DNA of 64,000 nucleotides from Malacoraja senta (Eukaryota), in NCBI GenBank assembly GCA_038087875.1, contig CM075987.1, positions 18,600,001 to 18,664,000 of the forward strand, read 5' to 3'. The notes under the pieces were generated by a model, which did not search any database, was not told the DNA's origin, and saw only the letters and a list, made by a program, of their open reading frames with translations. A program made the translations under genes and the position numbers. Position 1 is the first letter of the stretch. Each line of letters begins with the position of its first letter. Positions 1 through 64,000 of the stretch are shown here, in pieces.

Positions 1-479
1 TTTACTTAACTCCTGCGGTAGTCACGGTGGGTTGCAATTCCACTGACGGCTTGTTCCTCTTCTGAGCAAACATGCAGGCAGATCTTTCCTATGTCTGAAT
101 CCTCCTTAAGAACAAGAATAAAACAGTGCTAATCAAAAATACTTCACCAATAGTTCTTCGTTTTATACAGTGATAATGTCAGCACAGCACTGACACCTTC
201 AGTTTTCCTTGTTTAAAGTATGATTTGTGTTGGTATGTCATTAACTCCCCAGGTTGTAGGACAAACATGATGCCAAAATGTTCGGAATAATAACCATTAG
301 CTCCCCTATTTGTACCGTGTGATTAATGACTTCTATTTATGCAGAGTAATGAATGTTATTGTGCACAACTGATGCCCACCAGAAGTGCTTGATCTACTGT
401 GTGCCAATATGTGTGTCAGACAAAATGTTCACCAGTTGTTCTATTTGTAGGTTGCAAATTATTGCACAAGTTGAATGTG

Positions 480-990
480 CCCGAGACATTTTCCACCCCG
501 GTCATTCCTACTTCTCCCCACTTCCTCCAGGCAGAAGATACAGAAGCTTGAAAGTGCGCACCACCAGACTCAGTAACAGTTTCTTCCCCTCTGTTATCGG
601 GCTCCTGAATGGTCCTTCCATAAGCTAGTGTACTGTCTGTTTCTGGACTTTGGTCAATGGAACCATTGTCTCTGGAACTGTTACCCGACAATGCTGAGAA
701 CTATATTCTGCACTCTGTATCTTCCCCTTCACTTTACCTATTGAACTTGAGTTTGGCTTGATTGCATTTATGTATAGTATTATCTGAAGAAGGGTCTCGA
801 CCCAAAACATCACCCATTCCTTCTCTCCAGAGATACTGCCTGTCCTGCTGAGTTACTCCAGCTTTTTGTGTCTATCTTCGGTTTAAACCAGCATCAGCAG
901 TTCCTTCCTACACGTATTATCTGATATGATTGGACAGCATGCAAGTCAAAGCTTTTCAATGTATCTCAGTACACATGACAATAAAAAACT
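480..990 (+). mobile_element. Rex1/Babar-like LINE 3' fragment, interrupted by an insertion at 788-913
   Basis: ORF end HPGHSYFSPLPPGRRYRSLKVRTTRLSNSFFPSVIGLLN typical of Rex/Babar RT C-termini; tail recurs at about 36940-37225. Confidence 0.7.
788..913 (+). mobile_element. Penelope-like element 3' tail insertion with 11-bp TSD
   Basis: Flanked by gtattatctga at 777-787 and 914-924; tail sequence recurs many times in the window. Confidence 0.75.
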
Positions 991-1224
991 AAAACCCAAA
1001 TGTAATCTCTCATTTGTATAATCTAAAAAAACATTAGTGGATATCACAGGTATACATGAACTGATGTTTGAACAATGAGATGAACGTGGAAAGAGGAACG
1101 GAGATGCTGACTGACCTGCTGAGTATTTCCAGCATTTTTTTAAATGACAGATTTTCAGCATCTGCAGTTTTTTAACTGATTTCCAATAGGATTAATGCAG
1201 CGGGTACAGTCAAGTTACTAACCG

Positions 1225-1455
1225 AAACAAAACACAAATTGCTGTAGGAGCTCAATGGGTCAGGCAGCAACTGTGGAGAGAATGGAGAGGCAACGTTTCA
1301 GGTCAGGACCCTTATTCAGACTGATTAGTCTGAAGGAACCTGACCCTAAACGTCATCTGTCCCGTCCCTCCACAGATCCTGCCTGACCCACTGAGTTCCT
1401 CCAGCAGTTTGCGTTTTGCTCAAGATTCCAGCATCTGCAGTTCATTGTGTCTCCA
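1225..1455. mobile_element. Inverted pair of Penelope-like tails
   Basis: Arms are imperfect reverse complements centred on cagactgattagtctga (about 1317-1333). Confidence 0.7.
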
Positions 1456-1749
1456 TTAAATGAAACAGTTTGATGAATGTGGTTAAGTACTATTATAAAG
1501 GCATCACTTGTTTATAGTGTGTTGAATGCCAATTTCTAACATTGGTACCCCTACAATGCAATCCTAATCAGTTTGTAACACATGGATAAATCAGATTTCC
1601 TTTTTATGGAGTGCATGGCAAATCAGTATTCTGCTCAATGTGACAAATGTTAGTTCTTAACTTTGGTGTTTTCAGTGTCTCTTGAATGGGTTTCTGACCA
1701 CATGGTTAACTCTATTACCAGGACAACCCACCTCCGCCTCTGGCCATTA

Positions 1750-1990
1750 TTCTTTGTCTGCTGAAGCTTTCATCCATGCCTGTATTTTCTCCACACTAGA
1801 TGGGTCCTGGCTGGCTTCCCTTCCCACCTTCTACATACATGCACATACGAGCTTATCCATAATCTTGCTGCACACACCAACCATTGCACCATTCTATTGC
1901 TCCTACACTCATTGACTGACATTGCTTCCCATCCATCCAAACCTTCACTTAAAATGTTTCATTTTCAAATTGGCCAAGCCCCTTGGATGA
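1750..1990 (+). mobile_element. Degenerate L2-like LINE fragment
   Basis: AEAFIHACIFSTLD resembles the L2 RT C-terminal LIHAFISSRLD motif. Confidence 0.45.
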
Positions 1991-3659
1991 TTCCTCAAGT
2001 CTGTTCTAGACAATTCAACATGTATGATTTTGATTGGTACTGGTAGCTCTGCCTTCACTGTGCTGAAGACCTCCATAAACTCAACTGGGCTGCTCTTGCT
2101 CCCTCCAACTTCCTGCAGGAACAGTTCTCTTTCGCCTTTTCCCTGTTTGTTATTTATCTGTCTTAATATCTGGTTTGGTGACTGGGAAGCTTCTTGGAAT
2201 CATCTCAGAATGCTGTAATCCATGAAAATTGCTATTGATGCACGTTGCTATACTGCCATACGTAACACTGTCCTATTTAGACAGTGAGATAAATACCAAT
2301 GACCAAAACTAGCTCAAAACTACTTTCTTATTTACACAGTGGTGTTGGTTTGTAACACTGACATCAGTTTCGCCTCTGTTGATAGATAATGGCAGGTGTC
2401 ATTTCGATACGCTGGTGTGTTGGGGAGTTGTACAGTATATAATTGGGCCCTTTGGTCCACTGCATCTGTACTGACCATCATACACATCTATACTAATCTC
2501 ACTTGAGTGCATTCATTCCATATCATGTGTATCTTGCCCATTCAACTACCTCGTGATGCCTCTTAATTGTTGTTGCTGTCCCTTCCTCTGCCACCTTCTC
2601 TGGTACTTTATTCCAGATACCAACCACTCCATGTAAAAAGTTACCTCTTAGATCCCCTTTAATCCTTCTACCTCTCATCTTAAACCTATGCCCTCTAGTT
2701 TTAGATAACCATAACCATGAGAAGTGGACTGTGGCTATCTACCCTATCCATACCTCACAATGTAATCTAACTCTATCATGCCATCTCTCAGTCTCTGTCA
2801 CTCTAGGGGAAACAGTCCTAGGCGAACCAATCCTTCCTGATAACGCAAGCTCTCCCATCCTTGCATATCTTTTATGCACCCTCTCGCAGTGTAACCTCAT
2901 CAATATGTATGACGAGCACAAATCAGAATTCTCATCTATACTGTGCTGTGACTGTTAATGGTGTCAGTTACCTGGACACATGGAGCATGACAAATATCAA
3001 TCTACAGGCTTGATGTAACATTTGACACCAGGATGTTATCTGGGCTTGAGTTATAGGGAGAGGTTGCATAGGCACATGAAGAATGTGTCAACATACAAAA
3101 ATACTTCCAATGCGTGATTTAGCCCAGACTTGCGGTAAAAATAACAGCAGGCACTTGCTGTAAATGGAAGTGCATATGATAAAAATAACAGCAACCACTC
3201 ACTGTAAATGACACAAACTGATCAGCAGATTGCGCATGTATTTCCGATTTTTAAAAAGCTTCACTACAACAGAATCTTACCCATCAAATCAGCACGGAAG
3301 GTCCTGGCAGGGCACGACATAACTGTCCCTCTGTGTCTCACCTCCACTTAACTCGCCAGATACGGCCAGGGCTTATCTATTCCAATAAGTAAATGTTCAA
3401 AACTCTGATAAGTATTAATTACTCCAAGCCACCCCTCTGGCATTGAGGTCAACTTCTACATGTTTTCACGTTACTGCAGAAATTAATTGTTGCAGACATT
3501 TAAAATATCTTAAATATATATATTTTAATCCTCTTTCATTCCCTTAAAGATCTTAATGAGTTGTTAACCTCCCTGTTGGTCTATGGACACATCGATCTTT
3601 TTGTGAGCCAGGATGCTGTCTGCTGGAAAGCTGGTAACCAAAAGCAACATCTCTCCCAC

Positions 3660-3920
3660 ACTGACCTCAGCTGCTGTCCATGTGGAGTTTGCACATTCCC
3701 CCTGTGACCGACTGGGTTTCCTCTGGATGCTCCGGTTTTCTCCCACATCCCAAAGGCATGCAAATTTGTAGGTTAATTGGCCTCTGTAAACTACTCTTTG
3801 TGTGTAGGTAGTGGATGCATAAATGGGATACATAGAACTAGTGTGAATGGGTGATTGACGGTCAGTTTGGACTTGGTGGGCCAACAGGTCTGTTTCCATG
3901 CTGTATCTCTAAAACTAAAA
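3660..3920 (+). mobile_element. HE1-type V-SINE, partial
   Basis: V-domain-like ...ccggttttctcccacatcccaaagg...gtaggttaattgg followed by tail gggccaacaggtctgtttccatgctgtatctctaaaactaaa. Confidence 0.7.
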
Positions 3921-4139
3921 CCAAAATTAAACTGCCCCACAGGGTTCCTTCCAAAACTCACTGGACACCTCGGTCAACTTGGTGACCAAGGTTTCTGTAG
4001 TCAGCCTCGGCAGTCACTCAGAGGGCAGCATTCTCTGGCGAGAAGGTTGAGCATTTAAATCTGCTCCTCCAGAGACCGTTTTACAAAAATCCCCACAGAT
4101 GCTCCAAGTTCAATGCCAAGGAAGAGCTGTCTTTCCCAA

Positions 4140-4280
4140 AGTGCCATCCTTTGGATGCATTGTTAAACCTAACCTCCAAAGTGAAGACAAATGATCCCAT
4201 GGCAGCATCTCAGAGAAGGCCAGATGTTGTACCCCTGAAATCCAGGCCAACATTTATCTCTCACTCAACATTGCCAACAT
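4140..4280 (+). mobile_element. Deu-SINE (SacSINE1/AmnSINE-like) fragment
   Basis: gatcccatggcagc...ccaggccaacatttatctctcactcaacat resembles the Deu core as recalled. Confidence 0.5.
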
Positions 4281-6949
4281 GCTATAATGTTCCATGTATC
4301 GTAGAACATAGAGCGGTACAGCACAGGAACAGGCTCTTCGGCCCACAATGACTATGCTGAACATGATGTTACAATAAACCAATCTCATCCTGCCCTCGTG
4401 ACCCACATCCCTCCATATCCACACCTTGATCTAAAAGTCTTTTAAATGCCACTATCATGTCTGTCTCATTTAATATATAACAATACGAATCCTTTTCCTT
4501 TCAACTCCTTTCACCACCGTACACCTGATAGCACGCAGCTGCTTTGGGGCACAAGTATTTCCATGGAGACCAGAGGCAGGTTTTAAACCCCAGCTGTTTG
4601 ACTGCACGGAGGAACAATAGCACCTCATCCCACCTCAGCTGTTTGCCCCACATTGTGGTGGTAGTGCATGTCATGATGCTAAACGAGAGGTTGTTCTTTG
4701 TCATTATTCACCAGTGTTCTACCTGGAGTTAGCAACAGAGTTTAACCTCGGCACTGACTCAAGCATTGATGGTTGTGTGGGGATCGATTTCTTGTTGTAT
4801 TATTAATAAGAGGCAAGGTTTTATTTGTGCAGTCAGTATTTATTTATCATGAAACAAATAGTTGTCTGGTTAAAGACAATGCTCCACTTTAGGGGGTTGA
4901 ACAAAGGATCTGCTGCTGAACACCTGCCTTTGCAATTGGAGTCACCACTGCCACTTTTCCCAGGGACTAACAGCCCTAGAATGAAGGTAGAAACAAGGGA
5001 ACTCAGCAGCTCAGGCAACATCTCTGGAGAACATGGATAGGTGACGTTTCAGGTTGTGATTATGGGGGATGGGGGGTGGGGGGAGAAGAAAGCTGGAAAA
5101 GGGACGAGGCAGGACAAAGCATGGCAGGTAATACATTGACACAGGCGGGGGGTGGGGGGGGGGGTTGGTCTTTGATCCTTTGTCTCGACCCAAAACGTCA
5201 CCTATCCGTGTTCTCCACAGACGCTGCCTGACGTCTGAGTTACTCCAGCACTTTGAGTCCTGTAATGAAGGTAACAAGGGCAATTACAATCACCACAACT
5301 TTAATTTGTGCAGCACCTTTAACATGGTAAAAAGCAGCAGAAGAGTTTCATTAAACTAAGATTACATTTGGCAACAAGACAGAGGAGGGCTACTTGGGTG
5401 GGTGAGCAAAAACTTAATGGAAGTTCTGAAAAGAAGAGAGAGTGCCTTTGATGGTGTCAGTAGAAAGGAAACCTATGGTTTAATAGATGATTAAGTAGGA
5501 ATTGAGATGACATGGGTAAAGAACAGTCAGATGGAGCAGCTTCAAATAATGAAGAGGATTCTAAAACATAACGAAACATAACCAATAACTTATAATGTTC
5601 AATTCTAAGCTTCACACTGAAGGAAATATTTCAAGGCTTTGGAAATTGCAAAAGAGATTTAATTATAGCAGAGACCAGAGTTACTTGTGGAGACCAAAAA
5701 AGTTAGGATTGATTTCCTCATTGAAAGGGTAAAGTTGGCTGACGGTGTGAAGGTGGGGACAGATGGGATTGATGATGGATTGGACCAGAGATTTGAAACT
5801 TAGCAGAGGAGCACGTAGACCTCACCCAAGACAACTTGATATCCTCCAGCCATATGACCTTCCATGGTAACTGTATTCCTTTAATTCGGGCCTCGTCACA
5901 GGTTAAAACCTCTCCACCATTGTCCACAATGCCATTCTGCATCTCTTCCCACCTTTACATTGCTGTTAAAGAGCCATCTCTTTGAGCAAGCTTTTTGTTC
6001 TTCTCCTTTCAGTCAACATTTATTTAATGTCAGTCCTGTGCACCACCTTGAATCGTTCAGCCACATTAAAGGGAATTCAGAAAACAAACATCAGTTGTTG
6101 TTGTTGTTATTGTTGTGCACAATCTGGGAAAAGAAGCAGTGTGATTAGCGGAGGAAGTGGATGAAGCCATTATAGAATGGTATCTTGCTGACAGTCACAA
6201 CTTGAAGGGAAGTATGGTTAGTTGTCAACTGCTCCTGAAACCCACCCTGAATTAGTTTGTGAGAAGTTACTTGGCTTTGGGTAGAACACAGCGTGGGGCA
6301 AAAATACAATGGCTTATAAAAGATACAGAAAGCAGAATAATTCCCCACCACACACGCACTCTGGGAGAATGGTCAGCAGCAGCTCTCCAGCTGAACGCTC
6401 ACAAATACCTGTTGCTTCTATGAATAACTAGAATTCTAAATGTCTGTGTGGCAACAAAAGGCAGCTCAATCCCCCCAGAAACAAATCCTGAAAAGCAATT
6501 AAATCCGGTTAAATATTTATCCCTTAATTAACATGGTTGGTTGTGAAATCCTCATCTATTAATTAACCAGGGGCAATTGTAAAGGGCCAAAAGGTAAAGC
6601 TATGTTTATGATAGTTCTCAGAGATTTCAGGAGAAACTGGAATAGGGGAAATATGGAAACCGCAATCAATAAAAATATCTTGCAATTGTGTAGCACCCTT
6701 GTTGAGTTCCTCCAGCACTTGCCCTTCTGGTGTTTTGCATGTGGGGTTTGGGGCTCAGAATAAATGTAGTAGGAAATGGAAATGAATAGTCTGAAGTGTC
6801 TCGACCCGAAACGTCACCCATTCATTCTCTCCAGAGATGCTGCCTGTCCTGCTGAGTTACTCCAGCGTTTTGTGTCTATCTTAGGAAATGGAGAAAATAT
6901 GTGTGGAGCTCCATCAACTATGGCAAAGGAAAGCCTCGTCTCCAGAAAT

Positions 6950-7400
6950 GGGAGGTCTTATCTTAAGAAAAGGTGGTGGAATTGAGAAAAAGGGATGGTG
7001 CCCTTACAGGAGGCAGGGTTGGATGAGGTACAGTTGGGATACCAATATCTCTTGGTGCTCGTATAAAAGATGTCAGTGGCAAGTTCCTCTCCTGAGATGG
7101 AGGCAGAAAGATCAAGATAAAGAAGTCGGAGATTGGCCGGGTGAATTTGAGGGCAGGATGGAAGTAGGTGGAGAAGATGAGGGAGTTGACGAGATCTGCA
7201 TGAGTGCAGGAAGCAGCACCAATGCAGCTGCTGATGCAGAGGAGAAAGCTCAGGGTGGGTTTATGCCGGGATCGGCTTGAAACCAAGGACTGTTCCAAAT
7301 GGCCAACAAAAATGACAGGTGTAGCTAAGGTCCAAGCAACTGCTTTGATTTATAGGAAGTGGGGGAGAAAAATCAAAAGGGTTGGTGTTGAGGCAAGGAC
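6950..7400 (-). mobile_element. Degenerate Penelope-like reverse transcriptase fragment
   Basis: Translation CIGAASCTHADLVNSLIFSTYFHPALKFTRPISD matches the region just after the YxDD motif in Penelope-type RTs; the catalytic motif itself is decayed. Confidence 0.65.
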
Positions 7401-7469
7401 AAGTTATGCTAGGTGTGTGAGGGTATTAGCGGGAGAAACGGGTTGGGCCTTTGCTAATGTAGTCACTTG

Positions 7470-7710
7470 GGAAACCAATTGGCACAAGGAAAAATCTCCA
7501 AAACAGCAAAGGAATAATGATCATGACATCTGTATTAATAATGTTAGTTAAGAGATAAATATTTGCTAGGATGCAGGATAAAATTCCTCAGCTCCTCCCA
7601 AAAAGTGTTATGGAATAATTTACGTCCACCCGGGAAGGCAGATCGAACAGAGGGTTTGATTTAACTGAAAACTGAAAAATTGCACCTCCAACAATGCAGT
7701 AATTCCTCAT
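7470..7710 (-). mobile_element. Deu-SINE (SacSINE1-like) copy
   Basis: Reverse complement gives ...gtggacgtaaattattccataacac...ctagcaaatatttatctcttaactaacat, Deu-core-like and similar to 4140-4280. Confidence 0.55.
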
Positions 7711-9388
7711 GTTTTATTGTTTTAATCTTCACATATTGTACGCAAGGGTCAACAAATGGGTATTGGAGCCACAGCTTCCAGTGTCGGAGATCAGGGATCA
7801 CCCGCGGAGCAGAGGCTAACAACCGATGGGAGATGGAGTCTCTTTCTCAGATGTCTGGGTTGCGTACAAAGATGACAACTTGTATTGACTTCTTCTATGG
7901 TGGCAGTCCACCACCTGTTTAAGTTATTGGTTTCGATTTAAGTATGCCACAGTGTAACATCACTGTTACTTTGCATTCTTCACTGTACTGTGTTTTCAAA
8001 CAAAATCTATTGCGACAATTTTGTAAATAATGTTCTTCTTCCATCCCCCATGGTGGTCCTCCATTGTAAGAAATCTGTTCCGCCAAAGGAGTGTGTGTGT
8101 GTGCGCGCTTTATAGTGGCAGGGCTGGCTTTTAAGAGGCCTTTAGATAGGAATAGAGGGATATGGAACACGCGCAGGCAAAAATCTGTTTATTTTGGCAT
8201 CATGTTCGGCACGGACATTGTGGGCTAAAGGGCCTGTTCCTGTGCTGTACTGTTTTATGTCCTCTGTATGATCTCTCCACCTTGGTTGTTTTAAGCACAA
8301 AGATTTTTCATAAGGAAATTAGACAATTGCGATTAAGGAAGTAAAATCTTATAAAATGATTATTATAAATAAAATTAGAATTCAGTTAATAAAATTGTGA
8401 AATACTTAACTGAAGGAATGCTCTTGCAACATATTAAGGTCATATTTTGGAGCTCATGAACTTAAAGATCAATTATGATTTAGTAGGCCATAGAAAATTG
8501 ACCTATAACTTGTGCGTTAAGCCACAATATTCTCAGGGATAAAAATTGAAAACAATCAGACGACCAGATCACTAAGGAAGCAGGTAGACTGACCACCAGA
8601 TACTCAAGTAGACAATTGATCTTTAGCTAATGTCAAAGCATATATAAACCCAGGAAAGAAATATAAAAGCAAGAGATGTTATACTTCCTCTCATATGGCT
8701 CATTTGCTATAACTTATGCTAAACCAAGAAAAAGCCTTTCAATTGGTGAAAATTTGCCGGTATAGACTCGGTGGGCCAAAGGGCCTGTTTCCATGCTGCA
8801 ATATTCAATTAATAGGTTTGATCAGTTGGGTAGAATACACTTGGGCAGTGTACACTTGGAATAGTGCCATCCCAGTGAAATAGACAGAGACTTCTGTATC
8901 CAGTTCTGCAAAGGAACTCAAGAAAAACGTGGGCAAATTTGGAGTCATTTCCAACTGACAGGTGGAACTGGATAAAGATAACGAGCAGAGGTAGCGTTGG
9001 ATGATACTCATGGTTAATAGGACAATATGGGATCAATAGCTTTCCACAAATAAAACCTTTCCAAATTATCCGAAAAACAGGCTGAAGTGTAGTTGGTGTC
9101 CGAGGGAATGCTATCAATCCCGTTAGAAGGAGAGAACAAAAGTAAAAAACAGTAAAAACCTCACAAAAATACTGAAAATACTCAACAGGTTAGACATCAT
9201 CAGTTAATGTTAAAAAGATACAGTTAATGTCCCATATTCATTCTGACAAACATGTCCCATTTTGTCCTTTGATTCAAGATGTGTGATGTCACAGATTAGT
9301 GATGCATGTAAAATTCTCAATATAAAAGTTTTATAAAGCTTTAATTTTACCTAATTTCCTTTGACAAATTTTCCGTTTATCTCCACAG

Positions 9389-9490
9389 TTTCAGAACCTG
9401 CAGTTATTCAACGATATTACGCGTCACTGGAAGAACAATTCTTTCAGATAAGTGAGAATGAATTAACCAAAATAAATACATTTTACGCAG
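9389..9490 (+). CDS. XPR1: XPR1-like exon (human exon 3 equivalent), SPX domain
   Basis: ctccacag|TT...TACGCAG|gtaaat; SEPAVIQRYYASLEEQFFQISENELTKINTFYA, compare XPR1 ...[22 protein letters not shown]. Confidence 0.92.
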
Positions 9491-9926
9491 GTAAATTCAT
9501 GATTTTATTTTATTTTTTATATTCTTTGTCTGTGTTGTGAAATGAGGCAGTTGGAGGGAAGCAACCAATTGGAATTTATGCAAGTCAGGTTGGTGTGGGA
9601 AGGTGGAGTTGAGGCTGAGATCAAATCCAACATGATTTCACCAAATAGAACATACATCCAAAGGATTGTGAGGTCGACTTCTACTGCTTTTTGTGTTCTC
9701 ATTGCTAAGGGAGTCTCCAGCGCTGAGAATTGTACCATGTTAAACAAAACAGAGCCCAGTGCCAAAATCCACAAACATAACATCGAGAGACAAATGTATT
9801 GTAATTAGCTACTGGGCCATCAGTTCATTTCAATAGGTCTAACTAGACCAAATCTGATTCACCACTTGATCCTATGGTCTTTTCACGACTCTTTTTATAA
9901 TTGGTACTCTCCAAGACTCTGTACTT

Positions 9927-9961
9927 GGGGGGGGGGGGAGAGGGGGGGGGAGGGGGGGGGG
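9927..9961 (+). repeat. Poly-G tract with G-quadruplex potential, in an XPR1-like intron
   Basis: G12-AGA-G9-A-G10. Confidence 0.85.
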
Positions 9962-10914
9962 TTAAAGACTGGGGCAGAGCACAAATCACCAATGAAGAAC
10001 TTTGTTGAAGTTAAAAACAATGGCATTGAGCTAATAAAGGACTTCTCAATGAAACAAAAAAGTGTTAAGAGGAACTCAGCAGATCAGGCAGCATCTGTGG
10101 AGGAAAAGGACATGACATTTCGGGTCAGGATCCTTCTTCACATCTATTGCCTGAACACTGAATCAGTCTGAAGAATGGTCCCAATCTGAAAAGTCCATTC
10201 ACTCCATAGAAGTTGCTTGACTTTCCGAGTTCCTCTGGTGCTGATTTTTGTTCAAGCATGTGTAGTTTCTTGTCTCAACAACAGTGTTGGATTGAGAGTA
10301 GAACTAATGGAGGATAAAGACCAGAACTAAACACATTGTTTCCATGTGGAATTTTACTGCAATTCTACATCCTGAAAAACTGTACCTCAAATTAAAAATG
10401 GTGACAATTAAATTAATTACAAATAATTAGCTCCAACTTGGACTCTGCTGAGTTTAATTAATCTTTTACTGAATAGTGTTGCAAAACATCAAGAAGAAGG
10501 AAAAAAATCAGATCATTTAACCGACGTAACTGCTTTATCTAAAATTACATCTCAGGGAACCAATAGGACTCCTTGGCTTGATGTGGAGGTTACTTCATCA
10601 GTTGGGACTTCTCATCTAATTTCTGGCACCAGAGACAGGCACTGCCTCTGGGTAATGCTGTATAATTCTGACCAAAGTCAACTATAATTAAAAAGAGTCA
10701 CACTATCCACTTAAAATTAAAAATGGGCACTAGCACTTCATAATCTGAAGAAAATGTTATTCTACATCCAGGATCTTTCTTGCATTCACCTCTTCTCTTG
10801 CCTATCATCAAACATTGATGGGCACAGTGCAAATCTCGCGAGTTGGTACACCCGTCAATGTTTCACACAAAGTATGGGCATCCTTGAGCGCTGGGCAGAT
10901 GGAAGGGAATTTTA

Positions 10915-11098
10915 TGTGTAGGAAGGAACTGCAGATGCTGGTTTAAATCGAAGATAGACACACAATGCTGGAGTAACTCAGCAGGACAGGCAGCATCTCT
11001 GGAGAGAAGGAATGGGTGACGTTTTGGGTCAAGACCTTTCTTCAGACTGATGCTGCCTGTCCCGCTGAGTTACTCCAGCATTTTGTGTCTATCTTCGA
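10915..11098. mobile_element. Penelope-like tail with inverted partial duplicate
   Basis: tcgaagatagacac...gcagcatc is mirrored by gatgctgc...gtgtctatcttcga. Confidence 0.75.
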
Positions 11099-11333
11099 AG
11101 GGAGTTTTATATCCAATCTCCTGCTCCAGTTGCAGGTACCAGGTCTATTGATCCATAACAAACAACCCAAGCAATCCTGCAAGTTATTAATCATGTATTG
11201 TTCCTAATATTCCATGGTGAATTCCTTACATCTTTTACTCACCGACTCACACTGTACAGTACATTAATAAAAATAATTCTGATCTTGCGCATTGCAGCTT
11301 AATGAAATACATCTTGCCTTTCTACATCTTCAG

Positions 11334-11551
11334 AGAAACTTGCAGAGGCCCAAAGAAGATTAGCAACACTACAGATTGAACTTGAAGCAGTATTTGATGC
11401 CCAGAGAGCGATCGAAGCAAGATCAGCAGGGCACTGGAGGAGCATCCTTCTTAAAGCACACAGGCACCGGGCACGACACAAGACCATGTGTGACCTGAAA
11501 CTGGCCTTCAGTGAACTCTACCTTAGTCTAGTCCTACTGCAGAATTATCAG
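11334..11551 (+). CDS. XPR1: XPR1-like exon (4), SPX domain
   Basis: cttcag|AG...TATCAG|gtatgt; EKLAEAQRRLATLQIELE...DLKLAFSELYLSLVLLQNYQ. Confidence 0.95.
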
Positions 11552-11689
11552 GTATGTGAAGGCTGTTTCAGCCCGTCAAAATGCACCATCCACTCTGATG
11601 GATGGGATCCAGTAGAAACAAATTAAAATGTCCCTTAATGTCATTAAAGAAATGTTCAGGTGGTGTGTGCAGGACGTACCAGAGACTTT

Positions 11690-12305
11690 GAACATAGAAC
11701 TTAGTAAAGCACAGGAACAAGCACCGCAGCTCACAATATCTGTGCCAAACATGACACAAAGTTCAATAATATCCTCTGCCTGTACATGATCCATATACCT
11801 CCATTCCCTGCAAAGTCACGTGCCCATCTAAAAGAGGCTAAAAGCCTCTTACAATGCCACTATCGGATCTGCCTCCACCACCACCCCTGACAGTGTTCCC
11901 ACCACGTGTGTAAAAAAACACTTGCCTGCACATTCCTTTAAATGTTGCCCATCTCACCTTAAAACGATGCCCTTTGGTCTTTCACATTTCCACCTTGGGG
12001 AAAAAGGTTCTGACTATCTATCCTGTCTATGCCATTTATAATTTTATATACTTCGACGCCACTGAACCTGCGGCATTCCATAGAAAAGCTCTTCTTGTAG
12101 CCAATACCCTCTAATCCAGGCAGCATCCTGGTAAACTTCTTCTGCGCCCTTTCCCATGCCTCCACATCCTTCTTGTACTGGGGTGACCGAAACTGCACAC
12201 AAATCTCCATATACTGCCTAAAGAAAGTCCTAAAGAGCTGCATCACGACTTCCTGACACTTATATTCGATACCCCGACCGATGAAGGCGAGCACACATGC
12301 CTTCT
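11690..12305 (-). mobile_element. CR1/HER1-type LINE 3' fragment
   Basis: ORF 11959-12294(-) ...QFRSPQYKKDVEAWERAQKKFTRMLPGL, typical CR1 ORF2 C-terminus, plus shared 3' tail. Confidence 0.85.
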
Positions 12306-12363
12306 CTGTGTATAAGTCATTACTAACATTGCCTAGACATCGAGAATTAAAAAAAAAAAAAAA

Positions 12364-12765
12364 TTATAAGTATTTTTATTAGAAGCATGTATACAAATAA
12401 TAATGAGCGACAATTTAATTACAGATTTCTTACATAGCTTCAGTTTTTTTTAAATATTTTTTTTTTAGAATAAAGATAGAGAAAAAGATGAGAGAAACTA
12501 ATATTAAAAAAAGGAGACGCAAAAGGAAACTATCAATAACAAGATTGTGGAGATAGATCCAGGAAATGTTGAGTATAGCTATTCATCCAATCCCAAACTC
12601 AGGTTTCAACCCTGATCTTGTGTTAAACCAATTCACTTTTTCAAAAATTCAATAAATGGAGACCATATTCTAACAAATAATTCTGGTTTGTCAATTAAGA
12701 CAAATCTTATATTTTCCAAATGCAATGACACTGAGAAATTTAATGCACCATGTTAAACATGGGTC
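12364..12765 (-). mobile_element. L1-type LINE 3' fragment
   Basis: Minus strand reads LHLENIRFVLIDKPELFVRIWSPFIEFLKK* (stop 12635-12633), like fish L1 ORF2 ends, followed by a T-rich UTR and AATAAA. Confidence 0.55.
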
Positions 12766-13189
12766 AAAGAGAAAGTCTCTGAATGGTCAGTGGTATCACG
12801 GCCACCTTCAGATTCTCCTCCTCAGCTACACACCAGGGGTGTAGAGTTATACAGCACAAAACCTGTGCTTTGGCCAATCTCATCCACGCTGACCAAGATA
12901 CCCCACCTAAGCGAGTCCCATACTTGTCCAAATGTCTTTTAAATGTTGTTATTATGTCAACCTCAACACCCTTCTTGATTCCACCCATCTCCTTTACCGA
13001 CCAGAGCTCATCTATTGAATTAATAACCATGGATTTGTTGATTCTTTGTTAACCAGTAGCCCATTAATAACCATAACTTTCTGCAGTGAATTTAACCAAT
13101 GATTAACAAGCAAGGTTTTAAGAATAACGAGGATGATGAGGGACAGGATCAGCTTGCTCTTGTGGTTTGAGACTCAGTGCGTTGAATTG

Positions 13190-13440
13190 AATTGAAAGAT
13201 ACAGCATTGAATCTGGCCCTTCAGTCCAATGAGTCCACACTGACCATCATACTCTAGTTCTATGTTATCCCACTTTCTCATCCAACACACTAGGGGCAAT
13301 TTACAGAGGCCAACTAACCTACAAACTCACATGACTTTGGGAATGAGAAGGGAAACCCAGGCGGTCACAGAGAGAGCATGCAAACTTCACACCGACAGCA
13401 AACGGGGTCAGGATCAGATGCAGGTCTCTTGCACTGTGAA
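13190..13440 (-). mobile_element. HE1-type V-SINE, degenerate
   Basis: Reverse-complement similarity to 18646-18900. Confidence 0.6.
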
Positions 13441-13601
13441 GTTGTTGATTACCCTCTGAATGCATCAGACAATGCGTATGCCAGGAACAACACACTTGAA
13501 CGCACTCTTTGCAAGTTCTGGCCAATTACATTATTTCCACCTCCCCACCTATCCGACATCTCAAGAGATCACTGACAAAGCAACCTCGACTTCTCTTCCA
13601 G

Positions 13602-13751
13602 AATCTCAACCTCACAGGTTTTTCCAAAATTCTGAAGAAATACGATAAGATGTTCAACGCATCGAAGGGGGCGGGCTGGCAGGCAGCCCTGGTGGAGGGC
13701 TCAGCAATGTACACCAGCAAGAAGATAGACCAGCTAATAAGCGAGGTGGAG
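13602..13751 (+). CDS. XPR1: XPR1-like exon (5), SPX lysine surface cluster
   Basis: ttccag|AAT...GTGGAG|gtaagt; [50 protein letters not shown]. Confidence 0.95.
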
Positions 13752-15160
13752 GTAAGTGCGGGCAGGACTGAAGCGGTCCCTTCTCGTTTGCTAAGAGGCA
13801 GATATGATATCCCCGTTCAGATCAAAGTTCTACCATCACCGTCTCTCTCCAGGGCTACCAGGCAAGAAATTGCAGTCATGCATCCATCTAGGGTTGGGAT
13901 AGACTGCTGCAGGCTTTTACAGGAGTTATCACCACTGTGCTTGTAGCTATAGCACTGGGAGGCGTGATGGGTCCCCAATATACACTGCAGGATGAGATCT
14001 GACCAAAAACATTGCGTCAGACGCAATGAACTGCAGATGTAAGGATTCTTGAGCATTGTGCTTGGAACTTTTGCCTTCTAAAGTTGTGGAAAGTTATAGA
14101 CTCAAATAGCAATTATGCACACCTTTCTAAAAATACCCTAATATTTAAAGTGGAGACACAAAGAACTGCAGATGCTGGAATCTGGAACAAAACACAAAGT
14201 GCTGGAGGTACTCTGCAGGTCAGGCAGCATCTGTGGAGCAAATGGACAGGCAATGATTTGGGTCAGGACCTTTCTTCAAACAGGGCTAGGGGGAGAAAGC
14301 TGGTAAAGAGATGTGGGGGTAAGGCAAAGCCTGGCAAGTGATAGGTGGATATAGGTGAAGGGAGGGGGTGGCTGGCAGATAGGTGGAATAAGTGACAAAG
14401 GCCAGAAGTGAAAAGGAGGCCAAAAGCTCACTGATAAGGAGTGGATGAATGAAATGTTATGCTGGGAGGGAGGAATATGGCAGGGTCTTTTACAAGCACT
14501 GAAGGGAGAATGTGAGGGTAATGGCAGATACAATGGTATTTACATAGAGTGAAGCATGTAGAGAGCGGGTGAGAGGTATTTATAAGGAGTCCAGTGTGCT
14601 AGTATAGTCAGCGAGCTAGCTGCTCAGATTATAGGACACCTAGAGGACAGTTATTGGTGAATATAGCAGAGTATTGATAGAATGCGGCATACAATTGGGT
14701 GGGGCGGGGTATTTGTGGACATTGCCTTGCCATGCAAAGGTGGACGCAGAGTGTTTACAGAATGCCACAGAGGGGCAAAGGAGAAGGTTATTTATGGATA
14801 ACCTGACATACATCTTCTTAAGGCAGACTTCACCCGACTTTGAGCAAGAAACCTTTCTTTGATTTTATGACGTGCAAAACTGAGAAGCAGCTGCCCAAGG
14901 AGCACAGGAGGAACCAACCCTGTCCTGACCCAATGATACCAGACAGAGACACCAGCACGGCCATTGTGGGAACAATCCATACATGCTGATCGCTCCAGGG
15001 CACCGCTGGTAGCTCTTCTAGTGACAGAACCTTGGAGTTCCAGTGCCATAATCTGGGCCATAAACCAGCATCAGAGAGCACAGATACAAAAGTAGAAATG
15101 ATGATACTTGTTACCGGAGTAAAGAGTTTGTTGTACTGAGGATGTAAAATTGTTCCACAG

Positions 15161-15244
15161 TCACTCTACACCAATCAGCTGGCAGGAGGGGACAGAGCAC
15201 GGGCAATGAAGAGGCTTCGGGTTCCACCACTAGGAACAACCCAG
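15161..15244 (+). CDS. XPR1: XPR1-like exon (6)
   Basis: ccacag|TCA...ACCCAG|gtcagg; SLYTNQLAGGDRARAMKRLRVPPLGTTQ. Confidence 0.95.
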
Positions 15245-16940
15245 GTCAGGCATACAATTCATTGATGTATTGGAGCAAGTGTGCACACAGATGTGAGCAG
15301 ATACACGTAATGGAATGACAATGCAGTCATTGTGTTGCATGCATTTTAATGACAGTGAATGTATGCTTTGCATGTCTTACTAACATTGCTTGCTTAAGCA
15401 TTAGAGAATAAGGTTGTGCGTTCTATGTATGTGCACGTGCCTGAGAGTGTGGGCTGGTGATCTTATTTGTGTGTGTCTTTTTGCTTACATGGAGGGGTGC
15501 GGTCAAAGTATGTATATTAGTGTCAAGATTATTGTCATATATGCACCATTACAGCGAGGTACAGGTACAATGAGAATCTTGTTTGCAGCAGTATTACAAG
15601 TACTGACTCAGACAACACAGAAACAAATTTTATATAAATTGCACCAATTCTGTAAGACATCGAAAAGGGAAAAATGGTGTAAAAAATGTAAGGCATTAGC
15701 ACAAAACACAATTGGAAAGCAAGTCCATGGTAGTGCAAGAGGTGATCTCTAGTTTTCTGTTGCTGAGGTAGGATTAGAGTTGTGCAGGTCAGTTCAAGAA
15801 CCTAATGCCTATAAGAAAAGTAGCTGTTCCTGAACCCGATGGTGGGGGATTCAGGCTTCTGTACCTCTTGCCAAACGGTAGCAGCGGGAAGAGGACATAG
15901 TCCAGATGGTGGGATCCTTGAAGATAGAGGCCACCTTCTTGAGGCAGTGTCTCATTAGATGCTCTCAATGGTGGGGAGAATACAAGCTGCTGCCAAATTG
16001 TAGCATGGATTCTGTCCACCCAGAGATATGATAATTATGATCTTCCATCACAAAATGCAGGGACCTCCACGAGCAGCTGTATGTGGCCTTGTTTGGCCTC
16101 AAAGCCGATGAGGTCAAAGCCAATGACTCAATCCATCAGGAGGGATAATGAAACACTTTCTTCACATTCGTTTCCAAATTATTTTATGTTATGCATGCAT
16201 GCCATGAAACTACAGATGAGATAAAAATCTGAGTGAAGCAAGACCATCTCATTGCCACAATTCATCTCACTGTACTGTTCCATCTCATCTTCATGGGAGT
16301 AGAGCTAGTTTTCATATGTAACGCAATCTGGTCAACTGAAGGTTACTGCACTCCACAGCAAGGGTTAGGTGCGCTGCACTATGCAGCTTTCCCTTGCATT
16401 TGCACGCAGTTGGAGACGGAGTCTCAAGCCATCATCAAATCATTCATTGAAGCATGAGTAGATGGGCCTACTCTCAACACCCACAAGGCAAAATATCCAG
16501 GGGAATCAAGGACCAAAGGAGGTAGATTTAATATGAAGGAGGCAAGATGGTGGCATTAGGAACGTGGGGCAACTTGTTCCACTCAGTGGATGGTGGGTCT
16601 ATGGAACGAGCTGTCAGAGGAAGTAGTTGAGGCTGGTACAAAAATAACATTTAAAAGACATTTTTTTAAACATTAAAAAGGGCCCGTTTCATGCTGAATG
16701 ACTATGGCTCTATAAAACCCACCAAAGCTGAGTGGAAGTCATCAAGCCTGCAAAAACACACAAAAAGCAGATGAGATCAGTGCAAGTGTATTATTGCATA
16801 TTAATCTCAGTGTAGGAAATGCAGTTTGTGGTGTGTGCACGTGTTGCTTGAAGACATTATTAATGGATGAAAGAATTACATAAATGGTTGAAGTACTTTT
16901 CCAGTCTCCGCTGGTAATGTCTTGCATTGTGTCCTCTCAG

Positions 16941-17022
16941 CCTACCCCAATGTGGACCACCTTTCGTGTGGGAGTGCAGTGTGGACTCATCGTGGCATTA
17001 TCTGTGCTGATAATCATCAAAG
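16941..17022 (+). CDS. XPR1: XPR1-like exon (7), first transmembrane helix
   Basis: ctctcag|CCT...AAAG|gtaagc; PTPMWTTFRVGVQCGLIVALSVLIIIK. Confidence 0.93.
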
Positions 17023-18040
17023 GTAAGCACTTAGCATCAACCAACCGGGAAAAGGAGCACGGTGTCATTGTGTATTCCAGGGATATTTGTAAACAACACT
17101 ACTGACAGGCTGACATGAATCATTCAATGGTGCAGGCAGATCAAGTGACCAGAACAGACAGGAGCTCCGGTAACACAGGTCAGCACAACTCTGACTTCCA
17201 AAAGTGTAATGAAGAAAAAGAGGCGTAGATGATCACAGGCCCATTTTTTAACAGAGTAACCTAATTTTCCCTAGAACTGCAGATAATGTTATTCACTTGA
17301 TCTCAGGATCAACAGTTCAGAAAGGGAGTGTATTCAGTTATTAGCTTTCTCTGGTGGTCTCCTTTGCAGAAATACTTTCACCAAGTTAAATATTTATAGG
17401 AAAAATGGCACGAAATACCTCAACTTCCAGGCAACTTGCCTGTTTATTCTCGTCACCTGCTTCGGACAGTAATTTAAGGAGCACAGACATTACTTTGGCC
17501 CATTGTGAAGGTTGCTAACTAGAGATGGATGGGCTCCAGAAGGTTTCATCCCATAAGCCCATCATGTTCTCCCAATGATCCATCAGTTTGCCCTTATACA
17601 TGTACCAATCACCACTAAGCCCCCTTCCAGGTAATCAGAACGTGAATAGATTAATCACATGGACAAGCCAATGCCTATGGCCCCTTCATACTGAGGAATA
17701 TGTGGACATTGGGGCGCAGGGTTGCCAAACCTCCAGCATTGACGTCTAGTCTTCAGAAAGTGAAGAGTCGTCTTGTTGATGGGACCACAAACATTTTCCT
17801 CACTTACTGGAAGGAAAATGAGATGGGGATTTTTAAAACTAAAACTTGGCTGTTTTCTTTCATCACTTTCGTCCATTGGCTGCAAGAATGCTGAAGATGG
17901 AAGAAAAAAGATGAGAAACACAAGGAACCACAGATGCTGGAATCTTGAGCAAAACACAAAGTGCTGGGGGAACTCAGCAGGTCAGGCAGCATCCGCAGAG
18001 CAAACTCTAACCGATTACATTGCTGTTTGTTTTCCTCTAG

Positions 18041-18228
18041 GTCTCCATGTATCCCAGAAAGCCAGCGTGTGGCCCCTCCTGCGGGCTTACAGAGGCGGCT
18101 TCATTTTGATTGAGTTTGTCTTCCTCTTGGGAATTAACATCTATGGCTGGAGAAAGGCAGGAGTAAACCATTGCTTGATCTTTGAACTTGATCCCAGGAA
18201 CCACCTCTCCCATCAGGATTTGTTTGAG
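18041..18228 (+). CDS. XPR1: XPR1-like exon (8)
   Basis: cctctag|GT...TTTGAG|gtaagt; [53 protein letters not shown]. Confidence 0.95.
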
Positions 18229-18645
18229 GTAAGTCCGATGAAGCGTTGCATCTCAACGATAGTGAAAGCAGCAGCCTAAACAAGTTCAGAGTACAGAGGG
18301 GATTGAGTCTGGGGTCAGGTGACAGGAGGCGGGTAGAGGTGTAGATGGAGAGAGACTATAAAGTAAATTAAAGCTCAAAGCTAAGTCTGCTCAATAATAC
18401 TCCCCAATGTGGGTTCAGAAGTGGTGGTGTTCCTTTGGTGAACAGGTGGTGGAGAAATTCCTTTCATGATGTGAAAAGAGTTTCAACACTAGACTAGTTA
18501 GCCGGGAAACAAACATTTTGTGCACCATTTCGGCATGTTGTCCTCGCTAGAATCTAATGAGACAGCTTGAGATGAGAGTCAGTGTTAATAAAGTCAAAAA
18601 TAACAGTTTGTAAGTCACCATAAATTTGTGGCAAAATTTGTGGCT

Positions 18646-18900
18646 GTCACGGTGGCGCAGCGGTAGAGTTGCTGCCTTACAGCGAATGCAGCACCAGGTT
18701 CGATCCCGACTACCGGTGCTGTCTGTACGGAGTTTGTATGTTCTCCCCGTGACCTGTGTGGGTCTTCTCCGAGATCTTCGGTTTCCTCCCACACTCCAAA
18801 GACGTACAGGTTTGTAGGTTAATTGGCTTGATAAATGTAAAGATTGTCCCTAGTGGGTGTAGGATCCTGTTTCTGCGCTGTATCTCTAAACTAAACCAAA
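18646..18900 (+). mobile_element. HE1-type tRNA-derived V-SINE with Pol III A and B boxes
   Basis: A box tggcgcagcgg, B box ggttcgatccc, V domain ...ggtttcctcccacactccaaagacgtacagg, tail ctgtatctctaaactaaac. Confidence 0.85.
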
Positions 18901-19423
18901 CTAAACACAAAGTGTTGGAGGAACGCAACAGGTCAGGCTGCATCTGTGGAGGGAATGAACAGGTGACATTTCGGGTCAGAACCTCTTCAGTCTCAGCATT
19001 GAGAAAGGGTGCCACAGCACTCCTGGAGAGAGAACTTACTCAAAGTGGCTATACTTTGAAGATAATTTGATGTGGAGCAGTAAAATGGGGACATAAGGAA
19101 CTGCAGACCCAGGAATCTTGAACAAAACACAAAGTGCTGGAGTAATTCAGCGGGTCCGGCAGCATCTGTGGAGGGAAAGAATGCGATGTTTCAGGTTTAA
19201 CCTTCTTCAGACTGTGAGATTCTCATTAAGGGAAGTAAGCTCTCCGTAACTGATCCAGAGTAAACAGGATTCCAGTTCCACATCAGTGTGCTGGACTATG
19301 CTGAAGGTAGCCAGAGAACTTCTGATTTGTATTAATTAAGGAGTTTAAAGAGCAAAATCTATATCCAACAAAAAGATTTGAAAGTACATCCCTCCCACCA
19401 AATCACCACTGCCTGAGGACCTA

Positions 19424-19758
19424 AGGGCCTGTCCCACTTATGCGACCTTTACAGGCGACTGCCGGCACCCGTGATAGGTCGCCGAAATTTTCAACATTTT
19501 GAAAATTCAGCGGAGACCAGAAAGACGCTACGACTCTTTGGAGACCTCTCACGACCATACAGGCGACATGTCGCGGGTGACCTCTCACGACCATACAGCC
19601 TGTATGGTCGTGAGAGGTCTCCTAAGGTCGTGAGAGGTCTCCAAAGAGTCGTAGTGTCTTTCTGGTCGCCACTGAATTTTCAAAGTGTTGAAAATTTCGG
19701 CGACCTATCACGGGTGCTGGCAGTCATCTGTATAGATCGCGTAAATGGGACAGGACCT
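19424..19758. mobile_element. Palindromic MITE, PIF/Harbinger-like
   Basis: Terminal inverted repeats agggcctgtcccact / atgggacaggacct, flanks cta/tta, long internal inverted arms. Confidence 0.8.
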
Positions 19759-19848
19759 TTACTGGCATGGGAATAGCTGCGATTTTGAGAGCATGTCCTC
19801 AGTAGAATAAGCCCTCATACTGACATCTTGTCACCATCTCTCTTTCAG

Positions 19849-20028
19849 TTGGCAGGTTTCCTGGGAGTTCTCTGGTGTTTGAGTCTACTCGCCTGCCTTT
19901 TCAGTGCTTACATCCACACTCCAATGTCAGTCAGTCCCTTGCTCCTGTATGGTTTCATGGTGCTTCTTCTCGTGAACCCAACCAAAACCTTCTACTACAA
20001 GTCCCGCATCTGGTTATTGAAGGTTCTG
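19849..20028 (+). CDS. XPR1: XPR1-like exon (9)
   Basis: tttcag|TTG...GTTCTG|gtaagt; [18 protein letters not shown]...[18 protein letters not shown]. Confidence 0.95.
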
Positions 20029-20139
20029 GTAAGTACACCAGCAGGCATGGCAAGTTGGGGAAAGCGTGCATACACGTACTGTACGGCCTTCAATGGCTGT
20101 GGGGCAAACCTTCTGAGCCAATAAAGTACTTCTGAAAAA

Positions 20140-20580
20140 GCAAGACAAATTGCTGGAACTCAGCAGGTCAGGCAGCATCTGTGGAGGAAATGGCAAGGCA
20201 ATGTTTTGGGTCGGGACCCTTCTTGAGACTGATTGCGGGGGGCGAGGGGGTAGAAAGCTGGAAATGAGGTGGTGGCGAGGCAAAGCTAGGCGAGTGATAG
20301 GTGGATATAGGTTAAGGGGGGTTGATAGGCAGCTGGGTTGACAAAGGTTAGAAGTGAAAAGGAGACAAAAGGGCATCAGATAAATAGAGAAGAGGAATGA
20401 AATGTGAAGCCAGGCGTGATATAGGTGGAAGGGGGCGGGGGTTGCTGGAAGAGGGGCAGTTTCTAGGGAAAAATGCATGAGTACCAGGGTTGGGGTGGGC
20501 ACAGGAAAGAAGGGGATGGGAATTTGTTAATTAAATTTAGATAATTCAATGAAAAGGTCTCATTATCAAGCTGTGATTCT
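20140..20580 (-). mobile_element. Penelope-like 3' region
   Basis: Reverse-complement similarity to 33290-33740; a related copy lies at about 14150-14470. Confidence 0.65.
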
Positions 20581-20831
20581 CCCTGGGTAAACAATTGCAT
20601 TATCCAGCTATGACGCTGATTCTCCTCAATAACTTGATCTTGGAACATCGACAAGTTCATCCTGATCACATCATCTTGTTTGATGCAAGTGACTATAGAG
20701 AAACAAATTTCGTAAAGGACCTCAGAGTAAAAGATCCTCTCGGAAGTTGCAATCGTGTAGTAGAATTTAACTCGGGAGTGAGAGACATGGGTTTGAAATA
20801 ATCATTTTCCTCTTTGTTTTCTTACAAACAG

Positions 20832-21000
20832 TCCCGTGCAGTAACCGCCCCCTTCCGTAAAGTGAGTTTTGCCGATTTCTGGTTGGCCGATCAACTCAAC
20901 AGCATGGGGCCAATCTTCCTGGACCTCTGGTACTTGATCTGCTTCTATGGATTTGAGTTAAACTGGGAGAGTAACGAGGGTCTCCTGAGCCCACCTGCAG
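20832..21000 (+). CDS. XPR1: XPR1-like exon (10)
   Basis: aaacag|TCC...GCAG|gtgaga; [45 protein letters not shown]. Confidence 0.95.
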
Positions 21001-21917
21001 GTGAGAGATCATGTCAGAACTGAACAGTCGTCTGCAACACCACACACATGACAACAGCGTATTACTGAATAACAGGGATGAAAAGATTCAATGCACAGGG
21101 TTTTGTATTTGTTATCTGACGTTGAACACCAGCATCATCGCCTGAACCACCATTGTCCTTGGTTTTAAAATTGCCCTATTGTGATGTAGCTTAGCAAGTC
21201 CCCATATTATGATCGATTGATATTCAAAGGGTGACTCTTGAACAAGGTCCATGTTGTGTGCAATTGAAAGGAACCTGGATGTTCCGACAAGCAAGATTAT
21301 CTTGTCCTTGGAAATCACAAGGGAGGAATCCATCCAATGTACCAGGGAATCCTACAGATGGTGTTTATCACAATCTCAGGATTGGTTGAGGGCTACAATC
21401 AAGGTCTTGATGGCGGGAGAATGGATCCAAGTCTGGAGTGGTTTGTTTCCTGCTATTCAGAGGAATCACAGACATTCCTCTGCATTTCCAAACTGAAACC
21501 CGTAGCAGGATGTATGGCTGAATATTGTCGTTGTGGTGTTACCGTGGCTAGTTGTTAAGGCTCAGGTTGTGAGCCCAAGATGCCGACAATGGGTGCTCAA
21601 TGAGTGCAGTGTTGCTGGAATGGAAGAAGTTGGGCTTCCTCCTGTCATATGGGGTCTTTTCTAGCAGCAGTGTTGCATAAATTTTACTACTGACCAACAT
21701 TTGCGAGTCTTCCTTCAATCTGAAAGCAAAATACTGCAGCGCTAGAAATTGGGGAGGAAGGGAGGATACCAGACACGCTCAGAGTGCATACTTCAAATCG
21801 ATAACATTCAGAACTTTAAAACAAAATTAGACCAATTGTTCATTAACATGTATAATGAGCGTCCTTCAATTGTCAGTTACATTTCTCATTTCACATCATT
21901 CTTTTTTTCTGGCACAG

Positions 21918-22112
21918 ATAAATTCATAACCAGTGGTAACTCCTATGGAATGACCTGCTTTATCCAATGTATTCCACCCTGGATCAGATTCACTCAGTGC
22001 CTCCGGAGATACAGGGACAGCCAGGATGCATTCCCGCACTTAGCAAATGCTGGAAAATACTCCACGGTTTTCATTATGGTAACCTTTGCAGCTCTGTACT
22101 CAACGGAGAAAG
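21918..22112 (+). CDS. XPR1: XPR1-like exon (11), EXS domain; GC donor
   Basis: gcacag|AT...GAGAAAG|gcaagt; [56 protein letters not shown]. Confidence 0.93.
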
Positions 22113-23435
22113 GCAAGTGAAATCAGTCTGCTGCCATCCTGGTGAGATCTAGTTGCTGTAAAACTCTAATAATCCATCATCTGGCTTACTCACGGATCGG
22201 GAATGTGAGCCAGGGGTCCAGAGTGCAGGTAGGGTGCCCAGGGTCTGGAATGCCACCCTAGCAGTGGTTGGGATCCAGATCACCAGGGTTCAGGAACATT
22301 GGTGTGGGTTTGCAACCAAAGCCAAAGTCCCGAGAGCTTGTACATTTCCTGCTGTTTAAACTCACTGGGTTCACTGGAAAATTTATTGTTCTTATGTGTA
22401 ACATGCAACAGGAGCATGCTTAGATAATAATGAGAGCAATGCCTAATGGTCTGGAAAATGGGCAAGTCTAGCACCAGAGTAGTCCCAAGGGTGTGGGGTT
22501 ATCAAGGTTTTACTATCTCTGGGTTTTCAGTCCATTTTGGATCAATGTAAAAATTGCAGATACCTGTTACTCAGTGCCAGATTGAGAGTGCTGGTATCAC
22601 AGCACTGGGCATGGTTCAGACCTGCTGGTTACCATAAGCACTGGTGCGCCTGATGCCTTCAACATACATCGCCCACTTCTCGCCCAATGTATCTGTCAGC
22701 ACTAAGAATCATATATTACAGAAACAGGCCTTTCAGCCCAACTTGTCCATGCTGATCAAAATGTTCCATCTAAGCTGGGTCCCATTCAAAATCCCTTCAC
22801 AACCTTTCATATCCACGTACCTGTTCAAATCTCTGAAATGCTGTTATAGCACCCGAGTTGAAGTTGGCTCTAAGGATATTTTCTTGGCAAATTGCTGCAT
22901 GGATTGTGAAATAGAGCTGTAGAGTCAGGCAGCACGGAAACAGGCCTTCAGCCCAACTTGTCCAGGCTGACCAAGACGGCCCATCTAGTCGAGTCACATT
23001 TACCTGCGTTTAGCCTTCCCTATCCATGTACCCAGAGTCATAGAGTGATACAGTGTGGAAACATGTAGTTCAGCCCAACTTGCCCACACTGGCCAACATG
23101 TGCAGCTACACTGGTCCCACCTGCCAGCTTTTGGTCCATATCCCTCCAAACCTGTCCTATCCATGCACCTGTCTAAATATCTTCTAAATAATTAGGGCAA
23201 ACATTTTTTGTCTTTGGCAGTGCAGACCTGAAGCTTTGTTGTCTGCAGCAGGTTTAGTTATCAAGGAGAAAGAGTTGTGCTTTCCCCCCCGTTGCCATGG
23301 TTACATGCCGTGCTGTGGCATACCGCTGGATATTAAAAAAGATCACCAACAATCCCTCCCTCCGGGTGTTGCTCAGTAATCTGTTGTTTGTGAAGCTGCG
23401 TGAGTTCTCATGTGCACCTTCCTGATCTCCCTTAG

Positions 23436-23608
23436 AACGCTCGCAGTTGACGGTTGGTGTAAAGGTTTACTTTTACCTGTGGGCCGTGACAACCTGTGTC
23501 AGCACCATTTTCACCATTGGCTGGGACCTGAAGATGGACTGGGGTCTGTTGGACAGGAAGACCAAGGAGAACAAGTTTCTGAGAGAAGACACAGTATACT
23601 ATTACAAA
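23436..23608 (+). CDS. XPR1: XPR1-like exon (12), EXS domain
   Basis: ccttag|AA...TACAAA|gtaagt; ERSQLTVGVKVYFYLW...WDLKMDWGLLDRKTKENKFLREDTVYYYK (this frame is absent from the ORF track). Confidence 0.95.
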
Positions 23609-24034
23609 GTAAGTGCACAGTGATTGAAAGATACAGCACGGGATCAGGCCCTTCAATCCATGCCGACCATCGATCACTTGTTGACACTAATTCATGTTTT
23701 TCCACTATTGCATCCACTCCCTAAACAATAGGAGCGATTTACACAGGTTAATTAGTCTATGAAGCCTGCATGTCTAACCAACTTGCACAAACAAGTTGGT
23801 TAAATACTAAGTAAGCAGAATATTTCTCTTCCAAGTCCTTGCTTTCTTGTGAAGGTGTTATCCAAATTTAGATGAAATCGTGAAATTCCCACATCAGTGT
23901 ACATTTTGTCTATAAGATTTTATACGGCCTATAATTCTGGCACACTGTGTGTCAATGTTCCCATTGTAATCTCCTCAGACCACTGAGTTCAAATCTTCCG
24001 ACCTACCTGTTGACAATTACTGGAGTAACTTTTG

Positions 24035-24385
24035 AAAGGTTTGGATAGAGTCGATGTGGAGAGGATGTTTCCACCAGTGGGGGAGTCTAGGACTAGAGGT
24101 CATAGCCTCAGAATTAAAGGACGTTCTTTTAGGAAGAACCAAAGGACACAGGTTTAAAATACGAGGGGAGTGTGGAGGACATATGGAACAAGGTGGCAGA
24201 GGAGGTAGTTGTGGCAGTACTATAATAGCATTTAACAGATATTTGGATAGATACGTGGATAGGAATGATATAGAAGGATATGGCCCAAATGCAAGCAGGT
24301 GGGGCTAGCATAGATGGGGCATTTTGGTCAGTATGGATGAGTTAGGTGAAGGGCCTGTTTTCATGCTGTATGACTGACTCTATGT
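24035..24385 (+). mobile_element. CR1-type LINE 3' fragments
   Basis: gagtctaggactagaggtcatagcctcagaattaaagg... followed by tail gaagggcctgttttcatgctgtatgact. Confidence 0.75.
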
Positions 24386-25686
24386 TGGCCACCTGTGAAA
24401 TGGAGAACTATATGAATAGCACTTACCATTGGTCACATGGTCTTTGGTGTTCTGGTGTCTACACAGCGTAGGATTTGACACCACATTAAACTGCCAACTC
24501 CATTGAACGATTGGCAAGATGGGTGTGGATTAGTGGATCGGCACGTGCTATACCTTGAGTCTCAGAAAGATGAGCACTGAAACAGGCCCTTCGGCCCACA
24601 GAGCTCATGCTGACCATCAGGCATCAATTTACACTAATTGTATGTTATTCATGTGTTTTATTCCTCCTACATTCTCATCGACTCCCCCAGATTATAGCAT
24701 TTACCTATGGACAGTTTACAGAGGCCAACACGTACCTGGGATGCGTGTTGACCTAGGATGTAGGAGGAAACCTGCACAGTCACAGGGAGAACATGCAAAC
24801 TCCATGTAGCCAACACTTGAGGTCAGGATTGAACCACGTCCGTAACACTGCGAGGCAGTGATGACTGGCTGTGCCAATGTGTCACTCTGAACTGCAAAGA
24901 GAAAAGGCTGATGAGTTAGAGATCACAAGATAGGAGAAAAATGTAAACTTAGTCTGAACAAGGGTTCGACCAGAAACCTTGCCGATCCATGTCCAGCACT
25001 TTGTCTCAGCCTCCCACTAGAGGGTGCTGCTGCTTCAGGGGGAAGCACTGAACAGTGCACTACGGTTTGGTGCTCTGATTGGATAGCATGCAAAACACCG
25101 CATGTCCAGTGTGCGTAACAATAATAAGTCTAAACCTTTTGGGAAAAACCATCGAGATGCTTTTCTCTCACAACTAAAACAAAACATTGACGGCTGGGAA
25201 TTTCTCCAAAAGTATAACAAATAATTAAAACACTTGAAACAATACAAAAGACAAAGAGTTTTAACAATTAAGTACATTAAAATATTCAAAAAAATGTGAC
25301 CTGAAACTTGCCTCTTCCTCTGAACCATCGAACTCAATTGGTACAGGTTTAGCAAGAAGAGTCTCCTGCAATATAACTGGGGAAACTGCTCTGTAGCTGG
25401 ATTCATGGACGATCCATCATCAGATAGATGACCTCTCAGTAACTTGAGTAGCTCTCAGAAAACACTTCGATTGCCCACCTGACTTGGACATAAAAGGATA
25501 AAAGCTCAATGAATACGGATGGAAAACGCATTAGGTTACATTGGTAGAGATACCAGTTGTCAGGTGGCAGACATATAAGTGGAGCATAAATCAGCATAGG
25601 CCAGATATTTTATGCATCTTTTACAACTGTGTCAGTCCTTTCCACTTTGAGAACCAATTTTAAACTGGATTCGCTCTGCTCACTAG

Positions 25687-25823
25687 GTCTACTACTACGG
25701 TGCCATGATTCAGGATGTGATACTTCGTGTTGCTTGGGCCCTTAACATCTTGTTCACTAATACCAAACAATCGGAGGTGGCAGAAATCATCTCAACTACC
25801 CTGGCTCCGCTGGAGGTCTTCAG
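25687..25823 (+). CDS. XPR1: XPR1-like exon (13), EXS domain
   Basis: cactag|GTC...TTCAG|gtaaga; [23 protein letters not shown]...LAPLEVFR. Confidence 0.95.
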
Positions 25824-25939
25824 GTAAGATGCAATGTCATTCCCACAGGCATAGGAAGTTAAGTTCAGGAAAGATGATTGTGACTGCTGCAGGAAATGCT
25901 GTATCACATTCATATGTTTAAGATCATTGTCCTATTCTC

Positions 25940-26220
25940 ATTAGTTCATAAATTCTCAGAGCATAATTAGGCCATGGCTAATCTATCTTTCCATCTTCAA
26001 CCCCATTCCCCTGCCTTCATCTCATAACCCCCGACACCCTCGTTAATCAAGAATCTATCAATCTCCACAGCCATCTGTGGCAATGAATTTCACAAATTCA
26101 CCACCCTCTGACTAAAGAAATTCCCTCTCATCTCCTTTATAAAAGGTACATCCTTTTATTCTGAGGCTATGGCCTCTGGTCCTAGACTCTACCATGAGTA
26201 GAAACATCCTCTCCACATTC
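25940..26220 (-). mobile_element. CR1-type LINE 3' fragment
   Basis: Similar to 50390-50720. Confidence 0.7.
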
Positions 26221-27388
26221 TGACCCCAAATAGGACAACTGTGGGAGTCAATGTTCTGATATTACTACATTACATAACCATATCCTAAAGCTGTATCAAA
26301 TACATCCCTTTTACTTGCAGGTGAGTTGAGGAAATATTCACTGACATCCTACTACAACTAGAGCGCAGTTCTGAACTACTATGTACCTCGTGGGAGACCC
26401 TCAGACTATCTTTAATTGGACTTTACTGGCTTTATCTTGCACTAAATGTTATTCACGTTATTCCCTTAATCATATATCTGTACACTGAATCGAATCCAGG
26501 TCTCTGGCACCGTAAGGCAGCAACTCTACCGCTGCGCCACCCTGCTGACGTTAATAGCTCCCAAAAGAATCACAATAAGGGGATAATAGTGTACTTAGTA
26601 CAAACCAGTTGCAATAATTTATAGCAATATGTTCTCCAGCAGTGAAGAATTCCCCAATCACCTCCATTTTGACTAATAATGCTTTTATAGAGTTAATAAT
26701 AAGCAGAGGGGTTAGAGACAGCTGAACAGCATGCAAATCTGCTCTCTGGCCCACCTTGTCCATGTCACCCAAGTTAGCATGCTGGGCTTGTTTCATTCGA
26801 CTACATTTGGCCCTTACCTCTCTAAACCATTGCTATCCATATACTTGGGTTGAGGTGGAATGATGTGAAAGGAGATGATAACACATACAGTGCAAACAGT
26901 TATTCCAGAACACCAGGGGTTTAGGGGAGACCGGAAACTAGCATATAAATTTTTGAGAGGCATAGATAGGGTTGAGTGCCAGAACTTTTTTTCCCCAGGC
27001 TGGAAATGTCAAATGCTAGTTTTAAGGTGAAAGGGGGAAAGTTTAGAGGAGACGTGTGGGGCAGATTTTTTTAAAACATAAATGCAGAGGGTAGTGGGAG
27101 CCTGGAATGCATCCTTGAGGTGATGGTGGAGACAGATACAAGAGTGGTGTGTAAGAGGCTTTTGGATAAGCAAATGGATATGCAGAGAATTGAGGGATAT
27201 GGGTCACAAGCAAGCAGAGGAGATTTTAAATTAGAATCATATTAATTGACACTGACATTGAATCATAGACATTGTGGGCCACAGGGCTTGTTCCTGTGCT
27301 GTACTATTTTATTTTCCACCTCGCTCACTGCTGCTCATTTGTAAATAGTGTTCTGCCGTATTTAAACATCACACATTTTTCTCTGCAG

Positions 27389-27598
27389 ACGATTTGTCTG
27401 GAATTTCTTCCGGTTGGAGAACGAACATCTGAACAACTGTGGCCAGTTCCGAGCAGTCCGTGACATCTCCATCATGCCCCTAACCAGGGAAAACCAGGCC
27501 ACTCTGCTGCTGCTCATGGACCAGCAGGAAGGTGTCAGGAATCGTGGAAAAGTCAAAGCTAGCAAGAGGAAAACCAACTTCTCCTTTAAAAGATCAAG
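27389..27598 (+). CDS. XPR1: XPR1-like exon (14), end of EXS domain and cytosolic tail
   Basis: ctgcag|ACGA...TCAAG|gtcagt; [31 protein letters not shown]...[10 protein letters not shown]; if unspliced, the frame stops at 27617. Confidence 0.92.
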
Positions 27599-30500
27599 GT
27601 CAGTTAAAAAACAATGATGACTTACATCTATATTCACGTTAATCCTTTGCAAACTTAAGGCTCTGCACACACTTGACTCAGATCTTTCGCCCAGCCACCA
27701 AAGGCGACAAGAGTCAAGAGCGTTTAATTGTCAGGTGTATCAAAATCGGAACAATTAAATTCTTACTTGCTGCAGTTTAACAGGCCCATAATAATATGTA
27801 ATAATCAATAATATAATAAATAACTAATACGGGGTCACCATAAAAATGCAAAACCCAAAGTTTGTAGTGCAACCAGAAACACAGCTCAAAGAAGATCATG
27901 GTTGTTGAAGTTAATGCTGACTAGTGTTCAAGAGCATGATGGTTGCTGGGAAACATCTTTCACGAGAAAAAAATGGCCACATGAACAAGGTTACTGGAAA
28001 GTAAAAAACTACAGAAGCCGGGATGTGAAATAGATACACAAATTGTTGGAATCACCAAGCAGGTCAGGAAGCACCTGTGGTGGGAGAGACCTAATGCCCG
28101 AGATCCACGGCCTGAGATCCAAGCTTAATGGCCTATATCAGCACATGCATATTCCTGACCTCTCTGTAACAGCACTGACTTGCCCTCTCTAAGCCCTGCA
28201 GGACAGTTCCCCTCTTCCCTCCAGCACACACATTGCTGCCACACAATTCCTTCCTTTCAGATCACAAATTTCTACAGTCCTCCAATTCCCTAACTCCTCC
28301 CCACACCTTCACTTTCCTCTGACCCCCAACTCTCCATCCTGCTCATTTCACTTCAAGCCCCACCACAAATCCATGTTCAGCATCCCTTCTCATCCCTCAT
28401 CTCGATTTTGCCACCCTTTCACTCAGTCAAATCTGAACTTGTGGAACTCCGTTCTCACCTCCCAGCACCTCCTTCACCCCTTTATTCATTCAGTGACACC
28501 CGCCTCAGTATTGCTTACTGGCCACAAAGAACTCCATCATTTAATTAGTTTTGCTGCCCACCTTTTACGGTTCTCAATGTCACAAGGACCATTCCAGACT
28601 CTTCACTTCCTTTTCTGAATCGGTCTTAGAGGATGTGTTACGATTTACATCCAGACCTTTCAGTTATCCTGATATTACTTCCACCCGCTCGAGACACAAC
28701 ACTTCACCTTCCATCTGGACATATTGCAGCCTTCAGGATTTAATATTAATTTCAGATAATTTGATTCCTGTTTGCATCAGAAGTGGTGAGTTCTGCTCTG
28801 GGATTATCCATCTGCAACATTAACACTTCCCCCCCTCCCCCCATTCTCCCAACACACACAGTCTGAAGAGATGAACACATTCAATAATGATCTTTTCGGC
28901 TTCAAATCTCAGTTGTAGTTCTGGCAGCTTTTACATGTTCCCCAAGTCTCTTCTCTCACTCCCCTCATCAATCCAAGGAATCAGCAACATCAGCCTCATC
29001 CCATTGGAGATATTTCCTCACCTTATCCCATCCCTCACCATCTCCTCTGTAACAAAACAAATTTGTTTTCTCACCTTTCCCATTTCTGATGATGGGGTTT
29101 CAACCTAAAACACTAACGCTCTCTCCTAGATGCTGCCAGGCCATGTAGATAAAGAGGAAATTAATATTTTGAATCAATGGCATTTCATTGGAACTGTAAA
29201 AAGTTAAAGATAAAATGTTTTAAAATGCAGGGAATGGTGTGGGTGTGGAGTGAGAGACAGCTGTTGCTCTGTGAGGGATGGGAGTAGTCAGAGCCTTCAA
29301 CTCACGCCTTCCAGCTATTATCAACCATCTTTGTATTGTTTCCTTTCCTCCCTTTCTCTGCATCTTAAAATCAGCTTTCTCCCAGCTTTAATTCATCATC
29401 TTCGAAAGGAGGAAAAATGAAGGCAATATTGCATTGGGAAGAGCAGCACCAACGAGGCTTCAGACTTGGTTGTGAAAGCCAAATGTGATCAGTGGGTGGC
29501 AGTACTACCCTGTGTGACAAGTGTAGTACAGCACCACCTGCTGTCAGCACATGGCACTTCCATCCAGGGCTTTCCTTTCAAGGACCATGTTGCAGGGCAG
29601 TCAACTTGTGGGCTGATTTTGGCCATGATACAAAGCCCTGTGGTCCACCTCTGTAACAGAACTAATTGTGCTCACTTGACCCCACCAATTATTACATTGC
29701 AGCAGCTCCGCATGGATGAGGTTCTGTCATGATTGACAATGGATGTTCATGAAGGTCATGACAATAGTTCACCAGCCTGGATGCACAAGGAACAGCAGAT
29801 GCTGCAATCTTAAGTAAAATGTTTCAGGTTGGGACCCTTCTTCACACGGCGAGTCTGATTCTGAGGAAGAGTCCTGACCTGAAACACTGCCCTTCCACGT
29901 ATTCCACAGATGCTGCCTGACCCGTTGAATTATTCCAGCACTATTTGTGTTCTACACAAGATTCCACCATCTGCAGTTCCATGTCTCTCATACCATGCTA
30001 TTTGACTATTAAAATGGATATACTTGCTGAACCAATTCTCGTACACATTCAGTATGCTGGCTTCCAGTGACATTTCGGGAAAACTGCAGGAAGTGAGAAC
30101 TCAACTGCTGGATGGCATGAGGAATGAATCACAGGTGTTCACCATCACCCCGTTGAGGGGTGTGGCCCTCAAAAGCATTTCTGATCATCAATTTAGCCAT
30201 CGTTGTCAACTATTGTGCTAGAGGATAAACACACAAGCCTTCTGAGCCATGCACTAAAACACAAAACATATTAAAACACAGGAGGCTATTAGCCTATCAG
30301 GCACGTGTCGACCCCAAGGAGAAAATCCTACAAATTACATTCTTTCTCCTTGCTTCCTGCTGCAACTTATTTTCTTTCACACACCCTTCACCAATGGTGG
30401 TGGGGATGGCTCTGGTAAGAAAAACCCAAGCATTTTACAAAATGTTCAGTGTTGGGTGGGAGCATTGAACCTGGTTCTCTGGCAGCTCTACCAGCTGTGC

Positions 30501-31614
30501 CACCCACCAGTGAGTCAGTAGCACCCTGGATTTGTTACTATTAACATTAACCCTCCATCATTTCCTCCAGTTTGGCACATTTCTACCCAAAGAGCACCCA
30601 TCTAAAGTGTCCAAAGGTAAACTTCCTAGTACCCGCCATTTCCTGTTGGTAGCTTGCTGTAGAATATGTTGCAGATGTTATCAAAAATGTTTTAAAATGC
30701 CCATTATATTAGTGTAATCAGTGATAAAATTCATTTTATGCTTTAGATTTGCTAGTTCTTTTATTTCAATAGACAATAGGTGCAGGAGTGGGCCATTCGG
30801 CCCTTCGAGCATGAACCATTCGGCCCATTCAATGTGATCATGGCTGATCATCCACAATCAGTGCAATAACATTTTGATAAGAGCTAATTATCAGCGCGTT
30901 TCAGTCATTTCCAATTTTCAGGCTAGAGATGTTTCAGTCTCGTCATGTGGATGTTGAGGGCATTTATTTACTGCCTTTTGGTTGTTGTGCTAAGAAGATG
31001 GTGATGCACCATTTATGTGAACAGGGCTCGTGTGTGCTGTGAATATACTCCAATGGTCTGAGCGGAAGATCCAGGAATTTGACCGATAGCATTGATACGT
31101 CAGTATTAACTCTCTGGAACACAGTTCTCATGCAGATACCGTTAAGCCACATTATTTTCCAGAGCAGAGAATGCCTGTTCAGATAAACAAAGCTGAAGAT
31201 CTCATGGTGAAATGGTCATTCATCTCATCCCTATCACAAGAGTCACTGTGCACAAAACAGTGAGGCTGGCCACAAAAGTCATTGTGCTCGAGAGAAATGT
31301 AACGTACATGCAGTACTTCTTCCCGAACAATAGAGTCATACAGCTGTACAAGATGGAAATAGGCCCTTCGACCCATCTTGTCCATGCTGAACAAGTTGGC
31401 GTATTGGACTTGTCCCATTTGCCTGCTGCATTTGGCACCTAGCTCTCTAAACCCTTCCTATCCATATATCTGTCCAAATGTCTTAAAAGTCATAATTGTA
31501 TGATCAACATATGTCAAGATTGTATAATGTAATTTGGGCAAAACTGACAATTGCAGGATTTTGCTTCAAACCAATTCATTCCCTTTCACTAACTCTTGTG
31601 TGTCTGTTCTTCAG

Positions 31615-31660
31615 AGTCAAAAGCTGGGAAACGAAAGTTCACATTGAAGAGATGGAGTGA
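31615..31660 (+). CDS. XPR1: XPR1-like terminal coding exon (15)
   Basis: Branch point cactaac, pyrimidine tract, then ttcag|A GTC AAA AGC TGG GAA ACG AAA GTT CAC ATT GAA GAG ATG GAG TGA = VKSWETKVHIEEME*. Phase matches the exon 14 donor; resembles human SKARDTKVLIED. Confidence 0.85.
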
Positions 31661-31818
31661 TGTGACAAAGCTGAACCAAGTTCCCTTGAAACACTTAGCA
31701 AAGGCATGGGGGCTGTTTTGAATGCTCCAAACTCATTTTGGTGAACTGAACTGTTCATTGAAGTAAAAAGACTGAAGCCACTGACTACAGAGAAAAGTCA
31801 TACTTTTATAAAACAAAA

Positions 31819-31821
<3 letters not shown>

Positions 31822-31852
<31 letters not shown>
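31822..31852. repeat. (TA)n microsatellite in the putative XPR1-like 3' UTR
   Basis: About 15 TA units. Confidence 0.95.
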
Positions 31853-31855
<3 letters not shown>

Positions 31856-32325
31856 AAAAAAATCAGCTCTTTTCAAATGACCCTGCATTGGTAGAGGGTG
31901 TTGATACTCTGCTGATCTCCTCGACATAGATCTGCTCAAAGACTCACAATCAGAGACCTTCTCTAGTTCCAATCTTGCAACACCAAACTGGCTAACTTTC
32001 CCATTGCTTTCCTCTTCTGGCAAAGAAGAACTGGTCTGGTCTCAGCACCCCTGACTCTCCTTTCCATAGTCTAACCAACCCCTCTTTTGGTGGCACAAAT
32101 GAAATCTTGTGTGGAATTACAGGTGTGAATCCTTGCCCATTTATAACATTAAGTGTAATATCAAGTTGTGGTGTTTGTAAGCACGTTATCTGGACAATCA
32201 ATGTCAAATTGTCAAATGAATGAAAGAGTTCAAGTCTTAAAGAGCTAATTAGATTTCAAGACAAAATTAAATCTGAGTTTTAAATGCAGCCAGAGATTGT
32301 CAATATTAGAAACTTGCATCACGCG

Positions 32326-32345
32326 CACACACACACACACACACA
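32326..32345 (+). repeat. (CA)n microsatellite
   Basis: About 10 CA units. Confidence 0.9.
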
Positions 32346-33289
32346 GAAAGCAGACGAACAGTTTAGATTGCTACAGCCTTTGCAGGAAGAGAGAATCTAA
32401 GACATGCAGAAGGAAAATCACCAATGCAGAATGTTTACTGTGGCATCTTGGATGTTTGAATAAACAGATTCTGCTCTGGTCTAGAGTCTCATATTTAAGG
32501 AATAACTGGTTAAGATTCCAGTATGCGATCAAAGCGATCAAAGCTGTAAAATGTGAATATTCAAATGATGGTTTGGTCTTAGTCTCACCTTACAGTTGAC
32601 TAAAGGGGAGTTTATAAAAAATGTAATTGCTGCCCCGTAGTGTTAGCCGTGTGTGGGCAGCAACGAAGTGACTCCGTGTTTTAATCCAATATGTATGTGT
32701 CTGAGTACAGTGATGTTACATAGAATCAGTTGCTTGAAGATATTAGTAATAGGCAGTTTATCAAGGCAGATCAACCTGCTCTATTTTGTGAACTAGGCTT
32801 CCATTCCAATCCTACGGACACATGAATGGATCAATAAACTTAAAACAGGGAAGGGGGGCATTGGGACAGTGGGCTTAATAGTGTTTACATTCATAAAGTC
32901 AAAAGCTGAGAGATAAAAGTACAGTGAGGAGCTGGAAAGATCCCAACAGGTCAATCAATCTACAATGCTGCCCAGCTTGGGAATGAATCAATGTCCACTG
33001 AACTCAACTGTTAGGAGGCAGTTAGCGTATGTAAATAAATTTGGTGTAAATAATTAAACATTATGAAGTTTAAGCTTGTACATAACCTTCCAGTGACAGT
33101 GCTATTTTATAATAGATAAAGGAGAATTCTATGGTTCTTGTTTCACATCATGTACATAAATAATTTTTCTGCCTTGTTTTATCTTGTGCTGGCTTGGGAT
33201 AATAAATTTCTTAGAAATAAACACGATGGATGTGTGGGAGTGATTATTCTGTGCAGGAAATCCATTGAAGATAATGGCTCTGCCACTCA

Positions 33290-33740
33290 TAATCCACTTG
33301 GGTAGCTTGCAACCCAATGGTATGAACATTGAATTCTCCAATGTTAAGCTAAACCCCCTTTTTCCCCCCATTTCTCTTCCCTGTGCTCCGCTCTGGGGTG
33401 CCCCCCCTTTGCTTCTTCCCCCCACAATTTCCTTCCACCTATATCCCTCCCTCTGGCTTCACATTTGACTTCTCTTTATCTTGCACCCTTTCATTACTAA
33501 CATTTTGCCCACCAATCTGCTAATCACATGCCCCTAACCCGTGTCCACCTATCACTTGCCAGACTTGGTCCAAACCCCACCTCTTTCCCAGCTTTCTTCC
33601 CTCCCCTCCACTGCAATCAGGAGGACGGGTCACAACCTGAAATGTTACGTGTCCATGTTCTCCGGATATGCTGCCTGAACACTGGGTGACTCCAGCACTT
33701 TTTTTTTTCTAAACTGCATCAGCAGTTCCTTGCGTTTTCC
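33290..33740 (+). mobile_element. Penelope-like element 3' end: end of the GIY-YIG endonuclease ORF plus tail
   Basis: HLGSLQPNGMNIEFSN matches the Penelope GIY-YIG C-terminal LxxLxPxGxN motif and runs into the tail family (...gctgcctga...actccagcac...). Confidence 0.7.
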
Positions 33741-34014
33741 TTGGCTACATGCTGTCGAACCATACACAGAATTTTGGTGATGGGGCGTCCTTACGGGACT
33801 TATCAGACCCATTCCAACTCATCAGCTCACCAAGCCCCACCCAAAGGCAAGAGGCGATGATGACACAATAAGGGTAATTGGGCACATGAGATTTTAATGA
33901 ACAGTGGAACAGTGACCAGTTCATGCTCTGGAGGGATCGGGTATGTAAAATTTGAGGGGAATAGAGTAGAGCATTAACAGTAGCAAGGACATCTATAACC
34001 AGAGACAGAGCTTC

Positions 34015-34250
34015 AGGTAGACACAAAATGCTGGAGTAACTCGGCAGGACAGGCAGCATCTCTGGAGAGAAGGAATGGGTGATGTTTTGGGTCGAGACCC
34101 TTCTCAGACTTCGTTTCGGGTCAAGACCCTGCTTCTCGACCCGAAACGTCACCCATTCCTTCTCTCCAGAGACGCTGCCCTCCAGCTGAGTTACTCCAGC
34201 ATTTTGTGTCTACCTTCAATTTAAACCAGCATCTGCAGTTCTTTCCTACG
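34015..34250. mobile_element. Inverted pair of Penelope-like tails, low divergence
   Basis: aggtagacacaaaatgctggagtaactc... is mirrored by ...gagttactccagcattttgtgtctacct. Confidence 0.8.
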
Positions 34251-37200
34251 CAGGGCTTCAAGTAACAGGAAGGAGATTTAGTGGGGGGGATTTGGGGAAG
34301 AATTTTATTCAGTGGATGGTTGAACCCTGGCATGCATTAGCTACAGTGGTTGTGGAGGCAGATACTCTCTCAACATTTAACTGGCATTGAGCCGAGCATC
34401 TGAAACACATTGGCATGAGGGCTGAGGGCCAAGAGTTGGAAAATGGGATGCTTAGCTGGATGCCTGATGGCCAGCAAAGACACAGTGGGCTTCAATACTT
34501 CTGCCCATTGTGTACGACTATGCCCCAATCTCTTTGGGGGAAGGAGTGCTACATTAGGCATGAAAAGAACATTAAATGGAAGATTTGTGAAGGGAAAAAA
34601 ATTCCTTTTACATGATGCTCGTGACTTGCTTAAGACCTCTCAGCTGTGGTTCAATTGCAGGCACAGTTGCCTTTTTGTAAGAAAGTCACAGATTCAACTC
34701 GCATTCCAGAGTTTTGAGCACAATGTCCAGGTCGATACTACATTGCCAAACAAGCACATTAATTGGACATTAATGGAGATACAAGGAGCTAGATGCTGGA
34801 ATCCCAAGCAAAATGAAGCATTGGAGGAACTCAGCTCAAGCAGCATCTGCGGGAGCAATGGACTGATGACATGTTAGATCTTGTCACTTCTGCAGGGCTC
34901 AATGGTCCCGACCCAAAAAGTCATCTATCCATTCCCTCAATGGATGTCTGATGTGCCGAGTTCCTCCAACAGTGTTCTTTCCTCAAACGGTCAATAATAT
35001 TATGGAGGTCTGTTGCGAGATTACATGCCTCAATTCCTACATACAACTGGGTCTGAATTTCAAAAATATTGCACAGCTTGCAAATTTCTTTGAAATATGC
35101 TGAAGGTGATATCATTGAAAAGTAGACGATTCTTGCAACTTGTCAAGATAAATGTAGAGCAGTTTCCTTTGGCTGGGATACCAAATACCAGGGTCACAAT
35201 CCCAAAACACAAGTAGTGAATCTATGGAACTCTTTCTAAATGGCTCAGTAGATTTTATTCAAGATAATGACAGATTTGTAGATAATCGAGGGCTAGAGCA
35301 GGAAAGACACCAAGATAGATGAATTATAATCTAATCGAGTGAGAGACCAGACACAAGGAGCTAAATGATCTACATCTCATTCTACTTATGCTTTTAAGCG
35401 ATGTAAAGCCCAAGAAATGCAAGCTCGTCTTTTCTCTGGGTCAGCCCAAAGGTTGATCTCCTTGGTCTGTCGCCCAGTGGCTTTGCTTTAGAGCATGGAC
35501 CTCTCTTAATTCAATTTCCAATGGTCAAGATCAGCACCAAACTGAGAGGTCACAGGATGGTTCACACGCCAGGAAATGCTCCATGGTGATGCGATTGCAC
35601 ACAAACGGAACAAGACGACTCCATGCACATCTCGGGCAGAGTTATAGTGACAGAGGTGCAAATAGGATCAAACAAGAAATTAAGCTATTAGACCAAAACC
35701 TAAATGTCAGACTGGGGAAAGTAACCAAGGAAAATGTGAGGTGTCGACCTGAAATGAAAGCATTCACGGAAACAGAACATCCTATTCAGCACACATACTA
35801 ATCCTGTCATCAAAAGCCAGCACTTCCCTGCAAAACACAGCCGATAAAAATAGCTGCTGTTGACACACGGAGCTGGTGTGAAATCCGCAGTGGAAGAACA
35901 TAATTAACTGCAGGAGAAATGAAAGCATCTCCTCTCACAGGCCTTTACCAAGCACAACTCTGGTAACCTAGTTGAAACTATCAACAAATAATCCAGCAAT
36001 ACGTTGGATAGCTGCTATCCTCATTGTCCCTCACCAATCTAAAGGTTGCGAGGGAAAGGCTCACTTCAACATGGCAGTATAACAGTGCCGCAATTCAGGT
36101 AGTAAGTTGCACCAAAGTCTTGGTCTCTAACAGGGGAACATAAAAATTCTTACTCCACAGTTATGAATAAAGGCCAAAATCCCTGTTTTGGACAAAATGG
36201 ATTTATTAAACACGGAACAAAGTTATCAAATTGCAGACATTGGGCATAAAGATGACTCATCTTGTTTTCTACATTACAATAGTGACTATATTTAAAGAAT
36301 ACTTCATTGGAAGCAAATTACTTAGACAACTACACATAACAAGAAATGCCTTTGGATTAGAAATAAAAGTCTGTCTTTTTCATCAATCCAGCATATTGAC
36401 TAGTTTACTTCATTCTTTGGGTTTAAGCTATCCTGTTCTTTCCCAGAACACAAAGTGTTAGAGTAACTCAGCTGGTTAGGCAGCATCTCCAGAGGACAGG
36501 GATAGGTGACGTTTGGTTGAGACGCTTCTTTGCCTATCCATATCCTTCAGAGATGCTGTCCCGGTTCTAGCATCTGCAGCATTGGCTAAGAATCATTGGC
36601 TAAGATGGTCAAGACTTTCCAATGCCGTGAGCAGATGGGAACTGACATTTTCAGCCCTTAGGTAAGTACAGGGCACAATCTCCGATCAAGTCACAAAATA
36701 GATCTTGAAATCGTTCTCGCACCTTGTGGCAAAAGTCGATACACCCAAGGCGTTTCTGAATTTGTCTTTGGCCTCAAACTAATGTCATTCTCAGGCATGC
36801 TAATGTACATGTACATACCTTCCAGAGTATATAGGCCATTACTGCACAGGAACAGGCTTCTCGTACAGTTTCTGTGCCAAACATGCCTAGTTAATCTAAT
36901 TTGATTTGCCTGCAAACGATCCATATCCCTCCATTCTGGGCTCAGGAACAGCTTCTTCCCCCCTGTTATCAGACTACTGCACAGCCCTTTCATAACCTAG
37001 GGCATAGTCCCAATCTGCCAACTTATCTCATTGCAGGCCTTGCCGTTTGTCTCCATAACTGCACCACTACAATGCTGTAACAATATATACTGCACTCTGG
37101 TATTTTTCTTTTGCACTCCCTGTTGCATTTGTGTATGGTTTGATTGAACTTGTGTATAACATGATTTGACTGGATAGCATGTTGATAAAGCTTTTCCCTA

Positions 37201-39146
37201 TATCATGGTACACTTGACAATAATAAACCAATACAAACATAGGCCCTTCAGCCCACAATGTCTGTGGCGAACACGATGCCAAGTTAAACTAATCTTCTCT
37301 GCCTGCACATTATCCATACCTTTCCATTCCCAGCTTATCCATGTGCCTATCTAAAAGTCTCTTAAATGCCACTATTGTATCTAGCTACAACACCATTTTC
37401 TCAACACAAAGAACAACGTGAACTGCTGCACACATCTCAAAAAGGACAAAGTCTGCCCTCACTAATACAGCAAACTGGCTTAGCAATTCCTATTCCAACT
37501 GGGACCCTTCAAGTTCAAGCCCATTAGTTGATATCAATTAATTGACTAGAGGTCAAGAATTCAACTTGGGCACTATCTTACTTCCATAGCTCTATCCAAA
37601 ATCCAGGTACTATTTACTCACTGAATATAGCTGACACCATTTCATTTCTATTACTCTGGGAATCTTAGTCAGATTTCATCTCAAACACTGCAGTGCGGTT
37701 ACATATAGCTGATAAAGCACTTTTAACCAAAGCTGAGAGGAAAATCCAAATAGATATCCCTCAAATATCAATAAATATAGACCCGATCGTCTTACTCAAA
37801 ATTATACTTTTGGAAATTTAAATAAATATACTTTTTTGATCAAAATCAACCGTCTCAGATACAATCTTTAGTCACAAAGTACTAAAAGAAAATGAAGCTA
37901 CTATGAAAAGGGACTGCTGAATGCAAAAGCAGGCGTCAAACTCGACTAATTTTAATGCTAACTTCGCCATGCCATTGTTCCTTTGTGCTCTTGCCTGGAA
38001 CAATTGCCACTCTATATCACCAAAATAACATCACATTCAGTTCTCGTCAGATTTGCATGGTGCGCATACTTACATACGCATCAGCTGCAAAGATATTAAT
38101 AAACTATATAAAGGCAAGATACTGTGAATGCTAGAAATCCGATGCAAGCAAATGGTGAAAATATTCAGCAAGTCAGGCAGTAATAGAGAGGAAAATAAAA
38201 ACTAAGCTAATGTTTTATGTAGTGCTTTTATGAGAGACAAAAAGATGCTGGTACACATGATTAATAAACACATCACATGGCCAGAGAGTGAAATAATGAC
38301 ATTTATCTTTATAAAGGTGCTGGTCATGTACCATTATCATCATTTTTAAAAAGAAGCACTGGTTATATGTCAATGACTCAAGATTAGAACTGCAAGTTAT
38401 AGATATGACACATTTTACGATGCAGAGGGTCGGTTAAAGTGGAGGAAAGAATAAAAAACGTTTGTTACCGAATGCAGAGAAAAAGACATGAACTGATAAA
38501 CATGACGAGGCGGCGATGTGAAAGTGCAATGGTAACAGAAATGAATTTAAAAGATAGGTACCTTTTAAACAGCAAATTCATTATCTGAGATTGTTGAATT
38601 CTGTTGGAATATCAATCAGAGCTCCCATTCCTGGCTGCTATTCAATAAATATTGGACAGGCATGGAATTGAGCTCAACTCTGCTGCTTTCTGAAGCTGAA
38701 CAAACGGACTATTGGTATTGGTTTATTATTGATACATGTACCAAGATAGTGGAAAGTTTTTATATGCGTGCGATCCAATCAAAGTAGATACAATACACGA
38801 GTACAATCAACTCATGCACGAGCACAACAGGTAATGCAAAGTGCAAAATATGTGAATATTAGTTTTTTGGGCATTGTAGCGTAACAGTTCCAGATTAAAA
38901 AAAGTCCATTGTCTACATTTAGTATGCTGGAATTTTGGGACTACACCCTAACATATGGGGGGGGGGGGATTATGCCTGAGTCTGATGGTATGTACTTTCA
39001 AGCTTTTGTTGCTTCTGCCTAATGGAAGCAGGAAGAAGAGGGAATAACCCAGGTGAAAAATGTCCCTCTTGAAGCTGAGTAGCCTATCAAAATTCAAATC
39101 CAGATTCATAATAAATGCCTTAATTTAATATCATAAAACGTACTAA

Positions 39147-39529
39147 AGGGCCTGTCCCACTTTCCCGAGTTATTCACGAATTCTCCTGAGTAATTCATGA
39201 ATTCTCCCGAGTTTTCAAACTCGCAGAATGTTCATAACGAGTCCGTAGGAGTCCGTGGATATATCGTATCGGCTCATTAAGCCAGCCATAGGTACTCGGG
39301 GCATCAGGTAAGTCGGGACGTTTTTGCAGCATGATGAAAAATGTTCACTAGTAAAAAAAAATAGCCCCGAGTACCTACGGTTGGCATAACGAGCCGCTAC
39401 GATATATCCACGGACTCCTATCGCCTCCTACGGACTCGTTACGAACATTCTGCGAGTTTGAAAACTCGGGAGAATTCGTGAATAACTCAGGAGAATTCGT
39501 GAATAACTTGGGAAAGTGGGACAGGCCCT
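39147..39529. mobile_element. Palindromic MITE, PIF/Harbinger-like, TAA TSD
   Basis: taa|agggcctgtcccactttccc ... gggaaagtgggacaggccct|taa; arms of about 155 bp are near-perfect inverted repeats. Confidence 0.88.
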
Positions 39530-41602
39530 TAAGATCAGCACCCTCAAAGGATTTTTAAAATAAACTTTTATGAATATGTAAATATAAACTGAGGATTTTA
39601 ACATCATATACTACACATTGTTGTCCATATCTTAATGCAAACCGCATTCCATTTAGCCATTATGTGAAACAGTAGTTCTGAACAGTTTGCTACGCGGTGG
39701 CGATGGGACAGGGTGTATAACTTGCAGCAAACAGTAAATTTACTCAGCAAGCTGTCCATTTAAAGAATAAACATTCACTCACAACAGTATAGTTACTTAG
39801 CTTGATTGAGACCTCTGCAGCACGTAACGGTGGACCATTGCGACTTTCACGAAGGCAAGCAGAATGTGTTGGGATCTGAAATACAAAATGCTGGGAAGGC
39901 AAGACATCTAAGGAGAGAGAGAGATGGAGACGTTAACATTTCAACTACGGTGCGTTTTTTTGTATCCTGTGTAGAATTGGTGGTGAACCGACTCCATTGT
40001 AGACAGTACAATATTCATTAAAATTATGAAGTTTAAAAAGTACCCCAAATTCAGAGATTAAATATCTCGTCTTAAATGGAAATGTTATAAATGACTTGTT
40101 TCTGGCTTATCATACTGAAAGATAAGGCGGAAAGGAACTCCAACAATGCGTTATCTTTTATGACCTCAACTTTCTCTGCTATGATCATTGAATTACGTCC
40201 AAGGTATTGGTCTGTATATTTCATATGGGTTGGGGACAAATTTTGTCTGATTACATTCCAGCCTTACGAAGCAAATTGCTGTGCGAAGAGTCCCAGAGAC
40301 ACCTTGCGGCTAATCTGCATTGATGATACTCTAAATGTGAAATGATCAAATCAATCATTGGTGTCAAAGAGACAAACAGCAGGCCCTTTAGTCCACCTTG
40401 TCTATGATGCCCATTTGCCTGTAATTGACCCATATTCCTTTAACCTTTCCTATTGTCAAAGATAAATCACAACGCTTCAAGAAGACAGCAAGGGATAGGG
40501 ATAGGTAGAGAGCTTAAAAATGTTTAAAGATCTCTACATGCCTTATAATAATTCTGTGCTTTAAAGAAGGTTGAAACTGAGCATGTGTAAATGACACTCA
40601 CTACAGTCTACTTTAGTCAGATTTTCTTCTCTGTTGTCAAAGGACAAATGGCAATCGTAAAACAATAAAATAAGGTCGAAAGGGTAACAGGACATTTGCT
40701 TACATGTAATGGTGTGGAATCGGGCTGTTTACTCTGCTGTGTATTTCAGAGGTGCATGATGTATATTTGTTAAAAGACCATTTGGAAGAAGGAAAAGTTC
40801 TAAAGTGCCTTCTGCAATAAACAAAACATGAAAGTAAAAATTTGTATACAAGTAGATAAATCTTTGTTTGTTGAGCACTCCTAGATTGCTCACTGTATAG
40901 AACACTGTATTTGGCATTCTTAAATAAAGTCTTGTGTTTTAACGTTTTCTTCAACACTATCCATGTACCTGTTCTGTTTTTCTAAATTTAATCATACCTG
41001 CCTCAAACAATTCCTCTGGCATGTCGTTTTATGTACTTATCACCGTTTGTGTGGGAAAGGTTGCCTCTCAGGCTTGAATCTTTCTCCTCTTGCATTAAAT
41101 CTACACCCTCCAGCCCTTGATTCCCCAATTCTGGGTTAATAACTGTATACACATACTCAGAGATGTGAAGAATTTTCCACCTCTTCAATTTCTCTGGAAT
41201 CTCCGAGGTCCACTTGAATGTAAGCAGGGATTTAGTCTCAAGTCTCATTCCATCTCCATCAGTTCAACACATAACATTGCAATCGAACATCAGTCTTGAT
41301 TCCACCCACGTCTGTGGCATGTACTTCGCTTTGTGATTCACCGATGACAGTTCTAGGACTGATGCACGATCAATTGTGCATCAACACTTTGGTCAGTTTT
41401 AAAGTTTGATGAAAATATATTTAATAGTGCCCAACCTTTTCAAAACGATCTCCAAAAAAACCCAAAATGACACTGCATGGATCAAGATTATCTTTCCCAC
41501 AAATTCAGCCAGCAATGTACAACAAAATCTCATACTGAAGCTATAAAGATTGAATAAAACAGACCATGACAGTAGACACAAAAACAGTTCAAGTGTGTTA
41601 CT

Positions 41603-41608
41603 TTTATT
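41603..41608 (-). terminator. Candidate distal polyadenylation signal (AATAAA) of NACC2
   Basis: tttatt on the + strand, at the edge of an AT-rich, repeat-poor block downstream of NACC2; other hexamers exist in the interval. Confidence 0.3.
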
Positions 41609-44129
41609 GAACATGTTAAATCTTGGCCAAATCTAGAAACAGTCCCAGAATTTAACAGTCATCTTGCTGGAGAAACAGTCCCAACAGTGCCATTTTCAGT
41701 AAGGCAGCTCTATCTATACAATCTTTCCTCGAACTTAAAGGTGCAAATGCGTTGAAATGGCTCAGACATTTTACAGTGTAATTTTAAAATAATTAATTTT
41801 TACAAACCCGCTACAGGTCAGGCAAATCTCTTAAATTATTTTTTCACATTGAACACTTTCCCAGTTTTAATCAAAGAAGCATACAGAAACATACAACATT
41901 TCTTCCATCCTGATATGTTAGTTAAAACAAGCATGAGGCCTTATTGTTTGCTTTGGTGCCGAAAGGTTTCTCCAATTATGTTGCTATTAAAGTTGCAGTG
42001 TTAGGTTTTGATAGATCTGCTTCACAAACTTGAAAGAGGTAGGGCAAGCAAAATGAAAACAAATCAGCATGAATGCTTTGAAAATATTACAAGACAGACA
42101 AAGTTCCCTCAAAATCAAACAATCTTCCATTCTGTAGCATAAAATATAAACAGAATTTCTTTCTCAGGGCATCCTGAAGCTCCTTATGGCAAAGTCTTTC
42201 AGAACATTAAATCAAGTTAGAGAGTTTGGCTAGATGCCTCTCCAATACTTCAATAGTCCGTCAGTACTGCATTGGAGGGTGTCAAAAGTTACAATAGACT
42301 GTGACCTTGTTGCTACCCCACATCTAATTATTCGATTTGAGCATTTTCTTGTTGCTTTGCTCAGTTAGAAATTACACTGAGGGGGCAGGGAAGAGCTTTT
42401 GAGTCAAAGTCTGTTGAAAAAGATCAATATAAGATATGCTCATAGATCATGACGTGGTAATCCATTTATGCAGTTTATGAACCTTTTCTAAACAAAAGCT
42501 GCAGATGCTGGAATCTAGAGCAAAACACAAAGTGCTGAATGAACTCAGCAGGTCAAGCAGCATTTGTGAAGGGAATGGACAGTCAATGTATCAGATTGGA
42601 ACCCTTCTTGAGACTGGACAAAAAGGAAATTATATTTTTGCTAATGTGATGAACACTTTTTATACAAATGTATTTGAGCCAAAAATGCAGTTCTGATATG
42701 AAAAGAAAATGCAGTCTGCCGATTGCTGTGGATTTAAATTAAACTCATTTTGATAAAGATCTGACTGCAGCACAAGGACTGAGCATTTTTCAGTTTACAA
42801 GCAGTTATTAAAATAAATGAACTGTTTTGTTTGGAGGAGGTGTGACTGATGTCAATGTTTAAACCAACTTCATATTAAATAAAAACAAGCTTGCAACATT
42901 TTTTTTCTCCTCCTCACACCTTCCAAGGATTTTGAAATTAATACTCTCCAATTATTAAAGTTGTTCTCATTCTATATAAAGCAGTTTCTCAATTCTTTAT
43001 GGTGGAATACTGAACTACGGCAAGGATAGTTTGATTTGTGCTCAATTGCTCTCTCGATCGTAAATGTAGAGTTGGATTGTGTAGTTGGGTGAGCGAGGAA
43101 GCACAGAGTTAATGATTAGTGAGGATACCTGCTAACTCTCTTCAGCAATCAATAGATGCTGGTGGGGACAAGGATTTAGCTGATGCTTATAATACTCAGT
43201 TTCACACAACAGCTGTGCCAGAAGATGCCAGCTACCCAGAGCAGGTCAAAGGAGAGAACCCCCCCCCCCCCCCAATTCAACAGCAAACCAACCCAACGTT
43301 AACAGTAGGCATAAAGAACTGCTGGTGTTGGTTTACCAAAAAAGATACAAAGTGCTGGAGTAACTCAGCAAGTCCGACAGCATCTCTGGATAGGTGATGT
43401 TTTTGGTCGGGAAAGGAAGGGCCACGACCCAAAACATAGCCTATCTACATTCTCCAGAGATGCTGCCTGTTCCGCTGAATTACTCCACGCTTTGTGTCTT
43501 TTAACATTAACAGTATCTTTAACTCGAAGTGGCTGGATTTCACATCATAAGTCCTGCTAACCAGACCAAGTTCTGTTCACTCAGCAGATCTAGAAATGTC
43601 TTCACTTTATTCCTACCTTGGAAGCTTCCCTGTCAGATGTATTTGAAAAACACATTGAATAGGTTCAGGGTTCCAATTTCAAGCTTCCACACAAAGACGA
43701 TGTAATTCTTGTAACAATTTGACAAATCCCCTAAACCAGTATTGCAGGCATGGGACAATTATCTTCATAAATCTACAGTACATTTAAAATACACAAGCTT
43801 TCAAATAAGTCATATTTGAGATTCCCAAAGGCAGAAGCATCTGTTCCTTGTACCTTTAAAATAAAATAGAAGTACAATCACAAAGGATGTGTTTCACACA
43901 TTGGTGGTGTGTTGAAAGCTAAATGAAGAGTGTGCTGCCTGCCAACGCTCACCATAAAGAATTCCATTGATTAGGAACCAGGCCCATTCGGGAAGATTAG
44001 TATTTTAAAATATCCCGTTACGGTTTGTTGGAAATATAAATGGTAATTTCAAAATTAAAAAAAGATTGTGACTAAGGTTTCTTGATGCCAAGTGAAATGA
44101 TTTGTCAACACATTAGTCAAAGTGGCTAG

Positions 44130-44432
44130 ATGTTTAGTTTGGAGATCCAGCATGGAAACAGGCACTTTGGCCCAAGTCCACAACGCCCATTTGCCCTAGG
44201 TCTGTTATCCCACTTTCTCAGCTTCTCCCTACACAAGGGCCAATTTTACAGAGGCCAATTAACCATTGAAACCTGCATGTCTTTGAAATGTGGGAGAAAC
44301 AAGAACACCTGGAGAAAACTCTCATGGTCAAGGAGAATGTGTAGAACTCCACAGACAGCACCCGGGATTAGGATCGAATGCAGGTCTCCAACGCTGTGAG
44401 GCAGCAGCTCTACCAGCTCCACACTGTGCCGC
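44130..44432 (-). mobile_element. HE1-type V-SINE
   Basis: Reverse complement begins ggcggcacagtgtggagctggtagagctgctgcctcacagcg, similar to 18646. Confidence 0.75.
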
Positions 44433-47400
44433 CCTACTGCTCCCAACTGTTTGTAGGAATGAAATGGTTCCAAAATGGGATTTGTTGATAAGTGCTGGAA
44501 ACAGTCCCAGGACTTTATTGATTAACGTCACCCAAAACATCCTGCTTGCAAAGTTCAGTTCTTAGATAACATGGATTATAAATTTAGTGATTTCATAAAG
44601 GTTATCGTCTGTGGATTACATCTTTCAAACAAAACTGTACAGCAAAAAGAAAAGCTTAAAAATGAGTACAACATTGCACCTCTCCAGACGAACTAGTATG
44701 TGAAATTTGATAAAGCTTTGTATTAAAAATATTAGTTGGCTCACATGCTTCACAAGTGCATGCAGAAAAAGCACCCTTTTTTCACAGCATGTGAAAATAC
44801 CTCTCTACTGAATCAGACTTGCGAAATTTTACTGGTGAATTCAGAAAACTAAGAGGGACATTTTTTTTCAATCGTGTGAATGTTTGAATCAGCAAATCTC
44901 TCAATCGGTTCCTGACAGCTGCATTAATGGTCTAGAAATAGTGCAGTTAGAAAAAGTTAATGCGGCTGATGCACAATTACATTTTTTAAAATCTTTTGGC
45001 AGAGTCCATCAGATGTCCTTTCTAGCTTCTTCATTCTCCTCCTCTCCCCTCCATCACCCACTGCACCATTTCATTCCTAGTATTTAATGCCAGGAATTTG
45101 AAGCCGTTCAGTTTTAATTTTCATCCCTGATCACTGTAGTTTAGTGCAATTTTACTGATGTTCTGCAGTTAACTGAGGAATAATTTGTTAAAAAATTAGG
45201 TTTCCTACACTCGAGGATTCAAAAACCCTCACATCAAACCTTGAGTTGCAAAATTTAGAGCTGCAATTATTCCATTTTAATTGAGTGTTTTTCATCTTCA
45301 TTAAGTTAATACTACTTCCAAATACCAGCTGGAAAATCTAGTAGTTAACATCCATTTCAGCATAAGTACTAGAACTACTACAATACCACAAATTATATTT
45401 TGTTATATTGATAATTTTAACATCCTACACCATAATTCATGCTCACCAAGTTATTCTTATTTTGTCATTTTAGAGTTGTATTTTTAACTATTTGTCATTT
45501 GATCCATTCAGGCCCAACATTGCAAAGCACCATTTAACTTAAAGCTTTTGGGCACAGGACATTTCTTGGAGTGCTTCCAAACCATTGGGTTGCATACATC
45601 CTCCATTTGGTAAGGCAGGGCACTTGGTGAAATCAAAACGTGATGCAAGATCTCTTCCCTCAGGCCAAAAATAGGAGGCATATCTTTTAACAAAAGCATG
45701 TCTTAAAACACCCTCAAATTATCAGAATATTTTTTCTCCAGTGAATCCGATTATTAATCCTGAAAGGATTAGGCATTGGGCCAAACCATCTTCAAGAACA
45801 GGGTCGTCGTGAAGATAGAATCTACTGACTTCAATGATTTATGTATTTTTCAGAAATTATCTCCTTTATATATGGAGGTTCATATCATCTCTGGAAAGCA
45901 CCTACTCTGTAGTTCTTGAATCCTACACCAAAGACTATAATTTGTCCTCCCGCTGTTTCTGCTGTTCCATTGAACTGATGTATTTTAACTGCAAGATCAA
46001 AGGGTAAAGCATAACATCTACTTTTTAAAATGTTAGTGTATATTCGGTTATATTTCTAACAGTGTTACTCCATCATTTGTCCTTTTTTTTTTAATGGGAG
46101 GTTTCACATTTTTTCTCTACTAAGTTCAAGGCTTTGATATTGTGCTGGACAATGTAGTTCAAGGTCAGCAATTCAGTATGAAACATGCCTTTACCATGCT
46201 GGGATTATGGCGAGTTTGCCTACAAGATAGCGAGTAGAACATAGAAGAGCGGGGGGTCAAAGAAATGAGTTGCACCAGCACTTTATTAGAATTGGACCAG
46301 TATCCCATAAAAGCAATTGCCATCATTAACATCTGTGCATTGATGGACAGGAAGACGAGGTGAGGCATGTGATAAACAAGTCATAAAGTCATTGAGCATG
46401 GAACAAAGCTCTTCAGCCAGCTTGTCCATGCCGACCTAAGATGAAATGTTCCACTGTGGTATAGATGTTTTGAGACCTTCCTGGTTTAAATATACAAAGG
46501 TTTTTTTTCCAAAAGCAATATGCCAGTTGACCATTAAATTCAACCTGGCAGAAAAATGATCTTAATTGCTGGAAAGACTAAATGCAACTTGCTCACACTT
46601 GTGTGCTCTTGCCCAAATGAAAAGGGCATGTAGAAATGGTATTGAGGGGAGAAGAGACAAGGAACTGCAGATGCTGGATGCCTGAGCAAAACACAAAGTG
46701 CTGGAGGAACTCAGCAGGTCAGACAGCATCTGTGGATGGAATCGACAGATGCTTGCCATAAAGAATATAAACAGCCACCACAGGCAGGTGTGGTGGGCAT
46801 TTATATTCTTTATGACGGGCACCTGTACTTCAGCATTTTGCGTTCTGTTCAGCATTGAGAGCAGTTGCATTGTTTACCCCCCAAACTGGAAAAACTCATA
46901 TGGAATCATCGGGCCCTTCTAACAGTTCCTTGAGTTCAGCCCTACATTAACCATCTCCAAACCCATAGTGCACAAGTGTCTCTATCCCAAGCAGAAATGG
47001 TAGTGTGTCATTTTGAAAGTTGAACGGCAGAACACATGACTGGTTCGCATAATCTCCCAGATTTGGGGCAATACAGCTGGAAGACATAGGTTTTCAATCT
47101 TTTGAACTCAAGAGGGAAAGAAATGGAAGTTGCAGCATATTCTGCCAGGTTCAAAGGGAGAATGAATAATGGTAGTCAGTCCTTCCCCTCAAAGGGGGGC
47201 AAGGTATTTTTGGAGCAGCTAACCATCTATCCTGTGAACAAAAGTGTAAATTAAGATATATCGCACAACACTCAAGTTACCCGAGAGCATTACGTTTAGC
47301 TTTTAAAGAAAGTAATAAATGATTATATCCAGTAAACTATTATTGGTCTTTTACTGGAAAGGAACAAAGGTAAGAAAATATACTGGACTGCCCCAGGACT

Positions 47401-48969
47401 TTATTCAGTAATCTAACCACATGAATCTGTAGGAAGGAGAATGTTAAATATATATCAATGAACCACAAGCAGGAAAATCAGCATTCTGGAGAGTGTTTGG
47501 GCAATGACATCATTGCCATCACTCTCGCAAAGAAATTACATTGAGATCTTGTTTTAGTAATGCAAGCAAAAATGAACAATTAATCTTCAAAAAAAGGGGG
47601 GCGAGGAAATATCAACAATTTTAGAAGATGCTTGCTTGCTGAGAATCTTTGATAACATACCAAGTACAATAAAGTGCATCAGAACAGTGTAAGCCAAAAT
47701 ATTCAAGTTGAAAGGGTCAAGGAGCCAAACTTTCAAATGGCACTTCTGCATTCTTGTGTTAGGGGAATGGTCAGTTTCATTAGAAAAACAAAAATACTTT
47801 CCACGAAGTGCATTTAGCCCACAGTCATATTAATGGCATGGTTTGTGCCAAAGTTGCTTAAACAAAAAGAGGAACTATTGGGAAAATTCACACACCAGTG
47901 AACAAATATGTATTTATACATAAATACTGTCAAGTCAATTAAATACTATGGGTGCTCTTTACAATTAACAAAACAATCAGCAAAATATGATGGGATTCTT
48001 TCTTGGGAGGAAGAGTAAATCAAATGTCTAAGGCACATGTTTCTGCATGTATACAATCTAAGTAACATTTTATGACAATCTATGTCTTAAGCATGATCAA
48101 TGTTCAATCTCGTCACATCATGCAAACCCCCTGCACAACTTAAACCTTTATGCTTATTTTAAGGTTTTGCTTGGACGTCTTCCCCATCACGCCTTAGTCC
48201 AGCCCAACAGCAGTACCACCTGACTTCAAGGAATGAGTGAAGGATTAACACCCAACCTGGGATCCTGAAACCCCTGCCCTCTGACAGGGTAAAATGCTCA
48301 AAATGTTACCAGTCGGCATCAATGGAAATCTTTAAAACTCCTTCCGAGCCCAAAGTCATTCAGTCAATCATTCTTCTTATAGCATCACTTATAGCTACAT
48401 ATTTATATGCAAGTGTCTGAAAAAAATATAATCAGTCAGATTATGCTAAATATTGATCTTCAACTAGATAAGCTAGTGCACACTCGGTAGTAACCACGGT
48501 CATCATGGTTTGAGAGGAGAGCAGATATTGAGACGTCGATGAGGACATAATTTTATTTTAAATTCTACTTTTCAATCCCATCACAGTTAGTGTGTTTTTA
48601 GAAGGTCAGTTCCATTTAAGAGTCTGTTAATGGACCAACAGTGCTAAAACGACCAGGGCTACATATACTAGCACCAATGGTAACTTTCAAGCCACCTGGC
48701 TGCTCCTTAATTGTGACATTTGATGGGGAGAGAATACAAACTCTGACGTCGCCCCGGCAAGACAAGTCGAATTAGAAACATCTATTTCACTGTTAAAAAG
48801 GCGTCTTCATTCCTTCATGGCAATTTGTATACAGGTCGGATAAAAGTCATGTCTTCAGGCAACAGGTACAGGTCAGTGGCTTAATAACACTGCCAAATGT
48901 TGAGAGGGTTAGTATGCATGCAAGCCATTTCAATTACCATGATGCGTTTTCTTTTGGCAGTGGAAATCT

Positions 48970-49463
48970 TCACAAGGTCCCTGCATATGTTCCATCCAGT
49001 TTCCGCATGGCTGTTTCAGATCTATTATTGGAGGAAGCTTCATCTTGTTCAAAAGTGGCGCCCGTGTTGGGCGTGTCGGGAGCCAAATTATTAGTGCCAG
49101 CAGCTTCTCTTATTACCGACTCTACCATTTCATTCTGTTCAGACGACTGGTTGGAGCTGGGGGACTCCACATCTATGTTGGCAGGGTTTGTTCTTTCTCC
49201 GAGTACAGTCCCAGGATCACTACGCTTCTCAGCTTGACTATTTTGCTCAAATGCCAACCCAGTTCCATACAGCCCAGGGTCCAAACTGTCTCCGCCACCT
49301 GCATCTCCGATCACAGTGCGGTACACCTCCACCCCGTCAGGCAGCATCGATTTAATCTTGGGCAGCCAGCGCTTGCGAACCCGTCGAGCATTAGTGCACA
49401 TGTCAGCAGCAATCACATTCATCTCACTCTCTTTGAAATTGGGAGCAAAGTTCTGACAATATA
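48970..49463 (-). CDS. NACC2: NACC2 last coding exon (BEN end and C-terminal tail)
   Basis: Minus strand tgacag|TATATTGT...; YCQNFAPNFKESEMNVIAADMCTNARRVRKRWLPKIKSMLP...DGTYAGTL*. Confidence 0.95.
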
Positions 49464-50387
49464 CTGTCAAAAAGGAGAAGAAAAGGTAATCAATGTGCAA
49501 AATATTACCCACTAAAAGAGTATGCCGAGCAAGGAATAAGCAGCTTCTAAATTCAAAACATCAAAGCTTACATGATTCAAAAATTACAACAAAGGAAGAA
49601 ATTTAACATTTTGGAAGCGTAAAATTATTTTAAATGCAGAATTCCTTTGTTTGAAAGCTCTGAACCCATACTACAGTACTTCAGGAAAATGAGCACTTAA
49701 TGGTTGATAATGAGCTCTATTGAATCACAAGATAGTCTTCCAATACATGAAAATCTATATCGGGATCATAAGACTGCATCTGTATTCCCAAACTACACAA
49801 TGGTATTGTTCGACCAAGTCATTCCACAGCCATTTCATTCAAACAGGTGAACTAAATTTGTAAATCAGGTTGTATTATTCTGTGAAGTGAACTTCTGGCT
49901 AGATTAAAATCAAATGTCAACCAAGGTTAAAGGCATTTGTTAAAATCATATCTCCATTTCTAGACAACTTCACACTGAAGGGGTATTCTCCAGTTTGCCC
50001 CTCAGCTTCAAATTCTTCAGTTCCATTTCTTAGCTGTACAAACAAGCTGAGATTCTCAAAATCAGTTTATGAAAATTTGGGTTCTCCAATACACTGTTGG
50101 GTTACAATATATACTTTGATGAATTTATAATGAGGTGACAGTCCATATATCTGCGCTGAATCTCCATGCAAAACAATAACATACCATGGCCACCAGCCCT
50201 AACAACTGGTAGTGACGAAAATCAAGGATTCTAACATTAGACATTGAAACGTTGAAGACAGAGCGCTTTCTAATTGTAGTCTGGACATGACAGGGACTTC
50301 TCCATCTGTTCCCCTTTTGTACTCAAAGTTCTAGTTTATTTAAAACAAATCTGGTTTCTTCCCTTTGGTCAATCTAATACTTTCATT

Positions 50388-50975
50388 CACAAGTTCACAG
50401 GTTATAGGAGTAGAACTAGGCCATTCGGCCCATCAAGTCTACACAGCCATTCAATCATGGCTGATCTCTGCCTCCTAATTCAATTTTCCTGCCTTCTGCC
50501 CATAACCCTTGACACCGTTCTAATTAAGAAATTGTCTATCCCTAGCTTAACAATATCCACTGAAAATATCCTCTGTGGCAATGAGTTCCACAGATTAACT
50601 ACCTTCTGACTAAGAAGTTCCTCCTCACCTCCTTTCTAAAAGAGCACCCTTTAATTCAGAGGCTATGACCTCTGGTCCGAGATTCTCCCACCATTGGAAA
50701 CATCCTTTCCACATCCACTCTATGCCTTTCATTATTCTGTAAATTTCAATTAGGTCACCCCTCAACCTTCTAAACTCCAGCAAGTAGAGGCCCAGTGCTG
50801 TCAAACGCTCATCATATGTTAACCCATTCATTCCTGGAATCATTCTTGTAAACCTCCTCTGGACCCTCTCCAGAGCCAGCACATCCTTCCTCAGATATGG
50901 GGCCCAAATACGCTCACAGTACTCCAAATGCGGCCTGGCTGCGCCTAAGGGAGCCTCAGCATTACATCTCTTGCT
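50388..50975 (-). mobile_element. CR1-type LINE 3' fragment
   Basis: ORF 50625-50927(-) EYCERIWAPYLRKDVLALERVQRRFTRMIPG. Confidence 0.9.
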
Positions 50976-51159
50976 TCCACCTGGTTTTGGATATGGTGAT
51001 ACACAGCCACAATATGTTTCTGATTTTATGTACTAAATTTAAAAAAATGTCCCACGCATGCACTATTCAGCAATGATGCACGTCAATACAAGTTAATCAT
51101 ACACATTAGAGCTCTCACAAAAATGTTTGAGAACTAATTGAATTCCTTAATGTATAGAA

Positions 51160-51720
51160 GTTGGGATGTTATGTTACAGTTGCACAAGACATTGGTGAGG
51201 CCACACTTGAAGTATTGTGTTCAGTTTTGGTCACCTGCTATTGGAAGGATGTTGTTAAATTGGAAAGCAGAGAAGATATACAAGGATGTTGCCAGGACTG
51301 GAGGGTCCGAGCTATAGATAGGCTAGGACTATATTCGTTTGTGCGCATGAGGCTGAGGAGTAATCTTATAGTGGTGTGTAAACTCATGAGGGGAATAGAT
51401 TAGATGAATGCACATTTATCCAGAGTAGGGGAATCAAGAACCAGAGGATATAGATTTAAGGTGAGAGGGGAAAGATTTAATAGGAACCAGAGGGACAACC
51501 TTTTCACTCAGAGGATGGTGGGTAAATGGAATGAGATGCCAGAGGAGATGGTGGAGGCAGGTGCAATAAGAACATTTAAAAGACAATTGGACTGATACAG
51601 GATTGGAAAGGTTTAGAGGGATATGAACCAAATGCAGGTAGGCAGGATATGGGTAAACAGGGCAACTTGGTTGTCATAAGCAAGTTCAGCCGAATGGGCC
51701 TGTTTGCTTGCAGTATGACT
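51160..51720 (+). mobile_element. CR1/HER1-type LINE 3' fragment
   Basis: Frameshifted ORF2 end ...ESRTRGYRFKVRGERF...FTQRMVGKWN. Confidence 0.85.
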
Positions 51721-52328
51721 AATACTTTAAATCCAATTGTTGATCATTTCAATTGATGAGCATGCATACACAGCTCCATTCAGATTATTCTCAGAGCCAT
51801 CATCAGATTCTTCATTTCCCAGACATCAAATATTTTGAAAGATAATGTATATACCTCTCCCAGGTTTTAATCCCCCCCGGCTACTTTCTTCAGTATTGTT
51901 TTCTCTGAATTATCCTTCTGACCCTGGCTCCTTCTGTATTCTCTTGTACTTACCCCACTAACTGGGGGCATGCCAATAACAACACAAATCCCAGATTTTA
52001 CATTTCCCAATTTAAACTCCTCCTCAGTTCCACCTCTTTCTCCAAGAATTTCCCAACGAAGCCCAATTTTGGTTAACACCTTCAATCTTTCCATCTGATC
52101 TCTCAATTTTTGCCTCATCAGTTGCATTCACATTGAAGAGCTCTGGGTCAATTTTCTATGTGAAAATATATATTTTAAGAGTAATTAGAGGAGCGGAAGC
52201 CACATATAACCAATCATTCAACTGGTCCTTTTCTAACAAAATCTTAATTTATGTAAAAACTTCATAAAGTCACTTGGATTATCGCACAGCTTCAAGCATG
52301 TTAATGGCAAGAATGAATCACAACTCAC

Positions 52329-52426
52329 GTTTTACTGCATTCAAGACCCTGCTATCCAAAGGCTTTCTACTAGGGTCACTGGTGGAGGAACGGATCCCAG
52401 TGCCACAGCTATTTGCCAATGTGTTG
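52329..52426 (-). CDS. NACC2: NACC2 exon, BEN domain
   Basis: Minus strand tttcag|CAAC...AAAC|gtgagt; [32 protein letters not shown]; 159-nt intron upstream. Confidence 0.95.
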
Positions 52427-52585
52427 CTGAAAAATAATGAAAACCATCTCATTATCCTTACCGGAACTAAGAGTTTGTTGGCTAAGAAAACAAAAGAAAA
52501 CAAATTATAGCAAATCACCATGTAATATGGTTTAAATTGGCGGCAAATTTTAGGTACATAGCATGGTTGTGATTCTGTTACTCAC

Positions 52586-52691
52586 CGATCAAAGAATGAG
52601 GCAAGCAGGCGGCGAAGGAGCACCTTGTGTTTGACCCCAGCGCAGAGGTGACAGTTCATCACTTGACCCCGGGTGATATAAACCGCAGAAC
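52586..52691 (-). CDS. NACC2: NACC2 exon, BEN domain start
   Basis: Minus strand tggcag|GTTCT...GATCG|gtgagt; [35 protein letters not shown]. Confidence 0.95.
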
Positions 52692-53207
52692 CTGCCAATG
52701 GACAAACACATTAAACTGCTGTAGTCACCTACATTGTCCTCGAATGGTTCCAGAAATAAGTGATAGAGACAATATTCTATTCAATTGCAAGGCTCTTGAG
52801 AATTCTGCAGGAGAAGTAATTACTTCAAGTGAACAAAAGCTCCTCTCTTTCTTTAACAAGGGCTGGGGTACTCATATTTAAGTACCCTGTAATCTACAAC
52901 CAGAGATAGATAACATGCCACAGTCTGCATAACTACAAGAGGGAAGCATTTAAATAAATATGAAATTAGGACACCAGAACAGATTGGAAAAGATTTTTAG
53001 AGAAAACCATTATTAAAATCACAATTCTTATCTTTTTTCAGGAAGCCTAATTTGTAAGTGCTGATAAATTTGCTGATGCATGCAGTGCACAAGCACGTGT
53101 ACATGACATCTGCTTATTTGAGTTTAAATATTCTGTTTGCAATTAGTCTTTTCTTCAACACCTATGTCAAACCTAAAGAACTAATTTTACCCAAAATGAA
53201 TAGAGCT

Positions 53208-53460
53208 GCATGGTGGCACAGCGGTAGAGTTGCTGCCTTACAGCGCTAGCAGCACTGGAGAATTGGGTTCTTTTCTCCAAGATCTTCAGTTTCCTACCAC
53301 ACTCCAAAGACGTACAGGTTTGTGGGTTAATTGGCTTGGTACAAGTGTAAATTGTTCCCAGTGTGTGTGTGTAGGATAATGTTAGTGTGCGAGGATCGCT
53401 GGTTGGTGCGGACTCGGTGGGCCGAAGGGCCTGTTTCCACACTGCATCACTAAACTAAAC
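53208..53460 (+). mobile_element. HE1-type V-SINE with internal deletion
   Basis: ggtggcacagcggtagagttgctgccttacagcg...gactcggtgggccgaagggcctgtttcc...taaactaaac. Confidence 0.85.
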
Positions 53461-54817
53461 CAATTTATTTTAAGTAAACAAAACTTGTAAATTACATTGC
53501 TGATACACCATGGTTTAAAACTCTTGCTTGCCAAAGTTGCTAATATTGCAACTTTTCTGGTATGCTTCACTGCAGTTGTATCGAGATAATATCCATTCCG
53601 GTACCCTGCACAAATTTTTTTTAATTCACCAAGGAATTGTTTGAAACAGCAGCAGCATGGTCTATGCCTGGAAACATATACCACGATGAGACCTGCTTAA
53701 TTCCTGGAAGAACCTCCGCTTATTGCTACTTCTGACCCTTTGCTGTATACTAATGCCAAAAGGCCATTAGCCTATAAAAAGAACAGTTCCCATGACTACC
53801 AAACATCAGCAACAATATAAAATGACCACTAATTTAAATAGCTAGAGATGGCAGGGAAAAGGGAGGGCAATAGATTCACTGAACGCGATATCTAAATCCT
53901 GACACCAGAGGCAGAAGCTAGGAGACGTCCTGTGCATTGTAAACATGGTGTAGGGAGAGCACGAAACCCACAGTGCTACTGATAGAAGAACCAGTCAAAA
54001 AGTGACTGGGATAGGAGCACCAGGAGCACTGAGATACAATGAGGAAATAGCCTTCAACCATGGCAGCATGCACAAGGAATCTGGGGTGGGAGGGGTTGTA
54101 AATATATGTACTGCCCAAGTGTACTCAGATGGGTACCACAATTGGAATGCGGTCAAAAAGACAAATGGGAGTGCACAAGTTAGTTCACTGTTAAGGCTTG
54201 CCTCACAAAAAAGAAGGCATGTTTGGAAGATGTCCAAACTCTGGCAAATGGTTGTGCACAGCAAGGACACCAATGCCTCCTGGATGTGTATTGCATCGGG
54301 GATTCGGGTTATTCCCATTACTCAACACTTACTGGCTCATAGGCCACATTTGTTTCTGCACAGTCTCGTACTAACCCAGCTAAACATCTGGCTACAACCA
54401 TGGTTTAAAGCTCTGAAGGAACGGCAATATGCCGCAAGGTATCAACCAGTCATGAGTAAACCACAATCTTCACTGTGCAGCAAGATGTCATTCACAAACA
54501 GACTGCTGCTCTAAATGAAAACAAGGATGTTACAAGAACCAGAGTTCACCAGAGCAAAGAGATACAGAATATTAGCAGGATGCTTCCCGCAATACGAATG
54601 GATTTGTCACACAAGAGCATTGAACTCCTGCAGTAGGGACATGGCATAATGAAACACTCTTCTGCAGGACCAGCAACATATGGCCCATCCTCCACCCACC
54701 CAAAACTCTTTCATCATGGGCAGGGTCCTGTACAGGTTACAGAGCGCCTGGAACTGATCACTAATATAATCAGCATCTGCTTAATTATTATTTTTTGCAT
54801 TTTGCACTTAATTAGAG

Positions 54818-55471
54818 TAGACAATAGGTGCAGGAGTAGGCCATTTGGCCCTTCGAACCAACACCGCCATTTAATGTGATCATTGCTGATCATCCACAAT
54901 CAGTACCCCGTTCCTGCCTTTCATCATATCCCCTGACCGCTATCCTTAAGAGCTCTATCGAACTGCATATTCTTGCTATTGAGGGAGTGCAGCGTAGGTT
55001 TACAAGCTTAATTCCCGGGATGGCGGGACTGCCATATGCTGAGAGAATGGAGCGGCTGGGCTTGTACACTCTGGAGTTTAGAAGGATGAGAGGGTATCTC
55101 ATTGAAACATAAGATTGTTAAGGGTTTGGACACGCTAGAGGCAGGAAACATGCTCCCGATGTTGGGGGAGTCCAGAACCAGGGGCCACAGTTTAAGAATA
55201 AGGAGTAAGCCATTTAGAACGGAGATAAGGAAACACTTTTTCTCACAGAAAGTTGTGAGTCTGTGGAATTCTCTGCCTCAGAGGGTGGTGGAGGCTGGTT
55301 CTCTGGATACTTTCAAGAGAGAGCTAGATAGGGCTCTTAAAGATAGCGGAGTCAGGGGATATGGGGAGAAGGCAGGAACGGGGTACTGATTGGGGATGAT
55401 CAGCCATGATCACAATGAATGGCGGTGCTGGCTCGAAGGGCCGAATGGCCTACTCCTGCACCTATTGTCTA
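54818..55471. mobile_element. CR1 3' fragment (54966-55471, +) fused to an inverted copy of its own 3' end (54818-54965, -)
   Basis: ORF remnants ILAIEGVQRRFTSLIPG...ESRTRGHSLRI; both termini read tagacaataggtgcaggagtaggcc inward. Confidence 0.88.
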
Positions 55472-58249
55472 TAATATCAGAAGCATCATAACAGTTAATC
55501 AGGCACAGTAACCTTTAAAAAGTCTGAATAATGTGCACAGCTAGCTTGAATTCAGTTTCCTTATATACATAGGGTTGCCAAAGAAAAGTGATATTTCTTC
55601 CATCAGGAACAACAGTGGGTTAAACATGACTTAGACACATAGTGTCACAATGAGCATATCCAACATTTAACCAATGGTAATTTTATTCCACCTGTGGAAA
55701 GCATGAGGTGTAAATATGCCAGTACAGCATTTATACATTCTCAATGTTATCAATAGCCCATTGGGCAGCGATGAATCAGTGTTCTCATTGTGTTCCATGT
55801 GAATACTCAGTTGAGTGTGCACAGTTCTAGTTAGGATGGAAATTCACTTTGAAAATTCCACAGAACACAAGAGTCCAGTGTTATGCTACTGCACAAGATG
55901 AATCTTGACAAAGTCCATTGTGCATCTTTCCTTAACTGGAATGTGTAAACACTTTCCAGAAATAGATAGATGGTGGCCTTTTCTCAAAGCTGCCATCTTA
56001 AGAGCAGTGTGCATGAAGGATCAGACAGCAAGGGAGAAATGATTTTGGTGTTTGCTCTGGTGAAGCATTGCACCAAATGACCAACAGTCTAATATCATAA
56101 AGCACTCAACAGGATCCAACACCTTTTACTGAAAGCCCTCAAGAACATTCCCTGCACACCACAGCTTAATTAATAACAGTGCTCTTTGAAGGTACTCCCA
56201 AAACACTGTTAGAAATATTGAAGATTTTGAATCAATGTCAAAAAATGTCAAGCTGTTGAAGACATGATAGTGTGCAACTAGGAAGTTTGTGTTCCTATGC
56301 CCCCAAAACCTCTTACCCTTTTGGAGATTAGGGTTTTGTAAGTCAGAGAAGCCTGGACTTTACATTCAGCAGGCATTGCAAGATGAGGTGGAAAAAATGG
56401 ATGCTCAAGGCAGATTAGCTGCTGACTGTGGAATTTTCAGATCAAAGGACATCGACTACACCCATCAAAACAAGTAGAGCACATTCCACTCAATGAGCCT
56501 TTTAGATGGCAATGGTGATACATCAAGGAGTGAATCATAATAAATTTGATATTTACGTATAAATGTAAAATAGATCACTATGATTAGATTTGCTATTCAA
56601 AAGGATGTTAATAGGCTTAACACTCACTTTACAAGTGTAAACAAGATTACACAAAATGGTAATTTAAATAATAATCTCAGCTCATTGCAAATTTTTGATA
56701 AATATACAAAATTTCAAGAAATGTCCCTCAACTTATGTGCCTTAGACACACTTTTTTTCTCATTGATCTTGTGGTCTTGCATGGAAATATTGTGGCTTTC
56801 CTTTATGAGACTGCTGGTTTGTCTAACAACTTTCATAACCACCAAGTCATAAATTTCATTTTGGTAGAGGAAGCCAAAAGACAACCAAAATGTAGAGCCC
56901 CTTTTATGGCAAGAAACTTTACTATTGAACATTCATATGCATGCAGCATTCATGCAAAGAAAATAGGCAAGATGAGAGAGAGGAAAGATTATTGGTCTGC
57001 AGCTGAATGCATGGTGCTCCCGAAATTACTTCTATGAGAAAATAAAATCTCTTCACAACTGAAGAGTTTTACATTTAATAGATAACTTCCACTATATCAC
57101 CGATAAAGCGTGATAGGTCTCACTGGCATTAAACATTTAACAGTTTTTAAATAATTATATTTGAGCTCTTGCACCTTTGAACTAGCTAAAATGCATGGTG
57201 ATTTATGTTGTACTCAAGCTGTTGACCTTAAGTGCTAGCTAGCTGTCATTTTACAATAAAATCCAGCTACTGCATAAAATGTAAAAAGTATATTAAAAAG
57301 CCCTATTTTTATGCAGCACTCTACAGATTGAAATATCTAAGTGCACTGAGATTGTCTAAAATCAAGTAGGCATAAGAACATAGAACAGTGCAGCAGTGGA
57401 ACAGGTCCTTCGGCACACAATGTCTGTGCTGAACATGATGCTCAGTCAAACTTCTCTTCCTATACATGATCCATATTTTTCCATAAATTATGTATCTTTC
57501 CAATGTTCAATCTGTTGGTGGAAATTTCCTTAAATTGGAGTACTCATTACAAATTTTAGACTAAACTCAAAACAAGAAGCAAAACCTTTTCATTTATTTT
57601 AGCATCTGAAGGAGCCCATAAAATAATCAAGTGTTTATCAGTAAACAGCATCAACACATGCACTTCAAGAGAGCGATGCAAGCTTCTAATTCCATTGTAC
57701 AGGAAGAGGTGTAGAGAATTTGGAAAGGAGTTCTAAAGCTTGGGGCCCAAGCACCAGAAAGCATGGTTGCCAATGAAAAAAGATTGTAGAGTGAAGAGAT
57801 CAACATTGTCATTGAGGATGTTTGCGTGGATTCAAGAGGAACAATATTGACATATTTCATTTTTCATTAGAGTCAAAATGAAGGATTCACATTGGAGGAG
57901 GGGTGGGGGACTGGAAGGTAAAAATTGCAGGATACATTTCGGATCAGCTTAGACCTCTTTTGACTACATTGCAAACACCACTCAGATCATCAATTTATTG
58001 GCTCTCCTCATTCGGGTACCACAGAAGTTCCATGCATGGCAAGCAGAGAGCAAAAGCAAAACAAAAACAAAAAATCAGAGGATTCAAACAACATAAAGCT
58101 CAAATTATTACTGAAAAGACTGTGGCATAAAATGCTCTCCCCAAACTTAATCAGGAGGCCTGGTCTAATGATAGCTTACTTTTTCAACAATGCACTGAAT
58201 GTTGTATCTTCTTCACAAGTGAAGAATCAAGGTTTTAAATGATGCTTAC

Positions 58250-58426
58250 CCGAGACAAGTTCTAGTTTCTCACCAGGGTCACCCTCAGAGTACAGCTTGG
58301 GGTGACATCTGTAACCAATCTGACTGATGAGGCTGGCAGGAAGTGCAACCAGATCACGACGGACAAGCACACAAGAACGATTTTCCACCGTCATGTGGTT
58401 TGTTAACTGTGCAACTTTCTCTTGTG
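58250..58426 (-). CDS. NACC2: NACC2 exon preceding the BEN domain
   Basis: Minus strand ttttag|CACAAG...TCGG|gtaagc; [43 protein letters not shown]. Confidence 0.93.
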
Positions 58427-59672
58427 CTAAAAGAAATAGAAATAAGCTACATAATAAAAACTGCAACAATGTAAAATATATGACAACAGCAGATAGGACA
58501 TTCAAATGATTCTATGTGGAATTGTTTAGGAGGATATGAGTTTATTTTTCATCATCTTAGGATACAACAATTTTAAGCAATGTGCAATAAAAGTGATTGA
58601 AGCTCTTCAAGATGCTGTCATGAAAATCTGCAGTTAAATCTACATGTGTAAAGTGACTAACTCATAGGTATAAATCTGTTTCTTAGTTTGATGCTGGCAC
58701 TCAGGTTCATGATCCATTGAAACATATCCTGTAATTTACAAAGAACTTCATTATAATAAAGCGGAAAGATCAGTCTGAGCAACCCTTGCTGAGACATTTG
58801 CTGACAATGTTAAAAATGCCAGTCGGCCAAAATACTGTAATTTAAGTCCACATTCCATTGAACACATTCATTCACCAAGAATTCAAAAACTCTGATTTTG
58901 CAAAATTACTGTAAATATTTGAACATGCTAATTAATCTAGGCCAATGATTTGAGGTTTTGAAAGGCTATAGAAATCAACTGTGCAAAGCTGTCTGGTAAT
59001 GATGGATCAAAAGATGTTAATAGCACAGGAAGTAATTCAGCTTTGTTTCAATTATCTTTGTTCTAGGTCCTTGTGTCTTCCCTCGCTTCAAATACTTATT
59101 CTGTAAAATTTGTGACTGCTTTACTGCAATAAAAGTTACCAATGAATGTTTCAATAATTCCCTACATAAAGAAATTTACTTTCACCTCAGTCAATCCCAA
59201 ACATGTCAATATAGAGCCCCCCCACACGTGAGAGGGCAACACTGGATCTAGTATTAGGAAATTGGGAAGGGCAAGGTAATGAAGTGTTTGTGGAGGGGCC
59301 TTTTGGGACTAGTGACCACAGTTCGATTAGGTTTAAGATAGTCATGGATAAGAACAGAGAGGGTCCACGTGTTAAAATGCTCAATTGGAGTAAGGGCAAC
59401 TGAGGGTATAAGAGGTCTCGCTCAAGTTGACTGGAGCAGGTTATTTGAGAGGAAAGGAACATCGGCCAAGTGGGATGTTTTTTAAACTGTGCTGACAAAC
59501 GCTCAGACTACGTACGTCCCCGTTGGAGTGAAGGGCAAAGTAGGCAAAGCAGGCAAACGTAAGGAAGCTTGGCTGACACGGGAAATTGAGGCATTGATCA
59601 AAAACAAGGATGCATGGGGCACATTACAGGCAGTTGGGATAAGTGCATCCCTGGAGGAGTTTCGGGAACTTA

Positions 59673-59797
59673 TGGGCCTGTCCCACTTAGGCTATTTTTA
59701 GGCGACTCTCATAATCGTAAGCAGGTCGCCAAAAAAACGGCGACTGGACCCCCCTTCGGCAAAAAATGTGAAATAGAATAATACCTTAACTGGGGCA
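59673..59797. mobile_element. Truncated or decayed GGGCCTGTCCCACT-family MITE nested in CR1
   Basis: Begins tgggcctgtcccactt; removing it plus one 3-bp flank (tta/taa) restores the CR1 frame LEEFRELRSKLKKEIR. Confidence 0.7.
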
Positions 59798-60125
59798 TAA
59801 GGAGTAAACTGAAAAAGGAGATCAGAAGTGCAGAAAGGGGCCAGGAGATCGCTCTGGAGGGTAGCATTAAGGACAATCCCAATTTTTTTTATAAATACAT
59901 AAAGGAGAAAAGGGTGACTAGAGAAAGAGTGGGTCCTCTCAGGAATCAAAGCGGTCACCTCTGTATGGAGCAACAGGAGATGGGCAAGAGACTCAATGAG
60001 TATTTCTCCTCTGTATTTACCGAGGAGAAAGACAGTAGGACGGAAGAACTTGGGGCAGTCAATGGAAGTGTCTTGAGAGCAGTCAGTGTTACCGTTGAAG
60101 AAATACTGAAGGTACTATCGTGTAT

Positions 60126-60679
60126 AGAAACATAGAGAATAGGTGCAGGAGGAGGCCATTCGGCCCCTCGAGCCAGCACCGCCATTTATTGTGATCATGG
60201 CTGATCGTCCCCTATTAATAACCCGTGCCTGCCTTCTCCCCATATCCCTTGACTCCACTAGCCCCTAGAGCTCTATCTAACTCTCTCTTAAATCCATCCA
60301 GTGATTTGGCCTCCACTGCCCTCTGTGGCAGGGAATTCCATAAATTCACAACTCTCTGGGAGAAAAAGTTTTTTTTCACCTCAGTCTTAAATGACCTCCC
60401 CTTTATTCTAAGACTGTGGCCCCTGGTTCTGGACTCGCCCAACATTGGGAACATTTTTCCTGCATCTAGCTTGTCCAGTCCTTTTATAATTTTATATGTT
60501 TCTATAAGATCCCCTCTCATCCATCTAAACTCCAGTGAATTCAAGCCTAGTCTTTTCAATCTTTCCTCATATGACAGTCCCGCCATCCCAGGGATTAATC
60601 TCGTGAACCTACGCTGCGCACTGCCTCAATCACAAGGATGTCCTTCCTCAAATTAGGAGACCAAAACTGTACACAAAAC
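60126..60679 (-). mobile_element. Younger CR1 3' fragment inserted antisense into the older CR1
   Basis: ORF 60215-60586(-) MAGLSYEERLKRLGL...ESRTRGHSLRI; flanked by tgtat at 60121-60125 and 60680-60684. Confidence 0.9.
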
Positions 60680-63600
60680 TGTATGAAGGTAGCAAATCTC
60701 CAGGGCCTGATCAGATATCCAAGGACTGCGGGAAATCCGAGAGGAAATTGTGGGAGCCCTGGTTGAAATTTACGAGTCGTCCTTAAATACAGGAGAGGTG
60801 CCGGAAGACTGGAGGGTGGCAAATGTTGTGCCTCTTTTCATGAAGGGCTGCAGGGAAAATGCTGGGAACTATAGGCCAGTGAGCTTACCATCTGTAGTTG
60901 GAAAGTTACTAGAGAGTATTCTGAGGGATAGGCATATGGACGGGCAAGGGCTGATTTGGGAAAGTCAGCATGGTTTTGTATGTGGGAGGTCATGTCTCAC
61001 AAATCTGATTGAGTTTTTTGAAGACGTGACCAAAAAGGTCGATGAAGGCAGAGCTGTAGATGTTGTATACATGGATTTCAGTAAGGCATTTGACAAGGTT
61101 CCGAATGGTAGGTTGCTCTGGGAGGTTAGATCGCAAAGGATCCAAGGAGAGATAGATGAATGGATAGCAAATTGGAAGGAAGCAGAGGGCGATGGTGGAA
61201 GGTAGCTTCTCAGACCAGAGGCCTGTGACTAGTGGTGTCCTCAGGGTTCAGTGTTGGGCCCATTACTGTTTGTCATCTACATCAATGATTTAGATGAGAA
61301 CATATGGGGCAAGATTAGCAAGTTTGCTGATGATAGAAAAGTGGGAGGTTTTGCAGATTGTGAAGATGGTTGTGAAAGATTACAGCAGAATCTGGATCGA
61401 TTGGCTAGGTGGGCTGAGGAATGGTTGATAGAATTTAATACAGAGAAGTGTGAGGTGTTGCATTTTGGGATGTCGAACAAGGGCAGGACCTACAAAGTAA
61501 ATGGTAGGCCTCTGGGTTGTGTTGCAGAGAAGAGGGATCTCGGAGGACAAGTGCATGGTTCCTTGAAGGTCAAGTCGGTGGTAGATAAGATGGTCAAAAC
61601 GGCTTTTGGCACATTGGCCTTCATCAGTCAGAGTATAGAAGTTGGGAGGTCATGTTGCACCTAGACCATTGAAAACAACTGGCACTGGGCCAAGGGTGTC
61701 ATGGATATGCAAAGAGAGAAAAGAAATAAGAATTCGACAATGCAAGATGTTGAGTGATGCAGAGATACTACAGAGATCGGGTACAGAAGATATGAACAAA
61801 GCTGCTTGTGTTGCTAAATTGGATCACAAGTCAACAAATGCAGGGTCAATGAATGAAAGAGAAAGTGCAAGTTGGGACGCACGCAATTGAGTCAGACTGA
61901 TAAGGTGGCAGGTGGGAGACTAGAAGAAAATACTGGAATAGTTAACTGATAAAAACAAAAGCCTGGATCAGAACTTCAATGACAAAATGGAGAAGTTAGG
62001 GACGTGGAAGAGGTTGGGTGGGCTAATACACGTATGTAACTGTAATAATTTAGGATATGTGATTGGAAACTTAGCTCACAATTAGATCGAGTTTACAACA
62101 GTATGACTAAAATCAGCTTGGAAGCTACTCATTTCGGATCAGAGATGTATACTGAATACCAAATTTAGAAAAAACATCCACCATAAGAATTTAGTGTAAG
62201 TAACATTAATATTTTTAGTTTTGTACTTAATGTTAGGATCTAAAATAAATTTAGAAGTCTAATGTTTAGTTTCAATTTAAATGGCAAATAGGCTTAGTTG
62301 ATAACTTATTTTATATGCGCCAGGTATATATTGTCAGCTAAATATTTTAACTTCCTGCAAATATCCAAGCTTTATTATTTTCCCCATGACAACCACAAGC
62401 AAAGTTACCAAACAAACTGCATGACCAAACCGGACTAGAAACTCAGGAATGCTTGAATCAATAGCTTGAACTCAGTGTTATATTATGTTTTTATGTGGGG
62501 AGACAATACAAAATGGTCAACATTGATTTGCAATTCCAGAAGATCCTGGTTGACAGGTCATTGAAGACGTTTTTAAATAATAATTAGCCTTGTGGTTAAT
62601 AACAAGGAGAAAGGATGCAAACTGGATACAGGTATAATATACTCGCTAGATGCACAGGAATATAGCAAATCAAATGCAATCCAGAGAAGACAATGAAACT
62701 GGGGACGCCTAACCAGGCAAGAGATTTAATACAAGACACCATGCCAACAAGTGATGAGGACATGGGGAGCATTAAAGTGGATGCCCATTATGGGGGGAAA
62801 ATTTGGAACTGTTGTATATCGGTGCTTGGCATGGATAGAGTGGGCTGAAGGACCCGATCCTATACTTTAAAACTTTAAGTCTGGATACCCAAAAGTATCA
62901 AGACATGAACAAAGCATTCCTAATTTACAGGAGGAACAAATTGTAAAGTCAGAGAGGGGTTATGCTGGAAATGTATAGTTAGGCTGTAGGCATCGTGCAT
63001 GGTTCAGGAAGGGTGCTTGAGAGTGGAGATTTTCAGGAATATTGCTGGGAACTAGGTACAATGGGCAATATCCTCCCAGCTATTCAAACTCTCCCTAAAC
63101 TCAAGCCCTCAAACCCAGATAACATCCACTAACCCTGTAGTCCTAATTGTAATATGGGAAATATTCTTCATTCAAACAAGATAGGAATTAAAGTAGTGTA
63201 ATCTCATGAAATCTTTCAGATGAATCCCTAAAACACTCCACTGATCATAGGTCTCAACCCCAAAGTGATCACTTTATTCATACTGGTTCCTGTTCATGAA
63301 TTCTCCCTTTGTCAAATATATTATCCCCAAATCAGTGCATTTCTGGCCCAGCAAGGAAGATGGCGTGGCACAGCTTGCTTCTGGAAACTCAGGCAGGCAA
63401 AGTGAAGTAACCAACCATTTGAATAAGAGTGATCATCTTAATATGGTTGCACTAGAGAAAGTGCACAGGACATTCACCAGAATGGTGCCTGGATTAGAGC
63501 AGTTTGCTGTTGCTCTTCCAATGAAATCACAAAATCCAGGGGAAAAAAATATTAATTAATTAAAAATACTGTTTTAAAATAAAATTTAAATGGGTTCTTG

Positions 63601-64000
63601 ATTAAAATATAGGATGCCTTTCTACCAGAACAAAACATTAAACACCTGTATTCAATCGTTTCATGTTACAAAGCAATGAGGCAGATCAGCAGAGAGCAGA
63701 TAGATCTTAGCAGTTGAGAGAGCTAAAAACAGAAAATATTGCCGTCTTCTTGTAACAAACTACGATTTTTTCCAAATAGGTGCTTGCAATGTTGTGGAAT
63801 ACACCACCGATCTACGAATTCAGTGACAGATATTTTGCCACGGTCAAATAAATGTTGAAAGAAATGGGAAAAGGAAACAACTGGATTGTTACCGGGAATT
63901 GAGAAAACAGGTAAACACACAACAGTTGCATCATCTGGCAGATCCCGTGTCATAACTTCAATCTGTATCACAATCTGAATCTACATACCATTGCCAAGAC

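What the first reader, a model, noticed from the sequence alone, without database searches (positions are those of the whole stretch)
9389..58426. Probable second XPR1 phosphate exporter (retained ohnolog) next to NACC2
Seen: an intact XPR1-type gene with the human exon layout, convergent with an NACC2-type gene. The protein is much more diverged than expected for this normally conserved gene (exon 5 is about 31/50 identical by eye to the recalled human sequence), while the NACC2 BEN exons are nearly identical to human. Known: mammals have a single XPR1 at 1q25.3 near QSOX1, LHX4 and STX6; NACC2 is at 9q34.3 near LHX3 and QSOX2; 1q25 and 9q34 belong to the same whole-genome-duplication paralogon. 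Inference: this is not the XPR1 ortholog but an 'XPR2' ohnolog kept in cartilaginous fish and lost in mammals. That would be a second, uncharacterised PP-InsP-regulated phosphate export system, possibly relevant to tessellated-cartilage mineralisation or renal and gill phosphate handling.
Basis: partly seen in the sequence, partly recalled or inferred. Interest (0 to 1): 0.8.

Follow-up and report, generated by a model that had tools for sequence, protein, structure and literature searches.

The report
Ancient second XPR1-type phosphate exporter gene
This skate locus holds an intact, old sister gene of the phosphate exporter XPR1, lying between UBAC1 and NACC2; many fishes and amphibians keep it, no amniote copy turned up, and no paper found here describes it, although XPR1 is usually called the only known animal phosphate exporter.

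Summary
An intact 15-exon, 684-aa SPX-EXS gene lies on the + strand. Thirteen coding exons are in the window (9389-31660); exons 1-2 lie 8-13 kb upstream of it. It is convergent with the last four coding exons of a NACC2-type gene (58426-48970, - strand). UBAC1 lies head-to-head upstream.

The protein is 96% identical to the "XPR1 homolog" of Amblyraja and Leucoraja, but only about 60% identical to canonical XPR1, including Leucoraja's own.

An ML tree puts it in a 100/100-supported clade with chimaera, sharks, rays, coelacanth, amphibians, bichir, bowfin and some teleosts. These species also carry a canonical XPR1. An AU test rejects a chondrichthyan-only duplication (p about 1e-88).

All 15 phosphate-site residues that canonical XPR1s conserve, and most InsP8-binding residues, are kept. 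dN/dS is 0.26. A spliced contig from a close relative joins exons 9 and 10 exactly as predicted.

Retention is far wider than cartilaginous fish. A whole-genome-duplication origin rests on synteny. Canonical XPR1 is not detectable in this 1.94-Gb assembly, although related skates have it.

The gene is auto-annotated in databases, and I found no paper describing it. It is a new member of a known kind, of moderate interest.

The parts
9389..9490 (+). XPR1-paralog coding exon 3 (SPX domain). Exons 1 and 2 lie upstream of the window, at about -13264..-13196 and -8299..-8248.
   Evidence: tblastn with P0162/P0163; splice sites and assembled ORF
11334..11551 (+). coding exon 4 (SPX)
13602..13751 (+). 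coding exon 5 (SPX helix with the K158/K161/K162/K165-equivalent lysines); 31/50 identical to mammalian XPR1
   Evidence: Pfam SPX hit
15161..15244 (+). coding exon 6 (holds the R211/R219 equivalents)
16941..17022 (+). coding exon 7 (TM1 region)
18041..18228 (+). coding exon 8 (start of the EXS domain)
   Evidence: Pfam EXS; the contig in X1 starts its match at the acceptor (record 1)
19849..20028 (+). coding exon 9 (EXS)
   Evidence: joined to exon 10 in a spliced contig (record 7)
20832..21000 (+). coding exon 10 (EXS; D398/N401 equivalents)
21918..22112 (+). coding exon 11 (EXS; Q452, R459, K482, Y483 equivalents). It is followed by a GC donor, which Leucoraja also has.
23436..23608 (+). 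coding exon 12 (EXS; D529/D533 equivalents)
25687..25823 (+). coding exon 13 (EXS; R570/W573 equivalents)
27389..27598 (+). coding exon 14 (E600, R603, R604, W607 equivalents and the C-terminal tail)
31615..31660 (+). coding exon 15, with stop codon TGA at 31658-31660
31661..33755 (+). 3' flank, probably the 3' UTR; 93% identical to the Leucoraja paralog's 3' flank
48970..49463 (-). NACC2-type last coding exon (end of the BEN domain, C-terminal tail, stop)
52329..52426 (-). NACC2-type BEN exon
52586..52691 (-). NACC2-type BEN exon
58250..58426 (-). NACC2-type exon (start of the BEN region). The BTB first coding exon lies beyond the window, at about 67635-68615.

Best explanation
The + strand gene is a functional second member of the SLC53/XPR1 family. 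It belongs to an ancient vertebrate paralog group that separated from canonical XPR1 before the last common ancestor of jawed vertebrates. It sits in the UBAC1-NACC2 interval of the 9q34.3-like region, which is the paralogous counterpart of the 1q25 region that holds XPR1. A whole-genome-duplication origin is therefore the simplest reading. The protein keeps the SPX sensor domain and the 10-helix EXS pore, with all the conserved phosphate-coordinating residues. It most likely works as human XPR1 does: a phosphate-efflux pathway in the membrane, opened when inositol pyrophosphate (InsP8) binds the basic surfaces of the SPX domain. What is shown: gene integrity, clade membership, synteny, residue conservation, purifying selection, and splicing in a close relative. 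What is inferred: phosphate export, PP-InsP gating, a whole-genome-duplication origin, and any tissue role. Two InsP8-contact positions are changed throughout the clade (R157 to S/T/C/G/H, K129 to C/Q). The protein also evolves about 1.5-2 times faster than canonical XPR1. Regulation or expression has therefore probably diverged.
For: Gene model: 15 exons, 684 aa, intact. The same exon set reconstructs the Leucoraja protein P0162 exactly from its genome. Identity is 96% to the Amblyraja and Leucoraja paralog, and 59-60% to canonical XPR1 of Leucoraja, Stegostoma, Callorhinchus and mammal. ML trees (LG+C20 PMSF) give the paralog clade 100/100 support in both taxon sets. Inside the clade the branching follows the species tree, and the window gene is nested in the batoids. 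The AU test rejects all chondrichthyan copies forming one clade: delta lnL 300, p 8e-89. Both genes exist in Leucoraja, Narcine, Hypanus, Stegostoma, Heterodontus, Pristiophorus, Callorhinchus, Latimeria, Amia, Ambystoma and Rhinatrema. Synteny: UBAC1 lies head-to-head upstream and NACC2 is convergent downstream. A QSOX-type exon lies 0.26 Mb further on the same contig, and a second QSOX-type locus is on another contig. In bowfin the paralog lies beside SURF2 and a convergent BTB+BEN gene. In Brachyhypopomus it lies beside an MBF1/EDF1-type gene and a convergent BTB+BEN gene. Function: D398, N401, Q452, R459, K482, Y483, D529, D533, R570, W573, I577, E600, R603, R604 and W607 are all conserved. 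So are K26, K158, K161, K162, K165, R211, R219, K132, K216, R217, K364, K369 and K376 (residue lists from PMC11696373 and PMC11926068). Selection: dN/dS is 0.26 against Leucoraja, with exons about 97% and introns 88-92% identical. Expression: a 388-nt contig in run X1 joins exon 9 to exon 10 at the predicted junction. A 1078-nt contig enters exon 8 at its acceptor. Both are 97-98% identical to the window.
Against: No phosphate-transport, localisation or tissue-expression data exist for any member of this clade. Run X1 is only guessed to be RNA, and it comes from a relative rather than from this species. The canonical clade has weak support (82/49), and the root inside it is unresolved because the outgroups are very long. 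A whole-genome-duplication origin rests on the human gene map recalled from knowledge, plus one QSOX-type hit whose identity as QSOX2 was not tested. R157 and K129, both InsP8 contacts in human XPR1, are not conserved. dN/dS of 0.26 is fairly relaxed for this family. No canonical XPR1 was found in this assembly, so both genes could not be shown within this one genome.
Confidence: 0.82

Rival explanations
1. It is the true XPR1 ortholog of this species. It has diverged fast and moved next to NACC2, and it is the genome's only SLC53 gene.
For: No other XPR1-type locus is detectable in the 1.94-Gb assembly. This was tested with Pfam EXS, the gene's own exon, shark and skate canonical proteins, and Leucoraja canonical CDS and 3' UTR DNA. 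The positive control for the DNA search worked.
Against: The gene is 96% identical to the Leucoraja and Amblyraja paralog, and only 59% identical to Leucoraja's canonical XPR1, which lies on another chromosome. The clade has 100/100 support. The same UBAC1/NACC2 context is seen in Leucoraja, and the NACC-type neighbour in bowfin and a teleost.
Confidence: 0.02
2. It is a recent duplicate of XPR1, specific to cartilaginous fish or to skates, that diverged quickly.
For: The paralog has long branches and evolves faster than canonical XPR1.
Against: The AU test rejects a single chondrichthyan clade, p 8e-89. Orthologs exist in coelacanth, amphibians, bichir, bowfin and teleosts, in species-tree order.
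Confidence: 0.01
3. It is an ancient paralog produced by a small-scale duplication or transposition before jawed vertebrates radiated. In that case it is not an ohnolog from the whole-genome duplications.
For: Only a few paralogous neighbour pairs were seen with tools. The timing relative to lampreys is unresolved: the lamprey gene is sister to the clade at 98-99% support, but AU p is 0.10 for the alternative.
Against: The gene lies among 9q34-type genes: UBAC1, NACC2, a QSOX-type gene, and SURF2 and EDF1 in other fishes. From my knowledge of the human map, XPR1 lies beside LHX4 and QSOX1 at 1q25, which is the recognised paralogon partner of the region holding LHX3 and QSOX2.
Confidence: 0.12
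4. The gene is intact but has changed function. It may be an intracellular or regulatory SPX-EXS protein, or a phosphate pathway no longer gated by InsP8, rather than a plasma-membrane exporter like XPR1.
For: Clade-wide loss of the InsP8 contacts R157 and K129. Seven positions differ in a fixed way between the clades. The C-terminal tail has diverged. The rate is 1.5-2 times faster and dN/dS is 0.26.
Against: All conserved pore and phosphate-site residues are kept, along with 13 of 16 basic InsP8-surface residues, three of them as conservative K/R swaps in some members. Alanine substitutions in human XPR1 suggest that overall positive charge matters more than single residues (PMC11926068).
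Confidence: 0.2
5. This skate has really lost canonical XPR1, so the paralog is its only SLC53 phosphate exporter.
For: Canonical exons and 3' UTR are absent from the assembly, while a control of equal kind matches at 93%.
Against: The assembly is fragmented (6182 contigs, 1.94 Gb) and has artefacts, such as the duplicated exon 1-2 block at a gap. Stretches may also be withheld by the operators. Related skates, Leucoraja and Rhinoraja, keep canonical XPR1 at 97% identity to each other.
Confidence: 0.06

Closest known systems
Human XPR1 / SLC53A1 (cryo-EM structures such as 8X5F and 9DVJ; InsP8-gated phosphate exporter)
   Same: It has the same SPX + EXS architecture and a similar length (684 vs 696 aa), with 15 coding exons. 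It is about 60% identical. All conserved phosphate-site residues and most InsP8-binding basic residues are kept.
   Different: It belongs to a different orthology group. It lies in a different region, UBAC1-NACC2 rather than ACBD6/LHX4 (the latter from my knowledge). R157 and K129 are replaced. It evolves faster. Its function has not been tested.
Teleost xpr1a / xpr1b (zebrafish xpr1b is needed for microglia and osteoclast-lineage cells)
   Same: They are also duplicated SLC53 genes in fishes.
   Different: xpr1a and xpr1b both sit inside the canonical clade, as teleost-specific duplicates. The window gene's clade is outside it and much older. Some teleosts (Brachyhypopomus, Engraulis, Synaphobranchus, mormyrids, Siphateles) carry a third, very divergent gene that belongs to the window gene's clade.
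[quoted passage not shown] Leucoraja XP_055516106.1, Amblyraja XP_032904677.1)
   Same: These are direct orthologs, 96% identical, with the same exon structure and the same UBAC1 neighbour.
   Different: They carry automatic names that do not separate them from canonical XPR1. I found no paper that treats them as a separate gene.
Plant PHO1 family and yeast SYG1 / SpXpr1
   Same: They share the SPX-EXS architecture and the conserved pore residues. In plants the family has also expanded into several paralogs.
   Different: They are only distantly related: SYG1 matched one exon at E 7e-6. Those expansions were independent.

Membership tests
SLC53 / XPR1-PHO1-SYG1 family (SPX-EXS proteins) | N-terminal SPX domain (PF03105) | tested here: met
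   The exon 5 piece hits PF03105 at 28.8 bits, above the 27.8 cut-off. The 96%-identical orthologs P0162 and P0163 carry PF03105.
SLC53 / XPR1-PHO1-SYG1 family (SPX-EXS proteins) | C-terminal EXS domain (PF03124) | tested here: met
   Six exons hit PF03124 above the cut-off and together cover profile positions 2-316 of 330.
SLC53 / XPR1-PHO1-SYG1 family (SPX-EXS proteins) | Phosphate-coordinating and pore residues (D398, N401, Q452, R459, K482, Y483, D529, D533, R570, W573, E600, R603, R604, W607) | tested here: met
   All are identical in the window protein and in nearly all clade members. The residue list comes from PMC11696373. S404 varies even among canonical XPR1s.
SLC53 / XPR1-PHO1-SYG1 family (SPX-EXS proteins) | Basic InsP8-binding surfaces on SPX and the TM domain | tested here: inconclusive
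   13 of 16 listed residues are basic in the window protein. R157 is S and K129 is C, and both changes run through the whole clade (list from PMC11926068). Binding itself cannot be tested here.
SLC53 / XPR1-PHO1-SYG1 family (SPX-EXS proteins) | 10-TM fold, dimer, phosphate efflux activity | not testable with these tools
   The fold was not modelled, because the spliced protein has no reference id. About 60% identity to solved human XPR1 makes the fold very likely. Activity needs an experiment.
Canonical XPR1 orthology group (the human XPR1 ortholog) | Groups with canonical XPR1 of other jawed vertebrates in a gene tree | tested here: not met
   It falls in a separate 100/100 clade. The AU test rejects joining the chondrichthyan copies.
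Canonical XPR1 orthology group (the human XPR1 ortholog) | Conserved neighbourhood of XPR1 (ACBD6, LHX4, QSOX1 side of 1q25; from knowledge) | tested here: not met
   The neighbours are UBAC1 and NACC2.
Ohnolog pair from the vertebrate whole-genome duplications | The duplication predates crown jawed vertebrates | tested here: met
   Both clades contain chondrichthyans and bony vertebrates.
Ohnolog pair from the vertebrate whole-genome duplications | The two genes lie in paralogous chromosome blocks that share several other ohnolog pairs | tested here: inconclusive
   9q34-type neighbours are shown (UBAC1, NACC2, a QSOX-type exon, SURF2, an EDF1-type gene). The canonical gene's neighbours could not be read with these tools: the gene is absent from this assembly and the flanks elsewhere were too short. 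This link rests on my knowledge of the human map.
NACC2 (the neighbouring gene) | BTB + BEN architecture, and closer to NACC2 than to NACC1 | tested here: met
   The BEN exons match the NACC1 BEN structure. A BTB-type first coding exon, recognised by eye and not scanned with Pfam, lies just outside the window. Named full-coverage hits are NACC2 (E down to 2e-44), while the best NACC1 hit is 1.6e-14 over a third of the exon.

The most novel reading that the evidence does not exclude
Jawed vertebrates, and perhaps all vertebrates, ancestrally had two PP-InsP-sensing phosphate exporters. The only lamprey gene sampled groups with this clade. The second exporter ('XPR2') would have altered InsP8 contacts and its own physiological role, for example epithelial or skeletal phosphate handling. 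No amniote copy turned up, but it still operates in sharks, rays, coelacanth, amphibians and basal ray-finned fishes. In this particular skate it may even be the only SLC53 gene left.
Probability: 0.3. Interest if true: 0.65.

Novelty: new member of a known kind. Interest (0 to 1): 0.45.

Why it matters
[quoted passage not shown] This locus shows that many non-amniote vertebrates carry a second, intact SPX-EXS gene under purifying selection, with a complete phosphate pore. Axolotl, bowfin, bichir and skates are experimentally tractable species among them. Knockouts or expression studies of xpr1 in such animals cannot assume a single exporter. The clade-wide changes at two InsP8-contact residues offer a natural experiment on PP-InsP gating. 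The gene is also a clean synteny marker for the 1q25/9q34 paralogon, since it sits in the UBAC1-NACC2 interval, which from my knowledge is empty in human. Ohnologs lost in mammals are common, however, and the family and its mechanism are already known, so the surprise is moderate.

Tried and rejected
1. I hypothesised that batoids as a group had lost canonical XPR1, because none appeared in the hit list. This was rejected: the 90% cluster of P0273 contains canonical XPR1 of Leucoraja, Rhinoraja, Mobula, Hypanus, Narcine and Hemitrygon.

2. I searched this genome for a second XPR1 six ways: Pfam EXS, the gene's own exon (12), Stegostoma canonical protein (18), Leucoraja canonical protein (26), Leucoraja canonical CDS DNA (39) and its 3' UTR DNA (67). 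Only this locus or nothing was found.

3. The Pfam SPX scan of the genome returned only low-complexity open frames.

4. A Pfam UBL_UBAC1 scan of the genome found nothing. UBAC1 was instead located by alignment to the Leucoraja flank and a weak Pfam hit on the exon.

5. An ACBP scan, meant to find ACBD6 near the second QSOX-type locus, gave only three hits, none of them there. It was uninformative.

6. A search of the ESM Atlas with the NACC2 exon gave only chance phage hits.

7. No RNA run of this species is on record, so tissue expression could not be read.

8. Latimeria paralog context: no record. The bowfin canonical gene is too long to fetch. The lamprey flanks were uninformative.

10. Structure prediction was not run, because the spliced protein has no reference id and 60% identity to solved XPR1 made it unnecessary.

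Full report
WHAT IS THERE

The window is G000:C11:18600001-18664000 of a 1.94-Gb, 6182-contig assembly. The gene's closest orthologs are those of the skates Amblyraja and Leucoraja.

Pfam finds one SPX exon and six EXS exons on the + strand. One exon matches human XPR1 structures at E about 2e-25.

Using the Amblyraja and Leucoraja orthologs as guides, and reading the splice sites, I assembled a 15-exon, 2055-nt reading frame of 684 aa without any defect.

- Exons 3-15 lie at 9389-31660.
- Exons 1 and 2 lie upstream of the window, at about -13264 and -8299.
- All introns are GT-AG except a GC donor after exon 11.
- The same exon coordinates, transferred to the Leucoraja genome, reproduce its annotated protein exactly. 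The GC donor is conserved there.

On the - strand, four exons (58426-58250, 52691-52586, 52426-52329, 49463-48970) splice in frame into the BEN domain and C-terminus of a NACC-type protein.

- They match the NACC1 BEN structure 7bv9.
- The named database hits that cover the last exon fully are all NACC2; NACC1 hits are much weaker.
- Its BTB first coding exon lies about 4 kb beyond the window's right end.

The two genes are convergent. Upstream, the first exon of UBAC1 lies head-to-head with the XPR1-type gene. This was shown by alignment to the annotated Leucoraja flank and by a weak UBL_UBAC1 hit.

Both of its end coordinates are true exon boundaries, and its '31/50' for exon 5 is exact.

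WHICH XPR1 IS IT

The protein is 96% identical to 'XPR1 homolog' of Amblyraja and Leucoraja. Identity falls to 82% with the zebra shark copy, 75% with the elephant fish copy and 69% with a coelacanth 'SLC53A1-like'. It is only 59-60% identical to canonical XPR1 of Leucoraja, zebra shark, elephant fish, mammal or lamprey.

Database searches show two sets of proteins in the same species.

An ML tree of 53 sequences (LG+C20 PMSF) gives a 100/100 clade that holds the window gene together with copies from the following groups:
- chimaera, five sharks and four other batoids
- coelacanth
- Ascaphus, a caecilian and axolotl
- bichir and bowfin
- five very divergent teleost genes

The branching inside this clade follows the species tree.

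Canonical XPR1s form the other group, with weak support (82/49). The teleost xpr1a and xpr1b genes sit inside it.

A second tree, built without the longest branches, gives the same clade at 100/100.

Forcing all chondrichthyan copies into one clade costs 300 log-likelihood units (AU p 8e-89).

The one lamprey gene available is sister to the paralog clade (99/94 and 98/99). However, the AU test does not reject placing it outside both clades (p 0.10). The duplication therefore predates crown jawed vertebrates, and its timing relative to cyclostomes is open.

No amniote sequence appeared among the paralog-like hits.

SYNTENY

- The order here is UBAC1 (-), paralog (+), NACC2 (-).
- A QSOX-type ERV exon lies 0.26 Mb further along the same contig, and a second QSOX-type locus is on contig C5.
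- In bowfin the paralog lies between SURF2 and a convergent BTB+BEN gene.
- In a gymnotiform teleost it lies between an MBF1/EDF1-type gene, a PAP2 gene and a convergent BTB+BEN gene.

From my knowledge of the human map, UBAC1, NACC2, LHX3, QSOX2, SURF2 and EDF1 are all at 9q34, while XPR1 lies with ACBD6, LHX4 and QSOX1 at 1q25. These are two arms of a well-known four-fold paralogon. This is the basis for calling the gene an ohnolog. It is an inference, because I could not read the canonical gene's neighbours with these tools.

IS IT THE ONLY XPR1 HERE?

In this assembly, yes.

- Pfam EXS, the gene's own exon, and two canonical proteins that should be more than 90% identical to a skate ortholog all found only this locus.
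- The Leucoraja canonical coding DNA found only weak matches to this locus, and its 3' UTR found nothing.
- A matched control, the Leucoraja paralog's 3' flank, hit at 93% over 2.1 kb.

Related skates (Leucoraja, Rhinoraja) and four rays do have the canonical gene, on a different chromosome in Leucoraja.

The absence is most simply explained by an assembly gap or a withheld stretch. A true loss in this species is possible but unlikely. Either way it does not make this gene the ortholog.

IS IT FUNCTIONAL, AND HOW WOULD IT WORK?

I took the residues that coordinate phosphate at the three sites of human XPR1 from PMC11696373. I took the basic residues of the two InsP8 sites from PMC11926068.

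- All phosphate-site residues that are conserved in canonical XPR1s are identical in the window protein and across the clade.
- Of the 16 InsP8-surface residues, 13 are basic in the window protein.
- R157 is replaced by S/T/C/G/H and K129 by C/Q throughout the clade.
- Seven further positions differ in a fixed way between the two clades.

Against Leucoraja, dN is 0.018 and dS is 0.069, giving dN/dS of 0.26. Exons are about 97% identical and introns 88-92%.

For the same species pairs, the paralog has diverged about 1.5-2 times more than canonical XPR1.

A public run from a close relative (X1, only guessed to be RNA) contains two informative contigs, both 97-98% identical to the window:
- A 388-nt contig runs from exon 9 directly into exon 10 at the predicted junction.
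- A 1078-nt contig enters exon 8 exactly at its acceptor.

Genomic DNA cannot produce such joins, so the ortholog is transcribed and spliced as modelled.

The most likely mechanism is therefore that of XPR1. InsP8 binds the SPX domain, releases the pore, and phosphate passes along the D398-R570-W573 path. The PP-InsP sensitivity is probably altered. Transport, gating, localisation and tissue role are all untested.

WHAT IS KNOWN

The orthologs are in NCBI and UniProt under automatic names that do not separate them from XPR1.

Full-text searches found no paper describing the gene. The search terms were SLC53A2, XPR1-like, SLC53A1-like, 'XPR1 paralog(ue)', xpr1a/xpr1b, and XPR1 combined with ohnolog, shark, skate or coelacanth. 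[quoted passage not shown]

The library lacks most subscription journals, so an earlier description cannot be excluded.

I confirmed that neighbour.

VERDICT

This is a new, undescribed member of a well-known family, not a new kind of system. Interest is moderate.

Noticed in passing
upstream of the window: window coordinates about -27640..-17784 and -17583..-7530 (G000:C11:18572360-18592470); 200-N gap at -17783..-17584: The block that holds exons 1 and 2 of the XPR1 paralog is present twice, 10,053 bp apart. The copies are identical over the 3 kb compared, and a 200-N gap lies between them. Leucoraja has a single copy. This is probably a false tandem duplication made by the assembler at a gap. 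The gap was not filled.
   Followed up: partly
whole assembly G000: Canonical XPR1 is not detectable anywhere in this 1.94-Gb assembly, by protein or by DNA, although a matched control works and related skates have the gene.
   Followed up: partly
window 22113-22114; L055:44866 and L055:47678: The intron after exon 11 has a GC donor, conserved between this skate and Leucoraja. Leucoraja has a second GC donor, after exon 8, where this genome has GT.
   Followed up: yes
proteins P0093, P0149, P0036, P0131, P0348 (teleosts): Some teleosts (anchovy, a gymnotiform, a deep-sea eel, a leuciscid, mormyrids) carry a third, very fast-evolving SLC53 gene that belongs to the paralog clade. Several have lost InsP8-surface residues, and some gene models lack parts of the protein. 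This may be relaxed selection or decay.
   Followed up: partly
L056 (bowfin paralog) versus the bowfin canonical gene: In bowfin the paralog spans about 15 kb, while canonical XPR1 spans about 145 kb. That is a ten-fold difference in gene size between the two paralogs.
   Followed up: no
window 11959-12294(-), 24054-24308(+), 50625-51032(-), 51161-51595(+), 54876-55389(+), 60215-60625(-), 60750-61664(+): Many fragments of one LINE-type retrotransposon lie in the introns and between the genes. They include reverse-transcriptase pieces and a recurrent C-terminal ORF tail with the motif 'GESRTRGHSLRIKG'. A very abundant short repeat translates as '...[13 protein letters not shown]...'. Its depth in DNA runs reaches millions at 18.5-19.2 kb.
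   Followed up: no
right of the window, about +90,000..+93,700 and +111,000..+113,500 (L046, L048): Long proline/serine/leucine-rich low-complexity open frames occur on both strands, up to 650 codons. They look like simple-sequence arrays rather than genes.
   Followed up: no
G000:C11:18919702-18919869(-) and G000:C5:76245014-76247675(-): There are two QSOX-type (Evr1_Alr) loci. One is 0.26 Mb from this gene on the same contig and the other is on contig C5. The C5 region is where the canonical XPR1 neighbourhood might be expected, but it could not be read.
   Followed up: no
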